Part shown: piece after piece, positions 1 to 64,000 of the stretch
Numbering within the stretch: the stretch's first letter is position 1
How the letters are laid out: the number at the start of each line of letters is the position of its first letter
Assembly: GCA_035546615.1 (NCBI GenBank)
Contig: DASZWM010000007.1
Span: forward strand, 1,451 to 65,450
DNA from: Minisyncoccota bacterium
GTDB lineage: Bacteria; Patescibacteriota; Minisyncoccia; Phycocordibacterales; SBAW01
Reading direction: 5' to 3'
DNA length: 64,000 nt
Notes under the pieces: model-generated
Database searches by the model: none
What the model saw: the letters and a program-made list of their open reading frames with translations, nothing else
What the model was told of the DNA's origin: nothing
Program-made: the position numbers and the translations under genes

Positions 1-3000
1 TCGAAGAGGCTAAGGAAGTAGGTAGCCGATGTGGTCGAGAACGCGTTGCCCTGGTTCTGGCTCAAGAAGTAGACGGCCGAGGTAGTACTGAAGCTGTTGG
101 CAAGATAGTACGAGCCTTCCTGTCCATCGAAGGTACCGGTCCAGTCGCCGGTGCGGTCCAAAGTGAGAACGCCACCAACGTTGGACAAGCCCGAGCCAGT
201 TAGGTCGGTAAAGGTCTCGTTGTTGATGCCGAAGGAAGTGGTGGTTGCGTTAGTGGAGAGCAGGTTCGGGAGGACGTTCTGTGCCGAGGTGGTGGCAATA
301 TAGTTTGCCGCAACTACCTGGCCGACTACCGAGAGCTTGCTGTACGGCGAGGTGGTGCCGATGCCGAAGTTGCCGGCAGGTGCGATGACGTTATTAGAAG
401 AGCCGACGGCGAGGTAGAGGTCATTAAGGCCGCCCGGGGTATAGATACCGGCATCGCTTGAACCGTCGACGTTGGTAGTGACGTGCGCGTCGCGGTTAAG
501 CGTGATGCCGGAGGTGAAGTAACCATATCCGCCGCTTACTTGCAGGGCGGCAAGCGGATTGCTGGTGCCGATGCCAACGTTGCCGCTAAAATATGCGCGG
601 CCAGTTGTGGTCGCCGGGCCGTTGACCGTAAGGCCGAGCGTGCCGTTGCCGATGGTCGAAGAAGCATTTACCTGGATGCCGAGAGTTGTTGTAGGCGTGA
701 GCGCGCCTGCAACTATCTTCCAGTCGCGGAACGTGTTGGCATAGTAGTTCTGTGAAGTAGTGCTGAACGCGTTGCCCTGGTTGACAGAGAGGAAGTATGC
801 GGCCGAAGTAGTAGAGAACGCCTGGCCCTGATTTTGCGCGAGGAAGTACAAAGCGCTGGTGGTCGAGAAGAAGTAGCCCTTGTCGAAGAGGCCGAGCGTC
901 GTGGTGGAGAGGCGCGAGTTGAACGAGTTCCAATCGCTTGATGAGAGGTAGCCGTCGGTAGAAGCGCCCGACTGGCTGATGGTAAACACGCCGGTCGACG
1001 GGTTGTACGAGAGCGGGCCGGTTGCCGAGAGCGAGGTCGAGGAGATCTTGTTGTTGAAGGTGGTCCAGTCAGTGCTTGAGAGATAGCCGTTCTGCGCGCC
1101 GTTGGCCTGCTGGATGGACAAGGTATTGCCGGAGAAGGAGAGCGGACTCGAGACCGTGGTCGAGATGACGGAACCGTTTGCATTTGTGGAGAGAAGAGTG
1201 TTCAGGAGGCTGGTGATGGCGAGATTGGTCGTTGTCGCCTGCTGGGTCGTAAAATTGCCGCTCGCGTCGATCCTGGTCAAGACCGTGCCGGCGTTATTGA
1301 GGAACTGCGCCAAGTCCGCGGTCTGGGCCGAAGCGCCCTGTACCGTAAAGACCTTCTTCGCGGCGCTTGAGTTAATGAGGCCGAAGAGCGATATAGGCAC
1401 CGTCGTATTGGTCCAATTGAGGTCGGTTATCTGGGTCGAAGACGCATTGAACTGCAGGCGGTTGAGCTGGGTGTCCGCGCCGTAGGTGCCGCCCATGAAG
1501 GTCGCGTTATTGTTGCTCGCGTTCGTTATCTGGAAGTACGTGGTCGAGGTCGCCGTGGCGCCGCCGCCCGTCCAGCCCCCGCTGTTATACACAACGCGCA
1601 GTTGGCCGCCGCCGCCCACGACATTGTCGCCCTTGAGGATGACGCCGTTGCCGGAGGTCTGGTTGTAGATGGTCGGGTTCGCGCCGACGGAGTTAAGCGT
1701 AAGCGTGTTGTTTGTAGAGTCGAATGCAAAGTCGGAATCATCGGTTATCTGGCTGCCTGCGCCGATAAAAGGCACGCGGCCGGCAGTGAGGCTCGTAACC
1801 CGCAGATTAGTGGTTGTCGCGGTGCCGTTTACCGTTAGGCCGCCGCCCGCCGCGCCGTTGCCAATCGTTGAGCTTCCGAAGACGCCGATGGATTGCACCG
1901 TCGAGCTTGGCGTGAGGAAGGCTGTAGCGCCGGAACCAACGATCTTCCAGTCACGGAACGCGTTGGCGTAGTAGTCCTGGGATGTGGTCGAGAATGCGCC
2001 GCCGGTCGAGGCCCAGTAATTTGCGGATGTGGTCGAGAAGAAGTAGCCCTTGTCGAAGAGAGCGAGCGTCGAAGTGGAGAGGCGCGAGTTGAAGGTGTTC
2101 CAGTCGGTCGACGAGAGATAGCCGTCGGTCGAGCCGCCGGACTGGCTGATAGAGAACACGCCGGTTGAGACATTGTACGAAAGCGGGCCGGTCGCGGAGA
2201 TAGAGGTGGAGCCGAGCAGGCCCAGCGTGTTGGTTGCAGTAAGGCTGTAGCCGCCGGTGCTGTTGCCTACCAGAATATTTCCGTACGAAGGAGCGGCCGA
2301 AAGTCCGGTGCCGCCGTACATGACGCCGAGCGATGAGGTTGCAACCACCGAGCCCTGCGCGTTGGTGGTAAGGAGCGCGGAGCGCACGCCGAGGATAGCC
2401 AGGCCGGTGGTCGTGGCGGTCGTCGTGGTGGAGTAGCGGCCGACGAAGTCGGTGAGCGTCGTGGTGCCCAAGACCGCGAGGCCGCCGCGGGAGAAGATGC
2501 CCGAGATGCCGACATTAATGCCCCCCTGCGCGTATATGTCGCCGCCGACATTGAGGTTGTCGGCAATGTTCGCAACGCCGACCTCAAGCGAGCCGATGTT
2601 GGCGGCCGGGAGCTTCGCGCCGTTTATATCGACCACCTTCACCGTACTGCTGTTGCTGGTGACGTAGGCGTATTTGCCCGAGAGGCTCAGGCCGCGCGGG
2701 TTGCCGCCGGTCGCGAACGTGCCGACCGAAGTGATGCTCGCGAGGTTGTGCACGTCGAGCACGACGAGGTTGCCGGACGTGTCGGTAACGTACGCGTAGT
2801 CGCCGGCCGCCTCAACCGTGTAGTAGCCGGTGCCGGTCTTGGAGCCCGCCAGGCTGATGGAGGCCGGGTTGCTTATGTCGAGCACGTAGAGGCCGCCGGA
2901 AGCGTCCGCAACATAGAGGTAGCGGCCGGACGCGTACAAGGTCGCCGGAACGCTCAGGCCGGTGTAGCTGTATACGGCCGTCGGGCTTGCCGGGTTGCTG

Positions 3001-6000
3001 ATGTCGACGGAAGTGACGGAGCCGTTGTAGATGGAGCCCACGTACAGGTACTTGCCCTGCACCGCGACCGAAGACCCCGAGCCGATAGGCGTGCCGGGGG
3101 ACGAGTACTGGCCCACGATAACGGGCGCCGCCGGGTTGGCGATGTCGACGATGTTGACCATGCCGGTGTCGAGGTTCGGCGCGTAGAGGTAGCGGCCGGA
3201 GAGCGCGAGCGAAATAGGATGGCCCGCGCCGGAGAGCGTGGAAACGAGGGTCGGTACCGCCGGGTTGGAGACGTCGATGATAACGAGACCCGCGGACGCG
3301 TCGCCGACGTACGCGTACTTGCCGGAGACTACGATGCTCTGCGCTTGGGTGGTGCCCGTGTAGGAGCCGACGAGCTTGGGGTTGCCCGGCTGGGTGATGT
3401 CGAGGATGCGCACGTTTCCGGCGGCAACGTAGGAGTAATGGCCGGAAGTGTTGATGCCGTATGAAGTCCCGCCGACTAAGGTCGAGGTCGCCAGGGTCGG
3501 CGTGCCGCTTGCCACCTGGAGTATATTGCCGCCCGCGACGGTGAGCTTCTGGGAAGGCGACGTGGTGCCGAAGCCGGCGAGACCGCCGAAGGACGCGATG
3601 CCCGAGTTGTAGAAGCCGGTCGTGGTGGCGTTGTCGATGGTCGCGCCTCCGACCACTTCGAGCTTGGAGAGCGTCGAGGTCGAGGTAAAGCCGATGAGCA
3701 CCTGGTCGGTCGCGGTCGTCAGGCGGATGCCCGAGCCGTTGAAGTGGGTCCAGTTGACGTCCGAGCCGGACGCGCCCGCGTCGGTGCCGCACTGGAATTG
3801 TCCGGTCGCGGAGTTCCATAGGAGCTTGTCGACCGAGCCGGAGCAGGAAGAGAGGTTGGCGCCGGTTATCCTGCCGTTTATGTACAGGTTCGTCGTGGTC
3901 GAAGTGCCGCTCGTAATGACATCGCCCGGGAAGGTATACACGCTCGAGGAATTGCCGCCGAAGGTTCCCGCCTGCGTGGTGATGACGCCGGTGGATGAGG
4001 TGTACGAGATGACCGACTGGCCCGAGAGGCTGGTCGAGGAGATCTTGTTGTTGAAGACGCTCCAGTCGGTATTTGTCAGGAAGCCCGGCTGGGAAGCGTT
4101 GGCCTTTTGAGCGCCGGCGTAGTCGATGGAGATAAGGCCGGCGCCGTTATCGTTGAAGTCGGACGAAGCGAAGGATGCGGCGCCCTTAGTGCTGCCGTCT
4201 GCCTTCGCGTCCTGAATGGAGAACGTGCCGGAGCTTGGGTTGTAGAACAGCGGCGCGGTGGCGTTGAGCGAGCCGGTCGTAACGAGGCCGAGGCTCGAGG
4301 TCGAGGTAAGCGTGTACGTACCATTGCTGTTGCCCACCAAAAGGTTTCCGTAGCTCGGAGGGGTCGAGAGTCCCGTGCCGCCGTAGATGACCGAGAGCGT
4401 CGACGTTGCCGACACGGCGCCGTTAATGGCCTGCAGGGGTCCGGTGATGTTGGAGATGGTTACGCCGCCGTTGAATGTGTTGCTGTTCGTAAACGTATTG
4501 CTGGAGTAGGTCTTCGGAATCGTGCTTGATGCGTCGACGAAATGGATAGCCGACGTGGTTGAGAAGAAATTGTTCTGCGTCTTCCAGTAGTCGGCCGAAC
4601 TGGTCGAGAAGCCGACGAGCGTCTGCTGGGAGAGGAAGTAAAGGGCTGATGTCGTGGAGAACGCCTGACCCTGATTGACAGAGAGGAAATATGAAGCAGA
4701 AGTCGTGGAGAAGAAATTATTCTGCGTCTTCCAGTAATCGGCCGAGGTGGTGGAGAACGAGTTCGCGAGGTAGTACGAGCCTTCCTGGCCGTCCAGCGTG
4801 CCCGTCCAGTCGCCCGCGCGGTCGAGCGTCAATGCGCCGCCGACATTCAGGAGGCCGGAGCCGGTGAGGTCGGTGAAGTACTCGGAGTTGAGACCCAGTA
4901 TCGCGGAGTACAGCGAGGTAGAGGTCGCGTTGGTGGTGGTGCCGAAGGTAACGGTGAGAGCGGAAATGGTCGACGACGAGTATGCGGTGAGGCCTGCGCC
5001 GAACTGCTGCAAGGCGGCCCAGGTATTCGAGTTCGAGAGGTTAAGGCCCCAATCGCTTATCCCCGCGCTGCCGTCATAGCTTGAGCCGGCGAGCGTCGCG
5101 TTGTGGGAAAGCGCGCTGAGGCTGGTGCCGAGCTGCTTGCCGCTGATGGTCGAGTTAGTAAGTCCCGCGTTATCGAGCGTGCCGGAAAGCGTAGGGGCGA
5201 ACGTGAATGCGCCGCCCGTGTTCGTTATCCTGATGCCGAGAGTCTGCCCGTTCTGCGTGAGCGTCGAGGTGGAAAGCGTAAGCGCGCCCGTCTGCGCCGT
5301 GCCGCCGCCGGTCTGCGAAAGCGACAGGACGCCGGTGTTTGAGATGACGCCCGTTGCGGGAACATAGCTGATGCCCGTACCCGCCGAGAGAGAAGTGGAG
5401 CCGAGCAGGCCCAGTGTGTTCGTGGCGGAGAGCGCGTAGCCGCCGGTGCCGTTCCCTACCAGAATGTTTCCGTACGACGGCGCTGCGGTCAGCCCCGTGC
5501 CTCCGTACAGGACGCCGACGGAAGAGGTTGCGGAAACTACGCCATTGATCGCCTGGAGCGGGCCGGTGAGGTTGGAGATAGTTACGCCGCCGTTGAAGGT
5601 ATTGGAATTCGTGAACGTGTTGGCGGTGTAGGTCTTCGGGATGGTCGTGGAAGACGTAACGAACCACATAGCGGAAGTGGTGGAGAAGAAGTTATTCTGC
5701 GTCTTCCAATAGTCTGCAGAGGTAGTCGAGAACGCAAGATTCTGGTTATTTGCTAGGAAGTAGAGGGCGGAGGTGGTGCTGAAGGCATTGCCCTGGTTCT
5801 GCGAGAGGAAGTATGCGGCGCTGGTGGTCGAGAAGAAATAGCCCTTGTCGAAGAGGCCGAGGGTGGAGGTGGAAAGGCGGCTGTTGAAGGAATTCCAGTC
5901 CGTGCTTGAGAGATAGCCGTCGGTCGAGCCGCCGGACTGGCTGATAGTGAAAATACCGGTCGAAGAGTTATAGGCGAGCGGCGCAAGTGCCGAGAGGCTG

Positions 6001-9000
6001 GCCGGGGTAAGGAAGCCGAGGCTGGATGTCGGCGCAAGGTCGTAGCCGCCTGCGCTGTTGCCCAGGAGCACCTGGCCGTAGGCCGGAGCGAGCGTGAGGC
6101 CGGTGCCGCCGTACACGACACCGATGCTCGTAGTTGCCGACACGAGGCCGTTAATAGCCTGCAGCGGCCCGGTGAGATTGGAAACGTACAGCGAGTCGAT
6201 GGTTGCGAGCGTTGTCGACGAAGTAAGGACGCGCGTGCTGGTGGCGAAGAAGCTGCTTGAGGTCGCGTTGGTAAACTTTGCCGTTGAGGGGGTCGTGGCG
6301 CCGATAGGCGTGCTGTTTATCGTGCCGTTCGAAATAGTGAGGTTGTCGGCTACGTACGCGTCGGCTACGATGCTGCCGTGCCAAACGCCGGTCGAGACGG
6401 TTCCGACGTTGGAGGAGCCGAGCACCGTCAGCGTGGTGAAGACCGCGCCCGGCGCGTTGAGCGTCGTGCCGTCGAAGGTGAAGGTATTGTCCCCGACGAC
6501 CGCGTCTTCCGCCTGGTTGGTGAAGAATATCTGTCCTGCAACGTACGTATCCGGCGCATCAGTGAGCCCGAGGAACGTGGTTGAGCCGCCTCCGCCGCCG
6601 GTGCCGCAGTCGCTGCCGGTGCCCGACACCACGCCCGCCGCGTTGACGCGCAAGCACTGCGTCGTACCGGTAATGGAGCCGAGCGTAAGTCCGCCCCCGA
6701 GCGTGAGCGCGCCGGTCGATGAGAACGTCGAGGTCGCCGTCGCGCCGAAGGAGGCCGACTGGTAGACCGAGAGCTTCGACGTGGAAGCCGCGTTGAACTG
6801 CTGGAGCTGGGACCAGGCGTTTGCGGTAGTGGTGCCGAAGGCGAGGCTGAACTGTCCGGTGGTCTGGTTGTACTGGACCGGGTACGAACCGGAGATGCTG
6901 GTGGTGCCGAGCTTGCCGTTGAAAAGGGTCCAATCGCTCGAGGAAAGATATCCGTTCGTTGAGCCGTTAGCCTGCGCGATGGAGAACACGCCGGTGTTCC
7001 CGTCGTACGAAAGCGGCGCGAGCGCGGAAAGCGACGATGTGGAGAGCAGGCCGTTGGCGGCGGCAAAGTAGCTTGCGGAAGTCGTGGAGAAGAAATTGCT
7101 GACCGACTTCCAGTACTCCGCGGAGGTGGTGCTGAAGGCATTGCCCTGGTTCTGCGAGAGGAAATACGCGGCCGAAGTTGTCGAGAACGCGTTGCCCTGG
7201 TTCTGGGCGAGGAAGTATGCGACGCTGGTGGTTGAGAAGAAATTATTCTGCGTCTTCCAGTAGTCAGTCGAGGTGGTCGAGAAGAAATTGCTGACAGACT
7301 TCCAGTACTCAGCGGATGTCGTGGAGAAGCCGGTCGAGGTGCCGCCGAACATGATGCCGAGGCTGGAGGTCGAGACGAGGTCGTAGCCGCCGGTTGCGTT
7401 TCCGACAAGCACCTGGCCGTAGGCCGGCGCGGTCGTCGTGCCGGTGCCGCCGTTTGCAACGCCGAGCGTGCCGCCGAGCACCAAAGTACCCGAGGACGTG
7501 ATGGGGCCGCCCGTGAAGGAGAGCCCGGTGGTGCCGCCGTTGGCTGCAACCGATGTTACCGAGCCGCCGCCCGAGCCGCCCAGGCCCAGAGTCGAGGTTG
7601 AGGTTACAGCCCACTTCACGCCGTCCCACACCAGCACGTCGCCGAACGCGCCGCCGCCGATGTGCGGCACCGTTGAGGAAGCGGAGATGTACGCGCCGAC
7701 AGCATAGTTGCTGGAAGTGGTGGAGAAGAAGTCGCGAGCCGTCTTCCAGTAGTCGGCGGAGGTGGTGGAAAATCCGCTAAGGCTCTGAAGCGAGAGGAAG
7801 TATGCCGCTGAGGTTGTAGAAAATGCCTGGCCCTGATTTTGGCTGAGGAAGTACGCGGCGGAGCTGGTCGAGAAGAAGTAGCCCTTGCCGATGGAGTCGA
7901 GATACGCCTGCGCGTTCTGCGGCGTGAAGTACAGGTTGGTGGCGCCTTCGTCGAGGCCGTCGGTCGTGGTCGCGTACCACGCGGAGAGCGACAGCTTCGA
8001 GTCAAGCGCGTTCTGGAGATCGGTTTGGTTGGAAAGCGTGCCGACGATATTGCCCCACGACGGATTGCCGCCCGCGGCGATGCCGAGCGTCGAGGTGGAA
8101 ACCAGGTCGTAGCCGCCCATGGAATTGCCGAGAAGGAGCTGGCCGTAGGTCGGGGCAGTGGAAGTGCCGGTGCCGCCGTTTATCGCATTGAGCACGCCGG
8201 AGAGCGTGAACGTGCCGGTCGACGTGATAGGCCCGCCGAGGAAGGAGAGGCCGGTCGTGCCGCCGCTTGCGTCAACCGACGTTACCGAGCCGTTCCCGCC
8301 GCCCGAATTGCCGCCGCCGTTGTGGCTGTGCGAAGGGTTCGGCGAAAGCGCCGCGGCCTCTATTTTCGGGAGAAGGAAATTCTGCAGCGCGAGCAGGCGG
8401 AGGTTGAGTATGTCTTCGGTGACGCCGGAACCCTGCACCAGACGCTCGGTAACCGGATAGGTGTTGTAGACCGGGTACGAGTTCTGGACGATCGTCGTGG
8501 TCGCGGTGCCTGCGGCGACCGGAGCAGACGGGCCGTACGCCGGCGAGGTCTGCGTGCCCGCCGCATACTGCGCGGGAACGCGCGGGCCGAAGAGGAACGA
8601 AAATACCTGCGAGAAGACATCGGACGCGACAGACGGCGATGACTTCGCCGGAAGGGAGAATCCGAACTGGAGCGGATGCGCCCCGAAGAACGGCGACTCC
8701 ACCTGCGCGAGCGACGCCGCAAGCGTGGTCTGGTTCTGCATCGCGACCTCGCGCTGGTGCATCGCGCCGGCGTACGCTACGGCGCCGAAGAGCAGCATGC
8801 CCCCCAGCGCCATCACCGCGTTGCGCGCCAGAAGCGAAGAGAAGCGCGAGGCGACGCCGTTCGCGGAAGGAACGGCGTCGGCCTCAACCGCCTTCTTCGC
8901 AGGCAGGCCGTTTGCCTTGCGGTACGTCTCGTTCTCAAGCTTGCGCTCCTTCGCTAACGCAGACGCGCGCTCAAGCTTTGCCTGAGCGCGCGCCGCCTCG

Positions 9001-9179
9001 AATTCTCCAAGGGACTTCTCCTCGACGAACCATGCGCCGTTTATCTGCGAGCCGCGCAGCTTGCCGTCGCGCAAAAGGCGGCCGACATAGTCCTGAGCGC
9101 AGTTCATCCGCTTGGCGGCAGAACGGGCCGAGAGCATCGGTTCGCCTGAATTTGAGATGATTTGTTTAGCGGGTGACAT
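1..9179 (-). CDS. Giant repetitive cell-surface protein, N-terminal 3,059 codons (gene continues past window position 1; no stop codon in window). Domains: cytoplasmic excisionase/HTH_17-like module, single TM helix, Ser/Thr/Gly-rich repeat modules, 7-repeat LVIVD beta-propeller
   Basis: Reverse-complement translation from ATG 9179-9177 (MSPAKQIISNSGEPMLSARSAAKRMNCAQDYVGRLLRDGKLRGSQINGAWFV...) stays open and protein-like down to position 3. There is an in-frame stop upstream at 9309-9311. No ORF-track entry between 1 and 9200 lies in this frame, since the track lists only ORFs closed inside the window. All listed ORFs there are R/P/A/S-rich off-frame artefacts. Recurring motifs: VSATSSxGVxYGGTGLxxAPSYGNxLVGNxTGGYxL, tandem FSTTSAxYFLSQNQGNA units, and GKYAYVxDxSGxLVVLDVxNPAxP. 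Confidence 0.85.
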   Translation of the reverse strand, partial: MSPAKQIISNSGEPMLSARSAAKRMNCAQDYVGRLLRDGKLRGSQINGAWFVEEKSLGEFEAARAQAKLERASALAKERKLENETYRKANGLPAKKAVEADAVPSANGVASRFSSLLARNAVMALGGMLLFGAVAYAGAMHQREVAMQNQTTLAASLAQVESPFFGAHPLQFGFSLPAKSSPSVASDVFSQVFSFLFGPRVPAQYAAGTQTSPAYGPSAPVAAGTATTTIVQNSYPVYNTYPVTERLVQGSGVTEDILNLRLLALQNFLLPKIEAAALSPNPSHSHNGGGNSGGGNGSVTSVDASGGTTGLSFLGGPITSTGTFTLSGVLNAINGGTGTSTAPTYGQLLLGNSMGGYDLVSTSTLGIAAGGNPSWGNIVGTLSNQTDLQNALDSKLSLSAWYATTTDGLDEGATNLYFTPQNAQAYLDSIGKGYFFSTSSAAYFLSQNQGQAFSTTSAAYFLSLQSLSGFSTTSADYWKTARDFFSTTSSNYAVGAYISASSTVPHIGGGAFGDVLVWDGVKWAVTSTSTLGLGGSGGGSVTSVAANGGTTGLSFTGGPITSSGTLVLGGTLGVANGGTGTTTAPAYGQVLVGNATGGYDLVSTSSLGIMFGGTSTGFSTTSAEYWKSVSNFFSTTSTDYWKTQNNFFSTTSVAYFLAQNQGNAFSTTSAAYFLSQNQGNAFSTTSAEYWKSVSNFFSTTSASYFAAANGLLSTSSLSALAPLSYDGNTGVFSIAQANGSTNGYLSSSDWTLFNGKLGTTSISGSYPVQYNQTTGQFSLAFGTTTANAWSQLQQFNAASTSKLSVYQSASFGATATSTFSSTGALTLGGGLTLGSITGTTQCLRVNAAGVVSGTGSDCGTGGGGGSTTFLGLTDAPDTYVAGQIFFTNQAEDAVVGDNTFTFDGTTLNAPGAVFTTLTVLGSSNVGTVSTGVWHGSIVADAYVADNLTISNGTINSTPIGATTPSTAKFTNATSSSFFATSTRVLTSSTTLATIDSLYVSNLTGPLQAINGLVSATTSIGVVYGGTGLTLAPAYGQVLLGNSAGGYDLAPTSSLGFLTPASLSALAPLAYNSSTGIFTISQSGGSTDGYLSSTDWNSFNSRLSTSTLGLFDKGYFFSTTSAAYFLSQNQGNAFSTTSALYFLANNQNLAFSTTSADYWKTQNNFFSTTSAMWFVTSSTTIPKTYTANTFTNSNTFNGGVTISNLTGPLQAINGVVSATSSVGVLYGGTGLTAAPSYGNILVGNGTGGYALSATNTLGLLGSTSLSAGTGISYVPATGVISNTGVLSLSQTGGGTAQTGALTLSTSTLTQNGQTLGIRITNTGGAFTFAPTLSGTLDNAGLTNSTISGKQLGTSLSALSHNATLAGSSYDGSAGISDWGLNLSNSNTWAALQQFGAGLTAYSSSTISALTVTFGTTTNATSTSLYSAILGLNSEYFTDLTGSGLLNVGGALTLDRAGDWTGTLDGQEGSYYLANSFSTTSADYWKTQNNFFSTTSASYFLSVNQGQAFSTTSALYFLSQQTLVGFSTSSADYWKTQNNFFSTTSAIHFVDASSTIPKTYSSNTFTNSNTFNGGVTISNITGPLQAINGAVSATSTLSVIYGGTGLSTPPSYGNLLVGNSNGTYTLTSTSSLGLVTTGSLNATAPLFYNPSSGTFSIQDAKADGSTKGAASFASSDFNDNGAGLISIDYAGAQKANASQPGFLTNTDWSVFNNKISSTSLSGQSVISYTSSTGVITTQAGTFGGNSSSVYTFPGDVITSGTSTTTNLYINGRITGANLSSCSGSVDKLLWNSATGQFQCGTDAGASGSDVNWTHFNGSGIRLTTATDQVLIGFTSTSTLSKLEVVGGATIDNATTTGFYNSGIASFGGLAGFGTTSPSQKLTVAGGNILQVASGTPTLATSTLVGGTSYGINTSGHYSYVAAGNVRILDITQPGNPKLVGSYTGTTQAQSIVVSGKYAYVGDASAGLVIIDVSNPAVPTLVSTLSGAGHPISLALSGRYLYAPNLDTGMVNIVDIANPAAPVIVGQYSSPGTPIGSGSSVAVQGKYLYVGSIYNGSVTSVDISNPASPTAVYSYTGLSVPATLYASGRYLYVADASGGLYVLDISNPASISLAGSKTGTGYYTVEAAGDYAYVTDTSGNLVVLDVHNLASITSVGTFATGGNPRGLSLSGKYAYVTSNSSTVKVVDINGAKLPAANIGSLEVGVANIADNLNVGGDIYAQGGINVGISGIFSRGGLAVLGTTTLTDFVGRYSTTTTATTTGLAILGVRSALLTTNAQGSVVATSSLGVMYGGTGLSAAPSYGNILVGNSTGGYSLTATNTLGLLGSTSISATGPLSYNVSTGVFSISQSGGSTDGYLSSTDWNTFNSRLSTSTLALFDKGYFFSTTSANYWASTGGAFSTTSQDYYANAFRDWKIVGSGATAFLTPSSTVQSIGVFGSSTIGNGAAGGGLTVNGTATTTNLRVTSLTAGRVPFIGAGSQITDDSDFAFDSTNNTLTLNSVGANPTIYNQTSGNGVILKGDNVVGGGGQLRVVYNSGGWTGGGATATSTTYFQITNASNNNATFMGGTYGADTQLNRLQFNASSTQITDLNWTNTTVPISLFGLINSSAAKKVFTVQGASAQTADLAQFLNNAGTVLTRIDASGNFTTQQATTTNLAITSLLNTLLSTNANGSVISTTVSSPLSFSGNTLSIQQANGAQNGYLSSTDWTTFNNKISSTSLSATGPLSYNPSTGVFTISQSGASTDGYLSSSDWNSFNSRLSTTTLGLFDKGYFFSTTSALYFLAQNQGQAFSTTSAAYFLSVNQGNAFSTTSQNYYANTFRDWKIVAGALTPTTTLGIQVNASSTIGNGTLGLTVNGPATTTGRAYFSGNVGIGTSNPLAALQVSGGYGYFTSGITLNRDAHVTTNVDGSSDAGIYTPGGLNDLYLAVGSSNNVIAPAGNFGIGTTSPYSKLSVVGQVVAANYIATTSAQNVLPNLLSTNATTTSFGINNETFTDLTGSGLSNVGGVLTLDRTGDWTGTFDGQEGSYYLANSFSTTSAVYFLSQNQGNAFSTTSATYFLSLF
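2620..3480 (-). repeat. Seven tandem LVIVD repeats (beta-propeller) inside the giant gene
   Basis: Translated units read HYSYVAAGNVRILDITQPGNP / GKYAYVGDASAGLVIIDVSNPAVP / GRYLYAPNLDTGMVNIVDIANPAAP / GKYLYVGSIYNGSVTSVDISNPASP / GRYLYVADASGGLYVLDISNPASI / GDYAYVTDTSGNLVVLDVHNLASI / GKYAYVTSNSSTVKVVDINGAKL. Confidence 0.75.
8999..9134 (-). other. Excisionase/HTH_17-like helix-turn-helix module at the N-terminus of the giant protein (aa ~15-60), followed by a predicted TM helix at ~8762-8843
   Basis: LSARSAAKRMNCAQDYVGRLLRDGKLRGSQINGAWFVEEKSLGEF aligns with the excisionase-family HTH consensus (..AAelLgvsrstvyrlikeGklpaikiGgrWrirredLeaf). A hydrophobic stretch LLARNAVMALGGMLLFGAVAYAGAM follows about 50 aa later. 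Confidence 0.55.
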
Positions 9180-9485
9180 GTTGCCGAAAAAACTTTTGTT
9201 TGTGCGGAGAGTTCGGGTATTTCGTGTTTCAACAGAAGAGGTAGCGACCCGCCGATGTGCCGCTACCCTGTTACTAATTATTTTACGCGAGTGTCGCGCT
9301 TTTTCCGTCTATAATATGCGAAGAAAAATGTGGATATCTTATTGCACTGCAACGGAATTTTGAAAATTTATTTTCAAAAAATAATCAGCTTAAAATGAGT
9401 TTGCTGTTTAAAATTCCATGAAAAAATATTCGGCTTACATACCCTTTTCTCGTCTTAAAAATTGTATAGGAGAGATATGTTGTAA

Positions 9486-9554
9486 TCAAAAGCTACATCG
9501 GCTCTCCCATACGATATCTCGGATAACTTCTCGGCTAATCTCGGATAGCTTCAT
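9486..9554 (-). CDS. Possible 22-aa small ORF (MKLSEISREVIRDIVWESRCSF) preceded by a perfect AGGAGGT, in the AT-rich region upstream of the giant gene
   Basis: ATG at 9554-9552, TGA at 9488-9486. AGGAGGT sits at 9572-9566 with an 11-12 nt spacer, which is long. Too short for the ORF track. Confidence 0.15.
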   Translation of the reverse strand: MKLSEISREVIRDIVWESRCSF

Positions 9555-9600
9555 AATGCTATTTTACCTCCTAAGTATGCCGGAGGGGCAAAAAACCAAG

Positions 9601-9649
9601 TTCTAGTATTAAAAACGGCGTCTTTTGACAAGTTGTCAAACTGACGCCG
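9601..9649 (-). terminator. Rho-independent terminator downstream of the 279-aa HTH/TM protein gene
   Basis: Long hairpin cggcgtc-ttttgacaa-g-ttgtcaaa-ct-gacgccg (9616-9649), followed on the minus strand by UUUUUAAUACU. The loop region itself is a TTGACAAgTTGTCAA palindrome. Confidence 0.6.
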
Positions 9650-9688
9650 AATACTAAATAAAATATGAATTCGAAAATCTGACGCGAT

Positions 9689-10528
9689 CTAATGCAAAGA
9701 GTAGCCGACGCTTGCGGTCTTCCCCGCTTCTATGACCGTCGTTGAATTGACGAGCAGTGAGCTCAGCGCGACGACCGCGAACACGACGGCGCCGAGCGTC
9801 ATGATGCTGAATGCCGGCATGAGCATGCCGACGGAATATTTTTTTGACGGCGCGTATTCCGTTATTGTCACTTCCTCGTCCGCGTCCTCTTCTGCCGCTT
9901 TCGGCATGACCGACGCTTTCGCTTTTTTGCTTGCGGGCTTCTGTATTTCCGGCAGCGAAGGCGCCGCGTCTTCTATATAGCGCAGGCCCGTCTTTTTCTT
10001 TGTCTCCGCAAGGCGTATCGGGATATGTATAGATTCGCGCGCCGCTTCGGGCTCTATCTCCACAAAAACTTTTTCTTCCGCCTCTTCAACTTTTATTTCT
10101 TCAGGCGCGAAGTCTGCTATCAGCTCTTCCACTTGGATCGGGCGGCGGAAACTTTGTATCGGTTCCGGAATGACGGGAGCAGTCGCCTCAGCTTCGGTCT
10201 CCTCTTCTTCAGCTGTCTCTTCTTCTTTTTCCGCAGCCGGCTCCGGCTTCTCTTCCTCGGTCTCAGCGGGTTCCGGAACTTCTTCAGCCGCTTCGGCACG
10301 CACGACGGGCGCTACCGAAAGTATCTTCTTCGGCTCCTCCGCCGGCTTCGGGTTCTTGAGGTAGTCAGCCAGAAACTCGGCATCCACATACCAGGAGCGG
10401 CCCACTTTCTGGCCCACTATCTTTTTGGCGCGTATGAGCTGGCCGATATAGTCGGCATGGTATTTATACTGCTTTGCGGCAAGCCGAGTCGAGATATACC
10501 GCTTGCCCGAGATTTCCAGTTCGTCCAT
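9689..10528 (-). CDS. Tail-anchored membrane protein with N-terminal excisionase/HTH_17-like module, long acidic E/P/A-rich linker and C-terminal TM helix. Paralogous at the N-terminus to the giant protein
   Basis: ISGKRYISTRLAAKQYKYHADYIGQLIRAKKIVGQKVGRSWYVDAEFLADYL matches the same HTH-like motif as the giant protein. A low-complexity EEPKK/AEEE linker follows. C-terminal hydrophobic segment is MLMPAFSIMTLGAVVFAVVALSSLLV. Confidence 0.7.
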   Translation of the reverse strand: MDELEISGKRYISTRLAAKQYKYHADYIGQLIRAKKIVGQKVGRSWYVDAEFLADYLKNPKPAEEPKKILSVAPVVRAEAAEEVPEPAETEEEKPEPAAEKEEETAEEEETEAEATAPVIPEPIQSFRRPIQVEELIADFAPEEIKVEEAEEKVFVEIEPEAARESIHIPIRLAETKKKTGLRYIEDAAPSLPEIQKPASKKAKASVMPKAAEEDADEEVTITEYAPSKKYSVGMLMPAFSIMTLGAVVFAVVALSSLLVNSTTVIEAGKTASVGYSLH

Positions 10529-10582
10529 GCACTTAGAATATACCTCTGGCCGAGGTACGCAAGCAAGGGGCGGAAAATGAGC

Positions 10583-11992
10583 CTAGCCGAGAATCTTTAT
10601 GAAAACCTCGCGAAGGACGCCGGGATTGCCTGCGCCCTTTGTTTCCTTCATTCCCTGCCCTATCAGGAATTGGAGCGATGCGGTCTTCCCCGCTTTGTAG
10701 TCGGCCGCAACCTGTGGATAAGCGTCGATGATCTTCTGAGCGACGGCCTCAAGCGCGCCGGCATCAGACTGCTGAATATATTTCTTTGAAACCTCCGCAA
10801 GATCGCCGCCGTTCGCGAACACGTCCGCAATAGCGTCTTTGGCGCCGCGCGAAGATATGTCATTTTTTGAAAGCATGGCCATGAGCGCGCTCAGGCCTTC
10901 CGGCGTTATGTGCGCGAGCCCTGCCTCCCCCGCTTTCGCCGCGAGCCCGACAATGTCGGAGCCGATATAATTCGCCAGCAGTTTTTTAGCTTCCGGCGCA
11001 AGCGCGGACGCTTTTTCAAAAAGGTTTCCCAGCCGCTCGTCGGCGACGAACATTTCCGCATATTCCGGATTGATGCCTTCAGCAACGTACCTTTCACGCT
11101 TGGCCCACGGCAGCTCCGGCAGCTCTCTTTTCAGCGTCTCAAGCGAGTATTCGGGGAGTTCCGAGAGCTTGAGCTTCGGCAGGTCCGGGTCCGGGAAGTA
11201 ACGGTAGTCGTGGGAGGACTCCTTCTTGCGCTGGGAAAATGTTTCCTGCTTCGCCTCGTCCCAGCCGCGGGTTTCCTGCACCACCTTCTCTCCCCTTTCG
11301 AGGAGCTGGGCTTGGCGCTTGGCCTCAAAAGCGATGGCTCGCTCGACCGAGCGGAACGAGTTGAGGTTCTTTACCTCTACCTTCGTGCCGAGATTCTCGT
11401 CAGAACTTATGGAAATGTTGGCTTCAACACGCATCTCCCCCTTCTCCATATTCGCCTCCCCTGCCCCGAGCGTGCGAAGAAGGAGCTGCAATTCCCGGGC
11501 AAAGCGGCCGGCCGTCTCGGCATCATGGATGACCGGCTCGGTAACGAGCTCCATAAGGGGCACCCCGGCGCGGTTATAGTCCACTAGGCTTTTCTCGCCT
11601 TCGTGCTGGGAGCGGGCGGTGTCTTCCTCAAGGTGTATGCGGGTAAGCTCCACCCCGGCGAGATTCCCCCCCGAGACGAGCGGATACTGGTATTGGCTTA
11701 TCTGGTAGCCCTTGGGAATGTCGGGGTAGAAGTAATTCTTGCGGTCGAACTCGGTAAAGTCGGCGAGATTGCCGCCAACAGCGGTGCCCATAAGCAGTAC
11801 CTTATGCACGGCGTCCTTGTTTATGACCGGCAAAGTTCCCGGATGCGCCATGCACACCGGGCAGATATTGAGGTTGGGCGTCTTCTCGTCAGGATCGTTG
11901 AGGCACGCGCAGAACATCTTGGTCTGGGTCTTGAGCTCTGCGTGCACCTCGAGCCCTACGGTCAGTCGATACTCGGCCATATATAGAGGCAA
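10583..11992 (-). CDS. gatB: Asp-tRNA(Asn)/Glu-tRNA(Gln) amidotransferase subunit B
   Basis: 469 aa. MAEYRLTVGLEVHAELKTQTKMFCAC..NICPVCMAHPGTLP..YFYPDIPKGYQISQ. C-terminal GatB/YqeY-type domain. Confidence 0.95.
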   Translation of the reverse strand: MPLYMAEYRLTVGLEVHAELKTQTKMFCACLNDPDEKTPNLNICPVCMAHPGTLPVINKDAVHKVLLMGTAVGGNLADFTEFDRKNYFYPDIPKGYQISQYQYPLVSGGNLAGVELTRIHLEEDTARSQHEGEKSLVDYNRAGVPLMELVTEPVIHDAETAGRFARELQLLLRTLGAGEANMEKGEMRVEANISISSDENLGTKVEVKNLNSFRSVERAIAFEAKRQAQLLERGEKVVQETRGWDEAKQETFSQRKKESSHDYRYFPDPDLPKLKLSELPEYSLETLKRELPELPWAKRERYVAEGINPEYAEMFVADERLGNLFEKASALAPEAKKLLANYIGSDIVGLAAKAGEAGLAHITPEGLSALMAMLSKNDISSRGAKDAIADVFANGGDLAEVSKKYIQQSDAGALEAVAQKIIDAYPQVAADYKAGKTASLQFLIGQGMKETKGAGNPGVLREVFIKILG

Positions 11993-12051
11993 ATATAGCA
12001 GAAGCGGCCTCTTTATAGAAGCTACCTATTCTGGACTTCGTAAGTCCAGAA

Positions 12052-14151
12052 TTACTGCCCCAGCAGATAGAGCTGCCTGACCTCCGCAGCCGGGAGCGCG
12101 CGGTTGTAGACGCGCACATCGTCGAGCTTGCCGTTGAAGGTATACATAGCCCCGCTTCCGTTTCCCATGCTGCCGATATATGTATTAAAAGAAGCGGGCG
12201 TACCGGGATCGGTGGTCTGCGCGGAGGAAGCATCGAGGGAGCCGTTGATGTATATTTTCTTTGTCGCCCCGTCGTAGGTAAAGACGACATGCGTCCATGT
12301 AGAAGTCGCTATCGTAGCGGCGGATACGATCTGGCTCAGCGAACTGTTCCAAATGCCTCCCGAGACCTTTCCTGCTTGTATGTACATATCTATGCCTTTG
12401 TACGTGCCGCAGCAGTCCCGGGCGTTGCTGTACACGTAGTTGTATAGATAGGTCTGAGGAGTATTGTCGTATATCCATGCGGAAATAGTAAATCGGCTCG
12501 GGGTCAGCGAATTGCTGCTGCCCACATTTATTCCGCCGGTATTCATCCCGCTAAAACTGAACCCCTGTCCCATCCTGCCTATCGTCTTGCGGCTCGAAGT
12601 GGCGTTGTTGGTACCGACTAAGTATCCATTAAAACCACTCCCCGAACGGTCGTACACCTTGTCGGTTACGTCCGGCCCGTCGAAGGTCCAGAGGCCGACC
12701 AGCCCGCTTGAGAGGCTGCTGTCGGAAGACAAGTCGGGTGAAGGCGTATTTATCTGTGCGGTACCCTGCCTATATAAGGCCGCTATTTCCGCCGCCGAGA
12801 GCGCGCGGTCGTAGATGCGCACATCGTCCATGAGGCCGCCGAAGAACGAGGCGGAAGGATTGATATTGGCGTCCTTGCCGATAAAGAGGACGCTCGGTGC
12901 TGTGAGCGACTGGGTCCCCCCGGTACCCGTGTTGTCAAGAACCCCGTTCACGTACACTGTCATGGCGCCGGTCGATTTGACGCGGGTCGCGGTTACGAGC
13001 ACCCAATTGCCTGTGTTAACATCGGCATTCGAGAATACGGTCGTATCAGAGTTACCGACGCCGAAAGCAAGTTTGCCGTTATAAACCGTCATGCCGAAGT
13101 CGTTCGTTACGCCCCCGACTTCGCCGTCTACTATCCCCTGCCCGCAGTACCATTGCCCTGCGCAGCCCGCGGTATTCTGCGTCGTCTTTATCCATGCGGA
13201 GAGCGTGAAGTCGTCCGATACGGTGCGATTGACGGGTATATAGCTGGTGCTCCCGTCGAACAAGAGCGCCTTGCCGTGCTTTCCGCTTGCCCAGGCCGGA
13301 AGCGTCGAGCCGGAGAGCGTCCCGTCGTTGCTATTGCCGCTTGAGTCCCCCGCAATAGTACCCGTACCCTCGTTGAAGTCCCACGAGCCGACGAGGCCGA
13401 CGTTGTTAGGCGCGCGCACCTGCGCCGCCCCGCCCCTGTACAGAGCGACGATTTCCGCATCCGACAACGCGCGATTGTAGAAACGGAAATCATCAATCGT
13501 CCCGACGGTAGGCTCGCCGCCCGAATACTTTCCCAATATCCAGGAAGACTTCGCAATGCTGGTGGTGTCTGTCTGGGCGCTTCCCAGTGACGCGCCATTC
13601 ACAAAAACGGACACATTCGAGCCGCTTCTCTTTGCAACAATGTTGTACCAAACGCCTGCCGCGGGGGTAAACGGCCAGCTGAGCGTATGAGGCCCGGAAG
13701 GCGTTCCCCGTATGTATAGCATCACCACATGCGCCGTATTATCGAACTCGATCAATACTCCGGCGGTTCCCGCATATCCGCCGTCAAATGTCGTCTGGTA
13801 GCGCGCGGGGAAGCCGTCGAACCTGATCCAATGAGAAATAGTAAAATCTCCCGTTCCTATCTGGAATGCGTCGCTGACCGGGATGCTTACGTAATTGTCG
13901 CTGTTCGTGAATGAAAGGCCCTTGCTGAACCTGCCCGTAACCCATGTTGGCAGCGTGGTGCCCGAGAGCGTGCCTATGTGGCCGTTCCCGCTCAAATCGC
14001 CCAGCTTAGTTCCCGAGGCGTCGTTGAAGCTCCAGTACGCTATGAGCCCTAAATTATTCGCGGGTTTGGCAAGCGCGGCGGCCTGCGCGGCGGCGGGCAG
14101 AAAAAATGCCGCGAATATGAAACATATCGCGATGCCGGGAAATACCCTCAT
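12052..14151 (-). CDS. Secreted protein with four tandem concanavalin-A-like lectin/glucanase (LamG-like, Laminin_G_3-type) domains
   Basis: Signal peptide MRVFPGIAICFIFAAFFLPAAAQA. Four ~170-aa repeats each contain WxFNExSGTxxxDxSGNxNxGTLSG ... DDxRxYNRALSxAEIxxLY. Confidence 0.8.
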   Translation of the reverse strand: MRVFPGIAICFIFAAFFLPAAAQAAALAKPANNLGLIAYWSFNDASGTKLGDLSGNGHIGTLSGTTLPTWVTGRFSKGLSFTNSDNYVSIPVSDAFQIGTGDFTISHWIRFDGFPARYQTTFDGGYAGTAGVLIEFDNTAHVVMLYIRGTPSGPHTLSWPFTPAAGVWYNIVAKRSGSNVSVFVNGASLGSAQTDTTSIAKSSWILGKYSGGEPTVGTIDDFRFYNRALSDAEIVALYRGGAAQVRAPNNVGLVGSWDFNEGTGTIAGDSSGNSNDGTLSGSTLPAWASGKHGKALLFDGSTSYIPVNRTVSDDFTLSAWIKTTQNTAGCAGQWYCGQGIVDGEVGGVTNDFGMTVYNGKLAFGVGNSDTTVFSNADVNTGNWVLVTATRVKSTGAMTVYVNGVLDNTGTGGTQSLTAPSVLFIGKDANINPSASFFGGLMDDVRIYDRALSAAEIAALYRQGTAQINTPSPDLSSDSSLSSGLVGLWTFDGPDVTDKVYDRSGSGFNGYLVGTNNATSSRKTIGRMGQGFSFSGMNTGGINVGSSNSLTPSRFTISAWIYDNTPQTYLYNYVYSNARDCCGTYKGIDMYIQAGKVSGGIWNSSLSQIVSAATIATSTWTHVVFTYDGATKKIYINGSLDASSAQTTDPGTPASFNTYIGSMGNGSGAMYTFNGKLDDVRVYNRALPAAEVRQLYLLGQ

Positions 14152-14160
14152 GCCTCTATA

Positions 14161-15132
14161 TTAGCGCAAGTGCGAGACAAGCCTCTGCCTGAGCGTTTCC
14201 ACGGCCGCGTCGTCCAAAACCGAAACGACGGCCGTTTCTTTCTTGAATTCCTTGGTGAAAGACTTTCGCACCTTCTCTATATATGCCGTGTCGCGGGTGT
14301 CGGACTTGGTAAACAGCACCAGCTCGGGCTTGCCCGCAAGCGCGCCGCCTTCGAATGCGTCTATTTCCCCCCGTACCGCGCGATAGTCCGCTACCGGGTC
14401 TTCGGATTCCAGCGACACGCAATGTATGAGCAATTTTGTCCGGGCGATATGGCGCAGGAATTTGGAGCCGAGGCCCTTTCCGCCCGACGCGCCCTCGATA
14501 AGTCCCGGGATATCCGCCAGCACGTAGCCGTAGAGCATGCCGAGGTTGGGGTCGAGCGTCGTGAACGCGTACGAGCCGACCTTGGCCGCCGCGCCTGTGA
14601 GAGCATTGAGAAGCGACGATTTCCCCGCGTTGGGCAAGCCGATAAGCCCCGCGTCGGCAATGAGCCTGAGCTCGATCTTCAGCTGAGCCTCCTCGCCCGG
14701 CGCCCCCGGCGTGCTTTCCTCCGGCGTCTGGTTGACCGACGATTTGAAGACCGCGTTCCCCGCGCCGCCGCGCCCGCCCTTGAGTATCAGGATGCGCTGG
14801 CCTTCCTCCATAAGCTCGTGCACTTCGCGCGTCTCCTTGTTCGTCACGACCGAGCCTATCGGAAGGTCGACGACCATGTCCTTGCCGCTCTTGCCCGCCT
14901 TGTTCTGGTTTTCCCCGTCGTTGCCCGCCTCCGCTTCGAAGCGCTTCTCGCCGCGGTAGCGCGACAGCAGGTTCACGTCGCGCACGCCGCGTATGTACAC
15001 GTTGCCGCCGTTGCCGCCGTTGCCGCCGGCCGCGCCTGAATATTCCTTGCCCTTGAGGTGCAGCCAGCGCACGACGCCGTCGCCCCCCTTCCCCGCGCGG
15101 GCGAGTATCGTAAGTTCATCAACGAATGCCAT
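14161..15132 (-). CDS. obg: GTPase Obg (short form, without a C-terminal extension domain)
   Basis: Gly-rich Obg fold (GGDGVVRW..GGNGGNGGNVYIRG) plus G-domain GLIGLPNAGKSSLLNALT..DIPGLIEGA. Confidence 0.9.
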   Translation of the reverse strand: MAFVDELTILARAGKGGDGVVRWLHLKGKEYSGAAGGNGGNGGNVYIRGVRDVNLLSRYRGEKRFEAEAGNDGENQNKAGKSGKDMVVDLPIGSVVTNKETREVHELMEEGQRILILKGGRGGAGNAVFKSSVNQTPEESTPGAPGEEAQLKIELRLIADAGLIGLPNAGKSSLLNALTGAAAKVGSYAFTTLDPNLGMLYGYVLADIPGLIEGASGGKGLGSKFLRHIARTKLLIHCVSLESEDPVADYRAVRGEIDAFEGGALAGKPELVLFTKSDTRDTAYIEKVRKSFTKEFKKETAVVSVLDDAAVETLRQRLVSHLR

Positions 15133-15134
15133 GT

Positions 15135-15470
15135 CTAAAGTGCGGCGTTGAGCGCCCAGGCGACTATCGTGAGTATGACCGAGCCTTCAAGCGCGGGAAT
15201 GAATCCGGCCACGCTGAAGCCCGGCACGAATGCCGCAAGCAGCCAGAACATCAAGGCGTTCAGGATGAAAGAGAACAGCCCGAACGTAATGAGGTTTATA
15301 GGAAGGGTCAGGAGCCCCAGTATCGGGCGGATAGTGAGCCCCATAAGGCCCCATACTATCGCCGCGATAAGCGCGGTCGTGAAGCTCGCCACCGCGATGC
15401 CGGGGATGAAATTAGCGATAAGGAGTATGGCCGCCGCCGTTGCAAGCACCTTGAGCAGGATTTTTATCAT
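15135..15470 (-). CDS. Small polytopic membrane protein, DUF360 / phage-holin-4_2-type family
   Basis: 111 aa, 3-4 hydrophobic helices, typical of the YvlD/DUF360 family. Not taken as evidence of a phage. Confidence 0.65.
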   Translation of the reverse strand: MIKILLKVLATAAAILLIANFIPGIAVASFTTALIAAIVWGLMGLTIRPILGLLTLPINLITFGLFSFILNALMFWLLAAFVPGFSVAGFIPALEGSVILTIVAWALNAAL

Positions 15471-15487
15471 ATGCCTATAGTAGTTGA

Positions 15488-16213
15488 TTACAGGTGCTCA
15501 AGCAATCGCCCGTAGCCGAGGCCTCCGAAGAGGCCGTAGCCCCATTGTATGAGAAGCCCCATGTCGCCGAGCAGCATCAGGACCCCGATCGCTATGAGAA
15601 TCGCGCCGCCTATCTTTGAAAGAACGCTCACGAACCCGCTCCAGTGCCCGAATGTCTCATGGAGCTTCTCAAGAAATATCGCCGTCAGCAGGAACGGGAT
15701 GCCGAGCCCCAGCGAAAAGGCCGCGAGCAGAAGTGCTCCCACCGCCGCGGTCGAAGAGGTCGAGGCGATGAGCAGGACAGTGCCGAGAATAGGCCCGATG
15801 CACGGGCTCCAGCCCAGCGCGAACAGGGCGCCTATCAAAAACGAGCTTTGCGGATGCCCGACCGCAAGGAATTTCGGCAGTCGTATATGGTGCTCGCCGC
15901 CGAGCCCCGGTACGCGAAGAAGCCCTAGCATCGTGAGGCCGAACAATATGATAACTGCGCCGGCGAGCCTGCCCAGAAGATCTTTCCAGGGAGCGAGAAA
16001 CTCGCCGAAGAATCCGGCGAACGTGCCGAGCAGGATGAAAACGACGGAAAAGCCCAGCACGAACGCGATAGCGTTGCGCACCACGCGCCCGCGGCCTCCG
16101 GCGATGAACGCTAAATACCCGGGCACTATGGGAAGCGTGCAGGGCGCCAGGAACATCAGAACGCCCGCCAGAAATGCTGCAGGCAGGAGCACAAGCGGGT
16201 CAAGCGGCGTCAT
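15488..16213 (-). CDS. ccdA: Cytochrome c-type biogenesis / thiol-disulfide electron transporter CcdA (DsbD family)
   Basis: Polytopic membrane protein with Cys in TM1 (LAPCTLP) and Cys in TM4 (GWSPCIGPILG). Confidence 0.8.
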   Translation of the reverse strand: MTPLDPLVLLPAAFLAGVLMFLAPCTLPIVPGYLAFIAGGRGRVVRNAIAFVLGFSVVFILLGTFAGFFGEFLAPWKDLLGRLAGAVIILFGLTMLGLLRVPGLGGEHHIRLPKFLAVGHPQSSFLIGALFALGWSPCIGPILGTVLLIASTSSTAAVGALLLAAFSLGLGIPFLLTAIFLEKLHETFGHWSGFVSVLSKIGGAILIAIGVLMLLGDMGLLIQWGYGLFGGLGYGRLLEHL

Positions 16214-16237
16214 TTCGCTATTGTAGCGTATCTAAGC

Positions 16238-16723
16238 CTAATGCCTTCCCCACTCCGTCTTTATTCCCTTCCTCTGGTTGTCGGCCATGACAAGCTCGTC
16301 GTAGATGCCGTCGATAAGCTGGTAGTTCTTCGCTTCCTCCAGGCTCACCCACGCGAATTCGTCGCACTCTTCCTTCTGGAGCGTTACCTCGCCGCTCTTG
16401 TAATCTGCCAGGCAGGAGATGACGAGCGACGGGTCCTTGCCTTCGTGCACGGCGGCCAGGCTTGTGACGTATGCGATGTTCTCTATCTCAAGCCCCACTT
16501 CTTCCCGTACTTCGCGGCGGAGCACTTTCTCAAGCACGTTGTACCAGTAATCGGTCGTGTCTTTCGGCAGGCTTATATAGTCGTCGGTCTCGAGCTTGCC
16601 GCCCGGCACCGTCCACATGTTGGGAAAGCGCTTCTTCTGGGCCGAGCGCTTCGTTATCAAATACTTCCCGTCCCTGATGATAATGGCGGTGATGGCGACC
16701 TCATGGAGATACTTGTTTTCCAT
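16238..16723 (-). CDS. NUDIX hydrolase (161 aa, starting MENKYLHEV; the upstream part of the 300-aa track ORF is junk)
   Basis: Nudix box GGKLETDDYISLPKDTTDYWYNVLEKVLRREVREEVGLEI. ATG at 16723-16721. Confidence 0.8.
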   Translation of the reverse strand: MENKYLHEVAITAIIIRDGKYLITKRSAQKKRFPNMWTVPGGKLETDDYISLPKDTTDYWYNVLEKVLRREVREEVGLEIENIAYVTSLAAVHEGKDPSLVISCLADYKSGEVTLQKEECDEFAWVSLEEAKNYQLIDGIYDELVMADNQRKGIKTEWGRH

Positions 16724-17142
16724 GCTGTTAATACTACAATACAAACGCTGTTTGAGCCGCTTGTCCTCATAAGACACCGGCGAAAGGACGGTCAGGTGCC
16801 GGCCCCGCGCACATGTGTGCGCCCTCGGCAAGTATCTGAAGTAGCGGAGTTTTCGGGAGGTTTTTGAGGCTTCACTGAAAAATCTCTCCCTGGGTCTCAT
16901 CTGGGATACAAAATGAGCGCGGACTTGTTGACCTGCGATAGTGGTCGAGATAAGACCCCGGATAGGTGGACCGGCTCCCGACCTCGAGGCGGAACAACTC
17001 GTTAAAAAGCCTTTCGGGACTGTGCATGGCAGTATATCCCGTAAAGACTGCCTAGGGTGTAAGCGGGACCACCGACCAAAGAAAAGCCCGCGACGTATCC
17101 AAGAAAAGAGATATAGCTTGAGGCTCGAATGCCTCCACACTG

Positions 17143-17170
17143 CCCGGCCTCATGGTCGGGTATTTTTTAT
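17143..17170 (+). terminator. Plus-strand intrinsic terminator hairpin immediately after the secA stop, closing the 16.74-17.17 kb non-coding region
   Basis: cccggcc-tcat-ggtcggg followed by tattttttat. The U-tract lies on the plus strand only. Confidence 0.4.
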
Positions 17171-19665
17171 TTCTTCGCTGCCATCAAGCGCTGATGTTCT
17201 TCCGTGTTCTTCATGCCGCAGTTCTTCCACTTCTTGCCTGAGCCGCAGGGGCATAGGTCATTGCGCCCGATGCCCTCCTCCGCGGCCATGGCCGCAAGAT
17301 TAATGGTGGGCGTGGCCGCGGTCGGTGTTGCGGCGAGCGAAGAAGAATTCTGCGCGGCCTGCGGGGTCACCTTTTCGAGCATCTCGAACACCTGGTTCTT
17401 GAGCACCATTTCCATCTCCTTGTACATCTGGGTGCCTTCCCTGCGGTATTCGACAAGCGGGTCGCGCTGGCCGTAGGCGCGCAGGTTCACGGAGCCGCGC
17501 AGGTATTCCATGCTCTCCAAGTGCTCTACCCATAGCATGTCGAGCGTCTGAAGCACGATGTTGCGCGCGCTGGTAAGCAGCGCTTCGCGGCCGAGCTCCT
17601 CTTCTTTCTTCTTCAAAAGCTCCTGCGCTTCCGGGCTTCCCTCGGACAGCTCCGCAAGCACCGCGGCGACCTCCTCCGGCGTGCCTACGAGCACCGCGCG
17701 GCGCTTCTGGTATACGGCGCGGCGCTGGCGGTCGAGCACGTTGTCGAACTCAAGCACGTGCTTGCGGGCGTCGAAGTTGAATCCTTCTATCTTGGTCTGC
17801 GCGCTCTCAAGAGCGCGTGACACGAGCCTGTTCTGTATGGGCTCGTCCTCGGGAATGCCGAAGCGGCCCATCATCGTCTTGATGGTATCGGAGGCGAAAA
17901 CGCGCATAAGGGTGTCCTCGAGCGACACGAGGAACTGCGTCTCGCCCGGGTCGCCCTGGCGGCCGGAGCGGCCGCGCAGCTGGTTGTCGATGCGGCGCGC
18001 CTCGTGGCGCTCGGTACCCACGACAAAGAGCCCGCCGAGCGAGCGCACTTCGTCGGCCTCTTCGGGGCTGGCCATGGCGCCGCCCAACTTGATGTCGACG
18101 CCGCGGCCCGCCATGTTGGTGGCGACGGTAACGCGGCCCTTCTTGCCGGCTTCGGCGACTATCTCGCCTTCGCGCTCGTGGTTCTTGGCGTTGAGTACTT
18201 CGTGCGGAATGCCTTCGCGCTTGAGGTACGCCGACAGAAGCTCGTTCTTTTCTATTGATACGGTGCCCACCAGGACCGGCTGGCCCTTTTCGTGCATGAG
18301 CTTTATCTGCTTGGAGAGCGCGCTGAACTTGCCGTTCTCGGTCTGAAAGATGAGGTCGTTGTGGTCTTTGCGCACGACCGGCTGGTTGGTCGGCACTTCG
18401 GCGACCTCAAGGCCGTATACCTTATAGAATTCCTCGCTCGACGTGGCGGCGGTGCCGGTCATGCCCGCGAGCTTCCCGTACAGCTTGAAATAGTTCTGAT
18501 AGGTTATCGAGGCGAACGTGCGCGATTCCTTCTGCACGACCACTCCTTCCTTGGCCTCTATGGCCTGGTGCAGGCCCTCGCTCCAGCGGCGGCCCGGCTG
18601 CATGCGGCCGGTCGACTCGTCTACGATGATGACCTCGCCGTCCTTCACGACATACGCGATATCACGCTTGTAGAGGGCGCGTGCGCGCACGGCGGTCTCC
18701 AGGTGATGCACGTACTTGATGCCCTTTTCGGTGTAGAGGTCGTCGATGCCCAGGAGCTTCTCCGCATGGGTGATGCCTTCGTCCGTCATCTGTATCGCCT
18801 TGCGCTTCTCGTCCACGGTGTAGTCGGTCTCCGGAGAAAGCGCCGCGGAGATGCGCGCGAAGGTGCGGTACAGGTCCTCCGAATCCGCGCCGGGGGCGGA
18901 GATGATGAGCGGCGTGCGCGCCTCGTCGATGAGGATGGAGTCAATCTCGTCCACTATCGCGAAGCTGTGGCCGCGCTGGCGCAGGTCGGACGCCTTGTAC
19001 GCGATGTTGTCGCGCAGATAATCGAACCCGAATTCGGAATTGGTGCCGTACGTGATGTCGGCGGCGTACGCCTGCGCGCGCGAGCACGGGCGCAGAAAAT
19101 CATGAAAGACGCGGAAGCTCCCTTCCTGGTCGCGCATCGCGTCCTCTTCCTTCTTCACGTGCGAAGAATCGTACAGGTAGGAGGAGTCGTGATTGATGAC
19201 GCCGACGGAAAGCCCGAGCGCCGCGTACACCTGGCCCATCCATACGGCGTCGCGGCGGGCGAGATAGTCGTTGACGGTGATGACATGCACGCCCTTGTTC
19301 TCAAGCGCGTTCAAGTACGCGGGCAGGGTGGCGACCAGTGTCTTGCCTTCGCCGGTCTTCATCTCGGCGATGCCGCCGCGGTGGAGCACCAGGCCGCCGA
19401 TGAGCTGCACGTCGAAGTGCCGCAGCTTCATTGTGCGCTTTGCCGCCTCGCGCACGGCGGCGAACGCCTCCGGCAGGATGTCGTCCAGCGTGGCGCCGGC
19501 GGCGAGCCGGTTGCGGAAGGCATGCGTCTTTTCCCTCAGCGCCTCCGGGGAAAGCGCCTGCATATCGGCCTCCAGGCCGTTTACGGCCTCTACCGCCGCC
19601 GAAGCTCCTTTCAGGGCCTGGGCGGGGGCGGAGCCGAAGAGATTCTTGAGCGAAAACATGAGCAA
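17167..19665 (-). CDS. secA: Preprotein translocase ATPase SecA
   Basis: 832 aa. DEAD-like motor and C-terminal zinc finger CPCGSGKKWKNCG. Start is TTG at 19665 or ATG at 19659. Confidence 0.97.
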   Translation of the reverse strand: MLMFSLKNLFGSAPAQALKGASAAVEAVNGLEADMQALSPEALREKTHAFRNRLAAGATLDDILPEAFAAVREAAKRTMKLRHFDVQLIGGLVLHRGGIAEMKTGEGKTLVATLPAYLNALENKGVHVITVNDYLARRDAVWMGQVYAALGLSVGVINHDSSYLYDSSHVKKEEDAMRDQEGSFRVFHDFLRPCSRAQAYAADITYGTNSEFGFDYLRDNIAYKASDLRQRGHSFAIVDEIDSILIDEARTPLIISAPGADSEDLYRTFARISAALSPETDYTVDEKRKAIQMTDEGITHAEKLLGIDDLYTEKGIKYVHHLETAVRARALYKRDIAYVVKDGEVIIVDESTGRMQPGRRWSEGLHQAIEAKEGVVVQKESRTFASITYQNYFKLYGKLAGMTGTAATSSEEFYKVYGLEVAEVPTNQPVVRKDHNDLIFQTENGKFSALSKQIKLMHEKGQPVLVGTVSIEKNELLSAYLKREGIPHEVLNAKNHEREGEIVAEAGKKGRVTVATNMAGRGVDIKLGGAMASPEEADEVRSLGGLFVVGTERHEARRIDNQLRGRSGRQGDPGETQFLVSLEDTLMRVFASDTIKTMMGRFGIPEDEPIQNRLVSRALESAQTKIEGFNFDARKHVLEFDNVLDRQRRAVYQKRRAVLVGTPEEVAAVLAELSEGSPEAQELLKKKEEELGREALLTSARNIVLQTLDMLWVEHLESMEYLRGSVNLRAYGQRDPLVEYRREGTQMYKEMEMVLKNQVFEMLEKVTPQAAQNSSSLAATPTAATPTINLAAMAAEEGIGRNDLCPCGSGKKWKNCGMKNTEEHQRLMAAKK

Positions 19666-19726
19666 ATACTATACCACGAAAGGCTTCATACCGTCAGGGA
19701 GCGCTTTGCCGGGCGGCATAGGAAAC

Positions 19727-19761
19727 GGAAAAGGCGTCTGCCCAGGACAGACGCCTTTTCC
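19727..19761 (-). terminator. Hairpin terminator between the murB region and secA
   Basis: ggaaaaggcgtctg-cccagga-cagacgccttttcc, a perfect 12-bp stem with A/U flanks. Confidence 0.55.
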
Positions 19762-19866
19762 TTCGAGAGGATATTCTCGCTCTTCTACAGGAAGAAGAGC
19801 GAGTCGCGCATTATCTGCGCTTCTTTGCGGCCTTCTTTGCCTTCTTTTTCTTTGCCATAATTTTTG

Positions 19867-19882
19867 TGCGATACGTATCGCA
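19867..19882. promoter_or_regulatory. Perfect 16-bp palindrome TGCGATACGTATCGCA, a candidate operator site
   Basis: Exact reverse-complement identity. Lies in the non-coding AT-rich stretch upstream of a Lys-rich micro-ORF and secA. Confidence 0.3.
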
Positions 19883-20022
19883 AATTTAAGTGTTGCACCG
19901 ATCGACCTTGTTTTTTGCGCGCTCGCGAGGGACGTCGCAAGAACAATGCTCGATGCCCTACATACCAGTATTGTTCATTGCGTATCGATGCACAATGAAA
20001 AAAAGATTTCTAGTGTGGATAA

Positions 20023-21021
20023 CTATACGATGCGAACTTCGGGTTCTATTTCAATCTTAAATGATCGCCGTATTTTTTCTTGCACAAATTCGGCGAGGGT
20101 GCGGACATCTTCAGCGGTAGCGCCGCGATCCGCGACAATAACAAGCGGCTGCCGTTCGAACAGGCGAGCTGTTCCCATGCGGTAACCGCGCAGGTTAAGC
20201 GCATGATCTAGAAGCCACGCGAGAGGCACCTTCACTTCTTTTGACTCCGGCAGATCAAACAGGGGCATTCCCGGGTGGTGCGCCTGGAGTTTAAGAGCGT
20301 CTTCCCGAGGCAAAAGCGGGTTCTTGAAGAACGAGCCGGCAGTTCCCTCTTTGCTGATGTCAGGAAACTTCGCCGCACGTATCTTGAGCACCGCGCTGCG
20401 TATCGCGGGCAGAGCCGGCTCCCTGCCGGCGAACCGCTGTGCAAGGTCTTTGTATGAAATGTTCGGCGAGGGCGCGTCCGAAAGCGCGAAAGCCGCGCGC
20501 AAAATGGCGTACCGGCCTTCGTGATGCTTGAAAATGCTCTCGCGGTAGCCGGATGCGTATTCTTCTTTGCTTATTCTCTTTACCCGCGCGTCTGTCGTAT
20601 CAAACACTTCGGCCCACTGAAATGTCTGCGACAGCGCCGCGCCGTACGCGCCGATATTCTGCACGACCGCGCCGCCGACGGTTCCCGGAATGCCGGAAAG
20701 ATTCTCGATGCCCCACAGCTTACTTTCCACTGCTTGCCCGACAAGCGCGTCCCAGTTCTCCCCCGCCCCGACGATGAACGCAGTCCTATCGCGCTCGACG
20801 CCTTCTATCGCGACCTGCACGACGAGCCCGTCGAAGCCCGCATCATCGAACAGCACGTTCGAGCCGCCGCCCAATATAAAAATCTTCCGTTCCTTTTCTT
20901 TCGCGAACGCCAACGCCTTGCGCACATCCTCCACGGTCCGCGCAAGCGCGAGATACCGCGCGGGCCCGCCTATCTTAAAAGTCGTCAGCGGCGCGAGCGA
21001 GACGTTTTCCCGTATATCCAT
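20023..21021 (-). CDS. murB: UDP-N-acetylenolpyruvoylglucosamine reductase
   Basis: 332 aa. FAD-binding PCMH domain (TFKIGGPARY..LGGGSNVLF) and MurB C-terminal domain. Confidence 0.93.
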   Translation of the reverse strand: MDIRENVSLAPLTTFKIGGPARYLALARTVEDVRKALAFAKEKERKIFILGGGSNVLFDDAGFDGLVVQVAIEGVERDRTAFIVGAGENWDALVGQAVESKLWGIENLSGIPGTVGGAVVQNIGAYGAALSQTFQWAEVFDTTDARVKRISKEEYASGYRESIFKHHEGRYAILRAAFALSDAPSPNISYKDLAQRFAGREPALPAIRSAVLKIRAAKFPDISKEGTAGSFFKNPLLPREDALKLQAHHPGMPLFDLPESKEVKVPLAWLLDHALNLRGYRMGTARLFERQPLVIVADRGATAEDVRTLAEFVQEKIRRSFKIEIEPEVRIV

Positions 21022-21144
21022 CGTCGTAAGGTGTGCTCTGTGTGGGAAGCGGATGCGAGCTCCAAAACATTGTCATGATGTGAGTGCAGACGCTCCCCAC
21101 GCAAAGCGCACTCCTTGAGTATAACAGGTGTGAGAGGCTCGTCA

Positions 21145-21261
21145 GATTCACTAGGCCGGATGGAGCGCGAGGCGTCGAGGAGCGAAAAAGTGAGGCATAG
21201 GTTGCTATGGCGAGCTTTTTCGCGACAAAGGCAACGATGCGATACGCCGGCCTAGTGAATC
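21145..21261. repeat. Nested inverted-repeat element: 15-bp perfect arms GATTCACTAGGCCGG / CCGGCCTAGTGAATC around an 87-nt core that carries a second IR (GCGAAAAAG...CTTTTTCGC)
   Basis: Arms at 21145-21159 and 21247-21261. Lies in the murB 5' region, immediately next to a terminator. Confidence 0.5.
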
Positions 21262-21290
21262 TGAAAACGAAAATCCCCCATTGCTGGGGG
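21262..21290 (-). terminator. Intrinsic terminator downstream of the Wzy_C-TPR gene
   Basis: ccccca-ttgc-tggggg hairpin followed on the minus strand by AUUUUCGUUUUCA. Confidence 0.55.
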
Positions 21291-21589
21291 CTTTCGTTGA
21301 CAATGTTTCTGAAGAGCCGGCGCATCCCGGCACTCACATATAATAAGTATAGCAAAACTCACTACTATGTCCATAAATGCGCGGGACGTCGATGAGATGC
21401 GAGGCGCAGATGAGGATCGGACTGAGCAATAGGCCGCCTATTGTGAAGGTGAGAACGTGCGGGGCACGTTCGCAAGACCTTTTGAGATAGTTTGTTCCTT
21501 TCTGAAGGGATCGAACTATCCAAAAGGTGTACTGCTCCTGTAAGGAGAACCGGAATCCGCAACAAAGCAGATCGCGGCGTCCAGCGCGT

Positions 21590-23869
21590 TTATTGTCCAG
21601 GTTTTAGAGTGCCGTTCTTTATATTCGTGATAAGCCCCTGCACCTGTCCCGCCGCCGCGGGATTGAGCCTGATGACCTCTTCGAGCTCGGCGATGGTCTC
21701 GGCGGTCTTCCCTGCGGTGAAGTACGCGGAGGCGAGCTGCACGTGCATATTGGCGTCGTTCGGATTCTTCGCGACCCGAGCCTGCCAGACGGCGACGATG
21801 CGGCCGTACTGCTTGGTGTCGGTATATATCTGGAGGAGCTGGTCGTTATCGACCGCCGTGGTGCCGTACGCCTGCATAAGCAGCGCATCGGCTGCGGCGT
21901 TCTGGCCGGCGTAGTACAGGGCGCCGGCGTAGGCGATGCGCGCCTGCTCGTAATCGGGCGATAGGTCGAAGGCTTTCTTGAAGGCGGCCAGGCCGTTGCT
22001 CAAATCGCCCTTCTGTATATAGGTCTGGCCCTCTTGGAAGAGGATCTGCTGCTTGCCCGGCGAGAGCTTCGCGGCCGTAGCCAAATGCTTAAGCGCATCG
22101 TCGTACTGGCCGTACTGGGTCAGGAACAGGCTGTCGAACAACTCAAGGCGCGCGTCATTCTTACGCTGAGCAAGCATCGCGTCTCCCGCGGCGCGCGTAT
22201 AGGCGTATACGGTTTGGGTCAGCTCCGGGCTCGCGCCGGAAGAAGCCTGCCGCAGGCCGTTTGCGAACTGGAAGAGCTGTTCCGTGGTTTCCTGCCGGCC
22301 GAGCTCGGCCCCGTCGTCGAGTGCCGCCTTGAAGGAGGCGAACCGCTTGTCCGGCGTGCGCGGCGCGCCCGTGGGCTCGTTCGTCTGCAGGCCGTCGATA
22401 ATGGTCTGCGCGCGCGCCATGCCGCCGGCGTTGAGCATCCACGCTCCGCCGAGCACCAGCACGGCCACAAGCGGCGCGACTATGGCGACCGTATGGTCAT
22501 TAACGGGCCTGAGCCAGAACATCCACCGCGGCAGCGCCTTCCACGAAAGCACGTGGAGGTACGCCAGCAGCAGGAAGAAGTACGCGATGCTCAAAAGGTT
22601 GTCGAACACGAACAGGTTGTTGAAGGCGTAGGCCGCCAGAAGGCCCAGCAATACGGCCTGCTCGGGGCTGGTAAGCTCAGCCGAGCGGAGTATCGCCCAC
22701 ACGCCAAGCCCGAACAGCGATATGTACAAAAGGAGCGCCGGAACGCCGCCGGCGACGAACCAGTCGAGAAATTCGTTGTGCGCGCGGTCGAACCACTGCT
22801 CCTGCGCCCACATGGCCGGATTGTAATGCTCGTTGAATATGTAGCTGAAGTTCTCCTGGCCCCAGCCGGTAACCGGCTTCTCGAGCGCGCCCTGCACGGC
22901 CATAGGCCATATATAGAAGAGGCGGGCCTTGGTCGTGCCGTCCTCAAGCGATATAGACGCGAGGCGTCCGAGGCCGGGAGAGTTGCGGACGAAGTCCGTA
23001 TCCTTCACCGCGATGAAGAGCGCCGCGCATATCGCGATGACGCCAAGCGCTCCCCATGACGCGCGGCGAAGCGTCCTGTACTGCTCTTCCCTGGCGCGCA
23101 GCGCCACGTATACGGCGGCCACGATAAGCCCGCCCACAAAGCCCAAAAGCGCGCCGCGGGTCTCGGTAAAGTAGAGCGCCGGCAACTCGAGCAGGAGCGC
23201 GATGCCGTAGAGCGTCAATGCGGTCGGCGACCTGCGGTCGCGCACCATCATATAGAGCGTCAGGAAGAGGTTGAGCAGCATGAACACGGCCAGGTACGTC
23301 GCGTTGCCGAAGCTGGTATCGGCGCGCACGCCGGACTGGGTCGAGGGCGACAGGCCGAACAGGTGGAACACCTGGAAAAGCGCGTAGATGCCTTGCGTTG
23401 CTGCTACCGCTATAGAGATGCGGAAGAACGCGTCCCACCAGCGCGACGCGTTGAATACTGCGCCGGCCACCACGAACAGCGCGAACAGGTGTATGACGGT
23501 AATGTAGCCGTCCATGCGCTCGAAGTTGCTCCAGAAGCTCTTTATCGGGTCGACGCTCAGCGCGGTCGCAAGAGCCATCCACAGCACGAACGCGCCGGCG
23601 GCCCACATAAGGTACGAGGCCTTGGGGCGGTATGCCGGCTCCTTTATCGCGAGTATGGCGTACAGCAGGACGATAAGCTCGACGAGCAGGCGGAACACGA
23701 AGTTCTTGCCCGTAATGTACGGGAAGTACATGGCCGGCACCCAGCCGCTGCCGGCGACGATAAAGGAGATGCACGGGACGGCGCACAGCCCGCCGATAAT
23801 AGCCCAGCGCAGATAGGTGGTATACGACATACGCGACACTATACCACAACACAGGCCGCCGATCCCCAA
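21590..23869 (-). CDS. Polytopic membrane protein with O-antigen-ligase-like (Wzy_C) domain and C-terminal TPR repeats. Candidate oligosaccharyltransferase/polymerase
   Basis: About 12 TM helices. Wzy_C signature region ETRGALLGF...WFDRAHNEFLDWFVAGG. The C-terminal ~250 aa are TPR-like (YAGALYYAGQNAAAD..MHVQLASAYFTAGKTAETIAELEEVIRLNP). Confidence 0.8.
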   Translation of the reverse strand: MGIGGLCCGIVSRMSYTTYLRWAIIGGLCAVPCISFIVAGSGWVPAMYFPYITGKNFVFRLLVELIVLLYAILAIKEPAYRPKASYLMWAAGAFVLWMALATALSVDPIKSFWSNFERMDGYITVIHLFALFVVAGAVFNASRWWDAFFRISIAVAATQGIYALFQVFHLFGLSPSTQSGVRADTSFGNATYLAVFMLLNLFLTLYMMVRDRRSPTALTLYGIALLLELPALYFTETRGALLGFVGGLIVAAVYVALRAREEQYRTLRRASWGALGVIAICAALFIAVKDTDFVRNSPGLGRLASISLEDGTTKARLFYIWPMAVQGALEKPVTGWGQENFSYIFNEHYNPAMWAQEQWFDRAHNEFLDWFVAGGVPALLLYISLFGLGVWAILRSAELTSPEQAVLLGLLAAYAFNNLFVFDNLLSIAYFFLLLAYLHVLSWKALPRWMFWLRPVNDHTVAIVAPLVAVLVLGGAWMLNAGGMARAQTIIDGLQTNEPTGAPRTPDKRFASFKAALDDGAELGRQETTEQLFQFANGLRQASSGASPELTQTVYAYTRAAGDAMLAQRKNDARLELFDSLFLTQYGQYDDALKHLATAAKLSPGKQQILFQEGQTYIQKGDLSNGLAAFKKAFDLSPDYEQARIAYAGALYYAGQNAAADALLMQAYGTTAVDNDQLLQIYTDTKQYGRIVAVWQARVAKNPNDANMHVQLASAYFTAGKTAETIAELEEVIRLNPAAAGQVQGLITNIKNGTLKPGQ

Positions 23870-23873
23870 GGCG

Positions 23874-24197
23874 CTAGCTAACCGTGCCCCACGACGGCGT
23901 CATAAGGTCGCCTATCTGCCAATCCGCTATCTCGCGCAATATCTCGTTGTGCTCCCGGTGCTTGGGATGGTTGCGATATGTCTGCAGGGCCTCGTTGTCC
24001 CGGAATAGCCCGATGACGACGAGATGCACATTCTTGCGCATGTCGAGATTGTGCCCCGCCTGGAAGTACAAAATGCCCGCCTCCTTGCCGCCGCATTCCT
24101 CGGCGAGCGTCTGGAACCGGTCGTACACCTCCTTCTTCTTTTCCTCCGGAGCACTGTCGTAGAACGATATCAATACGATGTGCGAGAGGTATTCCAT
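23874..24197 (-). CDS. Dabb-type stress-responsive alpha/beta-barrel protein
   Basis: 107 aa. HIVLISFYDSAPEEKKKEVYDRFQTLAEE..LVVIGLFRDNEALQTYRNHPKHRE. Confidence 0.7.
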   Translation of the reverse strand: MEYLSHIVLISFYDSAPEEKKKEVYDRFQTLAEECGGKEAGILYFQAGHNLDMRKNVHLVVIGLFRDNEALQTYRNHPKHREHNEILREIADWQIGDLMTPSWGTVS

Positions 24198-24217
24198 ATG
24201 AAAAATATACTACGGCT

Positions 24218-25582
24218 TCACTGCCGCAGTTTAGCGGCCGCCGCCCGGCGGCCATGCGCCACGTACATCACGTGCTTCGGGAGCGCACGCGCGTCGAACA
24301 TTCCCCACGGGTCTATGACGACCGTGCGCTTCTTCGCCTTTGCAAGCAGCGCGGGAAGTTCGCTGAAAAGCGGATCGGGATTGGATACGAATATGACTGA
24401 GCTCTGGCGCGCCAAGTCAGCAAGCGTCGGCACATGCAGAACCGACGTGCCCAGCAGGGTTTGTGCTTCCGCGCTGCCTAAAGGCTCGAACACCGCGACG
24501 CGGTAGCGATTGCGCAGCATGCGCTCCACGAGCGCCAGCGCCTGCGAGGCTTCGCCGTGCGTGGTCTTGGGCTTGTAGGAAATGCCGAGGAATCCGACGA
24601 CGTCGCGCTTGCTCCCGGCATGCTCCTCCAAAAGCGCATACATGCTCTCTTCCATCGTTTGGTTGAGGATGTCGGTGGAGCGCGCCAGGTGCGCGGTGAA
24701 ACCGCGCCGCTTTGCCATCGCATAGAACGCGCGGTTGTCGCGCGGGAAGCAGGGGCCGCCGAAGCCGAGCCCAGCCTTCAGGAACTTGCGCCCGATGCGC
24801 GAGTCCTTCCCTATCGCATTGGTTATCTCGTCGACATCGGCGTTCGGGATGCGCGAGGCGATGGCGGCCAGGCCGTTGGCGAACGATATCTTCATCGTCA
24901 AGAACGAATTGAGCGCAATCTTGGCAAGCTCCGCGCTCTCCACGCTCATGCGCTCTATGGCCTGCGACCCCGGATACAGGGTCGTAAAGATCCCCTCCAC
25001 CGCGTCGCCCGCGCGCCCGTCGTGCGCGCCGAGGAACACGAAGTCGGGGCGCTCGAGGTTGTTAAGAATGTCGCCGATGGCGATGAGGCTCGGGCTGTAG
25101 ACGTAGCCGAAGTCGCGGCCGCAGACCTTGCCCGACGCGCGTTCGAATTCGGGTATGATGCGCTCGCGCGAGTCCCCCGGCAATACGGTGCTCACCAGCA
25201 CGAACGTGTGCCATCCCTTCTTGCGCCTGAGCGCCGGGCCCATCGTGCGCGCCGCGGCGGCCACGTAGTCGACCGAGAACAGCCCGCTCTTTTCGCTCGG
25301 CGTGGGCACGATGATAAACGTGATGTCGGTCTCGGCTATGAGCCGGTCCATGTCGGTTGTTGCCGAAAGGCGGCCCCTCGCCGCGGTTATGTAGTCCTGG
25401 AGGCCCGGCTCGGGCACGGGCGCCTTGCCCGCCTCGATGCTCGCGACCTTATGCTCATCAACGTCGAACCCGAGCACCTCGAATCCGGAGCGCGTAAGGA
25501 ACGCCGCATAGCACGCGCCGAGCTTCCCGAGCCCCACCACCGAAAGGCGCGGGAGTTTTTTCTTTGTGGTTTTTGTTTTCAT
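24218..25582 (-). CDS. Nucleotide-sugar dehydrogenase (UDP-glucose/GDP-mannose dehydrogenase family)
   Basis: Rossmann N-terminus LSVVGLGKLGACYA. Catalytic GFGGPCFPRD. Full-length three-domain protein (454 aa). Confidence 0.9.
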   Translation of the reverse strand: MKTKTTKKKLPRLSVVGLGKLGACYAAFLTRSGFEVLGFDVDEHKVASIEAGKAPVPEPGLQDYITAARGRLSATTDMDRLIAETDITFIIVPTPSEKSGLFSVDYVAAAARTMGPALRRKKGWHTFVLVSTVLPGDSRERIIPEFERASGKVCGRDFGYVYSPSLIAIGDILNNLERPDFVFLGAHDGRAGDAVEGIFTTLYPGSQAIERMSVESAELAKIALNSFLTMKISFANGLAAIASRIPNADVDEITNAIGKDSRIGRKFLKAGLGFGGPCFPRDNRAFYAMAKRRGFTAHLARSTDILNQTMEESMYALLEEHAGSKRDVVGFLGISYKPKTTHGEASQALALVERMLRNRYRVAVFEPLGSAEAQTLLGTSVLHVPTLADLARQSSVIFVSNPDPLFSELPALLAKAKKRTVVIDPWGMFDARALPKHVMYVAHGRRAAAAKLRQ

Positions 25583-25685
25583 GACAGCAGACGGTCGCTG
25601 GTATTCGCCTAATCCTACAGAACGCTTACTGATAAATCAATTTCAAAGGTGTTACGGCGGGGATACGCGAAGCGCAATAAAGATA

Positions 25686-25713
25686 TTGACAAAAAGTCAT
25701 AAGGTGATACAAT
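25686..25713 (+). promoter_or_regulatory. Near-consensus sigma70-type promoter TTGACA-N16-TACAAT
   Basis: TTGACA at 25686-25691, TACAAT at 25708-25713, about 28 nt upstream of the ATG at 25742. Confidence 0.5.
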
Positions 25714-25741
25714 TATAAAGAACGTACCGACGCGCAACAGT

Positions 25742-26242
25742 ATGGAAAGGAAACGTTACGTGGGAAGACTGACCAATGAAGACTACGCACGGATATTCGA
25801 CCGGACGACGGGACTCGGCATTGTCCGCGCCGCATGGGACCTCCTCATTCTCGACGAGGACAAGCGGGTCGCGCTCGTGCAGCGGGACATCCCGCCGGAG
25901 CTGGGCACCTGGCATTTGCCGGGCGGCAAGATAAACGGCGGCGAAAGCTTCCAGGAGTTTGCTTCGCGGGTCGCGAAGCACGATCTCGGCATCGGCGTCG
26001 AGTTCGTTGACGCGGTAGGCGGCCTCAACTTCCCTGCAGAGGTATCGACGATGGAAGTAGAGGGCGAAGAGCGCGAGCTCACCATCCATACCGTCTCGAC
26101 TATCCTGCTGTGCAAGCCGCTGTCAGCCGGTTTGCGCGGCAGCGCCGAAGGCAAGAATGTCGGATGGTTCGCAACGGCGCCGAAGCCTGCGCACAGCGTC
26201 CATATTCCGTGGCTCCTGAAGCACGGCTACCTGCAGGCCTAA
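25742..26242 (+). CDS. NUDIX-family hydrolase (degenerate Nudix box)
   Basis: GGKINGGESFQEFASRVAKHDLGIGVE resembles Gx5Ex7REUxEExGU. Confidence 0.55.
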   Translation: MERKRYVGRLTNEDYARIFDRTTGLGIVRAAWDLLILDEDKRVALVQRDIPPELGTWHLPGGKINGGESFQEFASRVAKHDLGIGVEFVDAVGGLNFPAEVSTMEVEGEERELTIHTVSTILLCKPLSAGLRGSAEGKNVGWFATAPKPAHSVHIPWLLKHGYLQA

Positions 26243-26261
26243 CGGCCGGCGGAACAACAGA

Positions 26262-26296
26262 AAAGAGGGCGGGGAAATATCCCCGCCCTTTTTATA
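26262..26296 (+). terminator. Intrinsic terminator
   Basis: agggcgggg-aaatat-ccccgccct followed by ttttta. Confidence 0.6.
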
Positions 26297-26338
26297 TAAA
26301 AAAGATATAGAAGTTACCGTGCGAGCCTTATAGTGATA

Positions 26339-26367
26339 TTGACATATAGTATCAAAAGTGCTATAAT
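26339..26367 (+). promoter_or_regulatory. Perfect consensus sigma70-type promoter TTGACA-N17-TATAAT
   Basis: TTGACA at 26339-26344, 17-nt spacer, TATAAT at 26362-26367. The track ORF start GTG at 26377 would make the mRNA essentially leaderless. An alternative start is GGAGG (26412-26416) plus 8 nt plus TTG at 26425. Confidence 0.55.
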
Positions 26368-26376
26368 AGAGAATAG

Positions 26377-27219
26377 GTGACCGGATGCATTTCTGCAACC
26401 AGCACGAACACGGAGGTCATTGATTTGTCTACGTTCAAAACGTATTTGGAGACGCTGCAGGCGCAGCTCATCCCCTCTTACACGCCGCCGGCCACACCCG
26501 GCGGCTACGACGTCAACCACGTCCTCGAGATGGCGGCCCTGGGTCCGAGCATCAAGGCGCTTCCGCGCTATAAGACCCTCGACATGGAGGAGTTCGTCAC
26601 GGCGGTCTGGCTGCACAACAGCGACCGACCCGACAGCATGGTGAACTTCCTGCACAACAAGGACTACCCGCGCGGGGACGACGGCTGGAAGAACGACAAC
26701 TGGAAGCCATACCTCCAGAAGCTGCTCGCCGACAGCCCCTTCGACGATGAGGCACGGAACCGCATCATTGACGCTGTGCTCGAGCACTCCAAGAAGGACG
26801 ATGAGGAAGGCGATTCAGTCCTTCTCACCGCGCTGCGCATCGCCGACAAGGTGGTTCGCTTCGGGCCGCTTGGCATGATGGGCCAGCCCGCCAATCGCGG
26901 GCGCACCCAGATGTTCTACGACCCCGAGGAACCGTTCGTCTACGGCTCGACGGCGGAGGACAAGCTGCGCGCGGTATGGAACGACTACTTCCGCGTGCTC
27001 GAGTGGCTTACGATGCTTCTCAAGCGCGCGCTGACCGAAGACGAGCTGTGGTCGCTGGTGGACAAGGCGGACATCGCCGACGAAGTCCACTACATCCGCG
27101 GCGTCGGCCGGCAGATCGCCCGCGTCACCGGGGGCGAGAACAAGGTCGAAGAGTGCGTGCAGAAGGCGCTCGGCGATCTCTACAAGCAGTTCCCGCCGAT
27201 GCAGCTCGTGCCCGCCTAG
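26377..27219 (+). CDS. Hypothetical protein, possibly HD-superfamily-like (H..HNSD..D pattern). Start uncertain: GTG 26377 or TTG 26425
   Basis: Codon-biased, protein-like ORF with no confident family match from sequence alone. Confidence 0.55.
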   Translation: MTGCISATSTNTEVIDLSTFKTYLETLQAQLIPSYTPPATPGGYDVNHVLEMAALGPSIKALPRYKTLDMEEFVTAVWLHNSDRPDSMVNFLHNKDYPRGDDGWKNDNWKPYLQKLLADSPFDDEARNRIIDAVLEHSKKDDEEGDSVLLTALRIADKVVRFGPLGMMGQPANRGRTQMFYDPEEPFVYGSTAEDKLRAVWNDYFRVLEWLTMLLKRALTEDELWSLVDKADIADEVHYIRGVGRQIARVTGGENKVEECVQKALGDLYKQFPPMQLVPA

Positions 27220-27244
27220 CGGACACCGGCTAAGGCCGAAAAAG

Positions 27245-27280
27245 TAAAGGGCGGACCCGGTGGGTCCGCCCTTTTTATAT
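27245..27280 (+). terminator. Intrinsic terminator
   Basis: agggcggaccc-ggt-gggtccgccct followed by ttttatat. Confidence 0.6.
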
Positions 27281-27397
27281 GTTTAGTGTGCCATTAGGAA
27301 ACTTTTCTGCCACACGAGGTGTTTACAAAGGATCCGCAGCGGGCGGTCCGTTTTTTATTTGCGGGCATAAGGGAAAAATGCTACCACTATCCTACCT

Positions 27398-28393
27398 ATG
27401 TACCAGAATCGGGAGATAAAAACGGCCCTTGTCCTGGGCGCCGGCGGCTTTATCGGCAGCCACCTGGTTCGCCGCCTCAAGAAAGAGGGCTTCTGGGTCC
27501 GCGGCGTCGACCTCAAATACCCTCAGTTCAGCATCCCCGAGGCCGACGAGTTCGTCCTGGGCGACCTGCGCGACCAGGCGGTGTGCCTCGGCGTGTTCGA
27601 CCGGCCGTTTGATGAGGTGTATCAGCTGGCAGCGGACATGGGCGGCGCCGGCTATATCTTTACCGGCGAGCATGATGCCGACGTCATGCACAATTCCGCG
27701 ACCATCAACCTCAACGCGGCGTACTACGGCCGCCAGGCGGGCGTGAAGAAGTTCTTCTACTCGTCCTCCGCATGCATGTACCCCGCCTACAACCAGGTGG
27801 ACCCGGACAACCCCAATTGCGCGGAAGACTCCGCGTATCCGGCAGCCCCCGACAGCGAGTACGGCTGGGAGAAGCTTTTCAGCGAGCGCCTGTACCTCGC
27901 CTTCAAGCGCAACTACGGCCTCAACGTGCGCATCGCCCGCTTCCACAATATCTTCGGCCCCGAAGGCACCTGGCAGGGCGGCAAGGAAAAGGCGCCGGCC
28001 GCGATATGCCGCAAGGTCGCTGAAGCGCCTCAGGGCAGCAGCATAGAGATATGGGGCGACGGCGAGCAGACCCGCTCCTTCCTATATATAGATGAGTGCC
28101 TCGAGGGCATGCGTCGCCTCATGGACTCCGAGTTCGAGGGCCCGGTCAACATCGGCTCCGACGAAATGGTAACCATCAACCAGCTGGCGCAGATGGCCAT
28201 GGATGCCGCCGGAAAACAGCTTTCCATAAAGCACATTGACGGTCCGCTCGGCGTGCGCGGCCGCAACTCGGACAACACGCTCATACGGCAAATGCTCGGC
28301 TGGGCACCGTCTGCACCGCTGCGTGAGGGTGTCGAGAAGACGTATCGCTGGATAGAACAGCAGCGCCTGCTCAATTCGATACGTCCCCGGTAA
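27398..28393 (+). CDS. gme: GDP-mannose 3,5-epimerase homologue (extended SDR), expected to form GDP-L-galactose/GDP-L-gulose
   Basis: Block-by-block match to plant GME: LAADMGGAGYI, KKFFYSSSACMYPAYNQ, RFHNIFGPEGTWQGGKEKAPAAICRK, IWGDGEQTRSFLYIDECLEG, PVNIGSDEMVTINQLAQ, GPLGVRGRNSDNTLIRQMLGWAP. Confidence 0.85.
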   Translation: MYQNREIKTALVLGAGGFIGSHLVRRLKKEGFWVRGVDLKYPQFSIPEADEFVLGDLRDQAVCLGVFDRPFDEVYQLAADMGGAGYIFTGEHDADVMHNSATINLNAAYYGRQAGVKKFFYSSSACMYPAYNQVDPDNPNCAEDSAYPAAPDSEYGWEKLFSERLYLAFKRNYGLNVRIARFHNIFGPEGTWQGGKEKAPAAICRKVAEAPQGSSIEIWGDGEQTRSFLYIDECLEGMRRLMDSEFEGPVNIGSDEMVTINQLAQMAMDAAGKQLSIKHIDGPLGVRGRNSDNTLIRQMLGWAPSAPLREGVEKTYRWIEQQRLLNSIRPR

Positions 28394-28416
28394 GCGCGGG
28401 CGGTATACTAAAGGGA

Positions 28417-29238
28417 ATGCAAACCACGACCATCATCCAGCCCCGCAAGAAGCTGGGGCTCGCCGACCTGGCAGAGCTCTGGCGCTACCGCGAGCTGCTT
28501 TTTTTCTTTTCCTGGCGCGACCTTAAGGTGCGCTACAAGCAGACCGCTATCGGGGTGGCGTGGGCGGTGTTCCAGCCGCTGGCTACTATGCTTATCTTTA
28601 CCCTGTTCTTCGGGACGCTCCTCAAGGTCCCGTCCGACGGCATTCCCTACCCGATCTTCGTCTATACCGGCCTTCTGTTCTGGCAATTCTTTTCCTCGTC
28701 GCTTGGCGACGTCAGCGGCAGTCTGGTGTCCAACCAGTCCATCATCACCAAGGTCTACTTTCCCCGCCTCATACTGCCGCTTGCGGTCGTGGCGACCAAC
28801 TTCATCGACTTCTGCGTCGCCTCGGGCGTCCTGGTCGCGCTGATGGTCTATTACGGGTTCCTGCCCAACCTCATGGGCCTCTTCATACTGCCCGTCTTGC
28901 TGCTTATGACCTACTTCGCGGCGCTCGGCGGCGGCCTATTCCTTTCCGCGCTCAACGTGAAATACCGCGACGTGCGCTATATCCTTCCCTACTTCATGCA
29001 GATGCTCCTCTTCATCACGCCGGTCATCTACCCGGCCAGCATCGCGGGAAAGTACTCCTGGCTACTCGCCATAAACCCGATGACCGGCATCATCAAGGCC
29101 GCGCGCGGCGCTTTGCTCGGCACGGAGCCGGTCAACTGGGCGCTTTTGGGAATTTCTTCGCTCGCCATCCTCGTGCTCTTTGCCGTGGGACTTGTCGTGT
29201 TCAAGAAGACCGAGCGTTACTTTGCCGATATCGTATAA
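28417..29238 (+). CDS. wzm: ABC-2 type polysaccharide/O-antigen export permease
   Basis: 273 aa, six TM helices. RDLKVRYKQTAIGVAWAVFQPLATMLIFTLFFG. Confidence 0.9.
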   Translation: MQTTTIIQPRKKLGLADLAELWRYRELLFFFSWRDLKVRYKQTAIGVAWAVFQPLATMLIFTLFFGTLLKVPSDGIPYPIFVYTGLLFWQFFSSSLGDVSGSLVSNQSIITKVYFPRLILPLAVVATNFIDFCVASGVLVALMVYYGFLPNLMGLFILPVLLLMTYFAALGGGLFLSALNVKYRDVRYILPYFMQMLLFITPVIYPASIAGKYSWLLAINPMTGIIKAARGALLGTEPVNWALLGISSLAILVLFAVGLVVFKKTERYFADIV

Positions 29239-29260
29239 ACAAAAAGTTGAAAGTCAATTA

Positions 29261-29681
29261 TGTCCATAAAGTCAAAAGTCTTTAATGCCTGTACAGTGAG
29301 AGAAGGGATATGACCATAGAACGATTCGAGGACATACTTGCATGGCAGAAAGCAAAAGAGTTGACGCTTTTGGTATATGCGGCATTCAAGGATAATAAGG
29401 ATTACGGCTTCAGGGACCAGATACAAAGGGCCTGCGTTTCAATAATGAATAATATCGCTGAAGGTTTTGAAAGAAAGGGCGATAAGGAATTCAAACAATT
29501 CTTATACATTGCCAAAGGGTCCTGCGGAGAAGTCAGATCTATGTTGGACATCGCCCTGGGCTTGGCGTATGTAGATCAAGAGCACTATACGCGCTACCGC
29601 GATCTATCCGTCGACACTTCTAAATTGCTGTCGGGATTCATCAAGACGCTTTAGACATTCAACATTCTGACTTTATGGACA
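29261..29681. repeat. IVS-like cassette: 14-bp perfect inverted repeats TGTCCATAAAGTCA (29261-29274) / TGACTTTATGGACA (29668-29681) flanking a four-helix-bundle gene inserted between wzm and wzt
   Basis: Exact reverse-complement arms. The right arm contains the wzt ATG (29675). The ORF inside belongs to the family typically found in 23S rRNA intervening sequences. Confidence 0.6.
29310..29654 (+). CDS. Four-helix-bundle protein of the 23S rRNA intervening-sequence protein family
   Basis: 114 aa. ERFEDILAWQKAKELTLLVY..IMNNIAEGFERKGDKEFKQFLYIAKGSCGEV. SD AAGGGA 4 nt upstream. Confidence 0.75.
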   Translation: MTIERFEDILAWQKAKELTLLVYAAFKDNKDYGFRDQIQRACVSIMNNIAEGFERKGDKEFKQFLYIAKGSCGEVRSMLDIALGLAYVDQEHYTRYRDLSVDTSKLLSGFIKTL

Positions 29682-30931
29682 ATTTACCCATCATCGAGAT
29701 ACAGGGCATCGGAAAGAAGTATGACATCAACCACCAGCGCGGCGGCTATATCGCCCTGCGCGATGTGCTTGCGTACATGCTCAAGCGGCCGTTCAGCTTC
29801 TTCAAGGCAAAGGCCAAGCGCGCCGTCGGGTTCGATAAAAAGGAGGAGTTCTGGGCCCTGCGCGACGTATCGTTCTCGGTCGGAAAAGGCGAGGTAGTGG
29901 GCGTCATCGGCCGCAACGGCGCGGGCAAGTCGACGCTTCTCAAGATCCTGACCGGCATCACGCCGCCCACCGAAGGCCGGGCCGTCATGCGCGGACGCGT
30001 GGCGTCGCTGCTTGAGGTCGGGACCGGCTTTCATCCGGAGCTGACCGGCCGCGAGAACATCTTCCTCAACGGAGCCATCATCGGCATGACGCGCCGCGAG
30101 ATAGCGCGCAAGTTCGACGATATCGTCGCGTTCTCCGGCATCGAAAAGTTTCTCGATACGCCGGTGAAGCATTACTCAAGCGGCATGTACGTGCGGCTCG
30201 CCTTTTCGGTGGCCGCGCATATGGAGCCGGACGTCCTTATCGTGGACGAAGTGCTCGCGGTCGGCGACGCGGAGTTCCAGAAAAAGTGCCTCGGCAAGAT
30301 GGAGGAGGTGACCCGCTCCGATGGCCGCACGATACTCTTCGTGAGCCACAACATGGCGGCGGTCGCGGCCCTATGCAAGAAGGTTGTCGTACTCGAGCAC
30401 GGTACGGTAGCTTTTTACGGGCCGACGCACGAGGCTATAGACTTTTATATGAATCGGTTTACATCCGCCGCCGGCGGCGCTCCTGCCAGCTTCTCGCTCG
30501 GACCCGTACGCTTGGACAATTTTACCCTCAACGGCGCTCCGGCGAACGCAATACCGCAGATTGCCTCCGGCGAGCCTCTTTCGATAGGTGTCCGCGTTGA
30601 GAGCACGGATCCCACTGGCAGGCTCAATATCGGCTATGGCATCCGCCGGCGCAGCGACGCATCGCTCATGGTGTTCTCGCACGCAGACCTCGAAAGTGCT
30701 AAATTACCTTCTGCCTCCGGCATCATAGAAGCCCGGTTCGATATGCCGCGGCTCGCGCCCGGCGACTACATCGTGGAATTCCAGGCCAAATACAATGACG
30801 CGGCGGGCATCCCGGAAAAAGAGATAGGCGGGTTCACGGTGCCTGAAACGCGGGCCTTCAAGGCCGAGCAGACGTTTAGGGACTTTCCCTCCGCCGTATT
30901 GGCCAACTCGAACTGGAACCATATTCGATAA
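29675..30931 (+). CDS. wzt: ABC transporter ATP-binding protein for polysaccharide export, with C-terminal carbohydrate-binding (Wzt_C-like) domain
   Basis: Walker A GRNGAGKSTLLK, signature LSGGMYVRLAF, Walker B LIVDEVLAVGD, plus ~170-aa C-terminal extension. Confidence 0.9.
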   Translation: MDNLPIIEIQGIGKKYDINHQRGGYIALRDVLAYMLKRPFSFFKAKAKRAVGFDKKEEFWALRDVSFSVGKGEVVGVIGRNGAGKSTLLKILTGITPPTEGRAVMRGRVASLLEVGTGFHPELTGRENIFLNGAIIGMTRREIARKFDDIVAFSGIEKFLDTPVKHYSSGMYVRLAFSVAAHMEPDVLIVDEVLAVGDAEFQKKCLGKMEEVTRSDGRTILFVSHNMAAVAALCKKVVVLEHGTVAFYGPTHEAIDFYMNRFTSAAGGAPASFSLGPVRLDNFTLNGAPANAIPQIASGEPLSIGVRVESTDPTGRLNIGYGIRRRSDASLMVFSHADLESAKLPSASGIIEARFDMPRLAPGDYIVEFQAKYNDAAGIPEKEIGGFTVPETRAFKAEQTFRDFPSAVLANSNWNHIR

Positions 30932-30990
30932 ACAATGATGAAGAAAAAACTTGTTACAGGTTCAGGTGTCATGCTGAGCCCACTAGAAAA

Positions 30991-33519
30991 ATGAAAAAGG
31001 CTCTTCTTTCTTTCTCGAAAAAGCATTTCGATCCTTCTGGTGAGGAGCAAGTCTTTTATGCTTCGAGCATGAGCATTATGATTGAGGGATTATACAATGC
31101 TCTCCGGAAAGCCGATTATGCGGTCGACTACATAGACTCCTGTGAAAATCCCAAGGGTCCGGGTCCCTATGATTTGTTTGTCGGTAATCTTACACGATGG
31201 ATGGATATCGCTTCGCAAAGCGAGGCGACTGTAAAGATCATCTTTATGGAAACCAGCCATCCGGTTAATCGCAACGAGCGCATGAAAGCATTGCGTGCAA
31301 GGTGGAACGTGCCACGAGACGAGGAATTGCTCGACACATCGTATACCGCACTACGCGCGTTCGAGCTTGCGGATTACGTTATACAGGTGGGCAACGGAGT
31401 CAATATGGACGCTCTTGTTGCTAATGGAGTGCCCCGGGACAAAATTATCCCTCTCCACTATGGTCTTCCGTTAGCATGGAACAAACACGACATTCTTGCG
31501 CGCGGCGCGCTGAATAGATATGTTCATACGGCTGCGGAAATGGGATTACGCAAGGGGCTTCAGGAACTGATAGGGGCGTTCGGCTCCCCTACGTTCAAGA
31601 ATATGTATCTGACTCTTATCGGGAACGTACGCAAAAAGGAGAACTACGCTTTTTGGAACTCTCGACTGGAGACTCTTAAGAAGGAAAATCCTGGTGTTGT
31701 GCACCTAGGATTTATCGACGCATCGTCGAGAAGATACTCCGAAATTTTGGCCGAACACGCATGGTATCTGTTCCCGTCGGCAGAAGAAGGCGAACCGGGA
31801 ACCGTACTGGAAGCGATGACTCTTGGTTTAGTGCCAATCCTGACGCGAGATAGTGGGATAGATTTCGCGCTCGATGGGAACTTTGAGGCTACGTTCAAGG
31901 AATCTCTTGATAAAACGCTTGCCATATCGAAAGAACAGTGGAGCATTCTCTCAGAAAAGGCCCGGCACTATATAATATTATTCCACGATCACGCCCTTTT
32001 TGAGAATCGGCTGGCCGAATTGTTCGGCAAGATAGCCGGTGGCGCGCGCGATTTGCGTCCTACCGCGAGCATTATACTGACTGTCCACGACAAAGAAAAA
32101 CATATCGTACGGCTGCTACAGACCCTTCTTACGAATACTCGCTCCTATCCTCACTGGGACCTACATATTATCTATGATGGCTGCAGCGACGCGTCGCGGC
32201 AAGTAGCGCAGGAAACCCTGAAGGACTTCCCTGTTACGGTATACGAGTATGAAACGCCTGACGTATGGGAAGTAAAAGCAAACAATTACGGTCTCAAGCG
32301 GGCGCAAGGTAAATATTGCGTCATTCTACAGGACGACAACTTCATATATGAAGAAGGGTGGCTCGAAAAGATGCTCTCTTGGCTCGAGGAGCACCCGAAG
32401 GTCGGCATATTAGGAGGCTTGGCAGGCGTAAACTTCTTCCATCTCGACTCCTCCGATCCGAAGGGCCCGGGGGTGAACCGCTCCGCATTCGAGCTTCACC
32501 AGCGACTCGACCCAGCAGTACAGATTGAACTGCGGGATTTCATCTTCGAAGTTGACGCGGTCATGCGCGGGCCAATCATCCTTCGGAAAGCTCTGCTTGA
32601 GAAGCACGGTTACTTCGACGAAACGTACGCCCCGCTCTACAACGACGACATGGACTACTGCTTCCGAATGCGGAGCCTTGGCTATGGGGTATTCTGCTAC
32701 CCCATCAATGTGGTGAACGAGAGCCTTACGGTGGCACAGTATAAGAACCCGGTAAAGGACAAATTCTGGAAAGATACGGCGGAAAAGAACCAGAAACTAT
32801 TATATAGGCGCTGGAGCGGAGATATAGAGAAATATCATGCGATCCAGATAAAAGTACCGAAACCCACCCTTGCAGCAGTCGGGGCTTTCCGGAAACAGCA
32901 TACGGCGCGTCTGCCCAGGCTCAACATGTATGATATTCGCGTGCGGTCCCGCGCCGCAGCCCGCGCGATGTTCCTGCGCCTGCCCGCTTCTTTGGTGCGC
33001 GGCCTGATTCAAACGCTAAGATACGCGGGAGGTCGCGGAATCGCGGAGAAGCTCCGCGTGCACTATTTCGAGGGTAAGACTATTCCGTGGCGGCTCGCAA
33101 ACGGCGATGCGAACCTGCGGGTCGAGTACCCACTCGCTTCCTCCTCGCTCATATACAGCATCGGCGAGAAAAACGCGCAATGGGCGGAAGTTATGCGGCG
33201 CCGGTACGGATGTATGGTGCGTACACTTGCCTCCTGGCCTGCCGTGACGGATGTGGGAAAAGACCTCGAAGCGCGCATACGAGGGCAGGGGGATATAGAT
33301 CTGCTGAGTCTCTACATGGATGGTGGAGAATACGAGCTCCTGGAAATGCTGCTTGATAGCGGCACGGTGCAGAGTATTAGGAATATCCAGATAAAATTCG
33401 ACGACAGCGCCCCCGACGCCATATCGCGCGTGCGTGCTATCCGCAAGCGGCTACGCGAGACGCACGCACCGACCTACCAATATGATTTCGTGTGGGAGAA
33501 TTGGGAAAGAAAGAAGTAA
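30991..33519 (+). CDS. Tri-domain glycan-biosynthesis enzyme: N-terminal GT4-like, central GT2 (DxD), C-terminal domain with weak FkbM-methyltransferase-like similarity
   Basis: 842 aa. GT2 block SIILTVHDKEKHIVRLLQTLL..DLHIIYDGCSDASRQ..YCVILQDDNFIYEEGW. C-terminus DIDLLSLYMDGGEYELLEML. Confidence 0.75.
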   Translation: MKKALLSFSKKHFDPSGEEQVFYASSMSIMIEGLYNALRKADYAVDYIDSCENPKGPGPYDLFVGNLTRWMDIASQSEATVKIIFMETSHPVNRNERMKALRARWNVPRDEELLDTSYTALRAFELADYVIQVGNGVNMDALVANGVPRDKIIPLHYGLPLAWNKHDILARGALNRYVHTAAEMGLRKGLQELIGAFGSPTFKNMYLTLIGNVRKKENYAFWNSRLETLKKENPGVVHLGFIDASSRRYSEILAEHAWYLFPSAEEGEPGTVLEAMTLGLVPILTRDSGIDFALDGNFEATFKESLDKTLAISKEQWSILSEKARHYIILFHDHALFENRLAELFGKIAGGARDLRPTASIILTVHDKEKHIVRLLQTLLTNTRSYPHWDLHIIYDGCSDASRQVAQETLKDFPVTVYEYETPDVWEVKANNYGLKRAQGKYCVILQDDNFIYEEGWLEKMLSWLEEHPKVGILGGLAGVNFFHLDSSDPKGPGVNRSAFELHQRLDPAVQIELRDFIFEVDAVMRGPIILRKALLEKHGYFDETYAPLYNDDMDYCFRMRSLGYGVFCYPINVVNESLTVAQYKNPVKDKFWKDTAEKNQKLLYRRWSGDIEKYHAIQIKVPKPTLAAVGAFRKQHTARLPRLNMYDIRVRSRAAARAMFLRLPASLVRGLIQTLRYAGGRGIAEKLRVHYFEGKTIPWRLANGDANLRVEYPLASSSLIYSIGEKNAQWAEVMRRRYGCMVRTLASWPAVTDVGKDLEARIRGQGDIDLLSLYMDGGEYELLEMLLDSGTVQSIRNIQIKFDDSAPDAISRVRAIRKRLRETHAPTYQYDFVWENWERKK

Positions 33520-33541
33520 TGCAATACAGAATTATCCTGGT

Positions 33542-35050
33542 ATGCGCAAATATCTATCTCCAAAAACATATCTACGCTTTATACGATACAAAATTCGCAA
33601 ACTGAAAAAGGAACCCCTGCCTTCCTCGTCACGGCCCGTGTTCTGGATAGGTATCGGCGCTTGCGGTTTCTTGCGCACCTACAACTTGCTCACGTACAGC
33701 GGACAAACATCGGTATATTTTAAAAGCCGCAATAAACTTCAGAACCATAACGTGCATCTGCATCCCGAGCGGGAACTCATGTGGGAGCGCGGCGAGGACG
33801 AGGGCGAACGGGTGCGCGCGTATTTCAAGCACGAAGGCGTATACGACCACCACATAGCGCCCTACACCATCCGGTACGCCGAAGAAATACTCGCACACTT
33901 CAGCGGCGAGGCCGTGTTCCTCTGCCTTCGCTCGCGGAAGTCCGTCCGCTCGCTCTGGCTGCAGTGGGGATACCGCAACCCGCTCATGGCCGACCGCGCG
34001 CGCAAGAACCGCTATCCGGTCGAGTTCTATCCGGACTTGTCCGGTACCGCCAAAGACGGCAGGGAGGCGGTCGAGCGGTACAATGCTATTTATGACGAGC
34101 TTGCGGACTCGCTCGCAGCGGCTCACCCCGATACTTTTTACGTCGTAGATGCGGACCGGTTCTTTAGCGATGAGGAATATTTCAACTCGATCAACGGGCG
34201 GTTCGGCTTGAGGCTGGCGTTCAAAGCCCAGGCGCCGGATTGCGATAGCGGCGGCGTAACGACAACGCTCGACGGAGGGCTGGGCAACAACCTGTTCCAA
34301 ATGGCGGAGCCGGTTGCCTTCTGCGCCGAGCACGGCCTCCCCGCCCCGCAATTTTCAACATGGCAGATGCCGGACTTTCCGCCCTCCTACCGCAGTGATC
34401 GTTTTTTGGGCGGGCATACGGGGTCGCAGGAAGAACTGAAGCGCACCTTCCCGGGAGTTGCATGGCTTCCGCCTTCCATAGCCTCTTTCGACCATAAATT
34501 CATGGTAACGGATATGTTCTCCTTCGAGGATGCGCATCCGCAGCGCGAAGCCATACTCAAGCATCTCGGCCCCTCTGAAGAGATGAGGCAGGAACTCGCG
34601 CAAAAGTATCCCGCTCTGGTCAAAGAAAATACGGTTTCCCTCCACTACCGGACCGGAGGCCTCAAGGCGGATACGCGCTCTTTCAGCGGGCTGAGTACCG
34701 AGTGGTATAAAAAGGTATTCGCTGACTATTTCCCGAAAGGGTACGACTGTTTCGTGTTCTCCGACAATAACGAGGCCGCCAAGAAGCTTATTGCGGAACT
34801 GGCAGGCAACAGCGAGAATACGTACCACCTTATAGAAGAAGGCGTCTTTCCGTCGCTCATTATGATGAGCATGTGCAGGAACCACATACTCAGCAACTCA
34901 ACGCTCAGCTTTTGGGGAGCATATCTCGACCCCCGCCAGCCTGCCGGTAAGACCATCCTCCATCCCAGCTTTGAGACCTACCATTCCGAGCCCCATATCG
35001 AGTGCCGCATGATTCCGTATCCGGAATGGATACGGTACGATACGGCGTAA
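33542..35050 (+). CDS. Two-domain protein: N-terminal domain of unknown function plus C-terminal GT11-family (alpha-1,2-fucosyltransferase-like) glycosyltransferase
   Basis: GT11 motifs LDGGLGNNLFQMAEPVAF and HILSNSTLSFWGAYL. Start placed at ATG 33542 (MRKYLSPKTY) because the 5' part of the track ORF overlaps the previous gene. Confidence 0.75.
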   Translation: MRKYLSPKTYLRFIRYKIRKLKKEPLPSSSRPVFWIGIGACGFLRTYNLLTYSGQTSVYFKSRNKLQNHNVHLHPERELMWERGEDEGERVRAYFKHEGVYDHHIAPYTIRYAEEILAHFSGEAVFLCLRSRKSVRSLWLQWGYRNPLMADRARKNRYPVEFYPDLSGTAKDGREAVERYNAIYDELADSLAAAHPDTFYVVDADRFFSDEEYFNSINGRFGLRLAFKAQAPDCDSGGVTTTLDGGLGNNLFQMAEPVAFCAEHGLPAPQFSTWQMPDFPPSYRSDRFLGGHTGSQEELKRTFPGVAWLPPSIASFDHKFMVTDMFSFEDAHPQREAILKHLGPSEEMRQELAQKYPALVKENTVSLHYRTGGLKADTRSFSGLSTEWYKKVFADYFPKGYDCFVFSDNNEAAKKLIAELAGNSENTYHLIEEGVFPSLIMMSMCRNHILSNSTLSFWGAYLDPRQPAGKTILHPSFETYHSEPHIECRMIPYPEWIRYDTA

Positions 35051-35053
35051 GCT

Positions 35054-35773
35054 ATGGAGCGCTTCAAAAAATATTTGGTTCCGAGAAACTACCTGCACCG
35101 CCTGCGGCTTATACTGGGGATGGATTACAAGGCAAGCTATGCGCAAAATGGCGAGGACCTGCTTATAGACTTTATCTTCCGCGCTCTCAAGATAGACTGC
35201 CCTTCATATATTGATATCGGCGCACACGATCCCCTACATAAGAGCAATACTGTTCGCCTGTATAAACAAGGGTCCAGGGGCATCAACATCGAGGCAAATC
35301 CCGTCTTGTATAAGTGCTTCCCGCGCAAACGCCCAGGAGACATTAATCTCAATATCGGCATTGCTCCTCATGCCGGCACGCTGGATTTTTACGTCATGAA
35401 CAATCCCGGATTAAGCACCTTTTCAAAAGAAGAGGCCGAACGCCTGGTCCGGGACCATGGGTTTGCGATCGCCAGCGTGTATCCGGTCCGGGTGCGGACG
35501 GTTGCGGACGTGATAGAGGAATATTGCGGCGGCACGTGCCTGGACCTGCTCACTATAGACACGGAAGGGCTGGACGAGGATATTCTGCGATCCGTCGATT
35601 TCTCCAAATATCGGCCCAAGGTCATATGCGTTGAAACGATATCCTTTTCCAAAACGCGCGGCGGCGTTAAGGACGAAAGACTTATAAGCTTCCTGAAAGA
35701 ACAGGGATACCTGCTGTTGGCGGATACGTATATAAATTCCCTTTTCGTCGATGCAAGCGTATGGAAAGAATAG
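35054..35773 (+). CDS. FkbM-family methyltransferase
   Basis: YIDIGAHDPLHKSNTVRLYKQG..LLTIDTEGLDEDILRS. Confidence 0.8.
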   Translation: MERFKKYLVPRNYLHRLRLILGMDYKASYAQNGEDLLIDFIFRALKIDCPSYIDIGAHDPLHKSNTVRLYKQGSRGINIEANPVLYKCFPRKRPGDINLNIGIAPHAGTLDFYVMNNPGLSTFSKEEAERLVRDHGFAIASVYPVRVRTVADVIEEYCGGTCLDLLTIDTEGLDEDILRSVDFSKYRPKVICVETISFSKTRGGVKDERLISFLKEQGYLLLADTYINSLFVDASVWKE

Positions 35774-36759
35774 ACGCGCGCTACGAAGCTCAGGTATATC
35801 GCGGGCCGCGCATCGCGGGGCTTTTGCACGCCATGCTCGGGAATGCGCCATTCGCATGGTACCGCCGCGCGCGCAACGCGGCGATCGCCCCGTTCCTTAG
35901 GAAGCCGGCCCTTGCCACGGCCGTGTACAAGAACGGCCTGCGCTTCTGGGACGCCCGCTCCTACCGAAAGGCCCTGGCCTACTATCTCGCCAAACGCCAG
36001 ACGTTTGAGGAATACAGCGAGGACCGGTCGAATGAGCCGAAGGAATATCTCGATCTCGATTTCTGCGCGTACTTCCAATGCTACAAGAACAGACGCGCCA
36101 CCCGCGAAGCGCTGCGTTCGTTCCGGCGGCAGTACCCTGCAGTACCCGTGCTGCTCCTCTCCGACGGCGGCGACGACTTCAGCGAACTGGCGCGCGAATT
36201 CGGCTGCGAATACGAGCACGACCCTAAAAATATCGGTTACTGGCCGTGCAAGGACATGCTGCTATGGTTCAAGCGGCTTGCGCTCGCCTGCGAGCGGTTC
36301 GGCAAAGAGTGGGTGCTTATTCTTGAGGACGACGTGCGTACGCGCGACAGGATAAGCAAGTACCCGCACGCGCACCTTTCCGGCCAAGGCGGCAGCCGGG
36401 GCGCGCGGATAACGAAACAGCTGTCGCCTGCGGCGGTGGCGTATATACAAGAGAAATATCCGGATGCCGGAGCATTCGGCATCTCGGGCTGCGGCGGCTC
36501 CATATTCCATCGCGCGTCTTTTATGGACTGCTACGCAAAGCTGACGCCGGAGGATCTTGCGCGATGGTCCATGCTCGATCCCGGCTCTGAAGGAGCCACT
36601 GATATCGCGCTTACATTCCTGTTCCTCGCGAACGGATACACGGTGCGCCGCTGGCTGGACTTAAGCCACGACAGTATCGGCAATTGGGGGCCGGGCAGCG
36701 CGTTCGATCATCAGTTCAAGGAGTTTTACGGGCCAAAATCGGAGGGATCGCCGGTATGA
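35761..36759 (+). CDS. Hypothetical protein, possible GT-A-fold glycosyltransferase
   Basis: VPVLLLSDGGDDFSEL and WVLILEDDVRT are DxD-like. Low-confidence assignment. Confidence 0.5.
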   Translation: MERIDARYEAQVYRGPRIAGLLHAMLGNAPFAWYRRARNAAIAPFLRKPALATAVYKNGLRFWDARSYRKALAYYLAKRQTFEEYSEDRSNEPKEYLDLDFCAYFQCYKNRRATREALRSFRRQYPAVPVLLLSDGGDDFSELAREFGCEYEHDPKNIGYWPCKDMLLWFKRLALACERFGKEWVLILEDDVRTRDRISKYPHAHLSGQGGSRGARITKQLSPAAVAYIQEKYPDAGAFGISGCGGSIFHRASFMDCYAKLTPEDLARWSMLDPGSEGATDIALTFLFLANGYTVRRWLDLSHDSIGNWGPGSAFDHQFKEFYGPKSEGSPV

Positions 36760-37658
36760 TCATCGTCAAGATACACGGCGGCCTCGGCAATCAGCTGTTC
36801 CAATACGCGCTTGGAAAGGCGGTGGCGGATCGCAACAATATGCCGCTCATGCTCGACATCTCGGGCTACGGCCGCGTGGCCGACCGCTCCTACGGACTCT
36901 CCCCATTTTCCGTTTCCGCCGCAATCGCGTCGCCCGGTGATATTGCCACCCTCCTGCCGCCCGCGGATGGGAGCTTTCTCTCCCGCGTACGCAGAAAAGC
37001 ATTCTACGGGGTGCAGCAGCTCCTGCCGATTGAGAAGCGGGCATACGTGCGAGAGCCGCATTTCCATTTTGCGCCGGAGATATTGCGCGCCGGCAAGAAT
37101 GCCTATCTGGACGGCTATTGGCAGTCGCAAAAGTACTTCGCGGACATCGGGCCCGAGATCCGCAAACAGTTCGCTCTGGCTGCGCCGTTTGGCCCCGCCG
37201 CGGCAGCCATCGCTAGCGATATCGCAAAAGACGCACGGCTGGGCCGCGCCGTGTCGGTGCATGTGCGGCGCGGCGATTACGTGACGAATCCCAACGTAAC
37301 CGCAATGAACGGCGTGTGTCCGCCGGAATATTACCGCGCTGCGGCGCACGCCATGGCGAACCGCCTGGGGCAGCCGCCCGTATATTACGTATTTTCCGAC
37401 GACATCGAGTGGGTGCGCGAGCATATGCCCTTTCTCTCGCCGGCCGTGTTCGTATCCCGCCCCGGCATAGCTCCGCACGAGGACATTGCGCTCATGAGCC
37501 GCTGCTCGGCGCATATCCTTGCCAACAGCACCTTCAGCTGGTGGGGCGCGTGGCTTGATCCGAATCCTGCTAAGATAGTCATTGCGCCCAAAGAATGGTT
37601 CCGGGACCGGAGCGTCAATACCAAGGACGTGCTGCCGCCTGAGTGGATACAGCTATAG
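36756..37658 (+). CDS. GT11-family glycosyltransferase (alpha-1,2-fucosyltransferase-like), copy A
   Basis: MIIVKIHGGLGNQLFQYALGKAVA ... ILANSTFSWWGAWL. ATGA overlap with the upstream gene. Confidence 0.85.
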   Translation: MIIVKIHGGLGNQLFQYALGKAVADRNNMPLMLDISGYGRVADRSYGLSPFSVSAAIASPGDIATLLPPADGSFLSRVRRKAFYGVQQLLPIEKRAYVREPHFHFAPEILRAGKNAYLDGYWQSQKYFADIGPEIRKQFALAAPFGPAAAAIASDIAKDARLGRAVSVHVRRGDYVTNPNVTAMNGVCPPEYYRAAAHAMANRLGQPPVYYVFSDDIEWVREHMPFLSPAVFVSRPGIAPHEDIALMSRCSAHILANSTFSWWGAWLDPNPAKIVIAPKEWFRDRSVNTKDVLPPEWIQL

Positions 37659-37669
37659 GCGCAAACGAC

Positions 37670-38569
37670 ATGATAATCATCAAATTACAGCACGGCCTCG
37701 GCAATCAGCTGTTCCAGTATGCGCTCGGCAAAAAGCTCGCGCTTCTGCACGGCACCGAACTGAAGCTCGACATATCGACCTACACGCAGCGCATCGGCTA
37801 TCGCCATTTCGGGCTCGAGCCTTTTGCGATTACCGCGCCCGTCGCGGCACCGGAGGACTTCAGGCGCATACGCGTGCCCCCTCCTACCCAGGACCTGCTG
37901 TCGCGCATCAGGCGCAAGGCGCTGCGCATGCGGGAGCAGGGCACACCACTCAATGAGAGGCGTTTTATTACGGAACCCCGGCCGACATTCATCCCCGAAG
38001 TGCTTCAGGCGCGCGATAATGCATACCTCGTAGGCGATTGGCAGAGCGAAAAGTACTTCAAGGACATCGCGCCCGTCATACGCCGCGAATTCGCGCTTAA
38101 AGAGCCCTTGCAGGGCGCCGCTCTGCGCGTGGCCGAGCAGATCAGGCAATCGCACGGCACGCCGGTGTCGCTTCATGTGCGGCGCGGTGACAGCGTGAGC
38201 AACCCGAAGTCCATACAGAAGTTCGGCACGATGCCGCTCTCCTATTATCTTGAGGCGGCGCGGATGATGCGGCAGAAGGTGCCCGACGCCGTGTTTTTCG
38301 TATTCTCGGACGACATTCTCTGGGCGCACGAACATCTGGCAGAGCTTGCCCCCATAGTGTTCGCGTCAGATCCCGAGATAAAGGATTACGAGGACCTGAC
38401 GCTCATGAGCCTATGCGCCCACCATATCCTTCCCAACAGCACGTTCAGCTGGTGGAGCGCCTGGCTCAATCCCAGCCCTCATAAGCTGGTTATCGCTCCC
38501 AAGAAGTATTTCCAAGACCCGTCCATGGACACCAGCGACCTTATGCCGCCTGAGTGGATACGGCTGTAA
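37670..38569 (+). CDS. GT11-family glycosyltransferase (alpha-1,2-fucosyltransferase-like), copy B (tandem paralogue)
   Basis: MIIIKLQHGLGNQLFQYALGKKLA ... ILPNSTFSWWSAWL. Shared C-terminal ...LMPPEWIRL/LPPEWIQL. Confidence 0.85.
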   Translation: MIIIKLQHGLGNQLFQYALGKKLALLHGTELKLDISTYTQRIGYRHFGLEPFAITAPVAAPEDFRRIRVPPPTQDLLSRIRRKALRMREQGTPLNERRFITEPRPTFIPEVLQARDNAYLVGDWQSEKYFKDIAPVIRREFALKEPLQGAALRVAEQIRQSHGTPVSLHVRRGDSVSNPKSIQKFGTMPLSYYLEAARMMRQKVPDAVFFVFSDDILWAHEHLAELAPIVFASDPEIKDYEDLTLMSLCAHHILPNSTFSWWSAWLNPSPHKLVIAPKKYFQDPSMDTSDLMPPEWIRL

Positions 38570-38599
38570 CAGCGCGGGCGGATATGCTACTGTAATCGA

Positions 38600-39397
38600 A
38601 TGCAATCATCATTTGCCCAAGTCCCCGTCGATGCCGTCCGCGATTTCTGGAACCGCCGTCCGTGCAACATCCGCCACTCCCCCAGCCCCGTCGGTACAAA
38701 AGCCTATTTTGACGAGGTGGAGGCACGCAAATACAAAGTCGAGCCGCACATTCCCGGTTTTGCGGACTTTCCGCGCTGGAAGGGGAAAAAAGTGCTCGAA
38801 ATAGGGGGCGGCATCGGGACCGACTCCGTCAATTTCGCGCGAGCCGGAGCGAAGCTTACCGTGACCGAGCTGTCGGAGGAAAGCCTCAAGATATGCCAGG
38901 AGCGCTTCAAGGTATTCGGCCTGCAGGCATCGTTCTATACCGGCGACGCGGAGCGCCTTTCGGACATTGTCCCGGTCGAGAAGTACGACCTCGTATACTC
39001 CTTCGGCGTCATTCATCACTCGCCGCATCCGGAGCGCATCATCGAGGAAATAAAGAAGTACATGGGTCCGGACTCGGAGCTGCGCATCATGCTCTACGCC
39101 AAATACTCCACCAAGAACCTGCTTATTCTCCTAGGCCTGATGCAGCCGGAGGCCCAGACGGGGTGCCCAATCGCCTACACCTACAGCGGCCGCGACGTGC
39201 GCAAGCTTCTGAAGGGCTTCGACGTCGTCTCCATCAAGAAAGACCATATATTCTCCTACCAGATAGAGCCGTACAAGCGCTACGAGTACAAGAAGTCGTT
39301 CCCCTGGAACCTCACTCCTGAGCCGATATTCCACATGTTCGAGCGGCTCTTCGGCTGGCACCTTCTCATCACCGCGAAGCTGCCGAAGCATGGCTAA
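38600..39397 (+). CDS. Class I SAM-dependent methyltransferase
   Basis: [32 protein letters not shown] ... [12 protein letters not shown]. Confidence 0.75.
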
Positions 39398-40310
39398 GAA
39401 GAGAGGCTGTATCGTATATCTCGTACGCACATCGCAGGAGGATCTGGACATGCTCAATAAGTCCCTTGGACTCGTTGAGCGCAACCTCCTGCCCTCAATG
39501 CAGGAGAAGCCGGACATACTTCTTTTCCATGAACCGTCGTTCGGTCCGGAATTCAAGAGCAAGGTCCGTCCGGTGACGGCGGGCGCCGTCCTGTTTCAGG
39601 AGATCGAGTTCCGCCTCCCTCCGTATCCGCCGCGCATAGCGGACGCCATACCGGAGTACGTTCCCCACCCCACACACGGTAACGGTCCGCTTGGATGGGG
39701 GCACCCGGGATTCGGCATGGGATACCGGTTCATGTGCGACTTTTTCGCCGGCTCCATGTACGACCAGGCCGTCTTGCAGGGCTACGAATACTATTTGCGC
39801 CTCGATACCGACTCGTTCATCCTATCGCCCGTCAGGTACGACATGTTCGAGCGCATGCAGTCATCCGGATGCGAATACGGCTTCATAGAAACGGCCCTGC
39901 AGCAGGACGAGCCTGCGGTCATTGAAGGCCTTTGGAGCGAGACGAAGCGCTGGATCGACAGCAACGCAATACGCACGCAGGTGCCGATAGCGGCGCTGCC
40001 GGAGGGCCGGATGTTCTATACCAATTTCGAGCTTGGGAAGGTCGCTTCGTTCTCGCCGGGTTCCGACTATTACCGCTTCTATTCGTTCATACGGGAAACC
40101 GGCAATATATTCATCCGCCGCTGGGGCGACGCGCCCATCAAGTATCTCGGCGTGAACCTGTTCATACGGCCCGAAGCCGTACAGGGCGCGCGCGGCTTCC
40201 GATACCAGCACGGCGCCATATTCGATCTGCCCGGCTACCACAAGCCGTTTCCCTGGAAAGATCCAAGGCCCCGGCGCATCGCGGGCTGGCTCAAGAGCCT
40301 GCTCTCGTAG
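39390..40310 (+). CDS. GT15-like (Kre2/Mnt1-type alpha-1,2-mannosyltransferase-like) glycosyltransferase
   Basis: [56 protein letters not shown] parallels Kre2 YRNMCRFNSGFF..YDYYFRVEPNVKYFCD..KKYGF..NFEIGDM..ERWGDAPVHS. Confidence 0.7.
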
Positions 40311-40323
40311 CTACGCAAAGCGC

Positions 40324-40950
40324 TTACTTCTTTAAAAAAACAAAGTAGCCGCTCGTTTGCTTGGAGGAGTGTTTTTTGAAAAGCAGGTCGAGCAGAAAGC
40401 CGAGGTCTTCGAACACGCGCCAGCGTCCCAATGGGCTCAGCCGCACCAGCGTTTCCAAAGGGCCTCGTACCGGCTGCATGGCAATGCTGCCGAACGGCTT
40501 GAAGATATGCCTTAGCGAATCTTCGGTAAAGCGCCAATAATCGCCGTAGTACCCCTTCTCGGCATGATAATAGTAGAGAAAAGGAACGTAGACGAAGCAG
40601 TATCCCCCGGGCTTCAGCACGCGGTGCATTTCGCTCGCCGCCTTGATCGGGTTCTCGACGTGTTCAAGCACGGCATTGCATACGACAGCCTCCTGCGTGT
40701 CGCTGCCGAACGGCAGGTCCTGAACGTCACCCACGATATCCGGATTGAAGTCCGGCACGTAATCCAATATCTTATACGATGTCTTTTGCTCCTCCATCAG
40801 CGCGCGTATCCACTTATGCGATGCATCAAGGCGGTTGGAACGGTCGCGCGCGATGCGCAGGCCTCCGCCGATATCGACGACTTCATGTTTCTCCCGAAGG
40901 ATGCGCCCTATGCTTTCCTTATAAAAGACGTCCCAAGGGCGTGTAAGCAT
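40324..40950 (-). CDS. Class I SAM-dependent methyltransferase (Methyltransf_11-like)
   Basis: Start at ATG 40950 (MLTRPWDV). VVDIGGGLRIA..VVCNAVLEHVENP..LKPGGYCFV. The 5' extension in the track ORF is junk. Confidence 0.75.
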   Translation of the reverse strand: MLTRPWDVFYKESIGRILREKHEVVDIGGGLRIARDRSNRLDASHKWIRALMEEQKTSYKILDYVPDFNPDIVGDVQDLPFGSDTQEAVVCNAVLEHVENPIKAASEMHRVLKPGGYCFVYVPFLYYYHAEKGYYGDYWRFTEDSLRHIFKPFGSIAMQPVRGPLETLVRLSPLGRWRVFEDLGFLLDLLFKKHSSKQTSGYFVFLKK

Positions 40951-40951
40951 G

Positions 40952-41659
40952 TTACTTTTGTAGCACGTATACCTTCTCGTGCGCCAGGCCGGGCGCAACA
41001 GGCAGCATACACGCCTCAGCGAGCCGTTGAAGAACGCGCGCCAGGGCCGGGAATCTCCATATGAACGGGACGAAAAATCCGCACGGTACCGTTTGCACGA
41101 TCGTGAACAAGGAGCGCATATACTCTTCATACTCCCGGTACGAAAGCATGTTCTCAAATCCTTCCTCCCCACCCCGCATCCGCGCATGGAGCGATCCCTG
41201 CCCGGCTATGGAACAGATGTACACGCCGCCCGGCCGCAAGGCGCCGTGCGCAGCCTTGAGGTCTTCCTGCCACGGCGCATAGTTGAGCACGCCCACCTCA
41301 AGCACCACGTCAAAGCCCCCGTGCAGAAGGGCGCCTTCGCGCACGAAGTACGCAATGGGGCGGGCGCCGTTTGCCGCCTTCGCCGCCGCAACCATGTCGG
41401 GCGCGATGTCGTTCCCTTCCACCCGGCCGAGCTTCGCGCTAAAAGCGTCATATGCCGCCCGGAGAACGACCCCATCAGCGATCCCCACTTCCAGAAGCGC
41501 CGCAGGCGCGGGGCGATTCTTGAGAAATCTTCCAAGCATGCCGAGGACGAGCTTCAGGCGGCGTTTGAAGAAATACTGCACGTAATCGGTCTCCCGTTCG
41601 GGATACCGCTTGCGCGAGTAATTGACGCTTTCTTGGTTGTAATAGTCGGTGTCTTTCAT
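40952..41659 (-). CDS. Class I SAM-dependent methyltransferase
   Basis: Start MKDTDYYN at 41659 (ATGA overlap with the stop of the upstream GT4). LLEVGIADGVVL..LRPGGVYICS. Confidence 0.75.
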   Translation of the reverse strand: MKDTDYYNQESVNYSRKRYPERETDYVQYFFKRRLKLVLGMLGRFLKNRPAPAALLEVGIADGVVLRAAYDAFSAKLGRVEGNDIAPDMVAAAKAANGARPIAYFVREGALLHGGFDVVLEVGVLNYAPWQEDLKAAHGALRPGGVYICSIAGQGSLHARMRGGEEGFENMLSYREYEEYMRSLFTIVQTVPCGFFVPFIWRFPALARVLQRLAEACMLPVAPGLAHEKVYVLQK

Positions 41660-42759
41660 ACTGCTTTGAGTACTGAGGCCGCCCTTTCCGCCCATGAAAA
41701 TCCTTTCGCTTTTTCCTGCGCCGCCGAGGCGCGTTCGCGCGCGCCGGCGCGATCCGCAAGCGCCCTTGCTATCGCCTCCGCCAGCGCCTCCGGGTCGTCG
41801 GGCGCGGCAAAGTACGCCGTCTCGCCGTCAAGCACTTCGCGGATGCTCGGGAGATCAGAAGCCACTATCGGCTTCCCCGCCGCCATGTATTCGAACATCT
41901 TGAGCGGCGACGTATACAATCGCGAAATATCCTCCTGGGCGCTATTGGGCAGTACAAGAACGTCAGCCGTGCTCAAATGCCCGGGCAACTCCGCATGCGG
42001 CCGCCAGCCCACGATACGCACGTTCTTTTGCGCGCCGTAGGCGGCCTTGAATCGTCCCAGCTCCTGGTCCGTACCTCCTATGAATACGAAAAATGCGTCG
42101 GGCAGATACGAGGCCGCTTGCGCCAGCGCGTTGGCGCCCTTCCATGCATACAAATGGCCCGTATACATGATGAGCGGCACGTCCGCATGGATGCCGAGCT
42201 CCTGCCTGAGCATGCTCGGCGGAGCCCCCGCAAACAGGGCGTAATCGGCCGCATCAGGAAGAAGCAGGAGCTTGTTCTCCGGAACGCCCCGCTCCCTGAA
42301 AAAGTCCGCCAGCCCCTGTGAAATAACAGCCAGGAACCGGCAGACGCGGGAGGCCCGCCGAACGGCGAAATTCCAGCGACCCTCATGCGCTTCGAAAACC
42401 ATAGGCAGTCTCAGGAAGAAGCTCAAAAGCCAGATTGCCAGCTCATCGCGGCTGTACAGCAGTCCCTCCTTTTCGTGGCGCAAGCGCCATGCGCATGCAA
42501 CGCTGAAGGTCAGGCGGTGCAGCCAGAAGCCCGCCTTTCCCTGCACGCTCGTATCAAGCGATGGAAGCGCTTGTATCCTGAAACTCGGTTCGACTCCGTA
42601 ATACGCGAAGGGGTCTGCCGTAATGCTGTTCGGGCGCCTGGGGACCAGCAGTTCTACGTCCGCGCCCTGCGCGGCGAGCGCCTCGCACATCTTCATGACC
42701 TGGAGCCCGTGGGCTTTTTCCGTCGGCAGGCGGATGGCGGCGATATAGAAGAGTTTCAT
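41656..42759 (-). CDS. GT4-family glycosyltransferase
   Basis: MKLFYIAAIRLPTEKAHGLQVMKMCEALA..MYTGHLYAWKGANALAQ..EYMAAGKPIVASDLPSIREV. Confidence 0.8.
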   Translation of the reverse strand: MKLFYIAAIRLPTEKAHGLQVMKMCEALAAQGADVELLVPRRPNSITADPFAYYGVEPSFRIQALPSLDTSVQGKAGFWLHRLTFSVACAWRLRHEKEGLLYSRDELAIWLLSFFLRLPMVFEAHEGRWNFAVRRASRVCRFLAVISQGLADFFRERGVPENKLLLLPDAADYALFAGAPPSMLRQELGIHADVPLIMYTGHLYAWKGANALAQAASYLPDAFFVFIGGTDQELGRFKAAYGAQKNVRIVGWRPHAELPGHLSTADVLVLPNSAQEDISRLYTSPLKMFEYMAAGKPIVASDLPSIREVLDGETAYFAAPDDPEALAEAIARALADRAGARERASAAQEKAKGFSWAERAASVLKAV

Positions 42760-42822
42760 ACGGCAGTAACAGGACCCCAACTCATCGGACGCGCGGTCAT
42801 GGCCAGAATATAGCACGGAAGG

Positions 42823-43890
42823 CTACATCAGCGCCTTCCACAGCGCGATATGCTTTTGCGCGGCGCTCTCCCACGTATGCGGGGCTATGGAGGCCGCTAC
42901 GGCCTCCTGAGACGGCACGGGCAAGCCGGGAAGCGCCCGCAGCAAGGCACCAAGATCCTGCACGTCCCTGAAGACGTATCCGTTGCGCCCGTGGCGGACC
43001 TGCTCCGCGCCCGGAATATCGCGCGCAATGACCGGAAGCCCGAGCGAAAGGGAAAGCTGTATCGAGCCGGACGTCAATTCCGAATCATCGAAATAAAAGA
43101 CGGCGTAGTCGGCGCACGCCGCGTACGAAGCCATGCGGTCGTCGGGAATGAAGGCGTCGCCGAACACGGTGCCCGGCACATCGGCCGCCAGGGCCTTGAG
43201 CTTTTGCAGATATCCTTCATCCCCACCCCCCGCAATCCACAGCCTGATTCGGGGATCCAGATCCGCGCCGGCCGCGCGCATGGCTTCAAAGATGCGCTCT
43301 ATCTTTTTATACGGCCGTACCGCGCCAAGCGCCGCAAGCACGATGTCCCCGGACGCGAAGCCGAGCCGCTCGCGCAGTGCCGGGTCCCGCTGCGCGAGCG
43401 GTCCGAAGAAAGAGCCGTAATTGCTGTGCGGTATATATGCTACCTTTTTGCGGGGATACAGGATTTCGCAAGTCTTTGCGGTAGATGCCTGCTGCGCGAC
43501 CAGGCCGTCGGCCGCAAGCGCGACGAGGAAGCGGCCCAGCCGGTCTATGCGCGGATGCGGGTAGTCATGCTCGCGCGCGTTATGGAGCACCCACACTATC
43601 TTGAAGCCGAACAGCGCCTTAAGCGCGAAGAGCGTCGGAATATTCACGCACAGCCGGAGGATGGAGCGCAGGGCGTACCTGCTGCCATAGAGCACGGTCG
43701 GCCAGTGGATGCACAGGATGCGCCGAGGGCTTGTCCAGGGGTGCTGTAAGAGAAGGAGGAACACGCTCTGCCGCGGCACCTCCCGGAGGACGGCTTCGCC
43801 TCTATGCGCCTCAAGCGCGCGGCGCCACAGCAGGAAATACGGGTTCCCGCGGGCGTTATAGGGCATGGAAAACACCTCGATCTCAGCCAT
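42823..43890 (-). CDS. GT4-family glycosyltransferase
   Basis: IAGGGDEGYLQKLKALAADVPGTVF..LSLSLGLPVIARDIPGAEQVRHGRNGYVF. Confidence 0.8.
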   Translation of the reverse strand: MAEIEVFSMPYNARGNPYFLLWRRALEAHRGEAVLREVPRQSVFLLLLQHPWTSPRRILCIHWPTVLYGSRYALRSILRLCVNIPTLFALKALFGFKIVWVLHNAREHDYPHPRIDRLGRFLVALAADGLVAQQASTAKTCEILYPRKKVAYIPHSNYGSFFGPLAQRDPALRERLGFASGDIVLAALGAVRPYKKIERIFEAMRAAGADLDPRIRLWIAGGGDEGYLQKLKALAADVPGTVFGDAFIPDDRMASYAACADYAVFYFDDSELTSGSIQLSLSLGLPVIARDIPGAEQVRHGRNGYVFRDVQDLGALLRALPGLPVPSQEAVAASIAPHTWESAAQKHIALWKALM

Positions 43891-44644
43891 GCGGAGTGAA
43901 GATGAAATTATTCACGTACGAAGGGCTCTTGAAATCCTCCGGACGCTGGTTGTGACCCGCGCTGAAATCCGACAGCGGCCGGAGCACCTGCGAGGCGCGG
44001 TCCCAGAAGGATCCTTCGTACCCGCGCGCGAGTATCCACGCGAAGATATCCTCTATCGGCTCGGTGTGGTGGCGCTGCTCTATCTCGACGATAAGAGCGG
44101 GACGATCTTCGGCGAGGGTCTTCTGCGCGCCAAGCAGTACGTCTTTCTCATGGCCCTCGACATCTATCTTGATGCACCCGACCGGCCCGCAATGGGCGGC
44201 GGCTTTTGCCTCATCGAGCGTCAGGGTGGCAACCGTCTCTACCTGCGCGGCCTCCTCCCCGTCCTCTTTAAAATCTTCAAGGGTCCCGCGCGTCGGGTAT
44301 TCCCGCCCGCGTATCGTGGGCACCTTGAACCGCGCCTCTCCGGCGCGCGAGGAAAGGGCCGCCTGCGCGATATGCGCGCCCGGAAACAGCTGCTTGAGTT
44401 GGGAAACGTACTGCGCCTGCGGCTCGAAGGCGTATATGCGGGAAAGGGGCAGGTGCGCGCTTGCCGCGTATACGTACGCTCCTACGTTGGCGCCTACGTC
44501 GAAGAACGCTTTATTCGGATCGATCAGGTCCCCGAGCAGGAACAGCTCGGGTTCCGCGCTCGTGCGCGCGATATCGCCGGGGCGCATAGGGCCGAGGTGG
44601 CGGAATTGCCGGTACCGCAGGATGGCCGCTATAAGGGTGTTCAT
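43883..44644 (-). CDS. FkbM-family methyltransferase
   Basis: FFDVGANVGAYVYAAS..IYAFEPQAQY..IKIDVEGHEKDVLLGAQKTL. Confidence 0.8.
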   Translation of the reverse strand: MNTLIAAILRYRQFRHLGPMRPGDIARTSAEPELFLLGDLIDPNKAFFDVGANVGAYVYAASAHLPLSRIYAFEPQAQYVSQLKQLFPGAHIAQAALSSRAGEARFKVPTIRGREYPTRGTLEDFKEDGEEAAQVETVATLTLDEAKAAAHCGPVGCIKIDVEGHEKDVLLGAQKTLAEDRPALIVEIEQRHHTEPIEDIFAWILARGYEGSFWDRASQVLRPLSDFSAGHNQRPEDFKSPSYVNNFIFTPHG

Positions 44645-44669
44645 ACTACGGATCAGGATGCCTGCGAGG

Positions 44670-45734
44670 CTACGAGGACAGGATGTCGTAGAAGCGCTCG
44701 ATGAGGCGGTCGAGATTGTGCGACTTCACTACGACGTCCCGAAGCTCCCGGTTCTTCCCCCGCACATCCATGAAGGAGAGGATGCCGCGCGCTATGACAT
44801 CGGGCTCGTTGCTCTCCAGAAAGTGGTTGGGAGGCAGCAGCTCCTTGAACGTCCGGTTGCTGGTCAGTATGTTGAGGCCGCAGGCCATGGCTTCGAGCCC
44901 CGCCTTGTCGAGGCCCGTATTGCCCGCAAGATTGAGAAAGAGGTCGTGCGCGTTGTATACGGCTGGCATATCCTGGTTCTCCGCCCGTCCGCCGAAGCGC
45001 ACGTATCCCTCAAGCTTTTCCCGGGCGATATAGTCTTCGATCTCCTTGTAGTACGCTTTGTCGCTCTCGAGGAACGGCTGGCCGTATATGTCGAGCTGAA
45101 GCTTGGTATGGCCCTGCCCCACCAGCAGGCTGACCGCCCGGCACATCAGGAGCTGGTTCTTGGTCGGCGTAATGCGCCCTGTCGACAACAGGCGCAGTTT
45201 CGGGGACGGGCTTCCTTCGGGCTCCGGACTGTAGAAATCGGTGTCTATTCCGTGCCCGGTATATATCCGCTTCGCCGTCTCGTATGGAAATGTCGTAGGC
45301 GAGGCGGTGACGACAGCGTTGACCAGCGCGACGGCAAGCTTTACGTCCCACGTTATCGTCCGATGGTTGTACCAAAGAACGCGCTTTTTGCCGAACAGCG
45401 CATACAAGGGCCATCCAAGGATGGCGTATATCTGGTTCATGTGGATGAACACGCCGCCTACGCGAGGAACGAACTTCCACAGGTAGTAGTACAGATTCAG
45501 AGCCTCCCGAAGGCGCGAGTAGCCCTTTTCCTTGCCCAGGCTCACCACTTCCACATTCCCAGGAAGCGGCGCGTACGTGCCTTCAAAAAGGCATACCACT
45601 TTTACCTCGTCGAAGTGCTTTGCGAACGTGCGTATCCAGTTGGTGAAGAACCACAGGTCAAAGTCGGTCTCGTCGACCTTCTGGGTCAGGATAAGTATCG
45701 AGCGCGGCTGGTCGGAATGGTTCATGCGATACAA
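44670..45734 (-). CDS. GT4-family glycosyltransferase
   Basis: RSILILTQKVDETD..FGGRAENQDMPAVYNAHDLFLNLAGNTGLDKAGLEAMACGLNILTSN. Confidence 0.8.
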   Translation of the reverse strand: MYRMNHSDQPRSILILTQKVDETDFDLWFFTNWIRTFAKHFDEVKVVCLFEGTYAPLPGNVEVVSLGKEKGYSRLREALNLYYYLWKFVPRVGGVFIHMNQIYAILGWPLYALFGKKRVLWYNHRTITWDVKLAVALVNAVVTASPTTFPYETAKRIYTGHGIDTDFYSPEPEGSPSPKLRLLSTGRITPTKNQLLMCRAVSLLVGQGHTKLQLDIYGQPFLESDKAYYKEIEDYIAREKLEGYVRFGGRAENQDMPAVYNAHDLFLNLAGNTGLDKAGLEAMACGLNILTSNRTFKELLPPNHFLESNEPDVIARGILSFMDVRGKNRELRDVVVKSHNLDRLIERFYDILSS

Positions 45735-45795
45735 TAAACTATTTCATTAAAAGGGCGTCCGGGCAAATCGTTTCTACAAAGACGTTGGAACGGAT

Positions 45796-46713
45796 TCACA
45801 GCGTCTGTTGCCATGCCTCTGCCCATGCTACTTCTGATAGAACCGGGATCTTCAATTCCCCTCGCGCTCCGGTCTGGAATACCTCAACGACCGCATCAGC
45901 GAGCCTGCCGCGGGAGGCGATGCGCGCGCCGGCCTCGCGCGCAATGCCGACATCATACGATACTACCGGAACGCCCGCGGCAAGCGCCTCCACGATGGAG
46001 GCGCCGTAGCTTTCGTGGGGCGAAGTAGACAGCACCACATCCGCCATAGCCAGATAGGGAGCCGGATCCTGCCAGCCGGCGAACTCCACATATCCCCCAA
46101 GCGGCTTGGCCTGCGCGCGCAAGGGCGCTTCCAGGCTGCCGCTTCCGAGGAATATAAGCCCCGCATCCGCGCCGCGCTTTCGTGCCTGCTCCAGCACCCC
46201 AAGCGCCTGCGCGGGGTCCTTCTCGCGCTCGAGCCGCCCTATCCAAAGAATGGTTTTTGCGAATTTCGGGTGCCGTTTCTTCTCCAAGTTCCTGAACTTC
46301 GAAACATCAATAAAGACCGGCAGTACGTGAACGGGGGCAGAAATCCGCATCCGTTCGATTTGTTTTTTTATTTTTTCCGATACCGCGCGTATCGAATCCG
46401 CCTGGCCAAGCACCATCTGCGCCAGCGCGTAACGAATGAATCCCTGCCCCATCAGGTCCGCGTGCACCTGAATGTTGAGCCGGGCCTTCAGCCTGCGCGC
46501 CACAACCCAGGCGACAAGACCCCGCCAGAAGGGATCCTGCGCGGTAATGACGTCATAGCTGCCTTCCGTAAGCAAAGGAGAAAAGATGGCGCCGCGGCCC
46601 CAGTATACGACATCAAGCGCCTCTATCTGTTTCTTCTGCAATTCCATGCGCGCATGCGCCGCCGTGCCCCGCTTAAGCACATTCCTGTCGCCGGTTACCA
46701 TCAATACTTTCAT
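45796..46713 (-). CDS. GT4-family glycosyltransferase (short)
   Basis: MKVLMVTGDRNVL..ILWIGRLEREKDPAQALGVL..HESYGASIVEALAAGVPVVSYDVG. Confidence 0.75.
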   Translation of the reverse strand: MKVLMVTGDRNVLKRGTAAHARMELQKKQIEALDVVYWGRGAIFSPLLTEGSYDVITAQDPFWRGLVAWVVARRLKARLNIQVHADLMGQGFIRYALAQMVLGQADSIRAVSEKIKKQIERMRISAPVHVLPVFIDVSKFRNLEKKRHPKFAKTILWIGRLEREKDPAQALGVLEQARKRGADAGLIFLGSGSLEAPLRAQAKPLGGYVEFAGWQDPAPYLAMADVVLSTSPHESYGASIVEALAAGVPVVSYDVGIAREAGARIASRGRLADAVVEVFQTGARGELKIPVLSEVAWAEAWQQTL

Positions 46714-47723
46714 GCAATGCTGTTTGCCGTGTCCAATACTTCGTCGGCTATCTGCGCCCAGGAGTGCGTATAGGAGAACGCCCGGATGCGCCCGACGTAC
46801 TGCTTATACTTCTCCGCATCAAGCAGTTCTTCCAGTCCCGCTTCCATCGCCTTTTTGTCGAGGGTATCCGCGAACACGCCAAGGCCCTGCAGCTTTTCGA
46901 ACATGCCGCTGTCGCGGGGCGCCATGAACGGTTTTCCGTACTTGAGCGCTTCGATAATGTTGTTGGAGTTTACCTCGCTCACCGACGGCACGACGTATGC
47001 GTATATGCCGGCCAGGCGGGCCAAGTGCTCTTCCCGCGGAAGCGGCCGCGTATCAAGCTCGATATCGGGATGCCGTTTCGCCGCTTCGCTGAAAGCTTCC
47101 TCAAATCCGGCGATATTCTTATACGCGATGCCGCGGCCGGCGGCGAGAAATATTTTCTTGCCGCGGGGTGCGGGCGTTTCATGCCGCTCGCCTGAATACT
47201 CGTTCTCAAGCAGGCGCATCCGGCCTATGTCGATGTTATAGGCTTTCCGCCATATCTCCATCTGCCAGAGCGTATTGAAAAGGAGCATACCGGCGTGCCG
47301 CGCCAAAAAGCCGGTCACCCCGTATATAACGCGCTCCTTAAGCGTAAAGTTGCGCTTTGTGGCGTAAAAGCCCGACAGCGGGACCATCTCTCCGGTGCGC
47401 TCTATATACCCTTCCCACAGAATGTCCCCGCCCACGCGCGCCAGGAACTTTTCCCCGCATAGCTTCGCCGCGCATAGCGCCGGGAAGCCGACGCTCCAGG
47501 TATCGAGCGCAAGCACCGCATCCGAACCTATAACGCGCGGCAGCAGCCTGAAGAAATACCATAGGTGCCGCGCGCCCCACGGCAGCAGCCGCTCGGCCCG
47601 GCCCCATACGACCAGCCGGGGCTTGAGCCCGCGGCGGTTCAGCTCGTCAAAAAGCTCTTTTGCGTACTTCGCCGGGCCGCCGATCTGCGGCGGAAAAAGA
47701 GGCGCCGCTATTGTTAATCTCAT
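46710..47723 (-). CDS. GT1/GT4-like glycosyltransferase
   Basis: MRLTIAAPLFPPQIGGPAKYAKEL..IFLAAGRGIAYKNIAGFEEA..NNIIEALKYGKPFMAPRDSG. Confidence 0.65.
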   Translation of the reverse strand: MRLTIAAPLFPPQIGGPAKYAKELFDELNRRGLKPRLVVWGRAERLLPWGARHLWYFFRLLPRVIGSDAVLALDTWSVGFPALCAAKLCGEKFLARVGGDILWEGYIERTGEMVPLSGFYATKRNFTLKERVIYGVTGFLARHAGMLLFNTLWQMEIWRKAYNIDIGRMRLLENEYSGERHETPAPRGKKIFLAAGRGIAYKNIAGFEEAFSEAAKRHPDIELDTRPLPREEHLARLAGIYAYVVPSVSEVNSNNIIEALKYGKPFMAPRDSGMFEKLQGLGVFADTLDKKAMEAGLEELLDAEKYKQYVGRIRAFSYTHSWAQIADEVLDTANSIA

Positions 47724-47724
47724 A

Positions 47725-48732
47725 TCACTGCCACAGGGAGCGCTTGCGGGTCCCCCGCTCGCGTATCCATTTCGCTACCGGCTCAAGCCCTTCCTCGAGC
47801 CCGACCTTCGGCGACCAGCCAAGCTTCTCGCGTATCTTCGCGATATCGACCTCGCGGCGCAGGGCCGTATCGGCTTGCGTATCGACGACCGCGTATTTAA
47901 AGGGCCGGTCGCCGCCGTATTTCTCCCAGATACGCTTGCCGAGCTCGAGAATGGTGTAATGGGTGTCGTTTCCTATATTAAAGTCCTCGTTCTTCACCAT
48001 ATCTTCTGCCCGGGCGGCGCGCATCACCACCGCAACCGTCGCCTCAACGGCGTCGTCGATATATACGAACGGCCGGGTGGCTTCCGGGTTTCCGAGGAAC
48101 TCAAGCGGATACTGGCCGCCCAGTACTTTCTGAAGGAGTGCCGGGATGACATGGATATCGCCCGGGGTGGAGCCTTTGGAATCCTCGCCGGGGCCGTAAA
48201 TATTGTGATAACGGATGATCGTATACTCCAGGCCGAACTGGGCCGCATACGAGCGGCAGAAGTATTCTCCCCCGAGCTTTGCGAAGCCGTACACGTTGGA
48301 CGGCGGCCGGATGTCGCGGATATCCTTCTCGGTGTACGGAAATTGCGGCGGATATTGGAATACCGCCGAGCTTGAGGAATAGATGACCCACGGGATCTTG
48401 TTCGCGACAAGCGCCGGGTAGACGGCGGCGTCTATGGCCGAGTTGTTGGTGAGTATCTCGGCCTGGTGATCGTGCATGTACGTGAGCGAACCGATATCCG
48501 CCGCCAAGTGGAGCACGAGATCGGCGCCGGCAAGACCCTTCAGCGCCTCGCCCGGGATGCGCAGGTCGTGCCGGCGGAACTCGATGCCCGGCGAGAAGGT
48601 GATGCCGCGCTCCTCGGGGGTTGCGATGTCGACCACGAGAACCTTTTCTCCCGCCTTATTGAGCGCCTCGGCCACGCGGCTGCCGACGTAGCCGGTGCCG
48701 CCGGTGATGAGAATGGTTTTGCCCGTAGCCAT
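47725..48732 (-). CDS. NAD-dependent epimerase/dehydratase (extended SDR)
   Basis: Start MATGKTILITGGTGYVGSRV at 48732. YSSSSAVFQY..YGFAKLGGEY (YxxxK). Confidence 0.85.
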   Translation of the reverse strand: MATGKTILITGGTGYVGSRVAEALNKAGEKVLVVDIATPEERGITFSPGIEFRRHDLRIPGEALKGLAGADLVLHLAADIGSLTYMHDHQAEILTNNSAIDAAVYPALVANKIPWVIYSSSSAVFQYPPQFPYTEKDIRDIRPPSNVYGFAKLGGEYFCRSYAAQFGLEYTIIRYHNIYGPGEDSKGSTPGDIHVIPALLQKVLGGQYPLEFLGNPEATRPFVYIDDAVEATVAVVMRAARAEDMVKNEDFNIGNDTHYTILELGKRIWEKYGGDRPFKYAVVDTQADTALRREVDIAKIREKLGWSPKVGLEEGLEPVAKWIRERGTRKRSLWQ

Positions 48733-48754
48733 ATAGCCTATAACTATGCATAAT

Positions 48755-48800
48755 GGCATAAAATTGCAAAAAGAAAAGGGCGGCCCGTGGGGCCGCCCTT
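48755..48800 (-). terminator. Intrinsic terminator
   Basis: aagggcggccc-gtg-gggccgccctt followed on the minus strand by UUUCUUUUUGCAAUUUUAUG. Confidence 0.6.
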
Positions 48801-48810
48801 TCTGCGTCTT

Positions 48811-49293
48811 CTAGTCGTCTGTGTAGTACGAGCTACCGTTCCCGGAAAAGGAATTCCTTGGATGCTCGGATTGGAGGCGGAGATGGATCTTTACATGGAA
48901 CTCCTGCGCGAGCAATTCCGCCAACTTCTTGAAAGACTCAAGACGTTCGCGCCCGTAGAGCTCCATCACCCACTCCTTGGGATTCGCGCCGTGTTCCTTG
49001 CTTGCGAACCACAGCATTGCAATAAGGGAGCGGGGCTTCTCGCCAAAAGCGTGCCGCAGGTACCATTTATTCCACCTGCGGCTCTTCTCGTTTTCCGCCA
49101 CAAACCCGTACTGGTTTGTTTCGCGGGGACCGGAGTGACCCCAGCTTTCGTTAAGGGTTAACAATACCTCTGGGTGCGTGCCAGCGAGATACTTCTCGAT
49201 GGATTCGCCGATGCTTTTGCTCTTTACTTGGAACGATTCCGCGAACGAGACAGATTCCTTTTCGCTCTGCAATGAAGACATGAGATTCTCCAA
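48811..49293 (-). CDS. Hypothetical protein (160 aa)
   Basis: Protein-like composition with its own terminator. No family recognised. Confidence 0.5.
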   Translation of the reverse strand: MENLMSSLQSEKESVSFAESFQVKSKSIGESIEKYLAGTHPEVLLTLNESWGHSGPRETNQYGFVAENEKSRRWNKWYLRHAFGEKPRSLIAMLWFASKEHGANPKEWVMELYGRERLESFKKLAELLAQEFHVKIHLRLQSEHPRNSFSGNGSSYYTDD

Positions 49294-49424
49294 TGTGCTG
49301 CGTCATGGATCTCCCATGACGGTTGGCGGATCTCCGCTCAACAAATTATATTATATACTATACAAGTAAACTTGTCAATAGAAGCCGACCGAGGCGTGGT
49401 TGAAGTGAGTGGTTCTCTAAAAGC

Positions 49425-50441
49425 TTAAAAGGCCAGGAGAAGAATAGCATCGATAACGACTATGGCCGCCGCAAGCACCAAAAACGGCCGCCAGTAGCGC
49501 GCAAGAAACTCGCGCGGGTCGGAGATATTCTTATACAAAGAGAACCACAGCTCGCGCCATGCGACGAAGCCCGACATGTGCGGCGTCTGCCATGCGGAGA
49601 ACCACTCCGGCAGCGCCGGATGCCGCACCGAAAGCGCCTCATGCGCCGCGTTGGACGCGTACACGCCGCGAAGAAGGTCGACGTTCTTCCCCTGCTCGCC
49701 GAACCACTTCACGAACGCCCGCGTATCCTTGGGAAGGCAGTGTCCACCGAACGCGCGCCCGTAGCGGGTGTACCCTTCCCCGCCGAGCACGAAGTTAAGA
49801 ACGCGGCTGATGGAATCGACATCCTGGGGAGTCGAGGGTTCCGCTATCGCGTCGCCGAACTCGTTGACGAAGGCGATGCGCGTCGCGTTCCAGAGATTTG
49901 AAAGATATTTCACGAAAGCGGCCTCCCGCGGAGTGCCGCCGAACTGGAGCGGCGTCGCGCGCTGCCACGCGTCGAAGAACGCCGGCCGCGAGGTTTTCGT
50001 GTCGCGGATACCGAGCACGAAGAAGTGCGGCGAGAGGCATTCCTCGACTGCCGTTTTCTCGTGCAGGAATTCCGGCATGTAGAAATCAAAGTTGAGGCTT
50101 TCGAGCAGGTCGGGGATGACCGTGGAGCGCAGCACCACAGCGCCCTTCGCATCTTTCAGCGATTCAAGCGCCGCGCGTATGGCGCTTATGTCCTGCGTGC
50201 CGTCCTCCGCCACCTTGTCGCCGACGCATACGATGTACGCCGTGTCCGCCGCATCGCGCTCAAGAACACCCGAAAGCCGCGTAATGCGCCCGTACGCATC
50301 CGCGTACGTATCTGTATAGTGCAGCGACGGATTGCCCGGGTCAAAATAGGAAACATGGAATCCCATGCGCGAAAGCGCCAGGGCGTTCGCCTGCCCTACC
50401 CATCCGAAGCCCACTATCACAACCGTGCCGCCCGTTTGCAT
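49425..50441 (-). CDS. Truncated nucleotide-sugar-dehydrogenase-like protein with C-terminal TM anchor
   Basis: N-terminal Rossmann VVIVGFGWVGQANALA and catalytic GGHCLPKDT. It lacks the usual C-terminal UDP-binding domain and ends in a hydrophobic helix, FLVLAAAIVVIDAILLLAF. Confidence 0.65.
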   Translation of the reverse strand: MQTGGTVVIVGFGWVGQANALALSRMGFHVSYFDPGNPSLHYTDTYADAYGRITRLSGVLERDAADTAYIVCVGDKVAEDGTQDISAIRAALESLKDAKGAVVLRSTVIPDLLESLNFDFYMPEFLHEKTAVEECLSPHFFVLGIRDTKTSRPAFFDAWQRATPLQFGGTPREAAFVKYLSNLWNATRIAFVNEFGDAIAEPSTPQDVDSISRVLNFVLGGEGYTRYGRAFGGHCLPKDTRAFVKWFGEQGKNVDLLRGVYASNAAHEALSVRHPALPEWFSAWQTPHMSGFVAWRELWFSLYKNISDPREFLARYWRPFLVLAAAIVVIDAILLLAF

Positions 50442-50475
50442 AGGAGTTACCGTACCATTTCGGGAAAATAAGTAA

Positions 50476-51588
50476 ATGCTATATGCTTGCAGTATGGATA
50501 ACCGCGCTCCGTTGATATACGTTTCCCCCTATTACGACCCCAAGGTGCCTTCGGGAGCTAACCGCCGGTTCGACGAGATATGCCGGCGATACAGCCGCGA
50601 CTACGGCGACCGCTTTACGCTCATTGTCGCCAAAGGAAAGGTCCCCCTATGGTGGAACGGCAAGAACCTGGTCGAAGTCGACTACAAGTTCGACCACCCC
50701 AGCAAATTCACCGCGGCGCGGCAGATAGCGAAAGTGCTCGACGCCTTGCCCCCGTCCATCGTCGTTATCGAGTCGGTCCCGGTCCCCTACCGCGCGCTCA
50801 GGCGCCACATGCAGGTCCAGGTAGTGTACGATTTCCGCTACTTCACCGGCGACAGCAAAAGCTTCCTCTACCGCCTCATATTTACGCCGTACCTTAAGTG
50901 GCAATGGGGCCGCTCGCAATTCCTCCTTACCTGCAGCGACTTTTCGGTGGCTGAAGCGCGCAAGTACCTGCGCTACGACCCGGCCCGCGTCATAAAGAGC
51001 TACTTCGGCATCGACGAGAAAGTGCTCGACCTGGCGAACACGCCCGCGCCCGCCAAGGACGTCGACATCATATACGTCGCCCATTTCGAGAAGCGCAAGA
51101 ATCACGAGCCGCTCATCCGCGCTATCGCGCGGCTTAATAAGGATTTGCGCGTGGTATTTAACGGCCGCGACAACGGCATGCAGGCGGAGCTCGAAGCCTT
51201 GTGCCGCGAGCTCGGGCTTACGAACGTTACCTTCAGCGGGGGCAAGTCTGACGCGGAGCTGTGGAACATGTATCGCAGGAGCCGCGTCTTCGCCTACCCT
51301 TCTTTGTACGAAGGCTTCGGCATCCCGCTTATCGAGGGTCTGGCGCTCGGCGTGCCGGTAGCCGTCGCGGACACGGAAGTGTTCCATGAGGTCGGTAGCG
51401 ATCTGGTATCGTATTTCGACGGCCGCGACCCAGAGGATATTGCCCGCGTACTTAAAGGAATTCTGGATAACCCGCAGGTGCCGTCTCCCGAGAAGGTCCG
51501 CGCGCACTTGGAAAAATTCTTCTGGGAGAATATCTACAAAAAGATGGTGGAGGATACGGAGGCCGAGGCCGGGCCGCTTTTGCGCTAA
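50476..51588 (+). CDS. GT4-family glycosyltransferase
   Basis: FEKRKNHEPLIRAIARL..VFAYPSLYEGFGIPLIEGLALGVPVAVADTEVFHEV. Confidence 0.8.
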   Translation: MLYACSMDNRAPLIYVSPYYDPKVPSGANRRFDEICRRYSRDYGDRFTLIVAKGKVPLWWNGKNLVEVDYKFDHPSKFTAARQIAKVLDALPPSIVVIESVPVPYRALRRHMQVQVVYDFRYFTGDSKSFLYRLIFTPYLKWQWGRSQFLLTCSDFSVAEARKYLRYDPARVIKSYFGIDEKVLDLANTPAPAKDVDIIYVAHFEKRKNHEPLIRAIARLNKDLRVVFNGRDNGMQAELEALCRELGLTNVTFSGGKSDAELWNMYRRSRVFAYPSLYEGFGIPLIEGLALGVPVAVADTEVFHEVGSDLVSYFDGRDPEDIARVLKGILDNPQVPSPEKVRAHLEKFFWENIYKKMVEDTEAEAGPLLR

Positions 51589-52298
51589 GGCACTATCTCG
51601 AATTCGTCGCCGGGCTGCGGCTTTTGCGGCGTGAGCGCGCGCTTTTGCATGCGGGCCCACAGCGCTCCGGCGGTACCCAGCGCCATGACAGCCGCCGCGC
51701 CCGCGCCCCACACCAGCAGGGGCGGAAGCTGCGCCGATCCGGCCGCGGCCGCAAGCTCTTCCGGTTCGGTATAGGAAAGCTCGCCCGGATTCGCTGCAGA
51801 ACCGGCCGCTGGCGTCTTCGCTTTTGCGGTGGAAGTTTTTGAAGCGGCCGGCTTTTTTGCGGCAGGCGCGGGCTTCGGCTTGGGTGCTGCGGTATACGAC
51901 ATGGAGTACTCAGTTTTCCCGGAGGCATTCACAAGGGCGAGCGTCTCCCCTTCGTTTGAAAGCGAGAACGAGCTCTTGAATACGCTGCGGGTCTCCCCGG
52001 GATGCTCGCTCAAGTAGGTCGTCGGATCTTCCGCGATTACCGCCGACGCCCCGGGCGAGAGCGTGGCGCTTCCGGCAGCCGCGGTCAGCTTGTGATTGAC
52101 GCCTCCTTCGAGGAACTTGTATTTTGAAATATCGACGCTGTCCTTCCCTTTGTTGGCTATCTCGACCCACTCGCGCCCGTCGTCGCTGCCCGGCAGGTCG
52201 TACTCGACATGCGTGATTTCAACGGCCGCAAAGGCGCTCGCAGGGAGCGCTAGAAATGCGAATAGAAGAAAAAGGCGGAGGCTAGTGTTTGCGCGCAT
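51585..52298 (-). CDS. Lamin-tail-domain (LTD) protein: signal peptide, LTD, Ala/Pro/Lys-rich linker, C-terminal TM helix
   Basis: AAVEITHVEYDLPGSDDGREWVEIANKGKDSVDISKYKF..GETLALVNASGK. C-terminal LLVWGAGAAAVMALGTAGALWA. Confidence 0.8.
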   Translation of the reverse strand: MRANTSLRLFLLFAFLALPASAFAAVEITHVEYDLPGSDDGREWVEIANKGKDSVDISKYKFLEGGVNHKLTAAAGSATLSPGASAVIAEDPTTYLSEHPGETRSVFKSSFSLSNEGETLALVNASGKTEYSMSYTAAPKPKPAPAAKKPAASKTSTAKAKTPAAGSAANPGELSYTEPEELAAAAGSAQLPPLLVWGAGAAAVMALGTAGALWARMQKRALTPQKPQPGDEFEIVP

Positions 52299-54237
52299 CG
52301 GGGTCGTCTGACCCGTAGTCGGCGTCCGGCGCGAGGTCGGGGTCGACGGAAAGCATAGACCGCAACACGTCTTCTGGCAACCCGGCCGGCTCCTGCGCGG
52401 GCGTCGCCTGCGGTTTTGGCTTCGGAAGCTCTTCTGCGGCGGCGGGAGCCACCTTCTTGAGAGCGTCTTTAAGAGCCGTACCGTATCCCTGGTCCTGGCG
52501 CGGCGGGGGTGCCGGAGGAGCGTCCGCCTTTCGCGCTACCACCTCGGCAAGCGCTTCCCGCAGGCTCTTGGCGCCGCTTAAAGGCGGGGTTTCAGGGACG
52601 GGCGGCGGAGTGGGGCGCGGGCGTTCAGCTCGCCTTTCGGGCTCGCGGCGAGGCTCGGGCGCCTTTGGCCGGGGCGGGCGGGGCGCTTCTTCGACGCGGG
52701 CCGCGGGTTCCGGAGCGGGAGCGGGCCTTTCAGCCGGCGGCGCAGGGCGTTCGGGAGCGCGCTCAGGAGCCGCTATCTCCACAAAAACGGGCGTTGGGGC
52801 CGGAGGCTGAGGTTTTGGCTCTGCCCTGGGCGCCGCCGGAGCAGGGCGCGGACGGGGCGCTGAAGATGCGGCAGGCTTGCGGTCCGGAACGAACTTCGGC
52901 TTCTGAAGCGGCTCCATTGGGTCCTCCTCGTGCCACTTGCGAATCGTTTCCTCGACTTCCGCGCGCGGCCGGCTGAACACCCGGCGGGAATTCTCGATGA
53001 CCTGGTCGACGTACTTCTGGGGCGGCGGGTCAAACGGCGGCAGGGTCGTGGCGGAGAAGGGCGTCGAGCCTACGCCGTCTATCATGAGCGTCAGGTATAT
53101 CTGCGCGAAGCCAAGGTTTACGAGGTCGGTCGCCTCGAACTGCGGGCTGAACACGGTCTCGAGCACCTCGGCGTCGAACGGCCCCACGCGGAAGGTCACG
53201 GTCGTGCCTACGTTGCCGAACACGGCGTCCCGCACCTCCTCCTCCATCTGTTCTATATATTGGTGCGCGATGATGAGGTTCAGCTTATATTTGCGGGCCT
53301 CCGAGAGGATATCGGCGAAGGATTGGTTGGAAAAGCTCTGGAATTCGTCCACGTAAAAGTAGAACTGCGGCAGGGTCGCCAGCACGTCGGCAGAAACATC
53401 GGCGCGCGACATCGCCGCCAGGTATATCTTCGTGACCAGCATGGAGCCGAGCAGCGTCGCGTTTACTTCCCCCACGCGGCCCTTGGAGAGGTTGATAATG
53501 AGTATCTTCTTGTCGTCCATCGCCTGCCGGAAGTCGAACGACGACTTCGCCTGCCCGACGATATTGCGAATGAGCGGGTTGCTGGTGAATTGCCCTATCT
53601 TGTTCTGAATAGCCGGTGTGGCCTCCTGCGTGTAGCGGTCGCTGTAGGCGGCGAACTCGTCCGCCCAGAAACTCTTCACGATTGGGTCGGTCACGTTGTC
53701 CACTACCTTCGCGCGGAACTTCTTGTTGACGAGCATCCGGTTGACGTCCAGGAGCGTCGAGCCCTCGTACTCCAGGAGGGCCAACAGGGTATTGGCGAGG
53801 ATGTACTCCATGCGGGCGCTCCACGCGTCCACCCATATCTTGCGGAAGGCTGAGAGCAGCCCGGACACCACGAGATGCCGCTTGTCGTAGCCCACGTCCT
53901 CCATAACGTTGAAGGCGATGGGGTGCTCCATGTCGAACGGCGCGAAGTACACCACGTCCTTGATGCGGTGCTCGGGCACGTACTCCATGATGCGGTCGGC
54001 CGTGCCGCCGTGCGGGTCGATAAAGGCCATCCCCTCGCCGTTGCGGATATCCTGTATCGCCATGTTCTCCAGCAGGGTCGATTTGCCCATACCGGTCTTG
54101 CCGATGATGTACATGTGGCGCACGCGGTCGCGGCGCTTTATCCCGAAAGCCTGGTCCTTGCCGCGGGAGTTCGTCTGGGCGAAATAGGTTATCTTCTGAT
54201 CGTCGTCAGCCATTGGATAAAGTATATCACTTGGCAA
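52282..54237 (-). CDS. TraD/VirD4/TrwB-like P-loop NTPase (type IV secretion coupling protein-like, soluble form) with Pro/Ala/Glu-rich C-terminal tail
   Basis: Walker A YIIGKTGMGKST, Walker B QFYFYVDEFQSF, LIIAHQ sensor motif. No N-terminal TM. The last ~180 aa are low-complexity PAPAPEP/APPAPP. Confidence 0.65.
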   Translation of the reverse strand: MPSDILYPMADDDQKITYFAQTNSRGKDQAFGIKRRDRVRHMYIIGKTGMGKSTLLENMAIQDIRNGEGMAFIDPHGGTADRIMEYVPEHRIKDVVYFAPFDMEHPIAFNVMEDVGYDKRHLVVSGLLSAFRKIWVDAWSARMEYILANTLLALLEYEGSTLLDVNRMLVNKKFRAKVVDNVTDPIVKSFWADEFAAYSDRYTQEATPAIQNKIGQFTSNPLIRNIVGQAKSSFDFRQAMDDKKILIINLSKGRVGEVNATLLGSMLVTKIYLAAMSRADVSADVLATLPQFYFYVDEFQSFSNQSFADILSEARKYKLNLIIAHQYIEQMEEEVRDAVFGNVGTTVTFRVGPFDAEVLETVFSPQFEATDLVNLGFAQIYLTLMIDGVGSTPFSATTLPPFDPPPQKYVDQVIENSRRVFSRPRAEVEETIRKWHEEDPMEPLQKPKFVPDRKPAASSAPRPRPAPAAPRAEPKPQPPAPTPVFVEIAAPERAPERPAPPAERPAPAPEPAARVEEAPRPPRPKAPEPRREPERRAERPRPTPPPVPETPPLSGAKSLREALAEVVARKADAPPAPPPRQDQGYGTALKDALKKVAPAAAEELPKPKPQATPAQEPAGLPEDVLRSMLSVDPDLAPDADYGSDDPDARKH

Positions 54238-55264
54238 GTTCGAAAGAGCCCGTCGTGAGTATCGACTCCGATATATCCGCCGGCAGGTCGGGCGCTATAA
54301 GGTCCGCTAGCACCGCTTTTGTAGTCGTTGCATTCGCAATCGAAGCTTCTTTGAATGTATTCACGCCTGTAAGGCTGAAACGGATTTTATCGCTTGAGAA
54401 CTCTATGCCGACGGCCAGCCCTCGCCGCACTTCGGGCTTCCACCCCTGATCGAAGATAAAGTTGCCGAGCGAGTAAAATATTGCCTTGTTTTTGTAGATC
54501 TCCACAGGCTCCACGATATGCGGATGCGCGCCGATAACGACATCGACTCCCGCATCTATGAACATATGCGCCGCATTGCGCTGCGCCTGCGTGGGCTCAT
54601 GCTGGTATTCTTCGCCCCAGTGCGCTACAAGCACTATGTGCGAACATTCCGGACGAATTCGCGCTATTTCCTCAAGCATCGAGGAGGGGTTCGGATCGTA
54701 CAACTGATGAAAGCCGACCAGGCATAGTGTCTTGCCGTTTACCTGAAGTGCGGCCGAAATATTCTCGTTGTTAAGCGGCGACCCAAAGAAAGAAATTCCC
54801 TGCCCGCTCAGATATTGAGTAGTCTGCGCATAGCCGGACTTTCCGAAGTCAAGCGCGTGGTTATTCGCCAGGGAAACCGCATCGAATCCGGCGTCCTTCA
54901 GCACAGCCGCGTACTTCGGGTCGAACGTGAAGCGCAAAACAGTCGAGCTTGCCTGCGATAGGGAAGGGTTTGTCGTAATAGAACCTTCTAAATTCCCCAC
55001 TCGCAGATCGTAGCCCTGAAACAATTCTCGAACGCCTGCAAAGAGCGCCTCGTCCCCCGCGGCTCGCGCATGCGTCGCCACCGTTCGGTCGAGCATGATG
55101 TCCCCCACGAAAAGAGCAGTGAAAGAAGGCTCGGGCAGCGATATATACGCAGTGCGGACTATCTGTACAAGCGCGTCATGCAGCCGCTCGGGCCATAACA
55201 CAGCGGCGGCGCCTAATATGACGAGTACCGTCAAAAAGCATCGGAGAAGCCATGCATTCTTCAT
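54227..55264 (-). CDS. CapA-family (PGA_cap) metallophosphoesterase-like protein with N-terminal signal anchor
   Basis: FVGDIMLDR..NLEGSIT..SLANNHALDFG..GAHPHIVEP..SLGNFIFDQ. Confidence 0.85.
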   Translation of the reverse strand: MKNAWLLRCFLTVLVILGAAAVLWPERLHDALVQIVRTAYISLPEPSFTALFVGDIMLDRTVATHARAAGDEALFAGVRELFQGYDLRVGNLEGSITTNPSLSQASSTVLRFTFDPKYAAVLKDAGFDAVSLANNHALDFGKSGYAQTTQYLSGQGISFFGSPLNNENISAALQVNGKTLCLVGFHQLYDPNPSSMLEEIARIRPECSHIVLVAHWGEEYQHEPTQAQRNAAHMFIDAGVDVVIGAHPHIVEPVEIYKNKAIFYSLGNFIFDQGWKPEVRRGLAVGIEFSSDKIRFSLTGVNTFKEASIANATTTKAVLADLIAPDLPADISESILTTGSFELAK

Positions 55265-56415
55265 TATTGATACTGAATGTATATCGGCGCGGGCGTCAGC
55301 TCAAGCACCTGCGGCGGGGTCAGCATCGTCGTGCCGTCCAACACGTCGTTCTTGTAGAACAGCTTGAAGCCGGTGAATTGCACGGGCTCGGGAGCGATAA
55401 CGTTGTTATATGTTCCCTGCTTCTTGGCCTGCCCGCCCCAGCCGTCCATATCCACCACCACCTGCACTTCGGGTGTGGGCTTGATGCGCTGGTAGCCCGT
55501 GAGCATATCGTGCGTGAAGCGGTGGATAACCAGGATTTTCGGCGGCAGGTCATATTGCCGTACCAGCGCGGAGAGATACTGTATCGCCCAGTTGATGTCG
55601 TCAGCATCAAGCGAACCGATAACTTTGCCTGGCGGCGTGCCGTTGTGCATTGCGAACTCGGGGTCCAGTCCCAGGTGCACGTTCGGGAGCTTCCAGAAAT
55701 TCTCCAGCATCGGCACCTCCGTCTGCACGTCGGACAACGCCACCTGAATATCGAGGAATACGACGCCGTCCACTTCCTTCGCGAGCGCGAGGGCCTGCTC
55801 CACTTGGCTGTCGGGCATGCGCGTACGGTATTTGCCGTCCTTGCCCGCGCTCCCCTGCGCCACGACCGCGATGTAGTGGATAGCGGGGATGACCGGCGTC
55901 GACGGGTCCGCAGTGCGCCACTGCGCCGCGGCGTTCTTCAGGCGGGTAACCATCTCCTCCGGCGGATACTGGCCGAGCACCCCCATGCCCTTTGCGTAAA
56001 AATTGCCGTAGTACGCGACGATGCGGTTGAACGGCAGGAGCGCGCGGCTGTCGCGCGGATATGCGGCCGAGACGGGCCAGGGCTTTTTAGCCACATGCAC
56101 CGAAGTGGTTGCGTTCGGAAGCGTTACGGTTGTCGTGCCCTGAAGGAACGCCGCGTACCACGGGCTCGAAGTCGCAACATGCGCGAGCGCGAGCAGCTTC
56201 AAGTTGTACGCGGTTGTATCAAGCGGCGGCGGAGGCGGCGGGCCCTTGGGTACGGCAGCCTGGGTCGAAGTCGCAGCGGTGCGCGAGTAGGACACCGACA
56301 TAAGCTCCGGAAGCGCGCCGTATGCCAAGACGAAAGCGGCGCCCGCGACAAGTGCGGCCGCGCCGATCATGACGAATGCGTTCTTAGTTGAGGGAGTTGA
56401 TGCCTTCTTGGTCAT
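55264..56415 (-). CDS. Hypothetical membrane-anchored/secreted protein (384 aa from ATG 56415)
   Basis: N-terminal TM VMIGAAALVAGAAFVLAY then a Pro-rich stretch. Possibly a TIM-barrel glycoside-hydrolase-like fold. No confident family. Confidence 0.5.
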   Translation of the reverse strand: MTKKASTPSTKNAFVMIGAAALVAGAAFVLAYGALPELMSVSYSRTAATSTQAAVPKGPPPPPPLDTTAYNLKLLALAHVATSSPWYAAFLQGTTTVTLPNATTSVHVAKKPWPVSAAYPRDSRALLPFNRIVAYYGNFYAKGMGVLGQYPPEEMVTRLKNAAAQWRTADPSTPVIPAIHYIAVVAQGSAGKDGKYRTRMPDSQVEQALALAKEVDGVVFLDIQVALSDVQTEVPMLENFWKLPNVHLGLDPEFAMHNGTPPGKVIGSLDADDINWAIQYLSALVRQYDLPPKILVIHRFTHDMLTGYQRIKPTPEVQVVVDMDGWGGQAKKQGTYNNVIAPEPVQFTGFKLFYKNDVLDGTTMLTPPQVLELTPAPIYIQYQ

Positions 56416-56659
56416 AGCGTCTGTCCTGCGGGTGCCAAGGCATCTCGCGCTCCTCCTCCGGCATATTCTCGACGAACGGATGGTGGACCGAGCGCTTGCC
56501 GCTGCGGGCAAGGGACTCTGCGCGCAGCACGAATCCGAGCAGGGCGATCGCGAGGCCGGAAAAAATGAGAATGGTCGTGCGCCATGAGCCGGGGATGCCG
56601 AGGTATGGCACCGCCAGTATCCAGACGCCAAGGGCTATGACCGTCATCTCTTTGGACAT
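56384..56659 (-). CDS. Small two-TM membrane protein (91 aa)
   Basis: MTVIALGVWILAVPYLGIPGSWRTTILIFSGLAIALLGFVL. Overlaps the downstream gene by ~30 nt. Confidence 0.35.
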   Translation of the reverse strand: MSKEMTVIALGVWILAVPYLGIPGSWRTTILIFSGLAIALLGFVLRAESLARSGKRSVHHPFVENMPEEEREMPWHPQDRRYDQEGINSLN

Positions 56660-56748
56660 GACCCGAGTGTATCACACGAGGCGTCACCCTGTTAACTCGC
56701 CGCCTTGCGGCGACTGTGCGGAGCACAGAGTTAACAGGGTTTCGGTCG

Positions 56749-57429
56749 CTACGCTCCCTCCACTATCACTACGAATTCGCCGCGCTGTTTCTGCGGATCG
56801 CCCATAAGGCGGGCCCGGACTTCGCTGGCCGAGCCGATTATGGACTCTTCATACATCTTGGTGAGCTCGCGAAAGATGCCGACGCGGCGCGCAGGCGGCA
56901 GGACCTTATTCAGCGCCTCAAGCGCCTTCATAATGCGATGCGGGGATTCGTAAAAAACGCTCGCGCGCTTGCTCTCGGCAATTTCCTTAAACAAAGTCTC
57001 GCGACCTTTCTTGAGAGGCAAGAAACCGTAGAAGGTGAATGACGCTGCGCGCAGGCCTGCGATAGAAAGTGCGGCGGCCAGCGCCGAAGCGCCCGGTATC
57101 GCTTCTATTGTGATATCCGCAATGCGCTCGCGAACAACCGAGACAAGTTCCAGCCCCGGATCTGACACGCCCGGCGTGCCGGCGTCGGAAACGAGCACGA
57201 GATGCTTGCCCTCCTCAAGCAGCTGGATTATTTTCTCAAATCCCTTGGCGCCGCTATTTGCGTGGAAGGCAACGGTAGGCGTATGAATGTCGTAGTGGCT
57301 GAGAAGCTTCTTCGTAACACGCGTATCCTCGCAGGCAATAACGTCCGCTTCCTTGAATACCTCAAGAGCCCGCAAGGTGATGTCCTTCAGGTTCCCGATA
57401 GGCGTGGCGACGACCGAAAGCTTTTGCAT
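56749..57429 (-). CDS. rsmI: 16S rRNA (cytidine1402-2'-O)-methyltransferase
   Basis: MQKLSVVATPIGNLKDITLRALEVFKEADVIACEDTRVTKKLL (tetrapyrrole-methylase fold). Confidence 0.9.
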   Translation of the reverse strand: MQKLSVVATPIGNLKDITLRALEVFKEADVIACEDTRVTKKLLSHYDIHTPTVAFHANSGAKGFEKIIQLLEEGKHLVLVSDAGTPGVSDPGLELVSVVRERIADITIEAIPGASALAAALSIAGLRAASFTFYGFLPLKKGRETLFKEIAESKRASVFYESPHRIMKALEALNKVLPPARRVGIFRELTKMYEESIIGSASEVRARLMGDPQKQRGEFVVIVEGA

Positions 57430-57485
57430 AACGTCTGTACCGTACCACAAAATATTGACTTTTTCAAGTAAGCCCAGTAGTATCC

Positions 57486-58304
57486 ATGCGGATACGGACT
57501 TCTACACGCACCAGCGAGGTATTGATGAGCAAGCATGTGAACCCCCGGATGCAGGGCGTTACCTATAACCTGCTCCATAACGGGGTGAGCCTGACATACT
57601 ACGGCGGCGAAGGGCTGATTCTACCGTCGGACTTCCATGACAACATGGCGGCGCATGAATCGGTGCTCCGCCAGATAACGAAAAACCATCGCATTACCCA
57701 AGCGGTTGTGCCTGACTTCCGCGGCGCGACTCGAAGAGCGACACTGGAAAAGGATCTGCGACCATTCGGGCCGAGTTCGACTTTCTTCGGCACGTCGCCG
57801 ACTGACGCGGTAGTAACCGACTTGCCCGTGATATCAATCACTGCTGATTGCCACACCTTGGTCGTCAAAAACGCCAGGAACGGCATGCGCGCGGTAGTGC
57901 ACGGCTCGCGTGACGCTCAGCATCCGATTGCCCGCGACGGGAAGACCAAATCGGGAAATACCAACGTCTTCGAGGCGCTTAATCCGGCCCTGTTCGGCTC
58001 CGAAACCTACGCGTTCATCGCGTGCGGCATCGGCTCAAGCCACTTCGACAACCGTACGGATTATGACGAGTTCCATGGAAGCCTCATCCGCTATCTTGTA
58101 AGGAAATGGGGCGGGGATATCGTGGACGGCGGCATCGAGATGGGGAGGCTCAATGTTCCTCTTCTCTTGCGAAGGCAACTTGAGGCCCGTGGCGTTCCCG
58201 GAGATAACATCGCCTGGGACGGCATCGACACCTATACTGACCCGCGGTTTAACAGTCGCCGGGCGGGCAGCAAGGCTAGCAACTGCCTAGTGATCGAGTG
58301 GTAA
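57486..58304 (+). CDS. YfiH/PgeF-like (DUF152, purine-nucleoside-phosphorylase/laccase-domain) protein. Start may be the internal MSKHVNP
   Basis: ITADCHTLVV ... AVVHGSRDA ... FIACGIGSSHFD resemble the H-C-H motif arrangement of the family. Confidence 0.5.
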   Translation: MRIRTSTRTSEVLMSKHVNPRMQGVTYNLLHNGVSLTYYGGEGLILPSDFHDNMAAHESVLRQITKNHRITQAVVPDFRGATRRATLEKDLRPFGPSSTFFGTSPTDAVVTDLPVISITADCHTLVVKNARNGMRAVVHGSRDAQHPIARDGKTKSGNTNVFEALNPALFGSETYAFIACGIGSSHFDNRTDYDEFHGSLIRYLVRKWGGDIVDGGIEMGRLNVPLLLRRQLEARGVPGDNIAWDGIDTYTDPRFNSRRAGSKASNCLVIEW

Positions 58305-58375
58305 CCTTTCTACCTACAATGGGCGAGGCCGCGGATTCCCGCGGCCTCTTCGCTTTCATACAACAAGGCTGCTAT

Positions 58376-59668
58376 TTAATTGGTTTCAACCGCCTTCTCC
58401 CCCGCTTTGTAAATGTCTCCCGCGCCCATAGTAACCACTATATCGCCTTGTTTTGCCTCGTTTTTTATATAGTCCGTCACTTCGTCCAAAGATGCTGCCG
58501 CTCGCGCCGTCCTGCCCTCCTTTTCGATACGCTCGGCCAAGACAGCGCTTGATACGCTCGGATCAGGCTCTTCTCGTGCGGCAAATATGGGAGCCACGAC
58601 GACTTCATCGGCATCCATGAAGGCTTTCGCAAATTCATCCATGAATATCCTGGTGCGGCTGTAGAGATGCGGGTGGAACGCAACCAAGATGCGTTTGTCG
58701 GGGAATTGCTGCCGCACGCTCTTAAGAGTGGTTGCTATTTCGGTCGGATGATGTCCGTAATCGTCATATACCGCCGCTCCCCGTGCGGTCAGTCCCTTAT
58801 ATTCGAACCTGCGCCACGTTCCCGCAAAGTCTGCGAGCGCCTGCCTGGCGACTACAAGGTCGATCTTCAGGATATCTGCAACAGCAAGTACCGCGGCCGC
58901 GTTTATGCGATGGAGCGGCAGTACCTTGAGCGCGAGCGCCGGATCAAAATAGTTCCTATAATCGACGACCGTGCACGCGACACCTTCCACGACCGGACGC
59001 ACGGTAACACTTTCCGTATCGCATACCACGAATCCATCAGCAGGGATCTTTTGTATCAGCTCGCGGAACGCTGATTGTATGTCAGCCAGGTCTTTGTAGT
59101 AATCGAGATGGTCCGCTTCGATGTTGGTAATAACAAGGATATGCGGCGCGAAGTTGAGGAAATGCCGGCGATATTCGTCTGCTTCAACGACAAAATACTC
59201 GCCCTTGCCCGCCCTGAAGTTGCTTTTGGTCTTCGCGCGAAGCGAGCCGACTATGCCGGTCGGGTCCAGCCGTCCGGCTTCCGCGACATCTATCATCATC
59301 GCGGTCGTGGTCGTCTTGCCGTGGGCGCCCGAGATCGCAATAACCTTCTTGCCTTCGGTTACCTTGCCCAATGCCTCGAAATACGAAAGCTCCGGTATGC
59401 CGAGTTCGCGGGCGCGCAGGCGCTCGACATAGCCGTCGGAGCCTTCCAATATGGCGTCGCTGTATACGAGCAGATCCGCACCGGCAGGCACATGCGCCGC
59501 ATCGTGTCCTATAAATATTTCTATTCCTTTTGACCGCAGAAGGTCGGTCGTTGGCGAATCTCCTCTGTCGGAACCTGAGACGGATGCGCCTTCATGCAGG
59601 TACAATTGCGCCAAAGCGGAAAGCCCGATACCGCCGATGCCGACTATATATATCTTTTTTTCCTGCAT
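58376..59668 (-). CDS. murC: UDP-N-acetylmuramate--L-alanine ligase
   Basis: MQEKKIYIVGIGGIGLSALAQLY..ISGAHGKTTTTAMM. An alternative upstream ATG at 59719 would overlap murD by 47 nt. Confidence 0.92.
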   Translation of the reverse strand: MQEKKIYIVGIGGIGLSALAQLYLHEGASVSGSDRGDSPTTDLLRSKGIEIFIGHDAAHVPAGADLLVYSDAILEGSDGYVERLRARELGIPELSYFEALGKVTEGKKVIAISGAHGKTTTTAMMIDVAEAGRLDPTGIVGSLRAKTKSNFRAGKGEYFVVEADEYRRHFLNFAPHILVITNIEADHLDYYKDLADIQSAFRELIQKIPADGFVVCDTESVTVRPVVEGVACTVVDYRNYFDPALALKVLPLHRINAAAVLAVADILKIDLVVARQALADFAGTWRRFEYKGLTARGAAVYDDYGHHPTEIATTLKSVRQQFPDKRILVAFHPHLYSRTRIFMDEFAKAFMDADEVVVAPIFAAREEPDPSVSSAVLAERIEKEGRTARAAASLDEVTDYIKNEAKQGDIVVTMGAGDIYKAGEKAVETN

Positions 59669-59672
59669 AGGT

Positions 59673-61001
59673 TTATGTAACCTTCTCTGCGGCTTTATTG
59701 AACTGATCCCCGCGGTCATACTCGTTCTTGAACATGCCGAACGAGGCGAAAGCAGGGCTCATAAGCACAATGTCGCCATCCTCCGCGCCCTCTATGGCAA
59801 AGCCAACTGCTTCAGCCATAGTTCCATATATAGGACTGCCTGGTAACTCGCTTTTTACCCTCTCCGTACCGGTCCCCGCGAGCAGTAATACTTTCTTGCA
59901 GTACTTCGGGATCTCCGCAAGGAGCCCTTTCATTTCAAGGCCCTTATCCGCGCCGCCCATGATAAGCACGATGTTCTTTTTTGATTCATCTCCCAGCGCA
60001 TACAGGGCGGCAATAGTAGCCTCCGGTACCGTTGCCGTCGTGTCGTTGTAGATCTTCACTCCTTTTATTTCCCGCAGGAACTGAAGCCGCCCCGGAACCC
60101 CGTCGAACGACTCAATCGCCTTCTGTATAACATTCTCTTCAACTCCAAGCGCGCGGACAGCTGCGGCAGCAAGAGCCGCGTCATAGCGATTATGCTCGCC
60201 GGGAATCTTCAAACGCCATTCGGCGGGGATATCTTGCGTCCGCGCAATAACGGTACGAGCAAGGATCTGATCCTTAAACCCGTATTTTTTTGCATCCGGC
60301 ATTACTTGCTCGCCGAGAATAAGCACATCCTCCGGCTTTTGGAACAAAAAGATATTCGCCTTATCGGCGAAGTAGGCCGCCATATCGTTCTTGTAATAGT
60401 TCATATGGTCGGGCATGAAGGTGGTAAATACCGCCACATGGGGGCTTATCTTCGCCTCCCCGAGGCCCTGGCACTGCCACGAATCGAGTTCGAGTACGGC
60501 AGCGCTATCCGCTTGTACCTGCGGTAAAAGCGCGAGCGTCGAGACACCCTGCACGTTTCCGCCCAGAAGTACGCTCTTCCCTGCCTCCTTCAGGATATGG
60601 GCGATAAGATGCGTGGTTGTCGATTTACCGCGCGTGCCGGTAATGCCTACTGACGCGACACCCGAGAATTCCATAAAAAGGTCGGCGCTCATGCGCACGG
60701 GTACGCCGTTTTTCTTCGCCTCGGCGATAAACGGAGAATCGAGCGGCACGCCCGCCGCCTTGATAATAAGGTCGCGGTCTTTAAAATCTTCGAGACTGTG
60801 TCCGCCAAGGCGGAACGTTATGTTCGAAAACTGCTTCAGTTGCGCTAAAGAATCGGCAAGGTCCTCTTCTGATTTTAAATCGGTAACTACCAACTCCACC
60901 CCCTGTTCCGCTAGAAATCGCGCATCCCCCACCCCGCGGCCCAAAAGGCCGAGCCCCATGAGGGTTACCCGCTTGCCTTTGAAATAGTCTTTCCAATCCA
61001 T
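59673..61001 (-). CDS. murD: UDP-N-acetylmuramoylalanine--D-glutamate ligase
   Basis: MDWKDYFKGKRVTLMGLGLLGRG..GITGTRGKSTTTHLIAHIL. Confidence 0.93.
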   Translation of the reverse strand: MDWKDYFKGKRVTLMGLGLLGRGVGDARFLAEQGVELVVTDLKSEEDLADSLAQLKQFSNITFRLGGHSLEDFKDRDLIIKAAGVPLDSPFIAEAKKNGVPVRMSADLFMEFSGVASVGITGTRGKSTTTHLIAHILKEAGKSVLLGGNVQGVSTLALLPQVQADSAAVLELDSWQCQGLGEAKISPHVAVFTTFMPDHMNYYKNDMAAYFADKANIFLFQKPEDVLILGEQVMPDAKKYGFKDQILARTVIARTQDIPAEWRLKIPGEHNRYDAALAAAAVRALGVEENVIQKAIESFDGVPGRLQFLREIKGVKIYNDTTATVPEATIAALYALGDESKKNIVLIMGGADKGLEMKGLLAEIPKYCKKVLLLAGTGTERVKSELPGSPIYGTMAEAVGFAIEGAEDGDIVLMSPAFASFGMFKNEYDRGDQFNKAAEKVT

Positions 61002-61006
61002 ACTAT

Positions 61007-61093
61007 TGGTGCCCAGGAGAGGACTTGAACCTCCATTCCCTTGCGGGAACTACGACCTGAACGTAGCGCGTCTACCAATTTCGCCACCTGGGC
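61007..61093 (-). tRNA. tRNA-Leu (anticodon CAG), 87 nt with long variable arm and encoded CCA
   Basis: RC reads GCCCAGGTGGCGAAATTGGTAGACGCGCTACGTTCAGGTCGTAGTTCCCGCAAGGGAATGGAGGTTCAAGTCCTCTCCTGGGCACCA. Acceptor is 7 bp, anticodon loop TTCAGGT. Confidence 0.9.
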
Positions 61094-61745
61094 ATGACCT
61101 GATTATACGCAAGGAATTCCTGATCTTGAGGTACTTCCTGCGCAAGTGAGGCAGTGGTGTAGTGTAATACATGCCCTGTGCGAGCACAATCGCTTCTTTC
61201 TTCGCGTACCTCAGTTGTACGTACGACTTGCCCGTATACCCTCCGACCGAACCACGTATACGCAACAGTCGCGTTATCTTTGCGCGGAACCAATCGACGA
61301 AGATCGGGCTTGCCGAGGTAAATGATATGTAAAACCGATAACTGTTCTTAAAGACAGGATCGTAATAGGAATAACTGCATCCGTCCCCGTCGAAGTATCC
61401 TCGCGCAAAGTCCATAAAGTACACATCGGGCACCGCTACTGATTCAAGCGTTTTCGACTTTGCCGGCGTCAGGCCTATGCCCAGAAGGAACCGATACAAA
61501 AGCACATCGCCGAATTGGGTACAATACGCCATATCGCCGCTGCCCGAGTACTTTTTCGCGGTCTTTGTCTTGATACCCAGGCATTTTTTAAAAAGAGAGA
61601 TCTGTGCCTTGTCGGTCGAGGTCAGGCTGATATGCCGGCCGTCTTTTGATAAGCAGCCGTCGGCGGTTAGCAAGCCTACCGCATATGCAAAATCTGAAGA
61701 CCATCTGCGTTTTGCTTTGCCTACCGGCTTAGGACCCCTTTTCAT
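61050..61745 (-). CDS. LAGLIDADG-family homing endonuclease (two motifs, single-chain), free-standing. Its 3' end overlaps the 5' half of tRNA-Leu
   Basis: YAVGLLTADGCLS and FARGYFDGDGCSY. 231 aa. The last ~15 codons are encoded by tRNA sequence. Confidence 0.75.
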   Translation of the reverse strand: MKRGPKPVGKAKRRWSSDFAYAVGLLTADGCLSKDGRHISLTSTDKAQISLFKKCLGIKTKTAKKYSGSGDMAYCTQFGDVLLYRFLLGIGLTPAKSKTLESVAVPDVYFMDFARGYFDGDGCSYSYYDPVFKNSYRFYISFTSASPIFVDWFRAKITRLLRIRGSVGGYTGKSYVQLRYAKKEAIVLAQGMYYTTPLPHLRRKYLKIRNSLRIIRSCPGGEIGRRATFRS

Positions 61746-61964
61746 GTATACTCCCGCGAGTTCTTACTATACTGAAGCAATAATGTATACCATATCATTT
61801 TGCCAAAAATCGGGTATTTTTACAAAAAACATGGGGGAGCCGGCTGGGCTGCCGGACTCCCCCAATTCCGTCGCCCGGCCCCGGGCTACGGAAAAACTTT
61901 CTCGAATATCCACCTGAATGGCTTCGAGTAAAAACACTGTACAAGCAAAGCTTAGAAAATAAAA

Positions 61965-62003
61965 GATGTGGATAAAAAGGGGCCGGTCGTTTCCAACCGG
62001 CCC
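61965..62003 (-). terminator. Intrinsic terminator after the cold-shock gene
   Basis: gggccgg-tcgtttccaa-ccggccc followed on the minus strand by CUUUUUAUCC. Confidence 0.55.
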
Positions 62004-62043
62004 TCATCCCAGTGATCCGCCCGCGTGGCGCCGGCGTGTTCCT

Positions 62044-62655
62044 TCACGCACTGTCCAAGCGGACTTCCGCGGCCATAAGGCCCTTCGGACCGCTGCCGTA
62101 GCGCACAAGCACTGCCTGCCCGGTCTTGAGCTCGAGGAGCCCGAACCGGCGCAGCGTCTCCATGTGAACGAAGATGTCTCCGTCACCGCCGTCGCAGGTG
62201 AGAAAGCCGTAGCCGCGCACGCGGTTGAACCACTTCACCATTCCCCGCTTGGGGTCACCGACGTTCGAGATCTTGAAAGATCCCTGAATAACAGTAGAGC
62301 TGTCCATGCTGATAATGCGATGGGCGCTGAGACCCTTGTCGCGCTTCAGCACTTCAACGACGACCCGCGCGCCTTCGTAGGCGGTCTCGAAGCCGCAGCG
62401 CCGAAGGCACTCCAGGTGCAGCATCACGTCCGACAGGCCGTTATCAGACACGATAAAGCCGTAGCCCTTGCTTGGATTGAACCACTTTATGACGCCGGCG
62501 ATCTCAACGATACCCTCGAGTGGCGCGGCATCCGGCTCCTCCCGAGAGACAGGCGCCGGGTGCGTTCGCTCCCGCAGGGATTCCCCCGCCAGCGCTAGCG
62601 AACTGTGCGGACGCACGTCACGTTCCCGCTGGGCGCGGGCTGCATAAGCGACCAT
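62044..62655 (-). CDS. Cold-shock-domain protein with two tandem CSDs and an N-terminal ~50-aa extension
   Basis: [18 protein letters not shown] and [31 protein letters not shown]. Start ATG 62655 preceded by AAGGGAG. Confidence 0.85.
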
Positions 62656-62754
62656 GGCTACTACTCCCTTTTTTACAGAACAACCCCACCCGCCGTGAGG
62701 CGCTCTCACAATAGCATTATCAGAAAAAATATCTACAGGGCGCTTCGGCGCACA

Positions 62755-62786
62755 AAACCCGCCTCAAGGCGGGTTTTCGTGTCTTT
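62755..62786. terminator. Hairpin terminator (bidirectional-capable) just downstream of tRNA-Ile
   Basis: aaacccgcc-tcaa-ggcgggttt followed by tcgtgtcttt. Confidence 0.45.
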
Positions 62787-62926
62787 GGTGGTCACAAGTA
62801 TTTTTCCTGACGGAAAAATCTCGCGACCCCGGCTCGGCGCTTTTACCTTCGCTTCGCGAAACAAAAGTATGCCTGCGCCCCGCACAAACCACAAAATCTG
62901 CCGCAGGGCAGATTTTGAGTGTTTTG

Positions 62927-62999
62927 TGCGCGCTCTAGGGATCGAACCTAGGACCTTTCGAGTATCAGTCGAATGCTCTACCAACTGAGCTAAGCGCGC
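62927..62999 (-). tRNA. tRNA-Ile (anticodon GAT)
   Basis: RC reads GCGCGCTTAGCTCAGTTGGTAGAGCATTCGACTGATACTCGAAAGGTCCTAGGTTCGATCCCTAGAGCGCGCA. Cloverleaf is fully paired, anticodon loop CTGATAC. Confidence 0.92.
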
Positions 63000-63614
63000 A
63001 TGTGCACAGAGATACTAGCAAAAAACGGGCATATTTGCCATAGAAAGCAGAAACCTGGTCGCGCATGTGCGCGACCAGGCAATATTCAAACGAATGGGTG
63101 AGCACCTCCGCGGTGGTTACGGGAAAGTGAAAAGGGCCGAAAACATTTCGGGTTTGATCTTATTCTTGCGAAACATTCGCAACCTCCGCTTCTTCCGGTT
63201 GGAGTTAAGGGGATGTGAACAAAACCAAATACCCTCCTTTCTGCCCCCACCATACCACCGGGCGCGTAAAAGAAAAGGCATTTTGTGCACAGCAAAAGAC
63301 TCCCATGAGGGAGTCTTTTGCCTGAAACCCCGGCGCTTCGGTCGGGGTCCCGACTTTTTACGTCAGGATTGAATGTGATCACACCTTGCTAGCTCCAGAG
63401 AAATATTCTTTCTCTTGTTCCGTTTGTTACCTGTGTTCCGGCGCTGTACTCCAGCGTGTACTTGCAGGTATCGAGTAGCCGTACGTCAGCATGTCTTGCG
63501 GCATGCTCGGCCAATAACGAGTACGGTATAGGATCAGTACTATCATCCTCTATCTTTTGCAAAATAGAATCGCCATTACAGTTCTGTCCTCGTACGAGGG
63601 GCAGAACGTCAATC

Positions 63615-64000
63615 AATTTGAATCATTCCACGAGCAGCTTCCGCTACCCGTGCCTTGTTACGACTTACTCCCTGTCACCGAGCTTACCGTGAACCCACTT
63701 GCGTGGATCTTCGGGTGCTCCCGGCTCCCTTGAGTTGACGGGCGGTGAGTACAAGACTTGAGAACGTATTCACCGCGGTATAGCTGACCCGCGATTACTA
63801 GCGATTCCGGCTTCATGAGGTCGAGTTGCAGACCTCAATCCGAACTGAGCACTCGTTTCAAGATTTGCTCCGGGTTACCCCATTGCGTCTCGTTGTCGAG
63901 TGCATTGTATCATGCGTGCAGCCCAGGATATCAGAGGGACATGCTGATCTGGCGTCATCCTCACCTTCCTCCCCCGTGAGGGGGCAGTCTCGCCTGACAT
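63615..64000 (-). rRNA. rrs: 16S rRNA gene, 3' ~390 nt (E. coli ~1175 to 3' end). Continues beyond the window end
   Basis: RC contains GGAGGAAGGTG..., GAATCGCTAGTAATCGCGGGTCAGC, GTGAATACGTTC, CTTGTACTCACCGCCCGTC, AAGTCGTAACAAGG and helix 45 with GGAA loop (CACGGGUAGC-GGAA-GCUGCUCGUG). Confidence 0.9.

Follow-up and report, generated by a model that had tools for sequence, protein, structure and literature searches.

The giant open reading frame at the left edge of the 64,000-nt stretch of DNA analysed here (the window) is part of a real gene on the chromosome of a Paceibacterota (CPR/Patescibacteria) bacterium. Across Paceibacteria, a cassette of two genes is fixed downstream of gatB, and this gene is the one of the pair that evolves fast. 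We infer that its product probably serves as an attachment fibre.

A giant gene truncated at the edge of the window

The minus-strand frame from 9179 to 3 contains 3,059 codons without a stop and begins with an ATG at 9179-9177; neither ATG, GTG nor TTG occurs in the 44 open codons 5' of it. The gene is missing from the list of predicted open reading frames because it crosses the window edge.

3-9179, minus strand: giant open reading frame, the first 3,059 of at least 3,543 codons of the gene, with its 5' end at 9179 and its 3' end past both the window and the source contig

When the same 9,177 nt were shuffled 200 times, the longest open frame had a mean of 191 codons and a maximum of 386, so the observed length lies far above chance. 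The third-position GC content of the frame is 0.818, compared with 0.845 for secA and 0.809 for obg. The earlier note had named expression of the plus-strand frames as a finding that could refute the gene; these frames contain 37, 78 and 179 stops over the same region and have the wrong codon-position GC, which rules them out as the true products.

The translation is 100% identical to residues 1-3,059 of an NCBI entry (P0001), 'hypothetical protein VHD55_03845, partial [Candidatus Paceibacterota bacterium]', a 3,543-aa protein on a 65,450-nt contig. Extension of the contig leftward, as had been proposed, adds the 1,450 nt that the source contig holds past the window and 484 residues, and the gene is still open at that point. 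Since the NCBI protein is itself partial on this contig, the gene also leaves the contig end and the C-terminus is missing. An exact look-up retrieved no further contig bearing P0001, and a database search with the last 266 residues retrieved no 100%-identical continuing fragment. Taken together, the open frame, the shuffles, the third-position GC and the NCBI entry agree on a real but truncated giant gene, as claimed earlier from the letters alone. The suggestion of a CPR-like bacterium also holds, both by the NCBI name and by the 108 giant relatives found at E <= 1e-5, most of which carry the names Paceibacterota or Parcubacteria.

A two-gene cassette downstream of gatB

A smaller gene, separated from the giant gene by an AT-rich spacer, lies between it and gatB.

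10583-11992, minus strand: gatB, the conserved upstream anchor of the cassette (Pfam)
9689-10528, minus strand: partner gene, encoding a 279-aa protein with an N-terminal winged helix-turn-helix (wHTH), an acidic linker, a C-terminal transmembrane (TM) helix and a 19-aa tail (from the translation)
9180-9688, minus strand: spacer between the small and the giant gene, 509 nt, 37.7% GC
9489-9461, minus strand: promoter-like site in the spacer
9240-9267: hairpin GGTAGCG…CGCTACC in the spacer
9184-9216, minus strand: conserved 33-nt leader CCGAACTCTCCGCACAAACAAAAGTTTTTTCGG, which stops 4 nt short of the giant gene's ATG (from alignments)

The wHTH of the partner protein is 34% identical to that of the giant protein (E 4e-12). 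Orthologues of the partner, mutually alignable, are present in four syntenic genomes (L001-L004), 252 matches were found among GTDB species genomes, and neither Pfam nor NCBIfam holds a curated family for it. Both this paralogous small HTH-TM gene and the conserved synteny had been overlooked in the earlier note.

Across 84 Paceibacteria loci, gatB lies upstream in 81, the small HTH gene is followed by a second HTH open reading frame in 65, and most keep the order of gatB, then the small and then the giant HTH-TM gene. We define the cassette here, as a so far unpublished family, by gatB, a small wHTH-linker-TM gene and a second gene that begins with the same wHTH and a TM helix, all of which are present in the window. 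Fourteen of the 84 loci contain a complete giant gene, encoding 1,688-5,255 aa, and in another 26 the frame has passed 1,000 aa by the point at which the DNA stops. The gene order in L001-L004 is secA/dsbD-obg-gatB-small-giant; 3' of the giant gene there are glycolysis and pentose-phosphate genes (L003, L004), a second giant gene (L001), or unannotated or Gly_rich_2 genes (L002). While full-length GatB and Obg show 52-85% identity, the giant ectodomain aligns only in pieces that cover 5-63% of a segment, and an LVIVD propeller is found in 7 of the 11 loci compared. The giant ectodomain thus diverges far faster than the neighbouring genes.

The leader is conserved as well: a model of it matches once, on the gene strand and just 5' of the giant open reading frame, in 50 of 85 sources. 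RNAalifold gave zero pairs on 22 leaders, and no Rfam family matches at this position. A leader hairpin formed by the inverted repeat CCGAA/TTCGG was considered and rejected, as the pairing is not kept where the outer positions vary in the alignment.

An N-terminal winged helix-turn-helix and a signal anchor

Two features of the giant protein precede its ectodomain.

8994-9155, minus strand: predicted cytoplasmic wHTH of the MerR/excisionase type, aa 9-62, β-α-α-β-β followed by a long helix
8757-8843, minus strand: predicted single TM (signal-anchor) helix, aa ~113-141, from the hydropathy maximum and charge asymmetry

The N-terminus of the giant protein scores below the cut-offs of the two relevant families (17.7-20.7 bits against 27 for HTH_17, PF12728, and 17.8 against 28.8 for TIGR01764), but HTH_17 matches the N-termini of 31 of 37 homologues at E <= 0.01, the best with an E of 1.8e-10, and a profile search of the PDB matches TraN/AM32. 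The AF2 model of the domain (pLDDT 93.2, pTM 0.74), with its elements in the order E-H-H-E-E-H, has the β-α-α-β-β fold of Xis and MerR N-domains. With this model, Foldseek retrieved BldC, Pukovnik Xis, TraN, RdfS and RacA; the first four were matched with a probability of 1.00 and an rmsd of 1.4-3 Å, at E-values of only ~0.01-0.05 for this 67-aa domain, and BldC gave a TM-score of 0.78-0.84 (normalised by target length) with an rmsd of 1.4-1.6 Å. Basic residues are conserved in the second helix and in the wing (alignment consensus DYxxRLCRxGK…GxxW). Pfam gave no match to the OmpR-type Trans_reg_C domain at the N-terminus. The excisionase/HTH_17-like module proposed earlier therefore stands, as an excisionase/MerR-type wHTH assigned through its relatives and its predicted fold. 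With less confidence, we infer from its fold and its conserved basic residues that the wHTH of both the giant and the small protein binds DNA; it could alternatively be a protein-interaction or retention module.

The 19-aa Kyte-Doolittle mean reaches 1.81 at aa ~113-141, and the next best values, in the propeller strands, are at most 1.36. Lys and Arg make up 17.9% of aa 1-112 versus 2.4-3.8% past the helix, and the paired cysteines, 842/858 and 1779/1797, both close pairs, occur in the ectodomain only. The single strong hydropathy peak and the charge asymmetry bear out the one TM helix described earlier, and the charge distribution is consistent with an N-in/C-out, type-II membrane protein, in which ~110 predicted cytoplasmic residues would precede the signal anchor and more than 3,400 predicted extracellular residues would follow it.

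The HTH module is widespread. A search with it retrieved 15,276 clusters at E <= 1e-3, the top matches being mostly proteins of 300-400 aa together with a few giants of up to 7,214 aa. All six of the top matches that we inspected had an HTH-HTH arrangement, and five of them also had a linker and a C-terminal TM helix.

Shuffled short modules and a predicted propeller in the ectodomain

The giant product contains 13.8% Ser, 13.8% Thr and 12.6% Gly, and its ectodomain, rich in these three residues and poor in charge, is written in a small vocabulary of shuffled short modules: GGTG, 'PLxYxxxTGxFSI…GYLSSxDW', clusters of 15/17-aa FSTTS units, 'GDWTGTxDGQEGSYYL' and 'GNVGIGT'. Six GGTG…YGQxLxGN…GGY modules lie within the window, and 211 copies with at least 70% of the module covered were found across 83 relatives. 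The FST[TS]S units number 26 in 7 clusters in the window and 32 in 8 clusters in the 3,543-aa protein. Both kinds of repeat had been noted before and are real; the period of the FSTTS units, given then as 16-18 aa, is in fact 15 or 17 aa, and once 18.

8064-8282, minus strand: first GGTG module (NGGTGxxxAPxYGQxLxGNxxGGYxL), aa ~300-372, from motif and self-comparison
7344-7562, minus strand: GGTG copy, aa ~540-612
6024-6197, minus strand: GGTG copy, aa 995-1052
5424-5594, minus strand: GGTG copy, aa 1196-1252
4302-4472, minus strand: GGTG copy, aa 1570-1626
2232-2402, minus strand: GGTG copy, aa 2260-2316
7677-7874, minus strand: FSTTS cluster 1, 4 units of 15/17 aa, aa 436-501
7041-7328, minus strand: FSTTS cluster 2, 6 units, aa 618-713
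5637-5834, minus strand: FSTTS cluster 3, 4 units, aa 1116-1181
4515-4757, minus strand: FSTTS cluster 4, 5 units, aa 1475-1555
1944-2039, minus strand: FSTTS cluster 5, 2 units, aa 2381-2412
717-869, minus strand: FSTTS cluster 6, 3 units, aa 2771-2821
3-92, minus strand: FSTTS cluster 7, the first 2 of 5 units, running past the window, aa 3030-3059
2586-3452, minus strand: seven LVIVD repeats, aa 1910-2198, a predicted seven-bladed β-propeller (PF08309, E 1.1e-49)
6197-6902, minus strand: non-repeated segment, aa ~760-995, with the Cys pair 842/858 and no paralogue in the protein

Repeat copies share 76-77% of their amino acids but only 67-72% of their nucleotides, and 41-58% of the residues identical between copies are encoded by different codons, which indicates selection on the protein. 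The seven LVIVD repeats claimed earlier are borne out: the protein belongs to PF08309, with a score of 165.9 bits against a gathering cut-off of 20.2 and tandem repeats of ~42 aa, of which six stretches exceeded the threshold in the HMM search and the seventh was recognised by its motif. The predicted propeller makes up ~9% of the chain and sits amid fibre modules. The non-repeated segment has no relatives among the 108 homologues.

Structure prediction of the repeat modules, also proposed earlier, yielded little. For the block at aa 965-1185, AF2 with 27 paralogous and homologous copies gave a weak monomer model (pLDDT 63, pTM 0.29), and Foldseek against the PDB returned no neighbour of it below an E-value of 0.35. 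Trimeric fibres occur among these noise matches and are not counted as evidence. A phmmer search with the whole giant protein gave no match among PDB sequences.

Comparison with known systems

Large repeat proteins (>1,500 aa) of Parcubacteria/OD1 have been proposed as adhesins (Nelson & Stegen 2015, PMC4508563). They share with the giant protein the lineage, their uniqueness, large size, β-rich character and internal repeats, and the presumed role in attachment, but that description is one sentence long and has no HTH-TM anchor, paired small gene, gatB-linked position, leader or module anatomy. The idea of large repeat adhesins thus dates from 2015, and what is new here is the paired small gene, the gatB-linked order, the 33-nt leader and the fast divergence of the ectodomain. 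Our literature search found no description of HTH-TM giant proteins or of a gatB-linked cassette; CPR proteins lie outside the scope of the 'Giant genes' preprint, and the Pam pilus preprint concerns a different CPR filament.

Other giant adhesins (the RTX proteins LapA, MpIBP and SiiE, Ebh, and Giant1-5 of Apilactobacillus, PMC12863079) resemble the giant protein in size, repetitiveness, surface exposure, fast modular evolution and presumed adhesion. They have, however, a T1SS retention module, an LPXTG anchor or a C-terminal TM anchor, and Ig-like repeats, in contrast to the N-terminal wHTH, signal anchor and unrelated short modules found here; Pfam detected neither RTX nor Ig domains in the available 3,543 aa, from which the C-terminus is missing. 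LVIVD-repeat surface proteins (PF08309) have the same seven canonical repeats, whereas here fibre modules flank the propeller on both sides.

Phage tail fibres and tailspikes share the fibre-like, low-charge, Ser/Thr/Gly-rich composition, and the C-terminal intramolecular-chaperone domains PF13884 and PF11962 (Peptidase_S74; Peptidase_G2 IMC) that they carry are found in about one third of the giant relatives (PF13884 in 28 of 108, including P0074 at residues 4128-4177, and PF11962 in 7 of 108), with NCBI names such as 'tail fiber domain-containing protein'. Neither domain was detected in residues 1-3,543 of the giant protein, again with its C-terminus missing. Unlike phage fibres, the giant protein is predicted to be membrane-anchored, is encoded in a cellular chromosome and has 3-10 times the typical fibre length, and two of its repeat segments show no BLAST similarity to phage genomes.

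The predicted arrangement of a cytoplasmic N-terminal DNA-binding-type domain, a single TM helix and an extracytoplasmic C-terminal domain is that of ToxR, CadC and TcpP; those proteins combine a small periplasmic sensor with a wHTH of the OmpR type (Trans_reg_C), as against the MerR/excisionase type and the >3,400-aa ectodomain of the present case. The predicted β-α-α-β-β fold is common to BldC, Pukovnik Xis, RdfS, TraN (pIP501) and RacA, which are soluble DNA architectural or regulatory proteins, whereas in the giant protein a linker joins the domain to a membrane helix.

Discussion

The reading we favour, and hold to be somewhat better than an even bet, is that the giant product is a type-II membrane surface protein which forms a long stalk attaching the cell to a host, a partner cell or a surface. 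The chain would be threaded outward through its signal anchor via Sec, a route that the N-terminal position of this anchor favours over T1SS, and the stalk would keep its binding modules, the propeller among them, at a distance from the cell, where these could attach to the host or partner cell or to the surface. In many relatives the stalk probably trimerises as a phage tail fibre does, because they carry Peptidase_S74 or G2 intramolecular-chaperone domains; the tail-fibre-like reading rests on these relatives, since two repeat segments of the giant protein gave no match to phage genomes and no tail-fibre domain was detected in its available 3,543 residues. Inside the cell, the wHTH of both proteins may act on the cassette's own control region, or may tether the base of the fibre to the nucleoid. 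As a membrane-held giant surface protein at a conserved genome position across many species, it is a good candidate for the structure with which these cells touch their hosts.

The giant protein might instead be a membrane-tethered one-component regulator or contact sensor, whose ectodomain would sense contact, tension or cleavage and whose wHTH, in place or freed by proteolysis, would control transcription, with the small HTH-TM protein as a co-regulator and ToxR/CadC-type or RIP-released factors as models. The ToxR/CadC-like predicted topology (HTH inside, one TM helix, sensor outside), a predicted fold that fits proven DNA binders and the adjoining paralogous HTH-TM gene all agree with this, the conserved 33-nt element at the start of the giant gene could be an operator, and the thousands of short HTH-HTH-TM proteins with almost no ectodomain imply an independent function for the HTH-TM unit. 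However, a fibre-like, shuffled ectodomain of more than 3,400 aa is far larger than the known sensor domains and has the evolutionary pattern of a binding surface, and about half of the giant relatives carry an ordinary signal peptide instead of the HTH-TM unit, so that the ectodomain evidently works without it. The 33-nt element, moreover, occurs once per locus, with no regulon evident. We consider regulation unlikely as the explanation of the gene, while noting that it is compatible with an adhesin and does not exclude one.

A structural envelope or coat protein (S-layer-like, or a glycocalyx scaffold) that covers the cell, as opposed to a specific attachment fibre, is likewise improbable. 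A coat would suit the predicted membrane anchor, the very large size and the Ser/Thr-rich, charge-poor composition, as well as the conserved core-genome position beside housekeeping genes, which is what one expects of a constitutive envelope component. The same window also holds a large glycan locus (~21.6-48.8 kb), with a Wzy_C+TPR protein encoded at 21590-23869, Wzm/Wzt, GT2, GT4, GT11 and GT15 glycosyltransferases, methyltransferases and epimerases, and the giant protein had earlier been called its natural O-glycosylation substrate. That proposal found no support: the locus is real, but it begins 12 kb from the giant gene, with gatB, a LamG protein gene, obg, dsbD, a NUDIX gene, secA and murB in between, and it is not syntenic, no glycosyltransferase, Wzy_C or Wzm/Wzt gene being detected in the 6-10 kb flanks examined in the four syntenic genomes. 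Pfam and NCBIfam searches of the giant protein detected no SLH or other S-layer domain. Close relatives diverge extremely in size and modules, with the propeller present or absent, whereas a lattice protein must retain its self-contacts, and a protein present as one copy, longer than 3,500 aa and carrying a propeller in mid-chain, fits a stalk better than a two-dimensional array.

A more speculative and rather doubtful proposal is that the wHTH-TM module is a transmembrane coupler peculiar to CPR bacteria that links the contact fibre to DNA, so that whatever the fibre undergoes on a host cell (engagement, tension or cleavage) would translate directly into altered gene expression or an altered organisation of the chromosome; the target of the module could be the 33-nt element at the start of the giant gene, or the nucleoid. 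If true, this would make the giant protein a one-component 'mechanosensory adhesin' and the thousands of short HTH-HTH-TM proteins its stripped-down relatives.

A phage-derived tail fibre or chromosomal prophage remnant, suggested by the names and chaperone domains of the relatives and by a weak match to phrog_27815 (E 6.8e-5, the PHROG matches being marginal), is largely refuted and very improbable, given that the protein starts with an HTH and a membrane anchor, that phage genes are absent from the neighbourhood (gatB, obg, secA), that the chromosomal position is kept in dozens of species, and that two repeat segments have zero tblastn matches to 50,697 phage genomes. It is just as hard to credit that the frame is an assembly artefact, chimeric or repeat-collapsed, even for a repetitive protein cut at a contig end in a short-read MAG: the DNA repeats are 60-82% identical and long near-identical copies are absent, which makes collapse unlikely, the codon signature is uniform along the frame, and in other assemblies, where the contig reaches 200-550 kb in some cases, complete orthologues of 1,688-5,255 aa occupy this very position.

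Paceibacteria rank with the most abundant CPR bacteria and with the least understood, also in how they attach to their hosts; to our knowledge almost none have been cultured. For the attachment fibre that we favour, an anonymous 'hypothetical protein, partial' becomes a defined target, part of a cassette of two genes found throughout the lineage at one fixed place in the chromosome, with a conserved cytoplasmic anchor of the DNA-binding type and a conserved leader. Its hypervariable giant ectodomain is the signature expected of a host-range determinant. The features of the cassette can serve to follow host-interaction genes through metagenomes, gatB and the leader motif together provide a simple locus finder, and the HTH-TM module, with ~15,000 sequence clusters, is in itself a large uncharacterised family.

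A giant open frame at the window edge

The large truncated gene that the earlier note had placed at the left end of the window, outside the ORF track, is real. The minus strand from 9179 to 3 translates as 3,059 codons beginning with ATG at 9179, and the in-frame stop to be looked for along this frame occurs in none of them; 44 more open codons lie upstream of the ATG, with no ATG, GTG or TTG among them. The ORF list lacked the gene solely because ORFs running off an end had been left out. When the same 9,177 nt were shuffled (n=200), the mean length of the longest open frame was 191 codons and the maximum 386. GC at codon positions 1, 2 and 3 is 0.49, 0.55 and 0.82, the last resembling the values for secA (0.845) and obg (0.809), also in the window, and the opposing plus-strand frames contain 37, 78 and 179 stops. 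By these controls, chance openness of GC-rich DNA does not explain the giant ORF.

Among 5.8 billion proteins searched, P0001 was 100% identical over the entire query. This 3,543-aa entry is named by NCBI 'MAG TPA: hypothetical protein VHD55_03845, partial [Candidatus Paceibacterota bacterium]'. The gene also runs off the source contig (65,450 nt, the window plus 1,450 nt); leftward extension thus gained 484 residues, all further copies of ectodomain modules, but did not reach the gene end. An exact look-up of P0001 gave nothing of the rest of the gene, and a search with its last 266 residues retrieved no identical fragment continuing the protein.

A predicted helix-turn-helix base and a single membrane helix

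An HTH_17-like module had been proposed for the N-terminus. On its own score it falls short: residues ~9-62 reach 17.7-20.7 bits against Pfam HTH_17, under the cut-off of 27, and the N-terminus is likewise under the cut-off of NCBIfam 'excise'. However, about half of the 108 giant relatives begin with an alignable segment (consensus in the N-terminal alignment A1, …DYxxRLCRxGK…GxxWxV), HTH_17 is matched by 31 of 37 such segments (best E 1.8e-10), and their profile matches the DNA-binding protein TraN/AM32 in the PDB. AlphaFold2 folded the alignment confidently (pLDDT 93.2, pTM 0.74) as β-α-α-β-β followed by a helix. The closest structural neighbour is BldC (TM 0.78-0.84, target-length normalised; rmsd ~1.5 Å), followed by mycobacteriophage Pukovnik Xis, TraN, the RdfS excisionase and RacA; each of them is a MerR/excisionase-type DNA binder. 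On these grounds the predicted HTH holds despite the sub-cut-off scores.

As had also been claimed, the protein has one strong transmembrane candidate by hydrophobicity, at residues ~113-141. Lys and Arg make up 17.9% of residues before this segment versus 2.4-3.8% after it, and of the five cysteines, four lie in the long C-terminal part as two close pairs (842/858 and 1779/1797); the charge asymmetry and the cysteine pairs fit a predicted N-in/C-out topology.

The N-terminal profile found 15,276 matches at E ≤ 1e-3, and 5,917 at E ≤ 1e-10, among 1.84 billion representative proteins. The best 150 of the 15,276 (P0109-P0256 included) are mostly 300-400 aa long with two matched stretches; giants are few, with a maximum of 7,214 aa. 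Six of these best matches were inspected: all carry a tandem HTH pair, and in five a long linker leads from it to a C-terminal TM helix, with nearly no ectodomain. No curated family covering HTH-TM proteins was found, and by these profile matches the predicted HTH-TM unit is a large family of its own. Roughly half of the giant relatives have an ordinary signal peptide in place of the HTH, so that fibre and HTH anchor are separable modules.

A mosaic ectodomain

The ectodomain (>3,400 residues) is 27.6% Ser+Thr and 12.6% Gly, with charged residues very scarce, and window-by-window self-comparison resolves it into a mosaic of recurring modules. These comprise six GGTG…YGQxLxGN…GGY modules, several of the form 'PLxYxxxTGxFSI…GYLSSxDWxxFN', three 'TDLTGSG…LTLDRxGDWTGTxDGQEGSYYL' and four 'YYANAFRDWKIV…GNVGIGT' (counted over the 3,543-aa protein), together with seven LVIVD repeats at residues 1910-2198 (Pfam E = 1.1e-49), predicted to form a propeller. 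FSTTS units number 32 in eight clusters in P0001, 26 of them in seven clusters within the window. The GGTG, FSTTS and LVIVD repeats of the earlier note were thus recovered, but the FSTTS period is 15 or 17 aa, not 16-18.

DNA copies of the repeats share just 60-82% identity; between copies, amino-acid identity (76-77%) exceeds nucleotide identity (67-72%), and 41-58% of the identical residues use different codons. The repeats are for these reasons judged, at sequence level, to be old and under protein-level constraint, and their divergence and codon differences argue against a repeat-collapse artefact in the assembly.

Structure prediction on the repeat modules, another earlier suggestion, yielded one modelled block: residues 965-1185 with 27 related copies gave a weak AF2 model (pLDDT 63), for which Foldseek found no significant neighbour. 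The whole protein had no relative among PDB sequences, and tblastn with two of its segments had no match in 50,697 phage genomes. The sole link to phage tail fibres lies in the chaperone domains and names of relatives: Peptidase_S74 occurs in 28 of the 108 and the Peptidase_G2 chaperone domain in 7 (counted from the homologue table), for example S74 at 4128-4177 of the 4,644-aa homologue P0074, and several are named 'tail fiber domain-containing'. Peptidase_S74 is the endosialidase/tail-fibre intramolecular chaperone, and both domains drive the folding of trimeric fibres; by analogy, a trimeric stalk may reasonably be proposed for the family.

A gatB-linked cassette

The giant gene has a small neighbour:

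9689-10528, minus strand: small HTH-TM gene, 279 aa, directly upstream of the giant gene on the same strand

The small protein has no match in Pfam or NCBIfam. Its wHTH is paralogous to that of the giant (34% identity, E 4e-12) and is followed by an acidic linker of ~170 aa, a TM helix and a 19-aa tail. Four syntenic loci (L001-L004) all have the order …secA/dsbD-obg-gatB-small-giant, with giants of 3,382-5,279 aa; their small proteins (211-310 aa, without Pfam match) share the HTH-linker-TM design in every case and can be aligned with that of the window. Scanning one genome per GTDB species with the small-protein alignment yielded 252 relatives, the best 80 of which all come from Patescibacteria MAGs (Paceibacterota, Adlerbacteria, Nomurabacteria, Minisyncoccia and others). 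Among 84 loci, gatB lies just upstream of the small gene in 81, and a second ORF opening with an HTH motif follows it after a few hundred nt in 65. Fourteen second ORFs are complete at 1,688-5,255 aa, 26 are longer than 1,000 aa although cut off by the end of the contig or of the fetched DNA, and six are short (255-765 aa). As this order recurs in most of the 84 loci, the giant gene of the window is no orphan but one local form of a conserved cassette.

Two irregularities were seen among these loci. At 20158-30149 of L001 (a 547-kb JGI contig), a second giant ORF of >4,021 aa, with no HTH, TM or signal peptide, begins 9 nt past the stop codon of P0002, the syntenic giant; possible explanations are a split gene, a product of read-through and a secreted partner. 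The 'complete' giant ORFs of L018 (~18600-18878) and L022 (~16000-16258) end in Arg/His/Cys-rich stretches, as if out of frame, which suggests frameshifts inside the repeats, through assembly error or perhaps real phase variation.

A conserved leader before the giant gene

The small and giant genes are separated by a 509-nt AT-rich spacer (37.7% GC) containing a conserved element:

9216→9184, minus strand: 33-nt leader, CCGAACTCTCCGCACAAACAAAAGTTTTTTCGG / CCGAACTnTCnGnnnAAACAAAAGnnTTTTCGG, nearly invariant in distant loci, flanks not
L001 9961-9994; L002 5962-5998; L003 6037-6072; 46 other loci: leader copies elsewhere

Across loci the leader ends 2-4 nt before the giant ATG. A sequence-only model built from 22 copies located it in 50 of 85 sources, as one copy per locus that lies on the gene strand and abuts the giant ORF start; one marginal match was off-target. 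In many loci the alignment shows a TAnAAT-like box 20-25 nt further upstream, so the leader may make up the greater part of a short 5' UTR. A leader hairpin is unsupported: where the terminal inverted repeat varies, its complementarity is lost, and RNAalifold predicted no structure on the leader alignment. A protein- or ribosome-binding site is more likely, perhaps an operator or translation signal, to which the HTH domains of the cassette itself might bind.

Upstream of the leader, the window has a hairpin GGTAGCG…CGCTACC (9240-9267, minus strand); L005 (~11075-11105) and L007 (~11322-11350) have a longer stem, GGTAGCAATTCC…GGAATTGCTACC, in its place. A structured 5'-UTR element confined to the closest relatives may be present here. 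In L003 (6001-6075) the annotated start of the giant P0004 (MKKKFLVQ…) lies upstream of the leader motif. Translation of P0004 probably begins instead at the ATG that immediately follows the motif (MASTKK…), and some database N-termini of giants would accordingly be over-extended.

Chromosomal setting and glycan locus

Further features of the window are:

12052-14151, minus strand: gene inserted between gatB and obg, coding for a 699-aa protein that carries three Laminin_G_3 (concanavalin-like lectin) domains
21590-48759: glycan-biosynthesis locus, ~27 kb, including Wzy_C (O-antigen-ligase-like)+TPR
61007-61093, minus strand: tRNA-Leu(CAG)
62926-62999, minus strand: tRNA-Ile(GAT)
63616-64000, minus strand: 3' end of the 16S rRNA gene, truncated at the window edge opposite the giant gene

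The neighbours of the giant gene are housekeeping genes. The window is chromosomal DNA of a CPR bacterium, in agreement with the CPR-like origin proposed in the earlier note. The 16S rRNA end and the two tRNAs are usable for taxonomic placement. In L001-L004 gatB comes straight after obg, whereas the window has the Laminin_G_3 gene between them, probably encoding a second, genome-specific surface or lectin protein.

The glycan locus, unusually rich for a reduced genome, encodes UDP-glucose dehydrogenase, two epimerases, a Wzm/Wzt ABC exporter, GT2/GT4 enzymes, three GT11 fucosyltransferase-like proteins, a GT15-like mannosyltransferase and several methyltransferases. The idea that it O-glycosylates the giant protein is unsupported: the locus begins 12 kb away, beyond seven unrelated genes, and no glycosyltransferase, Wzy_C or Wzm/Wzt gene was called in the 6-10 kb flanks of L001-L004. 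Ser/Thr richness by itself is not evidence of glycosylation.

Discussion

The reading we favour, with somewhat better than even confidence, is that the giant protein would be exported via Sec as a surface fibre, held in the membrane by its N-terminal anchor and serving attachment, with a DNA-binding-type cytoplasmic base common to the small partner. That it is primarily a membrane-tethered regulator or contact sensor is rather unlikely, and would be compatible with an adhesin role; a structural coat protein is equally improbable. A phage remnant or an assembly artefact is very hard to credit, since neither fits the conserved chromosomal synteny and, for the artefact, the repeat DNA copies have diverged.

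A single sentence of a 2015 paper (PMC4508563) mentions large repeat proteins of Parcubacteria as putative adhesins, and some giant relatives already carry the NCBI label 'helix-turn-helix domain-containing'. In the literature we searched, the wHTH-TM anchor, its small paired gene, the conserved position beside gatB and the leader element are nowhere described; PamA/B, a CPR pilus reported recently, is another system.

The giant is also the fast-evolving member of the cassette. In a comparison with 11 loci, full-length identity of GatB and Obg is 52-85%. Best alignments of the small protein show 32-48% identity where they span the whole protein and, in three loci, are limited to the HTH region (~20% of its length, 54-68%). 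The N-terminal 145 residues of the giant are 27-56% identical, and its ectodomain aligns in pieces only, covering 5-63% of a segment, with the propeller found in seven loci and not found in four. Such a fixed position combined with a shuffled, divergent exterior is, judged from sequence, what would be expected of a protein that recognizes a host or ligand.

Follow-up and report, generated by a model that had tools for sequence, protein, structure and literature searches.

The locus studied here, from an ultrasmall member of the Patescibacteria, lies in a window (the whole 64-kb stretch of DNA that was analysed) and consists of two minus-strand genes, a small one and a giant one, separated by an AT-rich spacer. 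ORF analysis of the window delimits the small gene, and the giant frame opens with the ATG at 9179 and continues for 3,059 codons to the left edge of the window with no stop. A module of about 55 aa stands at the N-terminus of both proteins, where the two sequences are 34% identical over 50 residues without a gap (pairwise BLASTP, E = 2e-12). These coordinates and this alignment bear out the preliminary description of the DNA, which had reported two open reading frames sharing an N-terminal motif; the placing of the motif needs a correction, since the module begins at residue 1 in both proteins. Six-frame translation of the 64 kb yields these two copies only. The likeness is not due to chance, because the pair, each member with its own module subtype as here, is found again in about 50 further species. 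The coding features are as follows.

9689..10528, minus strand: small gene, 279 aa, encoding a predicted winged-helix module, an acidic disordered linker and a C-terminal tail-anchor helix (ORF, alignment, AF2)
10355..10528, minus strand: module copy 1 (small protein residues 1-58), predicted as beta-hairpin, helix-turn-helix, wing and third helix
9950..9988, minus strand: conserved short motif GLRYIxDxxPxxP of the cytoplasmic, disordered linker, residues 181-193 (alignment A1)
9728..9823, minus strand: C-terminal transmembrane (TM) helix, the tail anchor, AF2 helix 236-267 (AF2, hydropathy)
1..9179, minus strand: giant gene, partial, > 3,059 aa, encoding module, long helix, one TM helix and ectodomain (translation)
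9000..9179, minus strand: module copy 2 (giant residues 1-60)
8910..9020, minus strand: long charged helix (residues 54-90), unbroken from the module's third helix (AF2 pLDDT 97-98)
8763..8825, minus strand: single TM helix, about residues 119-139, type II signal anchor (hydropathy, flanking charges)
8682..8711, minus strand: extracellular juxtamembrane motif LAQVESPFFG, with Q, F, F and G invariant in alignment A2 and conserved in A5

The shared module is modelled by AlphaFold, as had been proposed for checking it, confidently as a winged helix, with pLDDT 84-94 for residues 1-60 of the small protein, in the order b-b-a-a-b-b-a, and 82-98 for residues 1-100 of the giant. The predicted elements follow the HTH_17-type succession (strand, helix, turn, helix, two-stranded wing, helix), and ahead of the helix-turn-helix the N-terminus is extended by a conserved beta-strand (MDELEISGKRY / MxPxKKIISxxGEP). 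A profile search of the PDB sequences gave insignificant matches only (E >= 0.4), which made a comparison of folds necessary; the predicted folds match those of BldC, Xis, RdfS, MerR and RacA, and the close structural relatives are DNA binders throughout. As for the excisionase or HTH_17 likeness claimed earlier, the window copies themselves stay below the curated cut-offs, with 19.5-20.1 bits, 19.5 for the small protein, for Pfam HTH_17 (PF12728; cut-off 27, E about 1e-3) and 20.2 bits (small protein) and 19.7 bits for NCBIfam TIGR01764 (cut-off 28.8), whereas relatives in the family exceed them: the second protein of one relative (L071) reaches 33.3 bits for HTH_17 and 32.4 bits for TIGR01764, and another relative (P0148) scores 31.3 bits. 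HTH_17 is matched at E <= 0.01 by 50 of the 63 family modules (best E 3.3e-9), and 7 of 17 giant-type fragments carry a precomputed PF12728 annotation. Neither the MerR and MerR_1 models of Pfam nor XRE-type profiles match the window copies, HTH_31 being found weakly in 3/63 family members; Pfam matches on the module are of HTH_17 type only, with none to Trans_reg_C, the OmpR/PhoB type. In the small protein the module is almost invariant across the family while the remainder of the protein diverges (K9, R10, S13, Y23, D26, Y27, G29, Q30, R33, K36, K41, G43, R44, W46 and Y47 are invariant in alignment A1), the conserved residues coincide with positions conserved in HTH_17 itself, and the net charge of the module is +3 to +4. 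By its predicted structure and its family profile matches, the module belongs to the MerR-like or excisionase-type winged helix-turn-helix domains of the HTH_17 superfamily and is BldC/Xis-like. A signal-peptide motif of the KxYKxGKxW type was considered for the same region and rejected, as the region folds as a winged helix in the models and the hydrophobic helix lies at least ~60 residues past the module end.

Beyond the module the two proteins take different courses. The AF2 model and the hydropathy scan uphold the earlier sketch of the 279-aa protein as helix-turn-helix, acidic linker and C-terminal tail anchor. L182, Y184 and P193 of its linker motif are invariant (alignment A1), and after the TM helix come about 12-18 conserved C-terminal residues (EAGKxASxGYSL); among its homologues there is one TM helix with a median of 24.5 residues beyond it (hydropathy scan, n=62). 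Likewise, translation, hydropathy and the ectodomain repeats agree with the giant being a helix-turn-helix, a TM helix and a huge ectodomain, the last built of FSTTSAxYF repeats and LVIVD repeats (LVIVD E = 1e-49, 6 repeats). Its orthologues range from 2,733 to 6,201 aa, and their first TM helix begins a median of 98.5 residues after the start of the module (hydropathy, n=50). The long helix after the module is found only in the giant and not in the small protein; several of its arginines are invariant, among the invariant residues being R64, R79 and E82, and in the structure comparison MerR-family regulators align over 77-98 residues, giant helix 54-90 included. Exactly one TM helix is present in essentially all members. 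The K+R content of its flanks is 3.3 on the N side against 0.64 on the C side in the small protein, and 3.2 against 0.87 in the giant (N > C in 43, N < C in 0); over the whole set the N flank exceeds the C flank in 123/135 proteins and the reverse holds in 1. By the positive-inside rule this favours a cytoplasmic module, in agreement with the earlier description, which a module outside the cell would have refuted, and gives the single-pass, N-in layout with an extracytoplasmic C-terminal domain that is typical of ToxR/CadC.

The arrangement is not peculiar to this genome. In about 50 Paceibacterota species the gene order is obg, gatB, small gene, an AT-rich spacer of ~520 bp and giant, with conserved housekeeping genes (secA-obg-gatB) as the neighbourhood, and the cassette is core and vertically inherited in the lineage. 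The module is conserved in the orthologues of both proteins, as the earlier description would have it; the 439 homologues of the small protein, all annotated as hypothetical, belong to Paceibacterota/Parcubacteria. A search with the first 290 residues of the giant returned a single match because low-complexity words swamped the candidate list, and a five-sequence N-terminal alignment used as query retrieved more. More distant Patescibacteria retain the pair, the second protein there having 250 aa. On the widest scale the module occurs in about 4,000 protein clusters (E <= 1e-10), joined to one TM helix and highly varied C-terminal parts. Many of these have two tandem copies before the TM helix; among the 150 top-scoring representatives listed, 149 were re-scanned and all 149 have 2-3 tandem modules before one TM helix, which fits a domain that may act in pairs. 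Database labels for these membrane-tethered clusters are hypothetical or generic helix-turn-helix. Neither an integrase nor a mobile element was found near the cassette. The preliminary description already knew of no family with this architecture, and we likewise found none in the literature and the databases: the surveys of membrane-bound regulators that were consulted do not mention membrane-tethered HTH_17 proteins, and the text of a survey of ToxR/CadC-type regulators has no HTH_17, excisionase, PF12728 or Patescibacteria, with 'MerR' occurring only as an author name in the reference list.

The non-coding part of the locus carries a second set of features, which extends over the start of the small gene.

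10537..10542, minus strand: -10-like hexamer TATATT, 8 nt upstream of the small gene ATG
10481..10519, minus strand: codons 4-16 of the small gene, under synonymous constraint (60 species)
9180..9688, minus strand: AT-rich spacer between small gene and giant (GC, length)
9496..9544, minus strand: operator-like array, with the 12-bp palindrome CCGAKATMTCGG at 9511-9522 (CCGAGATATCGT)
9461..9489, minus strand: sigma-70-like promoter candidate TTGATT-17-TACAAT, directly downstream of the array (consensus scan)
9329..9336, minus strand: single DnaA-box-like element TATCCACA, always on the gene-sense strand
9280-9285, minus strand: -10-like TAAAAT
9184..9216, minus strand: conserved 5' leader element CCGAACTnnCTGnnnAAACAAAAGnnTTTTCGG, just ahead of the giant ATG (alignment of 45 spacers)

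The GC content of the window spacer, taken over 9138-9688 (551 bp, the first 14 codons of the giant included), is 0.38 vs 0.60 for the locus; spacers in 50 species have a median length of 522 bp and a GC content of 0.29-0.49 (0.29-0.44 in 49/50) vs 0.46-0.64 for their loci. Besides the palindrome, the array of the window contains the copies CCGAGAT (9538-9544), CCGAGAA (9528-9534) and CCGATG (9496-9501), at spacings of 10, 12 and 21 bp. Across species, 53 sites of CCGAKATMTCGG with at most 2 mismatches are present in 38/49 spacers vs 1.5 expected from shuffles, the motif is 4.6-fold enriched vs the flanks, and the spacings are multiples of ~10.5 bp, i.e. in phase with the helix. The exact 11-mer of the motif is unique in the window, and there is no enrichment elsewhere in the 64 kb; a second near-perfect palindrome at 54268-54279 lies inside an ORF and was judged to be chance. 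Loci with divergent modules only do not have the palindrome, and since those lineages keep the module pair, a DNA target, if there is one, is not shared by all lineages. The half-site ATATCTC falls inside the spacer of the window's promoter candidate. When a strict promoter pattern was sought downstream of the palindromes, only 3 of the 38 spacers matched, so the promoter is claimed for the window alone and the order of array then promoter, visible by eye in most spacers, is a qualitative statement.

Other elements of the spacer are conserved in position as well. TATCCACA is present in 44/49 spacers, fixed at ~150 nt upstream of the MLSAR methionine of the giant; in the window it stands 200 nt upstream of that methionine and ~150 nt before the ATG at 9179. 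It occurs 4 times in the window vs 0.64 expected, 3 of the 4 being intergenic and upstream of genes, and one-mismatch sites of DnaA-box type show no enrichment there. A replication origin, suggested by the AT-richness and by TATCCACA, was rejected because the spacer has a single copy of the element, on one strand and at a fixed distance from the gene, because one-mismatch boxes are unenriched, and because it also occurs ahead of other genes in promoter-like contexts. AAACAAAAG takes a fixed position (-63 to -66) in 19/50 spacers. An ORF of 22 aa in the spacer with a strong AGGAGG (~9485-9553) was also set aside, as the peptide is not conserved and the conservation lies at the level of DNA motifs. 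Rfam gives nothing at E <= 1 over the spacer and both gene starts, and hence no known RNA family is placed at the spacer.

At the start of the small gene, the same half-sites reappear within coding sequence. The constrained stretch contains two ATMTCG(G) half-sites (10507-10513 and 10489-10495); over 60 species Ser7 is TCG in 98% and Ser13 in 90%, vs 22% in the background, and Leu4 is CTA in 65% vs 5%, while synonymous sites past codon 17 are mostly near background. Half-sites are enriched in the region -60..-1 of the gene too, with 24 observed vs 3.5 expected. A hexamer of TATACT type ends 6-10 nt ahead of the ATG in 56/62 loci, a distance which suggests that the transcript of the small gene is leaderless or near-leaderless. 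Candidate operators are seen at both promoters of the cassette. The constrained codons could instead reflect a feature at the RNA level.

Several known systems resemble this arrangement in part. BldC and Xis bind repeated sites cooperatively, and dimers of RacA and of MerR proteins recognise palindromes (PMC5859096). BldC, Xis and RdfS are small and soluble and have no counterpart of the extra N-terminal beta-strand or hairpin, whereas the present module is always fused to a single TM helix and a tail or giant ectodomain, and its candidate target is a palindrome rather than direct repeats alone. MerR-family regulators pass from the winged helix directly into a long helix, as the giant does with helix 54-90, and bind palindromes within promoter spacers, which recalls the half-site in the promoter-like spacer here; in place of their effector-binding domain, the long helix of the giant leads to a TM helix. 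The closest layout, a cytoplasmic N-terminal DNA-binding domain followed by one TM helix and an extracytoplasmic domain, is that of ToxR, CadC, TcpP and VtrA, which act from the membrane on nearby promoters and form two-gene cassettes in the cases of VtrA/VtrC and ToxR/ToxS (PMC10269533, PMC9214523). However, they bind DNA through a domain of OmpR/PhoB type instead of HTH_17, they have a small sensor outside the cytoplasm where the giant has a fibre-like part of 3,000-6,000 residues, and their partner has no DNA-binding domain, while both partners here carry a predicted one.

Taken at a little under an even chance, our best reading is that the two proteins form a membrane-tethered pair of predicted DNA-binding modules which act on their own locus as a transcription regulator, a locus tether, or both. 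The cassette comprises a tail-anchored protein and a bitopic protein of type II, the latter with an ectodomain that in Paceibacterota has expanded to 3,000-6,000 residues; in each, a single TM helix would keep the module at the membrane's inner face. Two modules, as a pair or in higher oligomers, would bind CCGAKATMTCGG, with the phased spacer copies ahead of the giant gene and the half-sites that surround the small gene's start as targets; the outcome might be autoregulation of the cassette, or the locus being held at the membrane where the giant is exported, or both. The operator-like palindrome next to the genes supports, and does not prove, the ToxR/CadC-like signalling or DNA tethering that was proposed at the outset, and the conserved pair beside a conserved palindrome suggests a direct, so far undescribed link between envelope and DNA. 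The analysis itself establishes the fold class, the one-TM layout, the N-in signal, the conservation of the pair and the presence, placing and specificity of the cis-elements; DNA binding by the module, its role as the factor that reads the palindrome and the regulatory effect are inferred. The connection of palindrome to module is drawn from adjacency and co-occurrence, and another regulator could bind the sites.

An unlikely alternative is that the helix-turn-helix has been exapted, having lost DNA binding to serve as a cytoplasmic docking or anchoring domain for proteins; it would then join envelope proteins, the giant included, to a conserved partner such as the cytoskeleton, division or secretion machinery. 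RodZ provides the model: in this bitopic protein a cytoplasmic helix-turn-helix at the N-terminus, joined by one TM helix to an outer domain, binds a protein, MreB, and not DNA. Its helix-turn-helix is of XRE type, and the overall layout alone is common; no sequence or structural match to it was found here. The near-invariance of the small protein's module against a divergent remainder speaks for such a role, as its degree of conservation exceeds that of most transcription-factor domains, which would also fit a conserved protein partner; so do the constant union of the module with one TM helix and very different C-terminal parts in ~4,000 clusters, the conserved secA-obg-gatB neighbourhood, and the linker motif Y[IL]xDxxPxxP, which points to a protein partner and has a similar form in tail-anchored proteins of distant relationship that carry two modules. 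The alternative offered in the preliminary description, a domain for sorting or anchoring, may likewise hold. A docking role would leave unexplained the palindromic, phased motif and the codon constraint, and it sits poorly with close structural relatives that all bind DNA and with conserved basic residues and a positive net charge as expected of a DNA-binding HTH_17 domain.

We give even less credence to a general chromosome-membrane tether, or an architectural protein in the manner of RacA or Noc, that would act through many sites in positioning or segregating the nucleoid of very small cells. The predicted fold does resemble RacA of Bacillus subtilis, in which a MerR-like winged helix, dimeric when it binds its palindrome, precedes a long helical stretch, and which links DNA to the membrane or cell pole (PMC5859096); moreover, the small protein combines a predicted DNA-binding head, a long flexible linker and a membrane anchor, and its gene is core and vertically inherited. 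However, RacA is soluble, reaches the membrane via DivIVA, uses many sites near the origin and is not paired with a surface protein, whereas the sites here are concentrated at the cassette and unenriched in the remainder of the 64 kb. Around the other loci, in flanks of 10 kb, 25 clusters of three motif hits lie outside the spacer vs 18 inside, with ~27 times more sequence outside, and those outside are mostly on the small gene's own start or at most ~2 kb upstream of it.

Least probable, and hardly to be expected, is a regulator released by proteolysis, in which the ectodomain would sense contact or force and intramembrane cleavage would free the module as a soluble transcription factor, with the tail-anchored paralogue as competitor or partner: the domain order is that of membrane-bound transcription factors, the giant's TM helix is rich in Gly and Ala, and relatives of the giant have the auto-processing domain Peptidase_S74, a type on which MYRF, a membrane-tethered factor of eukaryotes, also relies (PMC3828593), but in a relative S74 is listed after the LVIVD repeats, hence in the ectodomain and not between module and TM helix, the examined loci have no protease gene in linkage with the cassette, and a cleavage site is not inferable.

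The preferred reading, a membrane-tethered pair acting on its own locus, bears on the Patescibacteria, which account for much of the diversity of bacteria. Their genomes are tiny and contain few regulators that can be recognised, and a life in attachment to other cells is assumed for them. Giant surface proteins are the foremost candidates for making this attachment, and to our knowledge the anchoring and control of these proteins are uncharacterised. What is new here is the conserved 12-bp palindrome of the spacer together with the constrained half-sites within codons 1-16 of the small gene; with a giant and a small partner that both have a cytoplasmic domain of DNA-binding type, and a candidate operator at the same locus, the cassette offers a concrete, testable hypothesis. 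On a bolder and improbable reading, the giant and its tail-anchored partner would form a device linking surface and DNA in ultrasmall, probably host-attached bacteria: events at the end of the giant ectodomain, such as host contact, tension or export, would be relayed via one TM helix to a pair of winged helices on the palindromic operators of their own locus, and the device would control transcription or couple the gene to its export site (transertion). More widely, a Patescibacteria-wide system of tethered HTH_17 proteins would then do the work of classical one- and two-component signalling, which it would replace in genomes so reduced. The ~4,000 clusters in question constitute a defined family of membrane-tethered HTH_17 proteins.

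The pair of adjacent genes that share one N-terminal module is real and conserved, and the earlier reading of it is sound. In the window the genes stand on the minus strand in the order Wzy_C/TPR, murB, secA, NUDIX, dsbD, obg, LamG protein, gatB, 279-aa gene, spacer and giant gene. The window is a contig from a metagenome-assembled genome of Candidatus Paceibacterota (Patescibacteria), and a "hypothetical protein" known from a genome of this kind matches the 279-aa product with 100% identity. The small gene, the spacer and the giant gene, together called the cassette here, are located as follows.

Parts of the cassette in the window
9689-10528, minus strand: small gene, 279 aa
9180-9688, minus strand: spacer between small and giant genes, 509 bp
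Start ATG 9179, minus strand: giant ORF, partial, 3,059 codons to the window edge without a stop

That both proteins begin with the same motif, as the preliminary description proposed, is borne out by an ungapped alignment of their N-termini (34% identity over 50 residues, E = 2e-12), and six-frame translation of the window gives these two module copies only. In the same neighbourhood, this genome carries between obg and gatB a protein of 699 aa that bears three LamG/Laminin_G_3 domains (12052-14151, minus strand), which was not found there in the syntenic loci inspected. The murB-secA spacer contains a tiny ORF for MAKKKKAKKAAKKRR (19811-19858, minus strand), and a TTATCCACA stands about 160 nt upstream of this ORF.

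The fold class of the module was established with AlphaFold2. Residues 1-60 of the small protein form a confident domain (pLDDT 84-94) in the order strand-strand-helix-helix-strand-strand-helix, followed by a disordered acidic linker and a C-terminal helix (236-267), and in the giant the same winged helix (pLDDT 85-98) leads into a long helix (54-90) and then the membrane helix. The module belongs to the HTH_17/excisionase superfamily, with an extra N-terminal strand. The excisionase/HTH_17 likeness noticed before holds at the level of the family; the window copies themselves score slightly under threshold both with HTH_17 of Pfam (19.5-20.1 bits vs a cut-off of 27) and with TIGR01764 "excise" of NCBIfam (20.2 and 19.7 bits vs 28.8). 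HTH_17 is matched at E <= 0.01 by 50 of the 63 modules of related loci (best E = 3.3e-9), and the positional orthologue of the giant at locus L071 reaches 33.3 bits with HTH_17 and 32.4 bits with TIGR01764. Precomputed PF12728 matches are present in 7 of 17 orthologous N-terminal fragments, one of which is a "helix-turn-helix domain-containing protein" in NCBI naming. Judged from these profiles, the predicted HTH_17 membership is clear at the family level; a model for the full-length small protein or the full-length giant was not found in NCBIfam. The close structural relatives of the module are all DNA binders; BldC and Xis bind cooperatively at repeated sites, and dimers of RacA and of MerR proteins recognise palindromes (PMC5859096).

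Regarding the membrane topology, a hydropathy scan gave exactly one transmembrane (TM) segment in essentially all module-bearing proteins. In the giants it starts a median of 98.5 residues from the module start, and in the small proteins its median distance to the C-terminus is 24.5 residues. Together with the structure predictions, the scan bears out the proposed arrangements of module, TM and ectodomain in the giant and of module, acidic linker and C-terminal TM in the 279-aa protein. The 18 residues on the N side of the TM helix hold on average 3.2-3.7 Lys+Arg vs 0.6-1.1 on the C side; of 135 proteins, 123 have more on the N side and 1 has more on the C side. No N-terminal signal peptide was found in the module proteins. 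Because of this Lys+Arg excess and the lack of a signal peptide, the module is placed in the cytoplasm, which answers the question of inside or outside the cell raised earlier in favour of inside; its net charge is +3 to +4. The analysis demonstrates a one-helix membrane architecture with the module oriented inward, which makes the giant a bitopic protein of type II and gives the small protein a tail anchor.

A scan over one genome per GTDB species confirmed 141 matches; 80 loci were retained from these, and modules in them were scored by hmmsearch on six-frame translations. In about 50 non-redundant loci a giant-type module heading a long ORF comes after a small-type module (97-125 bits) and lies on its strand, and the loci without such a pair are for the most part contig ends. 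The pairing of the two module genes is conserved, and so is the module in orthologues, a point on which the preliminary description had made its reading depend. All 439 homologues of the small protein are annotated as hypothetical, and they have in common an almost invariant N-terminus of 57 residues, a variable acidic linker, the conserved short motif GLRYIxDxxPxxP, a TM helix and a short conserved tail. Distant relatives retain the order obg-gatB-small-spacer-giant, with giants of 2,733, 6,201 and 5,279 residues that start with the giant-type module. In divergent Patescibacteria, including an Elulimicrobiota genome, the order is obg, gatB, a tail-anchored module protein of ~300 aa and a protein of ~250 aa built of module, TM and a 130-aa ectodomain; the ~250-aa protein occupies the giant's position after a short spacer in loci L064, L065, L067, L071, L074, L075, L080 and L083. 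The giant is therefore its positional counterpart with an expanded ectodomain, and the growth of the ectodomain to giant size is therefore specific to its lineage. Short FSTTSAxYF/W(L)xxNQGxAF repeats are numerous in the giant ectodomain of the window (1-8600), where GGTG(L/T)...YG(Q/N)(L/V)L(V/L)GN blocks also recur, and the plus-strand GC skew is strongly positive (0.16-0.22) along the giant gene. An orthologous giant of 5,279 aa (protein P0139; locus L086, 6001-21840) lists Peptidase_S74 after LVIVD repeats. Phage tail fibres and spikes have Peptidase_S74 as their intramolecular chaperone, and its occurrence in P0139 hints that the ectodomain may be a trimeric, tail-fibre-like structure.

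A profile search with the module against 1.84 billion representative proteins retrieved 8,041 clusters at E <= 1e-3, of which 3,956 also reach E <= 1e-10. Among the best 150 listed, 149 were retrieved and re-scanned, and all carry two tandem modules but one, which has three; exactly one TM helix is predicted in 130 of these 149. They are mostly of 300-420 residues, with four two-module giants of 3,277-5,279 residues (P0139, P0141, P0142, P0143), and the few whose source is named come from Patescibacteria. Proteins with tandem modules followed by one TM are represented in Patescibacteria by P0138-P0286, e.g. P0148, P0145, P0216 and P0201. The tandem duplication and the two-gene arrangement suggest that the module works in pairs. 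One lineage has a gene for a soluble MerR/HTH_17 protein of 80 aa between gatB and a two-module membrane protein (locus L085, 7396-7638).

For a reduced genome, the spacer between the two genes is unusually long (median 522 bp across 50 species, with the matching spacers coming from loci L001-L063), and its GC content is 0.29-0.49 (0.29-0.44 in 49 of 50) vs 0.46-0.64 for the loci, mostly 10-25 points under the surroundings and just 3-5 points in loci L008 and L054. It contains elements at conserved positions across species. The following elements and related sites are found in the window.

Spacer elements and related sites in the window
9511-9522: palindrome CCGAKATMTCGG
9538-9544, 9528-9534, 9496-9501: extra motif copies of the array (9496-9544)
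9489-9461: sigma-70-like promoter candidate TTGATT-17-TACAAT, directly downstream of the array, with a half-site inside its spacer
9329-9336, 10713-10720, 20014-20021, 61967-61974, all minus strand: DnaA-box word TATCCACA, 4 vs 0.64 expected
9184-9216: conserved leader CCGAACTnnCTGnnnAAACAAAAGnnTTTTCGG, immediately upstream of the giant's start codon

The most striking element is the 12-bp palindrome. With at most 2 mismatches it has 53 sites (13 perfect copies) in 38 of 49 spacers, while shuffled spacers gave a mean of 1.5 and a maximum of 6, and its underlying 7-mer is enriched 4.6-fold in spacers over flanks. Copies of the 7-mer are spaced by 11, 21-22, 32-33, 43 and 53-57 bp, which places them on one helix face. 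Enrichment elsewhere in the window was not found, and the palindrome is absent from 21 loci with divergent modules only (3 stray matches in 262 kb). Upstream of the small gene's ATG, 24 half-sites were observed vs 3.5 expected. Our analysis reveals a locus-specific, helically phased palindromic motif at both cassette promoters. A 22-codon ORF with a strong AGGAGG over the motif array (9485-9553, minus strand) was rejected as a gene candidate, its peptide not being conserved in other species.

The word TATCCACA occurs as a single copy on the gene-sense strand in 44 of 49 spacers; in most of these 44 species it precedes the giant's MLSAR methionine by ~150 nt, and a -10-like TAnAAT stands ~43 bp beyond it. 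Three of its four window copies lie between genes, each preceding a minus-strand gene and having a T-run after it, and the word seems to be a promoter-associated element and not an origin. The CCGAA and TTCGG ends of the leader CCGAACTnnCTGnnnAAACAAAAGnnTTTTCGG could pair; no covariation was seen in them.

In 56 of 62 loci the small gene's ATG is preceded by a TATACT-type hexamer whose end lies 6-10 nt away from it (10537-10542 in the window), and such a -10-type position suggests that the mRNA is leaderless. Synonymous constraint is extreme in codons 4-16 (10481-10519), and past codon 17 it is mostly near background.

Codon usage at constrained positions of the small gene, 60 species
Leu4, CTA: 65% vs 5% background
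Glu5, GAA: 90% vs 47% background
Ser7, TCG: 98% vs 22% background
Lys9, AAG: 87% vs 44% background
Ser13, TCG: 90% vs 22% background

The constrained DNA, CTAGAAATMTCGGGnAAGCGrTAyATCTCG, includes two half-sites of the palindrome motif. From the codon pattern, this stretch may serve either as an operator located within the coding region or as a site of RNA pairing; in the latter case the constraint could reflect pairing of AUCUCGG at the 5' end of the small-gene mRNA with CCGAGAU copies in the spacer.

Both membrane-tethered winged helices would, in our proposal, read the palindromic motif of their own locus, leading to autoregulation of the cassette, to retention of the locus at the membrane site of giant export, or to both. 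We favour the winged helices as the most economical readers because of adjacency, co-occurrence and family precedent, and give this proposal slightly less than an even chance. An exapted protein-docking domain, RodZ-like, remains as a rival; in its favour speak the extremely conserved module of the small protein, the housekeeping gene neighbourhood and the linker motif GLRYIxDxxPxxP (9950-9988), which lies in the disordered cytoplasmic linker, is kept even in distant tail-anchored members and, from this pattern, looks like a docking site for a partner. A genome-wide chromosome tether, RacA- or Noc-like, remains too, as does a proteolytically released factor.

In its proposed mode of action, the system is most like the transmembrane transcription regulators of the ToxR/CadC/VtrA class. 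The cassette falls outside that class because its DNA-binding domain is HTH_17 and not OmpR-type; unlike in that class, moreover, each of the two partners has a predicted DNA-binding domain, and a giant fibre-like protein forms the outer part. Membrane-tethered DNA-binding domains, as predicted here, are a class of thing already known, and the new observations are the cis-elements of the spacer and of the small gene's start. Full-text literature searches found no description of the module-TM architecture, in agreement with the initial impression that no such family had been described: a survey of transmembrane regulators names in its text neither HTH_17, excisionase, PF12728 nor Patescibacteria, with 'MerR' only as an author name in its reference list, and a preprint on giant genes leaves an N-terminal helix-turn-helix unmentioned. 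A lineage-wide two-gene cassette with a candidate operator is directly testable.

Many Paceibacterota-type cassette records bear the label 'uncultured Candidatus Saccharibacteria' (e.g. loci L010, L011, L014 and L022), and one (L066) is labelled 'Gammaproteobacteria'; these labels are probably wrong.

What the first reader, a model, noticed from the sequence alone, without database searches (positions are those of the whole stretch)
21590..51588. Hypothesis: a protein O-glycosylation system (Wzy_C-TPR oligosaccharyltransferase plus ABC-exporter-dependent, methyl-capped glycan assembly)
The ~30-kb locus combines four elements. First, a Wzy_C (O-antigen-ligase-like) membrane protein fused to TPR repeats. 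The same fold is used by O-oligosaccharyltransferases of S-layer and pilin glycosylation systems, and a TPR domain would suit protein-substrate recognition. Second, Wzm/Wzt with a C-terminal glycan-binding domain on Wzt, which in known systems recognises a terminal methyl or phosphate cap. Third, six methyltransferases (three FkbM-type and three SAM class I) and a tri-domain GT4-GT2-MT-like enzyme reminiscent of chain-terminating WbdD/WsaE-type proteins. Fourth, about 12 glycosyltransferases and two nucleotide-sugar dehydrogenases. Within 12 kb lies the giant, extremely Ser/Thr-rich surface protein. If the organism is a monoderm CPR-like bacterium it has no LPS to decorate, so a glycoprotein, or a teichoic-like polymer, is the more plausible product.
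Basis: inference. Interest (0 to 1): 0.75.

Follow-up and report, generated by a model that had tools for sequence, protein, structure and literature searches.

The report
Conserved glycan ligase beside variable sugar island
In an ultra-small (CPR/Paceibacterota) bacterium that has no LPS, a 28-kb strain-variable gene island for building and exporting a methylated surface sugar chain sits next to a lineage-wide, WaaL-like membrane enzyme carrying an outward-facing TPR domain. That enzyme most likely attaches the chain to a fixed envelope target, probably protein, but the target has not been shown.

Summary
Window 21590-51588 holds a Wzy_C+TPR membrane protein, Wzm/Wzt with a Wzt_C-like C-terminal domain, 11 glycosyltransferase proteins, five stand-alone methyltransferases, two NDP-sugar dehydrogenases and two epimerases. 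The third domain of the GT4-GT2 enzyme is a degenerate FkbM relic. The organism is a Paceibacterota (CPR) bacterium.

New findings:
- The Wzy_C-TPR protein belongs to a large, full-length-conserved family (at least 519 species genomes, 35-92% identity).
- The gene always sits upstream of (murB)-secA-obg-gatB.
- In most loci the DNA on its 5' side holds glycan genes, and their content is hypervariable: 2-9% of genes are shared there, against 25-56% downstream. Exporters there are Wzx, Wzm/Wzt or fused-ABC types.
- The closest relative (92% identity) has a completely different island. A 70% relative has the same one.

This argues for an en-bloc ligase or oligosaccharyltransferase, not a polymerase. 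A protein acceptor is plausible (about 0.5), and the giant Ser/Thr-rich protein as target is only about 0.2; neither is tested. No initiating phosphoglycosyltransferase lies in the window.

The parts
21590..23830 (-). Wzy_C-TPR protein, 746 aa from the ATG at 23830. It has a 12-TM WaaL-like core, a 13th TM helix and an extracytoplasmic helical/TPR domain (about 493-738). Proposed en-bloc glycan ligase or O-oligosaccharyltransferase.
23874..24197 (-). Dabb (stress-responsive A/B barrel) protein, 107 aa. It is packed tightly between the dehydrogenase and the Wzy_C-TPR gene, with gaps of 20 and 43 nt.
   Evidence: Pfam Dabb E 1.5e-13. It occupies the same position in L088. Homology to L001 ends at 23849, so this gene belongs to the island.
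24218..25582 (-). NDP-sugar (UDP-glucose/GDP-mannose type) 6-dehydrogenase, full length, three domains.
   Evidence: Pfam. NCBIfam TIGR03026, 296 bits, above its cut-off.
25742..26242 (+). NUDIX hydrolase, possibly a nucleotide-sugar hydrolase. A near-consensus promoter lies at 25686-25713.
   Evidence: Pfam NUDIX; promoter scan.
26377..27219 (+). 280-aa protein with no family match. Absent from the otherwise collinear island of L088. Preceded by a perfect TTGACA-17-TATAAT promoter.
27398..28393 (+). SDR NDP-sugar epimerase, dehydratase or reductase.
   Evidence: Pfam Epimerase E 1e-42. The best NCBIfam hit is GDP-L-fucose synthase, far below its cut-off.
28417..29238 (+). Wzm, the ABC-2 permease of the glycan exporter.
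   Evidence: Pfam ABC2_membrane, 62 bits. 97% identical to the L088 copy.
29310..29654 (+). 23S_rRNA_IVP (four-helix-bundle) protein inserted between wzm and wzt. Not part of the pathway.
   Evidence: Pfam E 1e-32. Absent at this position in L088.
29675..30931 (+). Wzt: an ABC ATPase with an island-specific C-terminal carbohydrate-binding-type domain (about 263-418).
   Evidence: ABC_tran plus Wzt_C (29.6 bits, E 8e-7). Best PDB match is 8dku/7k2t over residues 56-365. The NBD is 67-98% identical in 10 loci, and the C-terminal domain is found only in L088.
30991..33519 (+). 842-aa enzyme with a GT4-like domain, a GT2 domain and a degenerate FkbM relic. Probable chain-extending (polymerising) glycosyltransferase.
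   Evidence: Pfam. Homologues of about 890 aa carry FkbM at the C-terminus. The window's C-terminus aligns to P0139 residues 816-888 at 45% identity, but the SAM motif is lost. No Pfam methyltransferase hit.
33560..35050 (+). Two-domain protein: an unknown N-terminal domain plus a GT11-like C-terminal part. The start codon is uncertain; the longest ORF begins at 33434.
   Evidence: Pfam GT11 E 4e-7, C-terminal part only. 74% identical to the L088 copy.
35054..35773 (+). FkbM-family methyltransferase.
   Evidence: Pfam PF05050 E 4e-22.
35761..36759 (+). 332-aa soluble protein with no family match.
36684..38569 (+). Two tandem GT11 (alpha-1,2-fucosyltransferase family) glycosyltransferases, at 36684-37658 and 37643-38569.
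   Evidence: Pfam E 9e-36 and 8e-29.
38600..39397 (+). Class-I SAM methyltransferase.
   Evidence: Pfam Methyltransf_25/23/12/11.
39390..40310 (+). GT15 (Kre2/Mnt1-type alpha-1,2-mannosyltransferase family) glycosyltransferase.
   Evidence: Pfam PF01793 E 2e-26.
40324..41695 (-). Two class-I SAM methyltransferases, at 40324-41187 and 40952-41695. The longest ORFs overlap, so the downstream gene probably starts later.
   Evidence: Pfam Methyltransf_11/12/23/25.
41656..43890 (-). Two GT4 glycosyltransferases, at 41656-42816 and 42823-43890.
   Evidence: Pfam Glyco_trans_1_4 and Glycos_transf_1.
43883..44644 (-). FkbM-family methyltransferase.
   Evidence: Pfam PF05050 E 2e-18.
44670..47723 (-). 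Three GT4-type glycosyltransferases, at 44670-45734, 45796-46713 and 46710-47723. The last gives only a weak match.
   Evidence: Pfam.
47725..48759 (-). SDR NDP-sugar epimerase or dehydratase.
   Evidence: Pfam Epimerase E 3e-42; NCBIfam.
48811..49293 (-). 160-aa protein with no family match.
49425..50441 (-). NDP-sugar dehydrogenase-like protein. It lacks the C-terminal UDP-binding domain and ends in a hydrophobic segment.
   Evidence: Pfam: N-terminal and central domains only. NCBIfam 110 bits, below the 189.8 cut-off. Hydrophobic segment at 312-330.
50476..51588 (+). GT4 glycosyltransferase, the last gene of the island.
   Evidence: Pfam E 5e-29. In L019 and L080 the backbone genes VirD4 and RsmI abut the Wzy_C-TPR gene with no island between them.
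3..9308 (-). Giant membrane-anchored surface protein: at least 3102 aa, 27.6% Ser+Thr, LVIVD repeats. It is only a speculative acceptor. It belongs to the conserved core gene order, not to the island.
   Evidence: Homologues lie downstream of gatB in at least 16 loci.

Best explanation
The region is a strain-variable surface-glycan island of about 28 kb (about 23.85-51.6 kb). It is inserted into the conserved Paceibacterota backbone murD-murC-rsmI-virD4 | Wzy_C-TPR-murB-secA.

Proposed pathway:
1. Soluble glycosyltransferases build a complete glycan on a polyprenyl-phosphate carrier at the cytoplasmic face. These are GT4 x6-7, GT2, GT11 x2-3 and GT15. The initiating transferase is encoded outside the window.
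2. The sugars probably include uronic acids and 6-deoxyhexose, fucose-like or mannose-type residues. They are O-methylated by up to five methyltransferases.
3. Wzm/Wzt exports the finished chain. The island-specific C-terminal domain of Wzt probably recognises a chain-end feature.
4. The adjacent Wzy_C-TPR protein then transfers the glycan en bloc from the lipid carrier to a conserved extracytoplasmic acceptor. This enzyme has a WaaL-fold 12-TM core, the invariant R225/R303/H351 triad, a 13th TM helix and an outward-facing TPR domain.

Because this lineage is reported to lack lipid A and LPS, the acceptor is most likely one or more envelope proteins. That would make the enzyme an O-oligosaccharyltransferase in the manner of PglL, WsaB or WsfB, with the TPR domain as the acceptor-docking module.

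Shown here: gene content, fold, conserved catalytic residues, family distribution, island variability and replacement, and the variability of the Wzt C-terminal domain. Inferred: the donor lipid, the methyl cap, en-bloc transfer and the protein acceptor.
For: - Gene content and the absence of Wzx, Wzz or a second Wzy.
- Wzt matches full-length Aquifex Wzt into its carbohydrate-binding domain (CBD). Its C-terminal domain co-varies with island type.
- hhalign places invariant R225/R303/H351 on E. coli WaaL R215/R288/H338. PMC3643930 reports these as functionally important and shared with PglL R224/R298/H349.
- The family also has P319-x-x-G322-x-G324. This matches the P313/G316/G318 pattern that the same paper lists as PglL-specific. 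E. coli WaaL lacks it.
- The helix count puts the TPR domain on the same side as the catalytic loop.
- The family is found in at least 519 species genomes and 1944 50%-identity clusters at E<=1e-30.
- secA lies downstream in 57 of 58 loci. Every hit to the window's glycan genes lies upstream.
- A Pfam census of 46 loci finds Wzx x14, ABC x6-10, methyltransferases, epimerases, cytidylyltransferases and GTs upstream.
- Gene sharing is 2-9% upstream against 25-56% downstream.
- The 92%-identical relative L001 loses DNA homology about 20 nt upstream of the start codon. The 70% relative L088 has the same island, with Wzm 97% identical.
- Literature: WsfB carries a C-terminal TPR and WsaA/WsaB are paired; slg clusters use Wzm/Wzt plus a methylating multi-domain GT (PMC2943079). 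A Parcubacterium lacks lpxC and kdsA (PMC5220378).
Against: - There is no direct evidence for any acceptor.
- The PglL-specific Pfam models (PglL_A, Wzy_C_2) are not matched.
- No sequence-level hit to any solved structure, even with a profile.
- hhalign to E. coli WaaL has low probability (3.5%, E 0.012), so residue equivalences rest on motif agreement and the fold match.
- No pilin, S-layer (SLH) or sortase-substrate gene is in the window.
- No initiating phosphoglycosyltransferase is in the window.
- Two related loci (L019, L080) have the Wzy_C-TPR gene with little or no island beside it, so adjacency is not obligatory.
- Its conserved position among mur genes could point to a cell-wall acceptor.
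- The methyltransferase domain of the WsaE-like enzyme is degenerate, so a methyl cap is unproven.
- Absence of LPS genes was not tested for this genome.
Confidence: 0.5

Rival explanations
1. The enzyme works by the same en-bloc transfer chemistry, but the acceptor is not protein. It would ligate the exported glycan to a membrane glycolipid or lipoglycan anchor, or to peptidoglycan or lipid II. The product would be an O-antigen-like or teichoic-like polymer of a monoderm envelope.
For: - The closest solved fold is WaaL, a lipid-acceptor ligase.
- PglL-specific domains are absent.
- The gene is embedded among murD, murC and murB in the backbone.
- No candidate glycoprotein gene is linked to the island.
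Against: - Attachment of wall polymers to peptidoglycan in monoderms is normally done by LCP enzymes, not Wzy_C proteins (general knowledge).
- TPR modules usually bind proteins or peptides. They accompany the S-layer O-OTases WsfB and WsaA/WsaB (PMC2943079).
- The PxxGxG motif resembles PglLs rather than E. coli WaaL.
- CPR bacteria are thought to scavenge lipids, so a dedicated conserved lipid acceptor is not known.
Confidence: 0.28
2. The Wzy_C-TPR protein is a Wzy-type polymerase (or a TuaE-like polymerase). It would polymerise repeat units at the outer face of the membrane.
For: Pfam Wzy_C also covers some polymerases. Many related loci carry a Wzx flippase directly upstream (14 of 46 loci), and the Wzx route normally needs a polymerase.
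Against: - The window's island is ABC-transporter dependent. It has no Wzx or Wzz, and all its GTs are soluble, so no periplasmic polymerase is needed.
- Polymerases are repeat-unit specific and highly divergent. This protein is 35-92% identical and full length beside unrelated islands.
- Several Wzx-type islands contain other unannotated proteins of 360-520 aa that could be their own Wzy. Their membrane topology was not examined.
- The WaaL/PglL catalytic triad is invariant.
Confidence: 0.07
3. The adjacency is positional only. The site between virD4 and the Wzy_C-TPR gene is a recombination hot spot for glycan islands, as galF-gnd is for O-antigen loci. The Wzy_C-TPR protein has a housekeeping role unrelated to the island's product.
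For: The gene is core, while the island is present, absent or replaced. A terminator-like site and a promoter-like site separate it from murB, but no clear promoter of its own was found. L019 and L080 lack an island.
Against: - Its only recognisable biochemical function (Und-PP-glycan transferase fold with an intact triad) needs exactly the kind of donor the islands make.
- In the window and in L088 it is packed with the island genes ugd and dabb on the same strand, with gaps of 20-43 nt.
- Glycan genes are the dominant class upstream across 46 loci.
Confidence: 0.12

Closest known systems
S-layer protein O-glycosylation (slg) clusters of Geobacillus stearothermophilus NRS 2004/3a and Paenibacillus alvei (WsaB/WsfB O-OTases, Wzm/Wzt, WsaE)
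   Same: - A monoderm-type envelope without LPS.
- Glycan built on a lipid carrier by soluble GTs and exported by Wzm/Wzt.
- A multi-domain GT-GT-methyltransferase enzyme (WsaE).
- A Wzy_C-domain transferase encoded at the cluster. WsfB carries a C-terminal TPR, and WsaB has a separate TPR protein, WsaA (PMC2943079).
- Asn-synthase homologues (wsfA) also occur in related Paceibacterota islands.
   Different: - No S-layer (SLH) gene and no initiating WsaP-type transferase are in the window.
- The methyltransferase domain of the WsaE-like enzyme is C-terminal and degenerate here.
- Sequence similarity to WsaB or WsfB was not tested.
- Here the transferase is a lineage-wide core gene at a fixed chromosomal site, and whole islands are swapped beside it.
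WaaL O-antigen ligase (E. coli WaaL; Cupriavidus metallidurans WaaL, PDB 7tpg/7tpj)
   Same: - The catalytic R/R/H triad.
- It accepts products of both the Wzx/Wzy and the ABC-transporter routes.
- The ligase is conserved while the glycan locus is hypervariable.
   Different: - 16% identity, and no HMM-level match to WaaL sequences in the PDB.
- An extra 13th TM helix and an extracytoplasmic helical/TPR domain of about 280 aa.
- The host lineage is reported to lack lipid A-core, WaaL's acceptor.
- The PxxGxG motif is absent from E. coli WaaL.
PglL/PglS/TfpO/TfpM O-oligosaccharyltransferases of Proteobacteria
   Same: - The Wzy_C core and the same triad (PglL R224/R298/H349).
- A P-x-x-G-x-G motif like PglL P313/G316/G318 (PMC3643930).
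- Relaxed donor specificity would fit the variable islands.
   Different: - The PglL_A (PF15864) and Wzy_C_2 (PF11846) models are not matched.
- There is no adjacent pilin or other acceptor gene.
- The phylum and envelope type differ.
- The TPR domain is much larger.
E. coli O8/O9a and Klebsiella ABC-transporter-dependent O-polysaccharide systems (WbdA/WbdD, Wzm/Wzt-CBD)
   Same: - Wzm plus Wzt with a serotype-specific C-terminal binding domain.
- Multi-domain polymerising GTs.
- Methyltransferases that could supply a terminal cap.
   Different: - There is no WbdD-like kinase, methyltransferase or coiled-coil terminator.
- The fused FkbM domain is degenerate.
- The final acceptor cannot be lipid A-core.

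Membership tests
Wzy_C / O-antigen-ligase superfamily (PF04932; WaaL-fold GT-C-like) | Significant match to the Wzy_C model | tested here: met
   E 5e-22, 78.7 bits against a 31.7 cut-off, residues 224-383.
Wzy_C / O-antigen-ligase superfamily (PF04932; WaaL-fold GT-C-like) | 12-TM WaaL-type fold with a large extracytoplasmic loop between TM9 and TM10 | tested here: met
   [not shown]
Wzy_C / O-antigen-ligase superfamily (PF04932; WaaL-fold GT-C-like) | Catalytic Arg/Arg/His triad (E. coli WaaL R215, R288, H338; PglL R224, R298, H349) | tested here: met
   R225, R303 and H351 are invariant in 50- and 40-sequence alignments. They align to R215/R288/H338. The residue roles are taken from PMC3643930.
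WaaL (LPS O-antigen ligase) | A lipid A-core acceptor is present in the organism (lpx, kds and waa genes) | not testable with these tools
   Only a 64-kb window is held, and it contains no lpx, kds or waa gene. Literature: a curated Parcubacterium genome lacks lpxC and kdsA (PMC5220378).
PglL/PglS-type O-OTase | PglL_A (PF15864) and Wzy_C_2 (PF11846) domains flank Wzy_C | tested here: not met
   Neither model appears at E<=0.01 in the Pfam scan. Only the PxxGxG motif resembles PglL.
PglL/TfpO-type O-OTase | Demonstrated transfer to Ser or Thr of a protein, or an adjacent acceptor (pilin) gene | tested here: not met
   No type IV pilin motif is found in any frame of the window. Enzymatic transfer cannot be tested in silico.
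S-layer slg-type O-OTase (WsaB/WsfB) | A Wzy_C transferase with a fused or adjacent TPR, encoded with an ABC-transporter-dependent glycan cluster | tested here: met
   Architecture and cluster composition. The description of WsfB and WsaA/WsaB is in PMC2943079.
S-layer slg-type O-OTase (WsaB/WsfB) | A linked S-layer structural gene, and sequence relatedness to WsaB or WsfB | not tested
   No SLH or S-layer family was hit in the window.
Wzy O-antigen/capsule polymerase | Repeat-unit specific: co-varies with the locus and co-occurs with Wzx and a Wzz/PCP | tested here: not met
   Conserved at 35-92% identity beside unrelated islands. The window's island has no Wzx or Wzz.
ABC-transporter-dependent glycan pathway | A Wzm permease and a Wzt ATPase | tested here: met
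   ABC2_membrane 62 bits; ABC_tran 80 bits. PDB 8dku/6oih-type WzmWzt E 4e-63.
ABC-transporter-dependent glycan pathway | A Wzt C-terminal carbohydrate-binding domain specific for the chain terminus | tested here: inconclusive
   Wzt_C scores 29.6 bits, just below the 30.4 cut-off. The alignment to Aquifex Wzt reaches residue 365. The domain is island-specific. The isolated domain gives no PDB hit. Binding is untested.
ABC-transporter-dependent glycan pathway | A chain-terminating modification enzyme (WbdD/WsaE-type methyltransferase) | tested here: inconclusive
   Five stand-alone methyltransferases are present. The FkbM domain fused to the GT4-GT2 enzyme is degenerate.
ABC-transporter-dependent glycan pathway | An initiating polyprenyl-phosphate glycosyl-1-phosphate transferase (WecA or WbaP type) | tested here: not met
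   No Glycos_transf_4 or Bac_transf hit, and no further polytopic membrane protein, in the island or window. It may be encoded elsewhere, as wecA is in E. coli.

The most novel reading that the evidence does not exclude
Paceibacterota (CPR) bacteria have an O-antigen-like system without LPS. One lineage-wide, WaaL-fold ligase with an outward TPR docking domain decorates a conserved envelope acceptor with strain-specific glycans. That acceptor could be the giant Ser/Thr-rich surface proteins, pilins or an S-layer. The glycans are encoded by freely exchanged islands at a fixed chromosomal hot spot. This would give these episymbionts serotype-like surface diversity, which matters for host recognition and phage evasion.
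Probability: 0.35. Interest if true: 0.75.

Novelty: new variant of a known kind. Interest (0 to 1): 0.55.

Why it matters
The cell envelope of CPR/Patescibacteria is essentially uncharacterised. PMC5220378 states that the mechanism of formation and the structure of the envelope remain unclear. This analysis gives a concrete, testable handle. A single highly conserved enzyme family (at least 519 species) probably performs the last step of envelope glycosylation. Beside it lies a hypervariable glycan island that behaves like an O-antigen locus. If the enzyme is a protein O-OTase with relaxed donor specificity, it would extend Wzy_C-type protein glycosylation to a large part of the CPR radiation. 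It would also explain how these episymbionts diversify their surfaces, and it would add a compact, donor-promiscuous enzyme to the glycoengineering toolbox. If the acceptor is instead a lipid or peptidoglycan, it would define a new class of monoderm wall glycopolymer attachment.

Tried and rejected
- Exact-sequence look-ups of the window's Wzy_C-TPR, SecA and the 100%-identical homologue P0121 found no contig on record. The source record could therefore not be fetched. P0121 shows only that it is an NCBI Paceibacterota MAG contig of 65,450 bp.
- phmmer of the full protein against the PDB returned only TPR proteins.
- The TM domain alone, and a 40-sequence TM-domain profile, returned nothing. 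Only fold comparison linked it to WaaL.
- Pfam (E<=1) and BLAST against the island's own FkbM genes failed to identify the third domain of the 842-aa enzyme. Homologues resolved it.
- Pfam at E<=1 on the N-terminal domain of the 33434-35050 protein gave nothing.
- The isolated Wzt C-terminal domain gave no PDB hit.
- A search for type IV pilin signal motifs in all six frames gave nothing.
- The right end of the window was checked for MraY/WecA. It holds a cold-shock-domain protein and tRNAs instead.
- A repeat search at the island borders found no flanking direct or inverted repeats suggestive of a mobile element.
- The afdb50 fold library was unavailable.
- Literature searches for CPR or Patescibacteria together with O-antigen ligase or glycosylation found no paper describing this family.
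- Rejected: a polymerase role (see rivals).
- Rejected: the 125-aa ORF at 23878-24255. It is spurious; the real gene there is Dabb in another frame.

Full report
**Observation**

Six-frame ORF listing and Pfam/NCBIfam scans confirm the described content of window 21590-51588.

On the minus strand at the left edge:
- The Wzy_C-TPR gene at 21590-23830. It is 746 aa from the ATG; the longest ORF starts 13 codons earlier at a TTG.
- A small Dabb gene at 23874-24197.
- A full-length NDP-sugar 6-dehydrogenase at 24218-25582.

A plus-strand block at 25742-40310:
- NUDIX, a 280-aa unknown, an SDR epimerase and Wzm.
- An inserted 23S_rRNA_IVP gene, then Wzt.
- An 842-aa GT4-like/GT2 enzyme.
- A roughly 500-aa protein with a GT11-like C-terminus.
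- FkbM, a 332-aa unknown and two GT11.
- A class-I methyltransferase and a GT15.

A convergent minus-strand block at 40324-50441:
- Two class-I methyltransferases, two GT4 and FkbM.
- Three GT4-type proteins and an SDR epimerase.
- A 160-aa unknown and a C-terminally truncated dehydrogenase.

A last GT4 lies at 50476-51588 on the plus strand.

Only Wzm and the Wzy_C-TPR protein are polytopic membrane proteins. There is no Wzx, Wzz, second Wzy or initiating phosphoglycosyltransferase.

Two details of the finding need correcting. I find five, not six, stand-alone methyltransferases. The 'MT-like' third domain gives no methyltransferase signal by Pfam or BLAST.

The giant ORF (3-9308, minus strand, at least 3102 codons, running off the window) is real. 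It has 27.6% Ser+Thr, seven LVIVD repeats and one N-proximal TM segment.

**Organism and flanks**

The flanks are housekeeping genes.
- Left: gatB, a three-LamG secreted protein, obg, a holin-4-like protein, dsbD, NUDIX, secA and murB.
- Right: an LTD protein, a VirD4/TrwB-like ATPase, PGA_cap, rsmI, murC and murD.

Homologues of the Wzy_C-TPR protein and of the 842-aa enzyme are named Candidatus Paceibacterota, Parcubacteria, Adlerbacteria or Minisyncoccia. P0121 is 100% identical to the 842-aa enzyme and comes from an NCBI Paceibacterota MAG contig of 65,450 bp.

**The Wzy_C-TPR protein is a large, conserved family**

- The search for homologous proteins gave at least 2781 hits. The best 120 are all about 745 aa and 52-92% identical.
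They include Adler-, Kaiser-, Campbell-, Lloyd-, Taylor- and Nomurabacteria, at 35-64% identity over the full length.
- An exhaustive HMMER search with the TM domain found 1944 50%-identity clusters at E<=1e-30. Nearly all of the top 150 are 700-800 aa long.

**Structure**

The AlphaFold2 model has pLDDT 89 and pTM 0.82.

The helix list gives nine TM helices and then a helical loop of about 80 residues. That loop carries the invariant GWGQENF and QEQWFDRAHNEFLDW motifs. Three more TM helices complete the WaaL-type 12-TM core. A 13th TM helix (445-467) follows, and then a helical/TPR domain of about 280 residues. With the Lys/Arg-rich loops 245-256 and 429-444 inside, the TPR domain lies on the same (outer) side as the catalytic loop.

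hhalign against E. coli K-12 WaaL has low overall probability. It nevertheless aligns invariant R225, R303 and H351 with WaaL R215, R288 and H338. PMC3643930 lists these three as functionally important and as shared with PglL R224/R298/H349.

The family also has P319-x-x-G322-W-G324. This has the same spacing as PglL P313/G316/G318, which that paper describes as PglL-specific. E. coli WaaL has PFSFRS at that place. The PglL_A and Wzy_C_2 Pfam models are not matched.

**Comparative genomics**

This is the most informative part. Five look-ups of homologues at 54-92% identity show one side constant: (murB)-secA-NUDIX/dsbD-holin4-obg-(LamG)-gatB. The 5' side always carries different glycan genes:
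- L001: GtrA, GT2, methyltransferases and an Asn synthase.
- L003, L005 and L006: Wzx with GT47/GT4, epimerases, methyltransferases, or rml/DegT genes.
- L007: cytidylyltransferase and dehydrogenases.

Across 87 loci:
- secA lies downstream in 57 of 58 loci with enough flank, and murB in 43 of 66.
- Every hit to a window core gene is downstream. All but one of the hits to window island genes are upstream.

A Pfam census of 139 ORFs within 4.2 kb upstream in 46 loci is dominated by Wzx (14), methyltransferases, FkbM (9), epimerases (9), ABC ATPases (6), fused ABC permeases (4), cytidylyltransferases, DegT and GTs.

In 43 loci with 8 kb on both sides, pairs share 2-9% of upstream genes against 25-56% of downstream genes.

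At the DNA level, the closest relative is L001 (92% identical protein, 83-88% nucleotide identity across gatB to the Wzy_C-TPR gene). It loses homology at window position 23849, about 20 nt upstream of the start codon.

In L019 and L080 the backbone genes murC, rsmI and virD4 abut the Wzy_C-TPR gene with at most an epimerase between them. The window's 23.85-51.6 kb segment is therefore an insertion between virD4/LTD and the Wzy_C-TPR gene.

L088 is a more distant relative (Wzy_C-TPR 70%) but carries the same island in the same order: ugd, dabb, NUDIX, epimerase, wzm, wzt, the 841-aa enzyme, the GT11-like protein and FkbM. Its Wzm is 97% identical, its epimerase 90% and its Ugd 87%. Island and backbone thus have different histories, as in O-antigen loci. 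G+C also dips to 53-55% at 28-36 kb.

**Exporter and terminator**

Wzt's best solved relative is the full-length Aquifex aeolicus Wzt (8dku/7k2t). The alignment runs from residue 56 to 365, into the carbohydrate-binding domain. Pfam Wzt_C scores 29.6 bits.

The NBD is 67-98% identical in ten loci. The C-terminal 156 residues are detectable only in L088, the locus with the same island. This is the pattern expected of a glycan-specific binding module.

Full-length homologues of the 842-aa enzyme at 38-45% identity (about 890 aa) carry a C-terminal FkbM domain. The window protein and its 59-68% relatives are about 50 aa shorter. They keep the last 73 residues (45% identity to P0139). They have IYSIGEKNAQW where P0139 has VFDVGGYEGGW. 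The fused methyltransferase is therefore a relic, and any cap must come from the stand-alone methyltransferases.

**Interpretation**

Firmly supported:
- An ABC-transporter-dependent glycan island.
- A WaaL-fold transferase with intact catalytic residues and an outward TPR domain.
- A core gene next to a hypervariable, laterally exchanged island that uses any of three export routes.

This combination fits a donor-promiscuous en-bloc ligase or oligosaccharyltransferase. It argues against a repeat-unit-specific polymerase.

Inferred:
- A protein acceptor. The grounds are as follows. PMC5220378 reports no lpxC or kdsA in a Parcubacterium and suggests glycoproteins or a glycosylated S-layer. PMC2943079 reports TPR on WsfB and the WsaA/WsaB pairing. 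The family has a PglL-like PxxGxG motif.
- The giant Ser/Thr-rich protein is a possible target, but its proximity reflects conserved core gene order. Homologues of the 279-aa protein and of the giant protein follow gatB in 27 and 16 loci respectively. I give it about 0.2.

A lipid or peptidoglycan acceptor remains a serious rival (0.28).

**Novelty**

The parts are all known kinds, and annotation pipelines already call the protein 'O-antigen ligase family'. I found no paper describing this CPR-wide family, its fixed position or the island exchange. I rate it a new variant of a known kind, of moderate interest. It offers a direct experimental handle on the unknown CPR envelope.

Noticed in passing
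window 3-9308 (-) and 9689-10528 (-): The giant protein and the neighbouring 279-aa protein both start with a similar HTH_17-like cytoplasmic segment (…AAK(Q/R)…DY(I/V)G(Q/R)L(I/L)R…G…W(Y/F)V…). Both are single-pass membrane proteins. The 279-aa protein has an acidic linker and a C-terminal TM segment. The gatB, 279-aa, giant-gene order recurs in at least 16-27 related loci, and the L007 giant is 5104 aa with LVIVD and Peptidase_S74.
   Followed up: partly
window 12052-14151 (-): The secreted triple-LamG (Laminin_G_3) protein is only 31-33% identical to its positional counterparts in L001 and L003. The neighbouring genes obg, holin4 and secA are 83-97% identical to L001. It is a fast-evolving or replaced surface protein inside an otherwise conserved block.
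   Followed up: partly
window 29310-29654 (+): A 23S_rRNA_IVP four-helix-bundle gene (Pfam E 1e-32) is inserted between wzm and wzt. It is absent from the collinear island of L088. From memory, this family includes the Avd accessory proteins of diversity-generating retroelements. No reverse transcriptase was seen in the window.
   Followed up: no
window 39390-40310 (+): A GT15 (Kre2/Mnt1 alpha-1,2-mannosyltransferase family, PF01793, E 2e-26) glycosyltransferase. From memory, this family is mainly fungal. No homologue was found in the 87 related loci.
   Followed up: no
window 49425-50441 (-): The second NDP-sugar dehydrogenase lacks the C-terminal UDP-binding domain and ends in a hydrophobic stretch (…FLVLAAAIVVIDAILLLAF). 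It may be membrane-tethered or a decayed paralogue.
   Followed up: no
window 51585-54237 (-): An LTD (lamin-tail-domain) membrane protein and a VirD4/TrwB-like coupling ATPase form part of the conserved backbone. The VirD4-like protein gives 745-822 bits to L019 and L080. No other type IV secretion or conjugation gene was seen nearby.
   Followed up: no
window 25677-25713 and 26330-26367 (+): Two near-identical promoter-like elements (ATA..GATATTGACA…; TTGACA-16/17-TA(C/T)AAT, 11/12 and 12/12 matches with a TG extension) precede the NUDIX gene and the 280-aa unknown. They are unusually canonical sigma-70 promoters for a CPR genome.
   Followed up: no
window 61007-61745 (-) and 62044-62999 (-): A tRNA-Leu(CAG) directly follows murD and overlaps the 3' end of a LAGLIDADG_3-domain ORF (231 aa). 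Further on lie a two-CSD cold-shock protein and a tRNA-Ile(GAT).
   Followed up: no
L001 (GCA_037975565.1 contig JBBCBH010012538.1): In the closest relative, secA, obg, gatB and an Asn-synthase gene are split into several short called genes. This suggests frameshift-rich assembly (or pseudogenisation), and it lowers gene-sharing counts for that locus.
   Followed up: no
window 28000-36000: G+C falls to 0.53-0.556 across wzm to FkbM, against about 0.59-0.63 in the flanks. This is consistent with foreign origin of the central part of the island.
   Followed up: no
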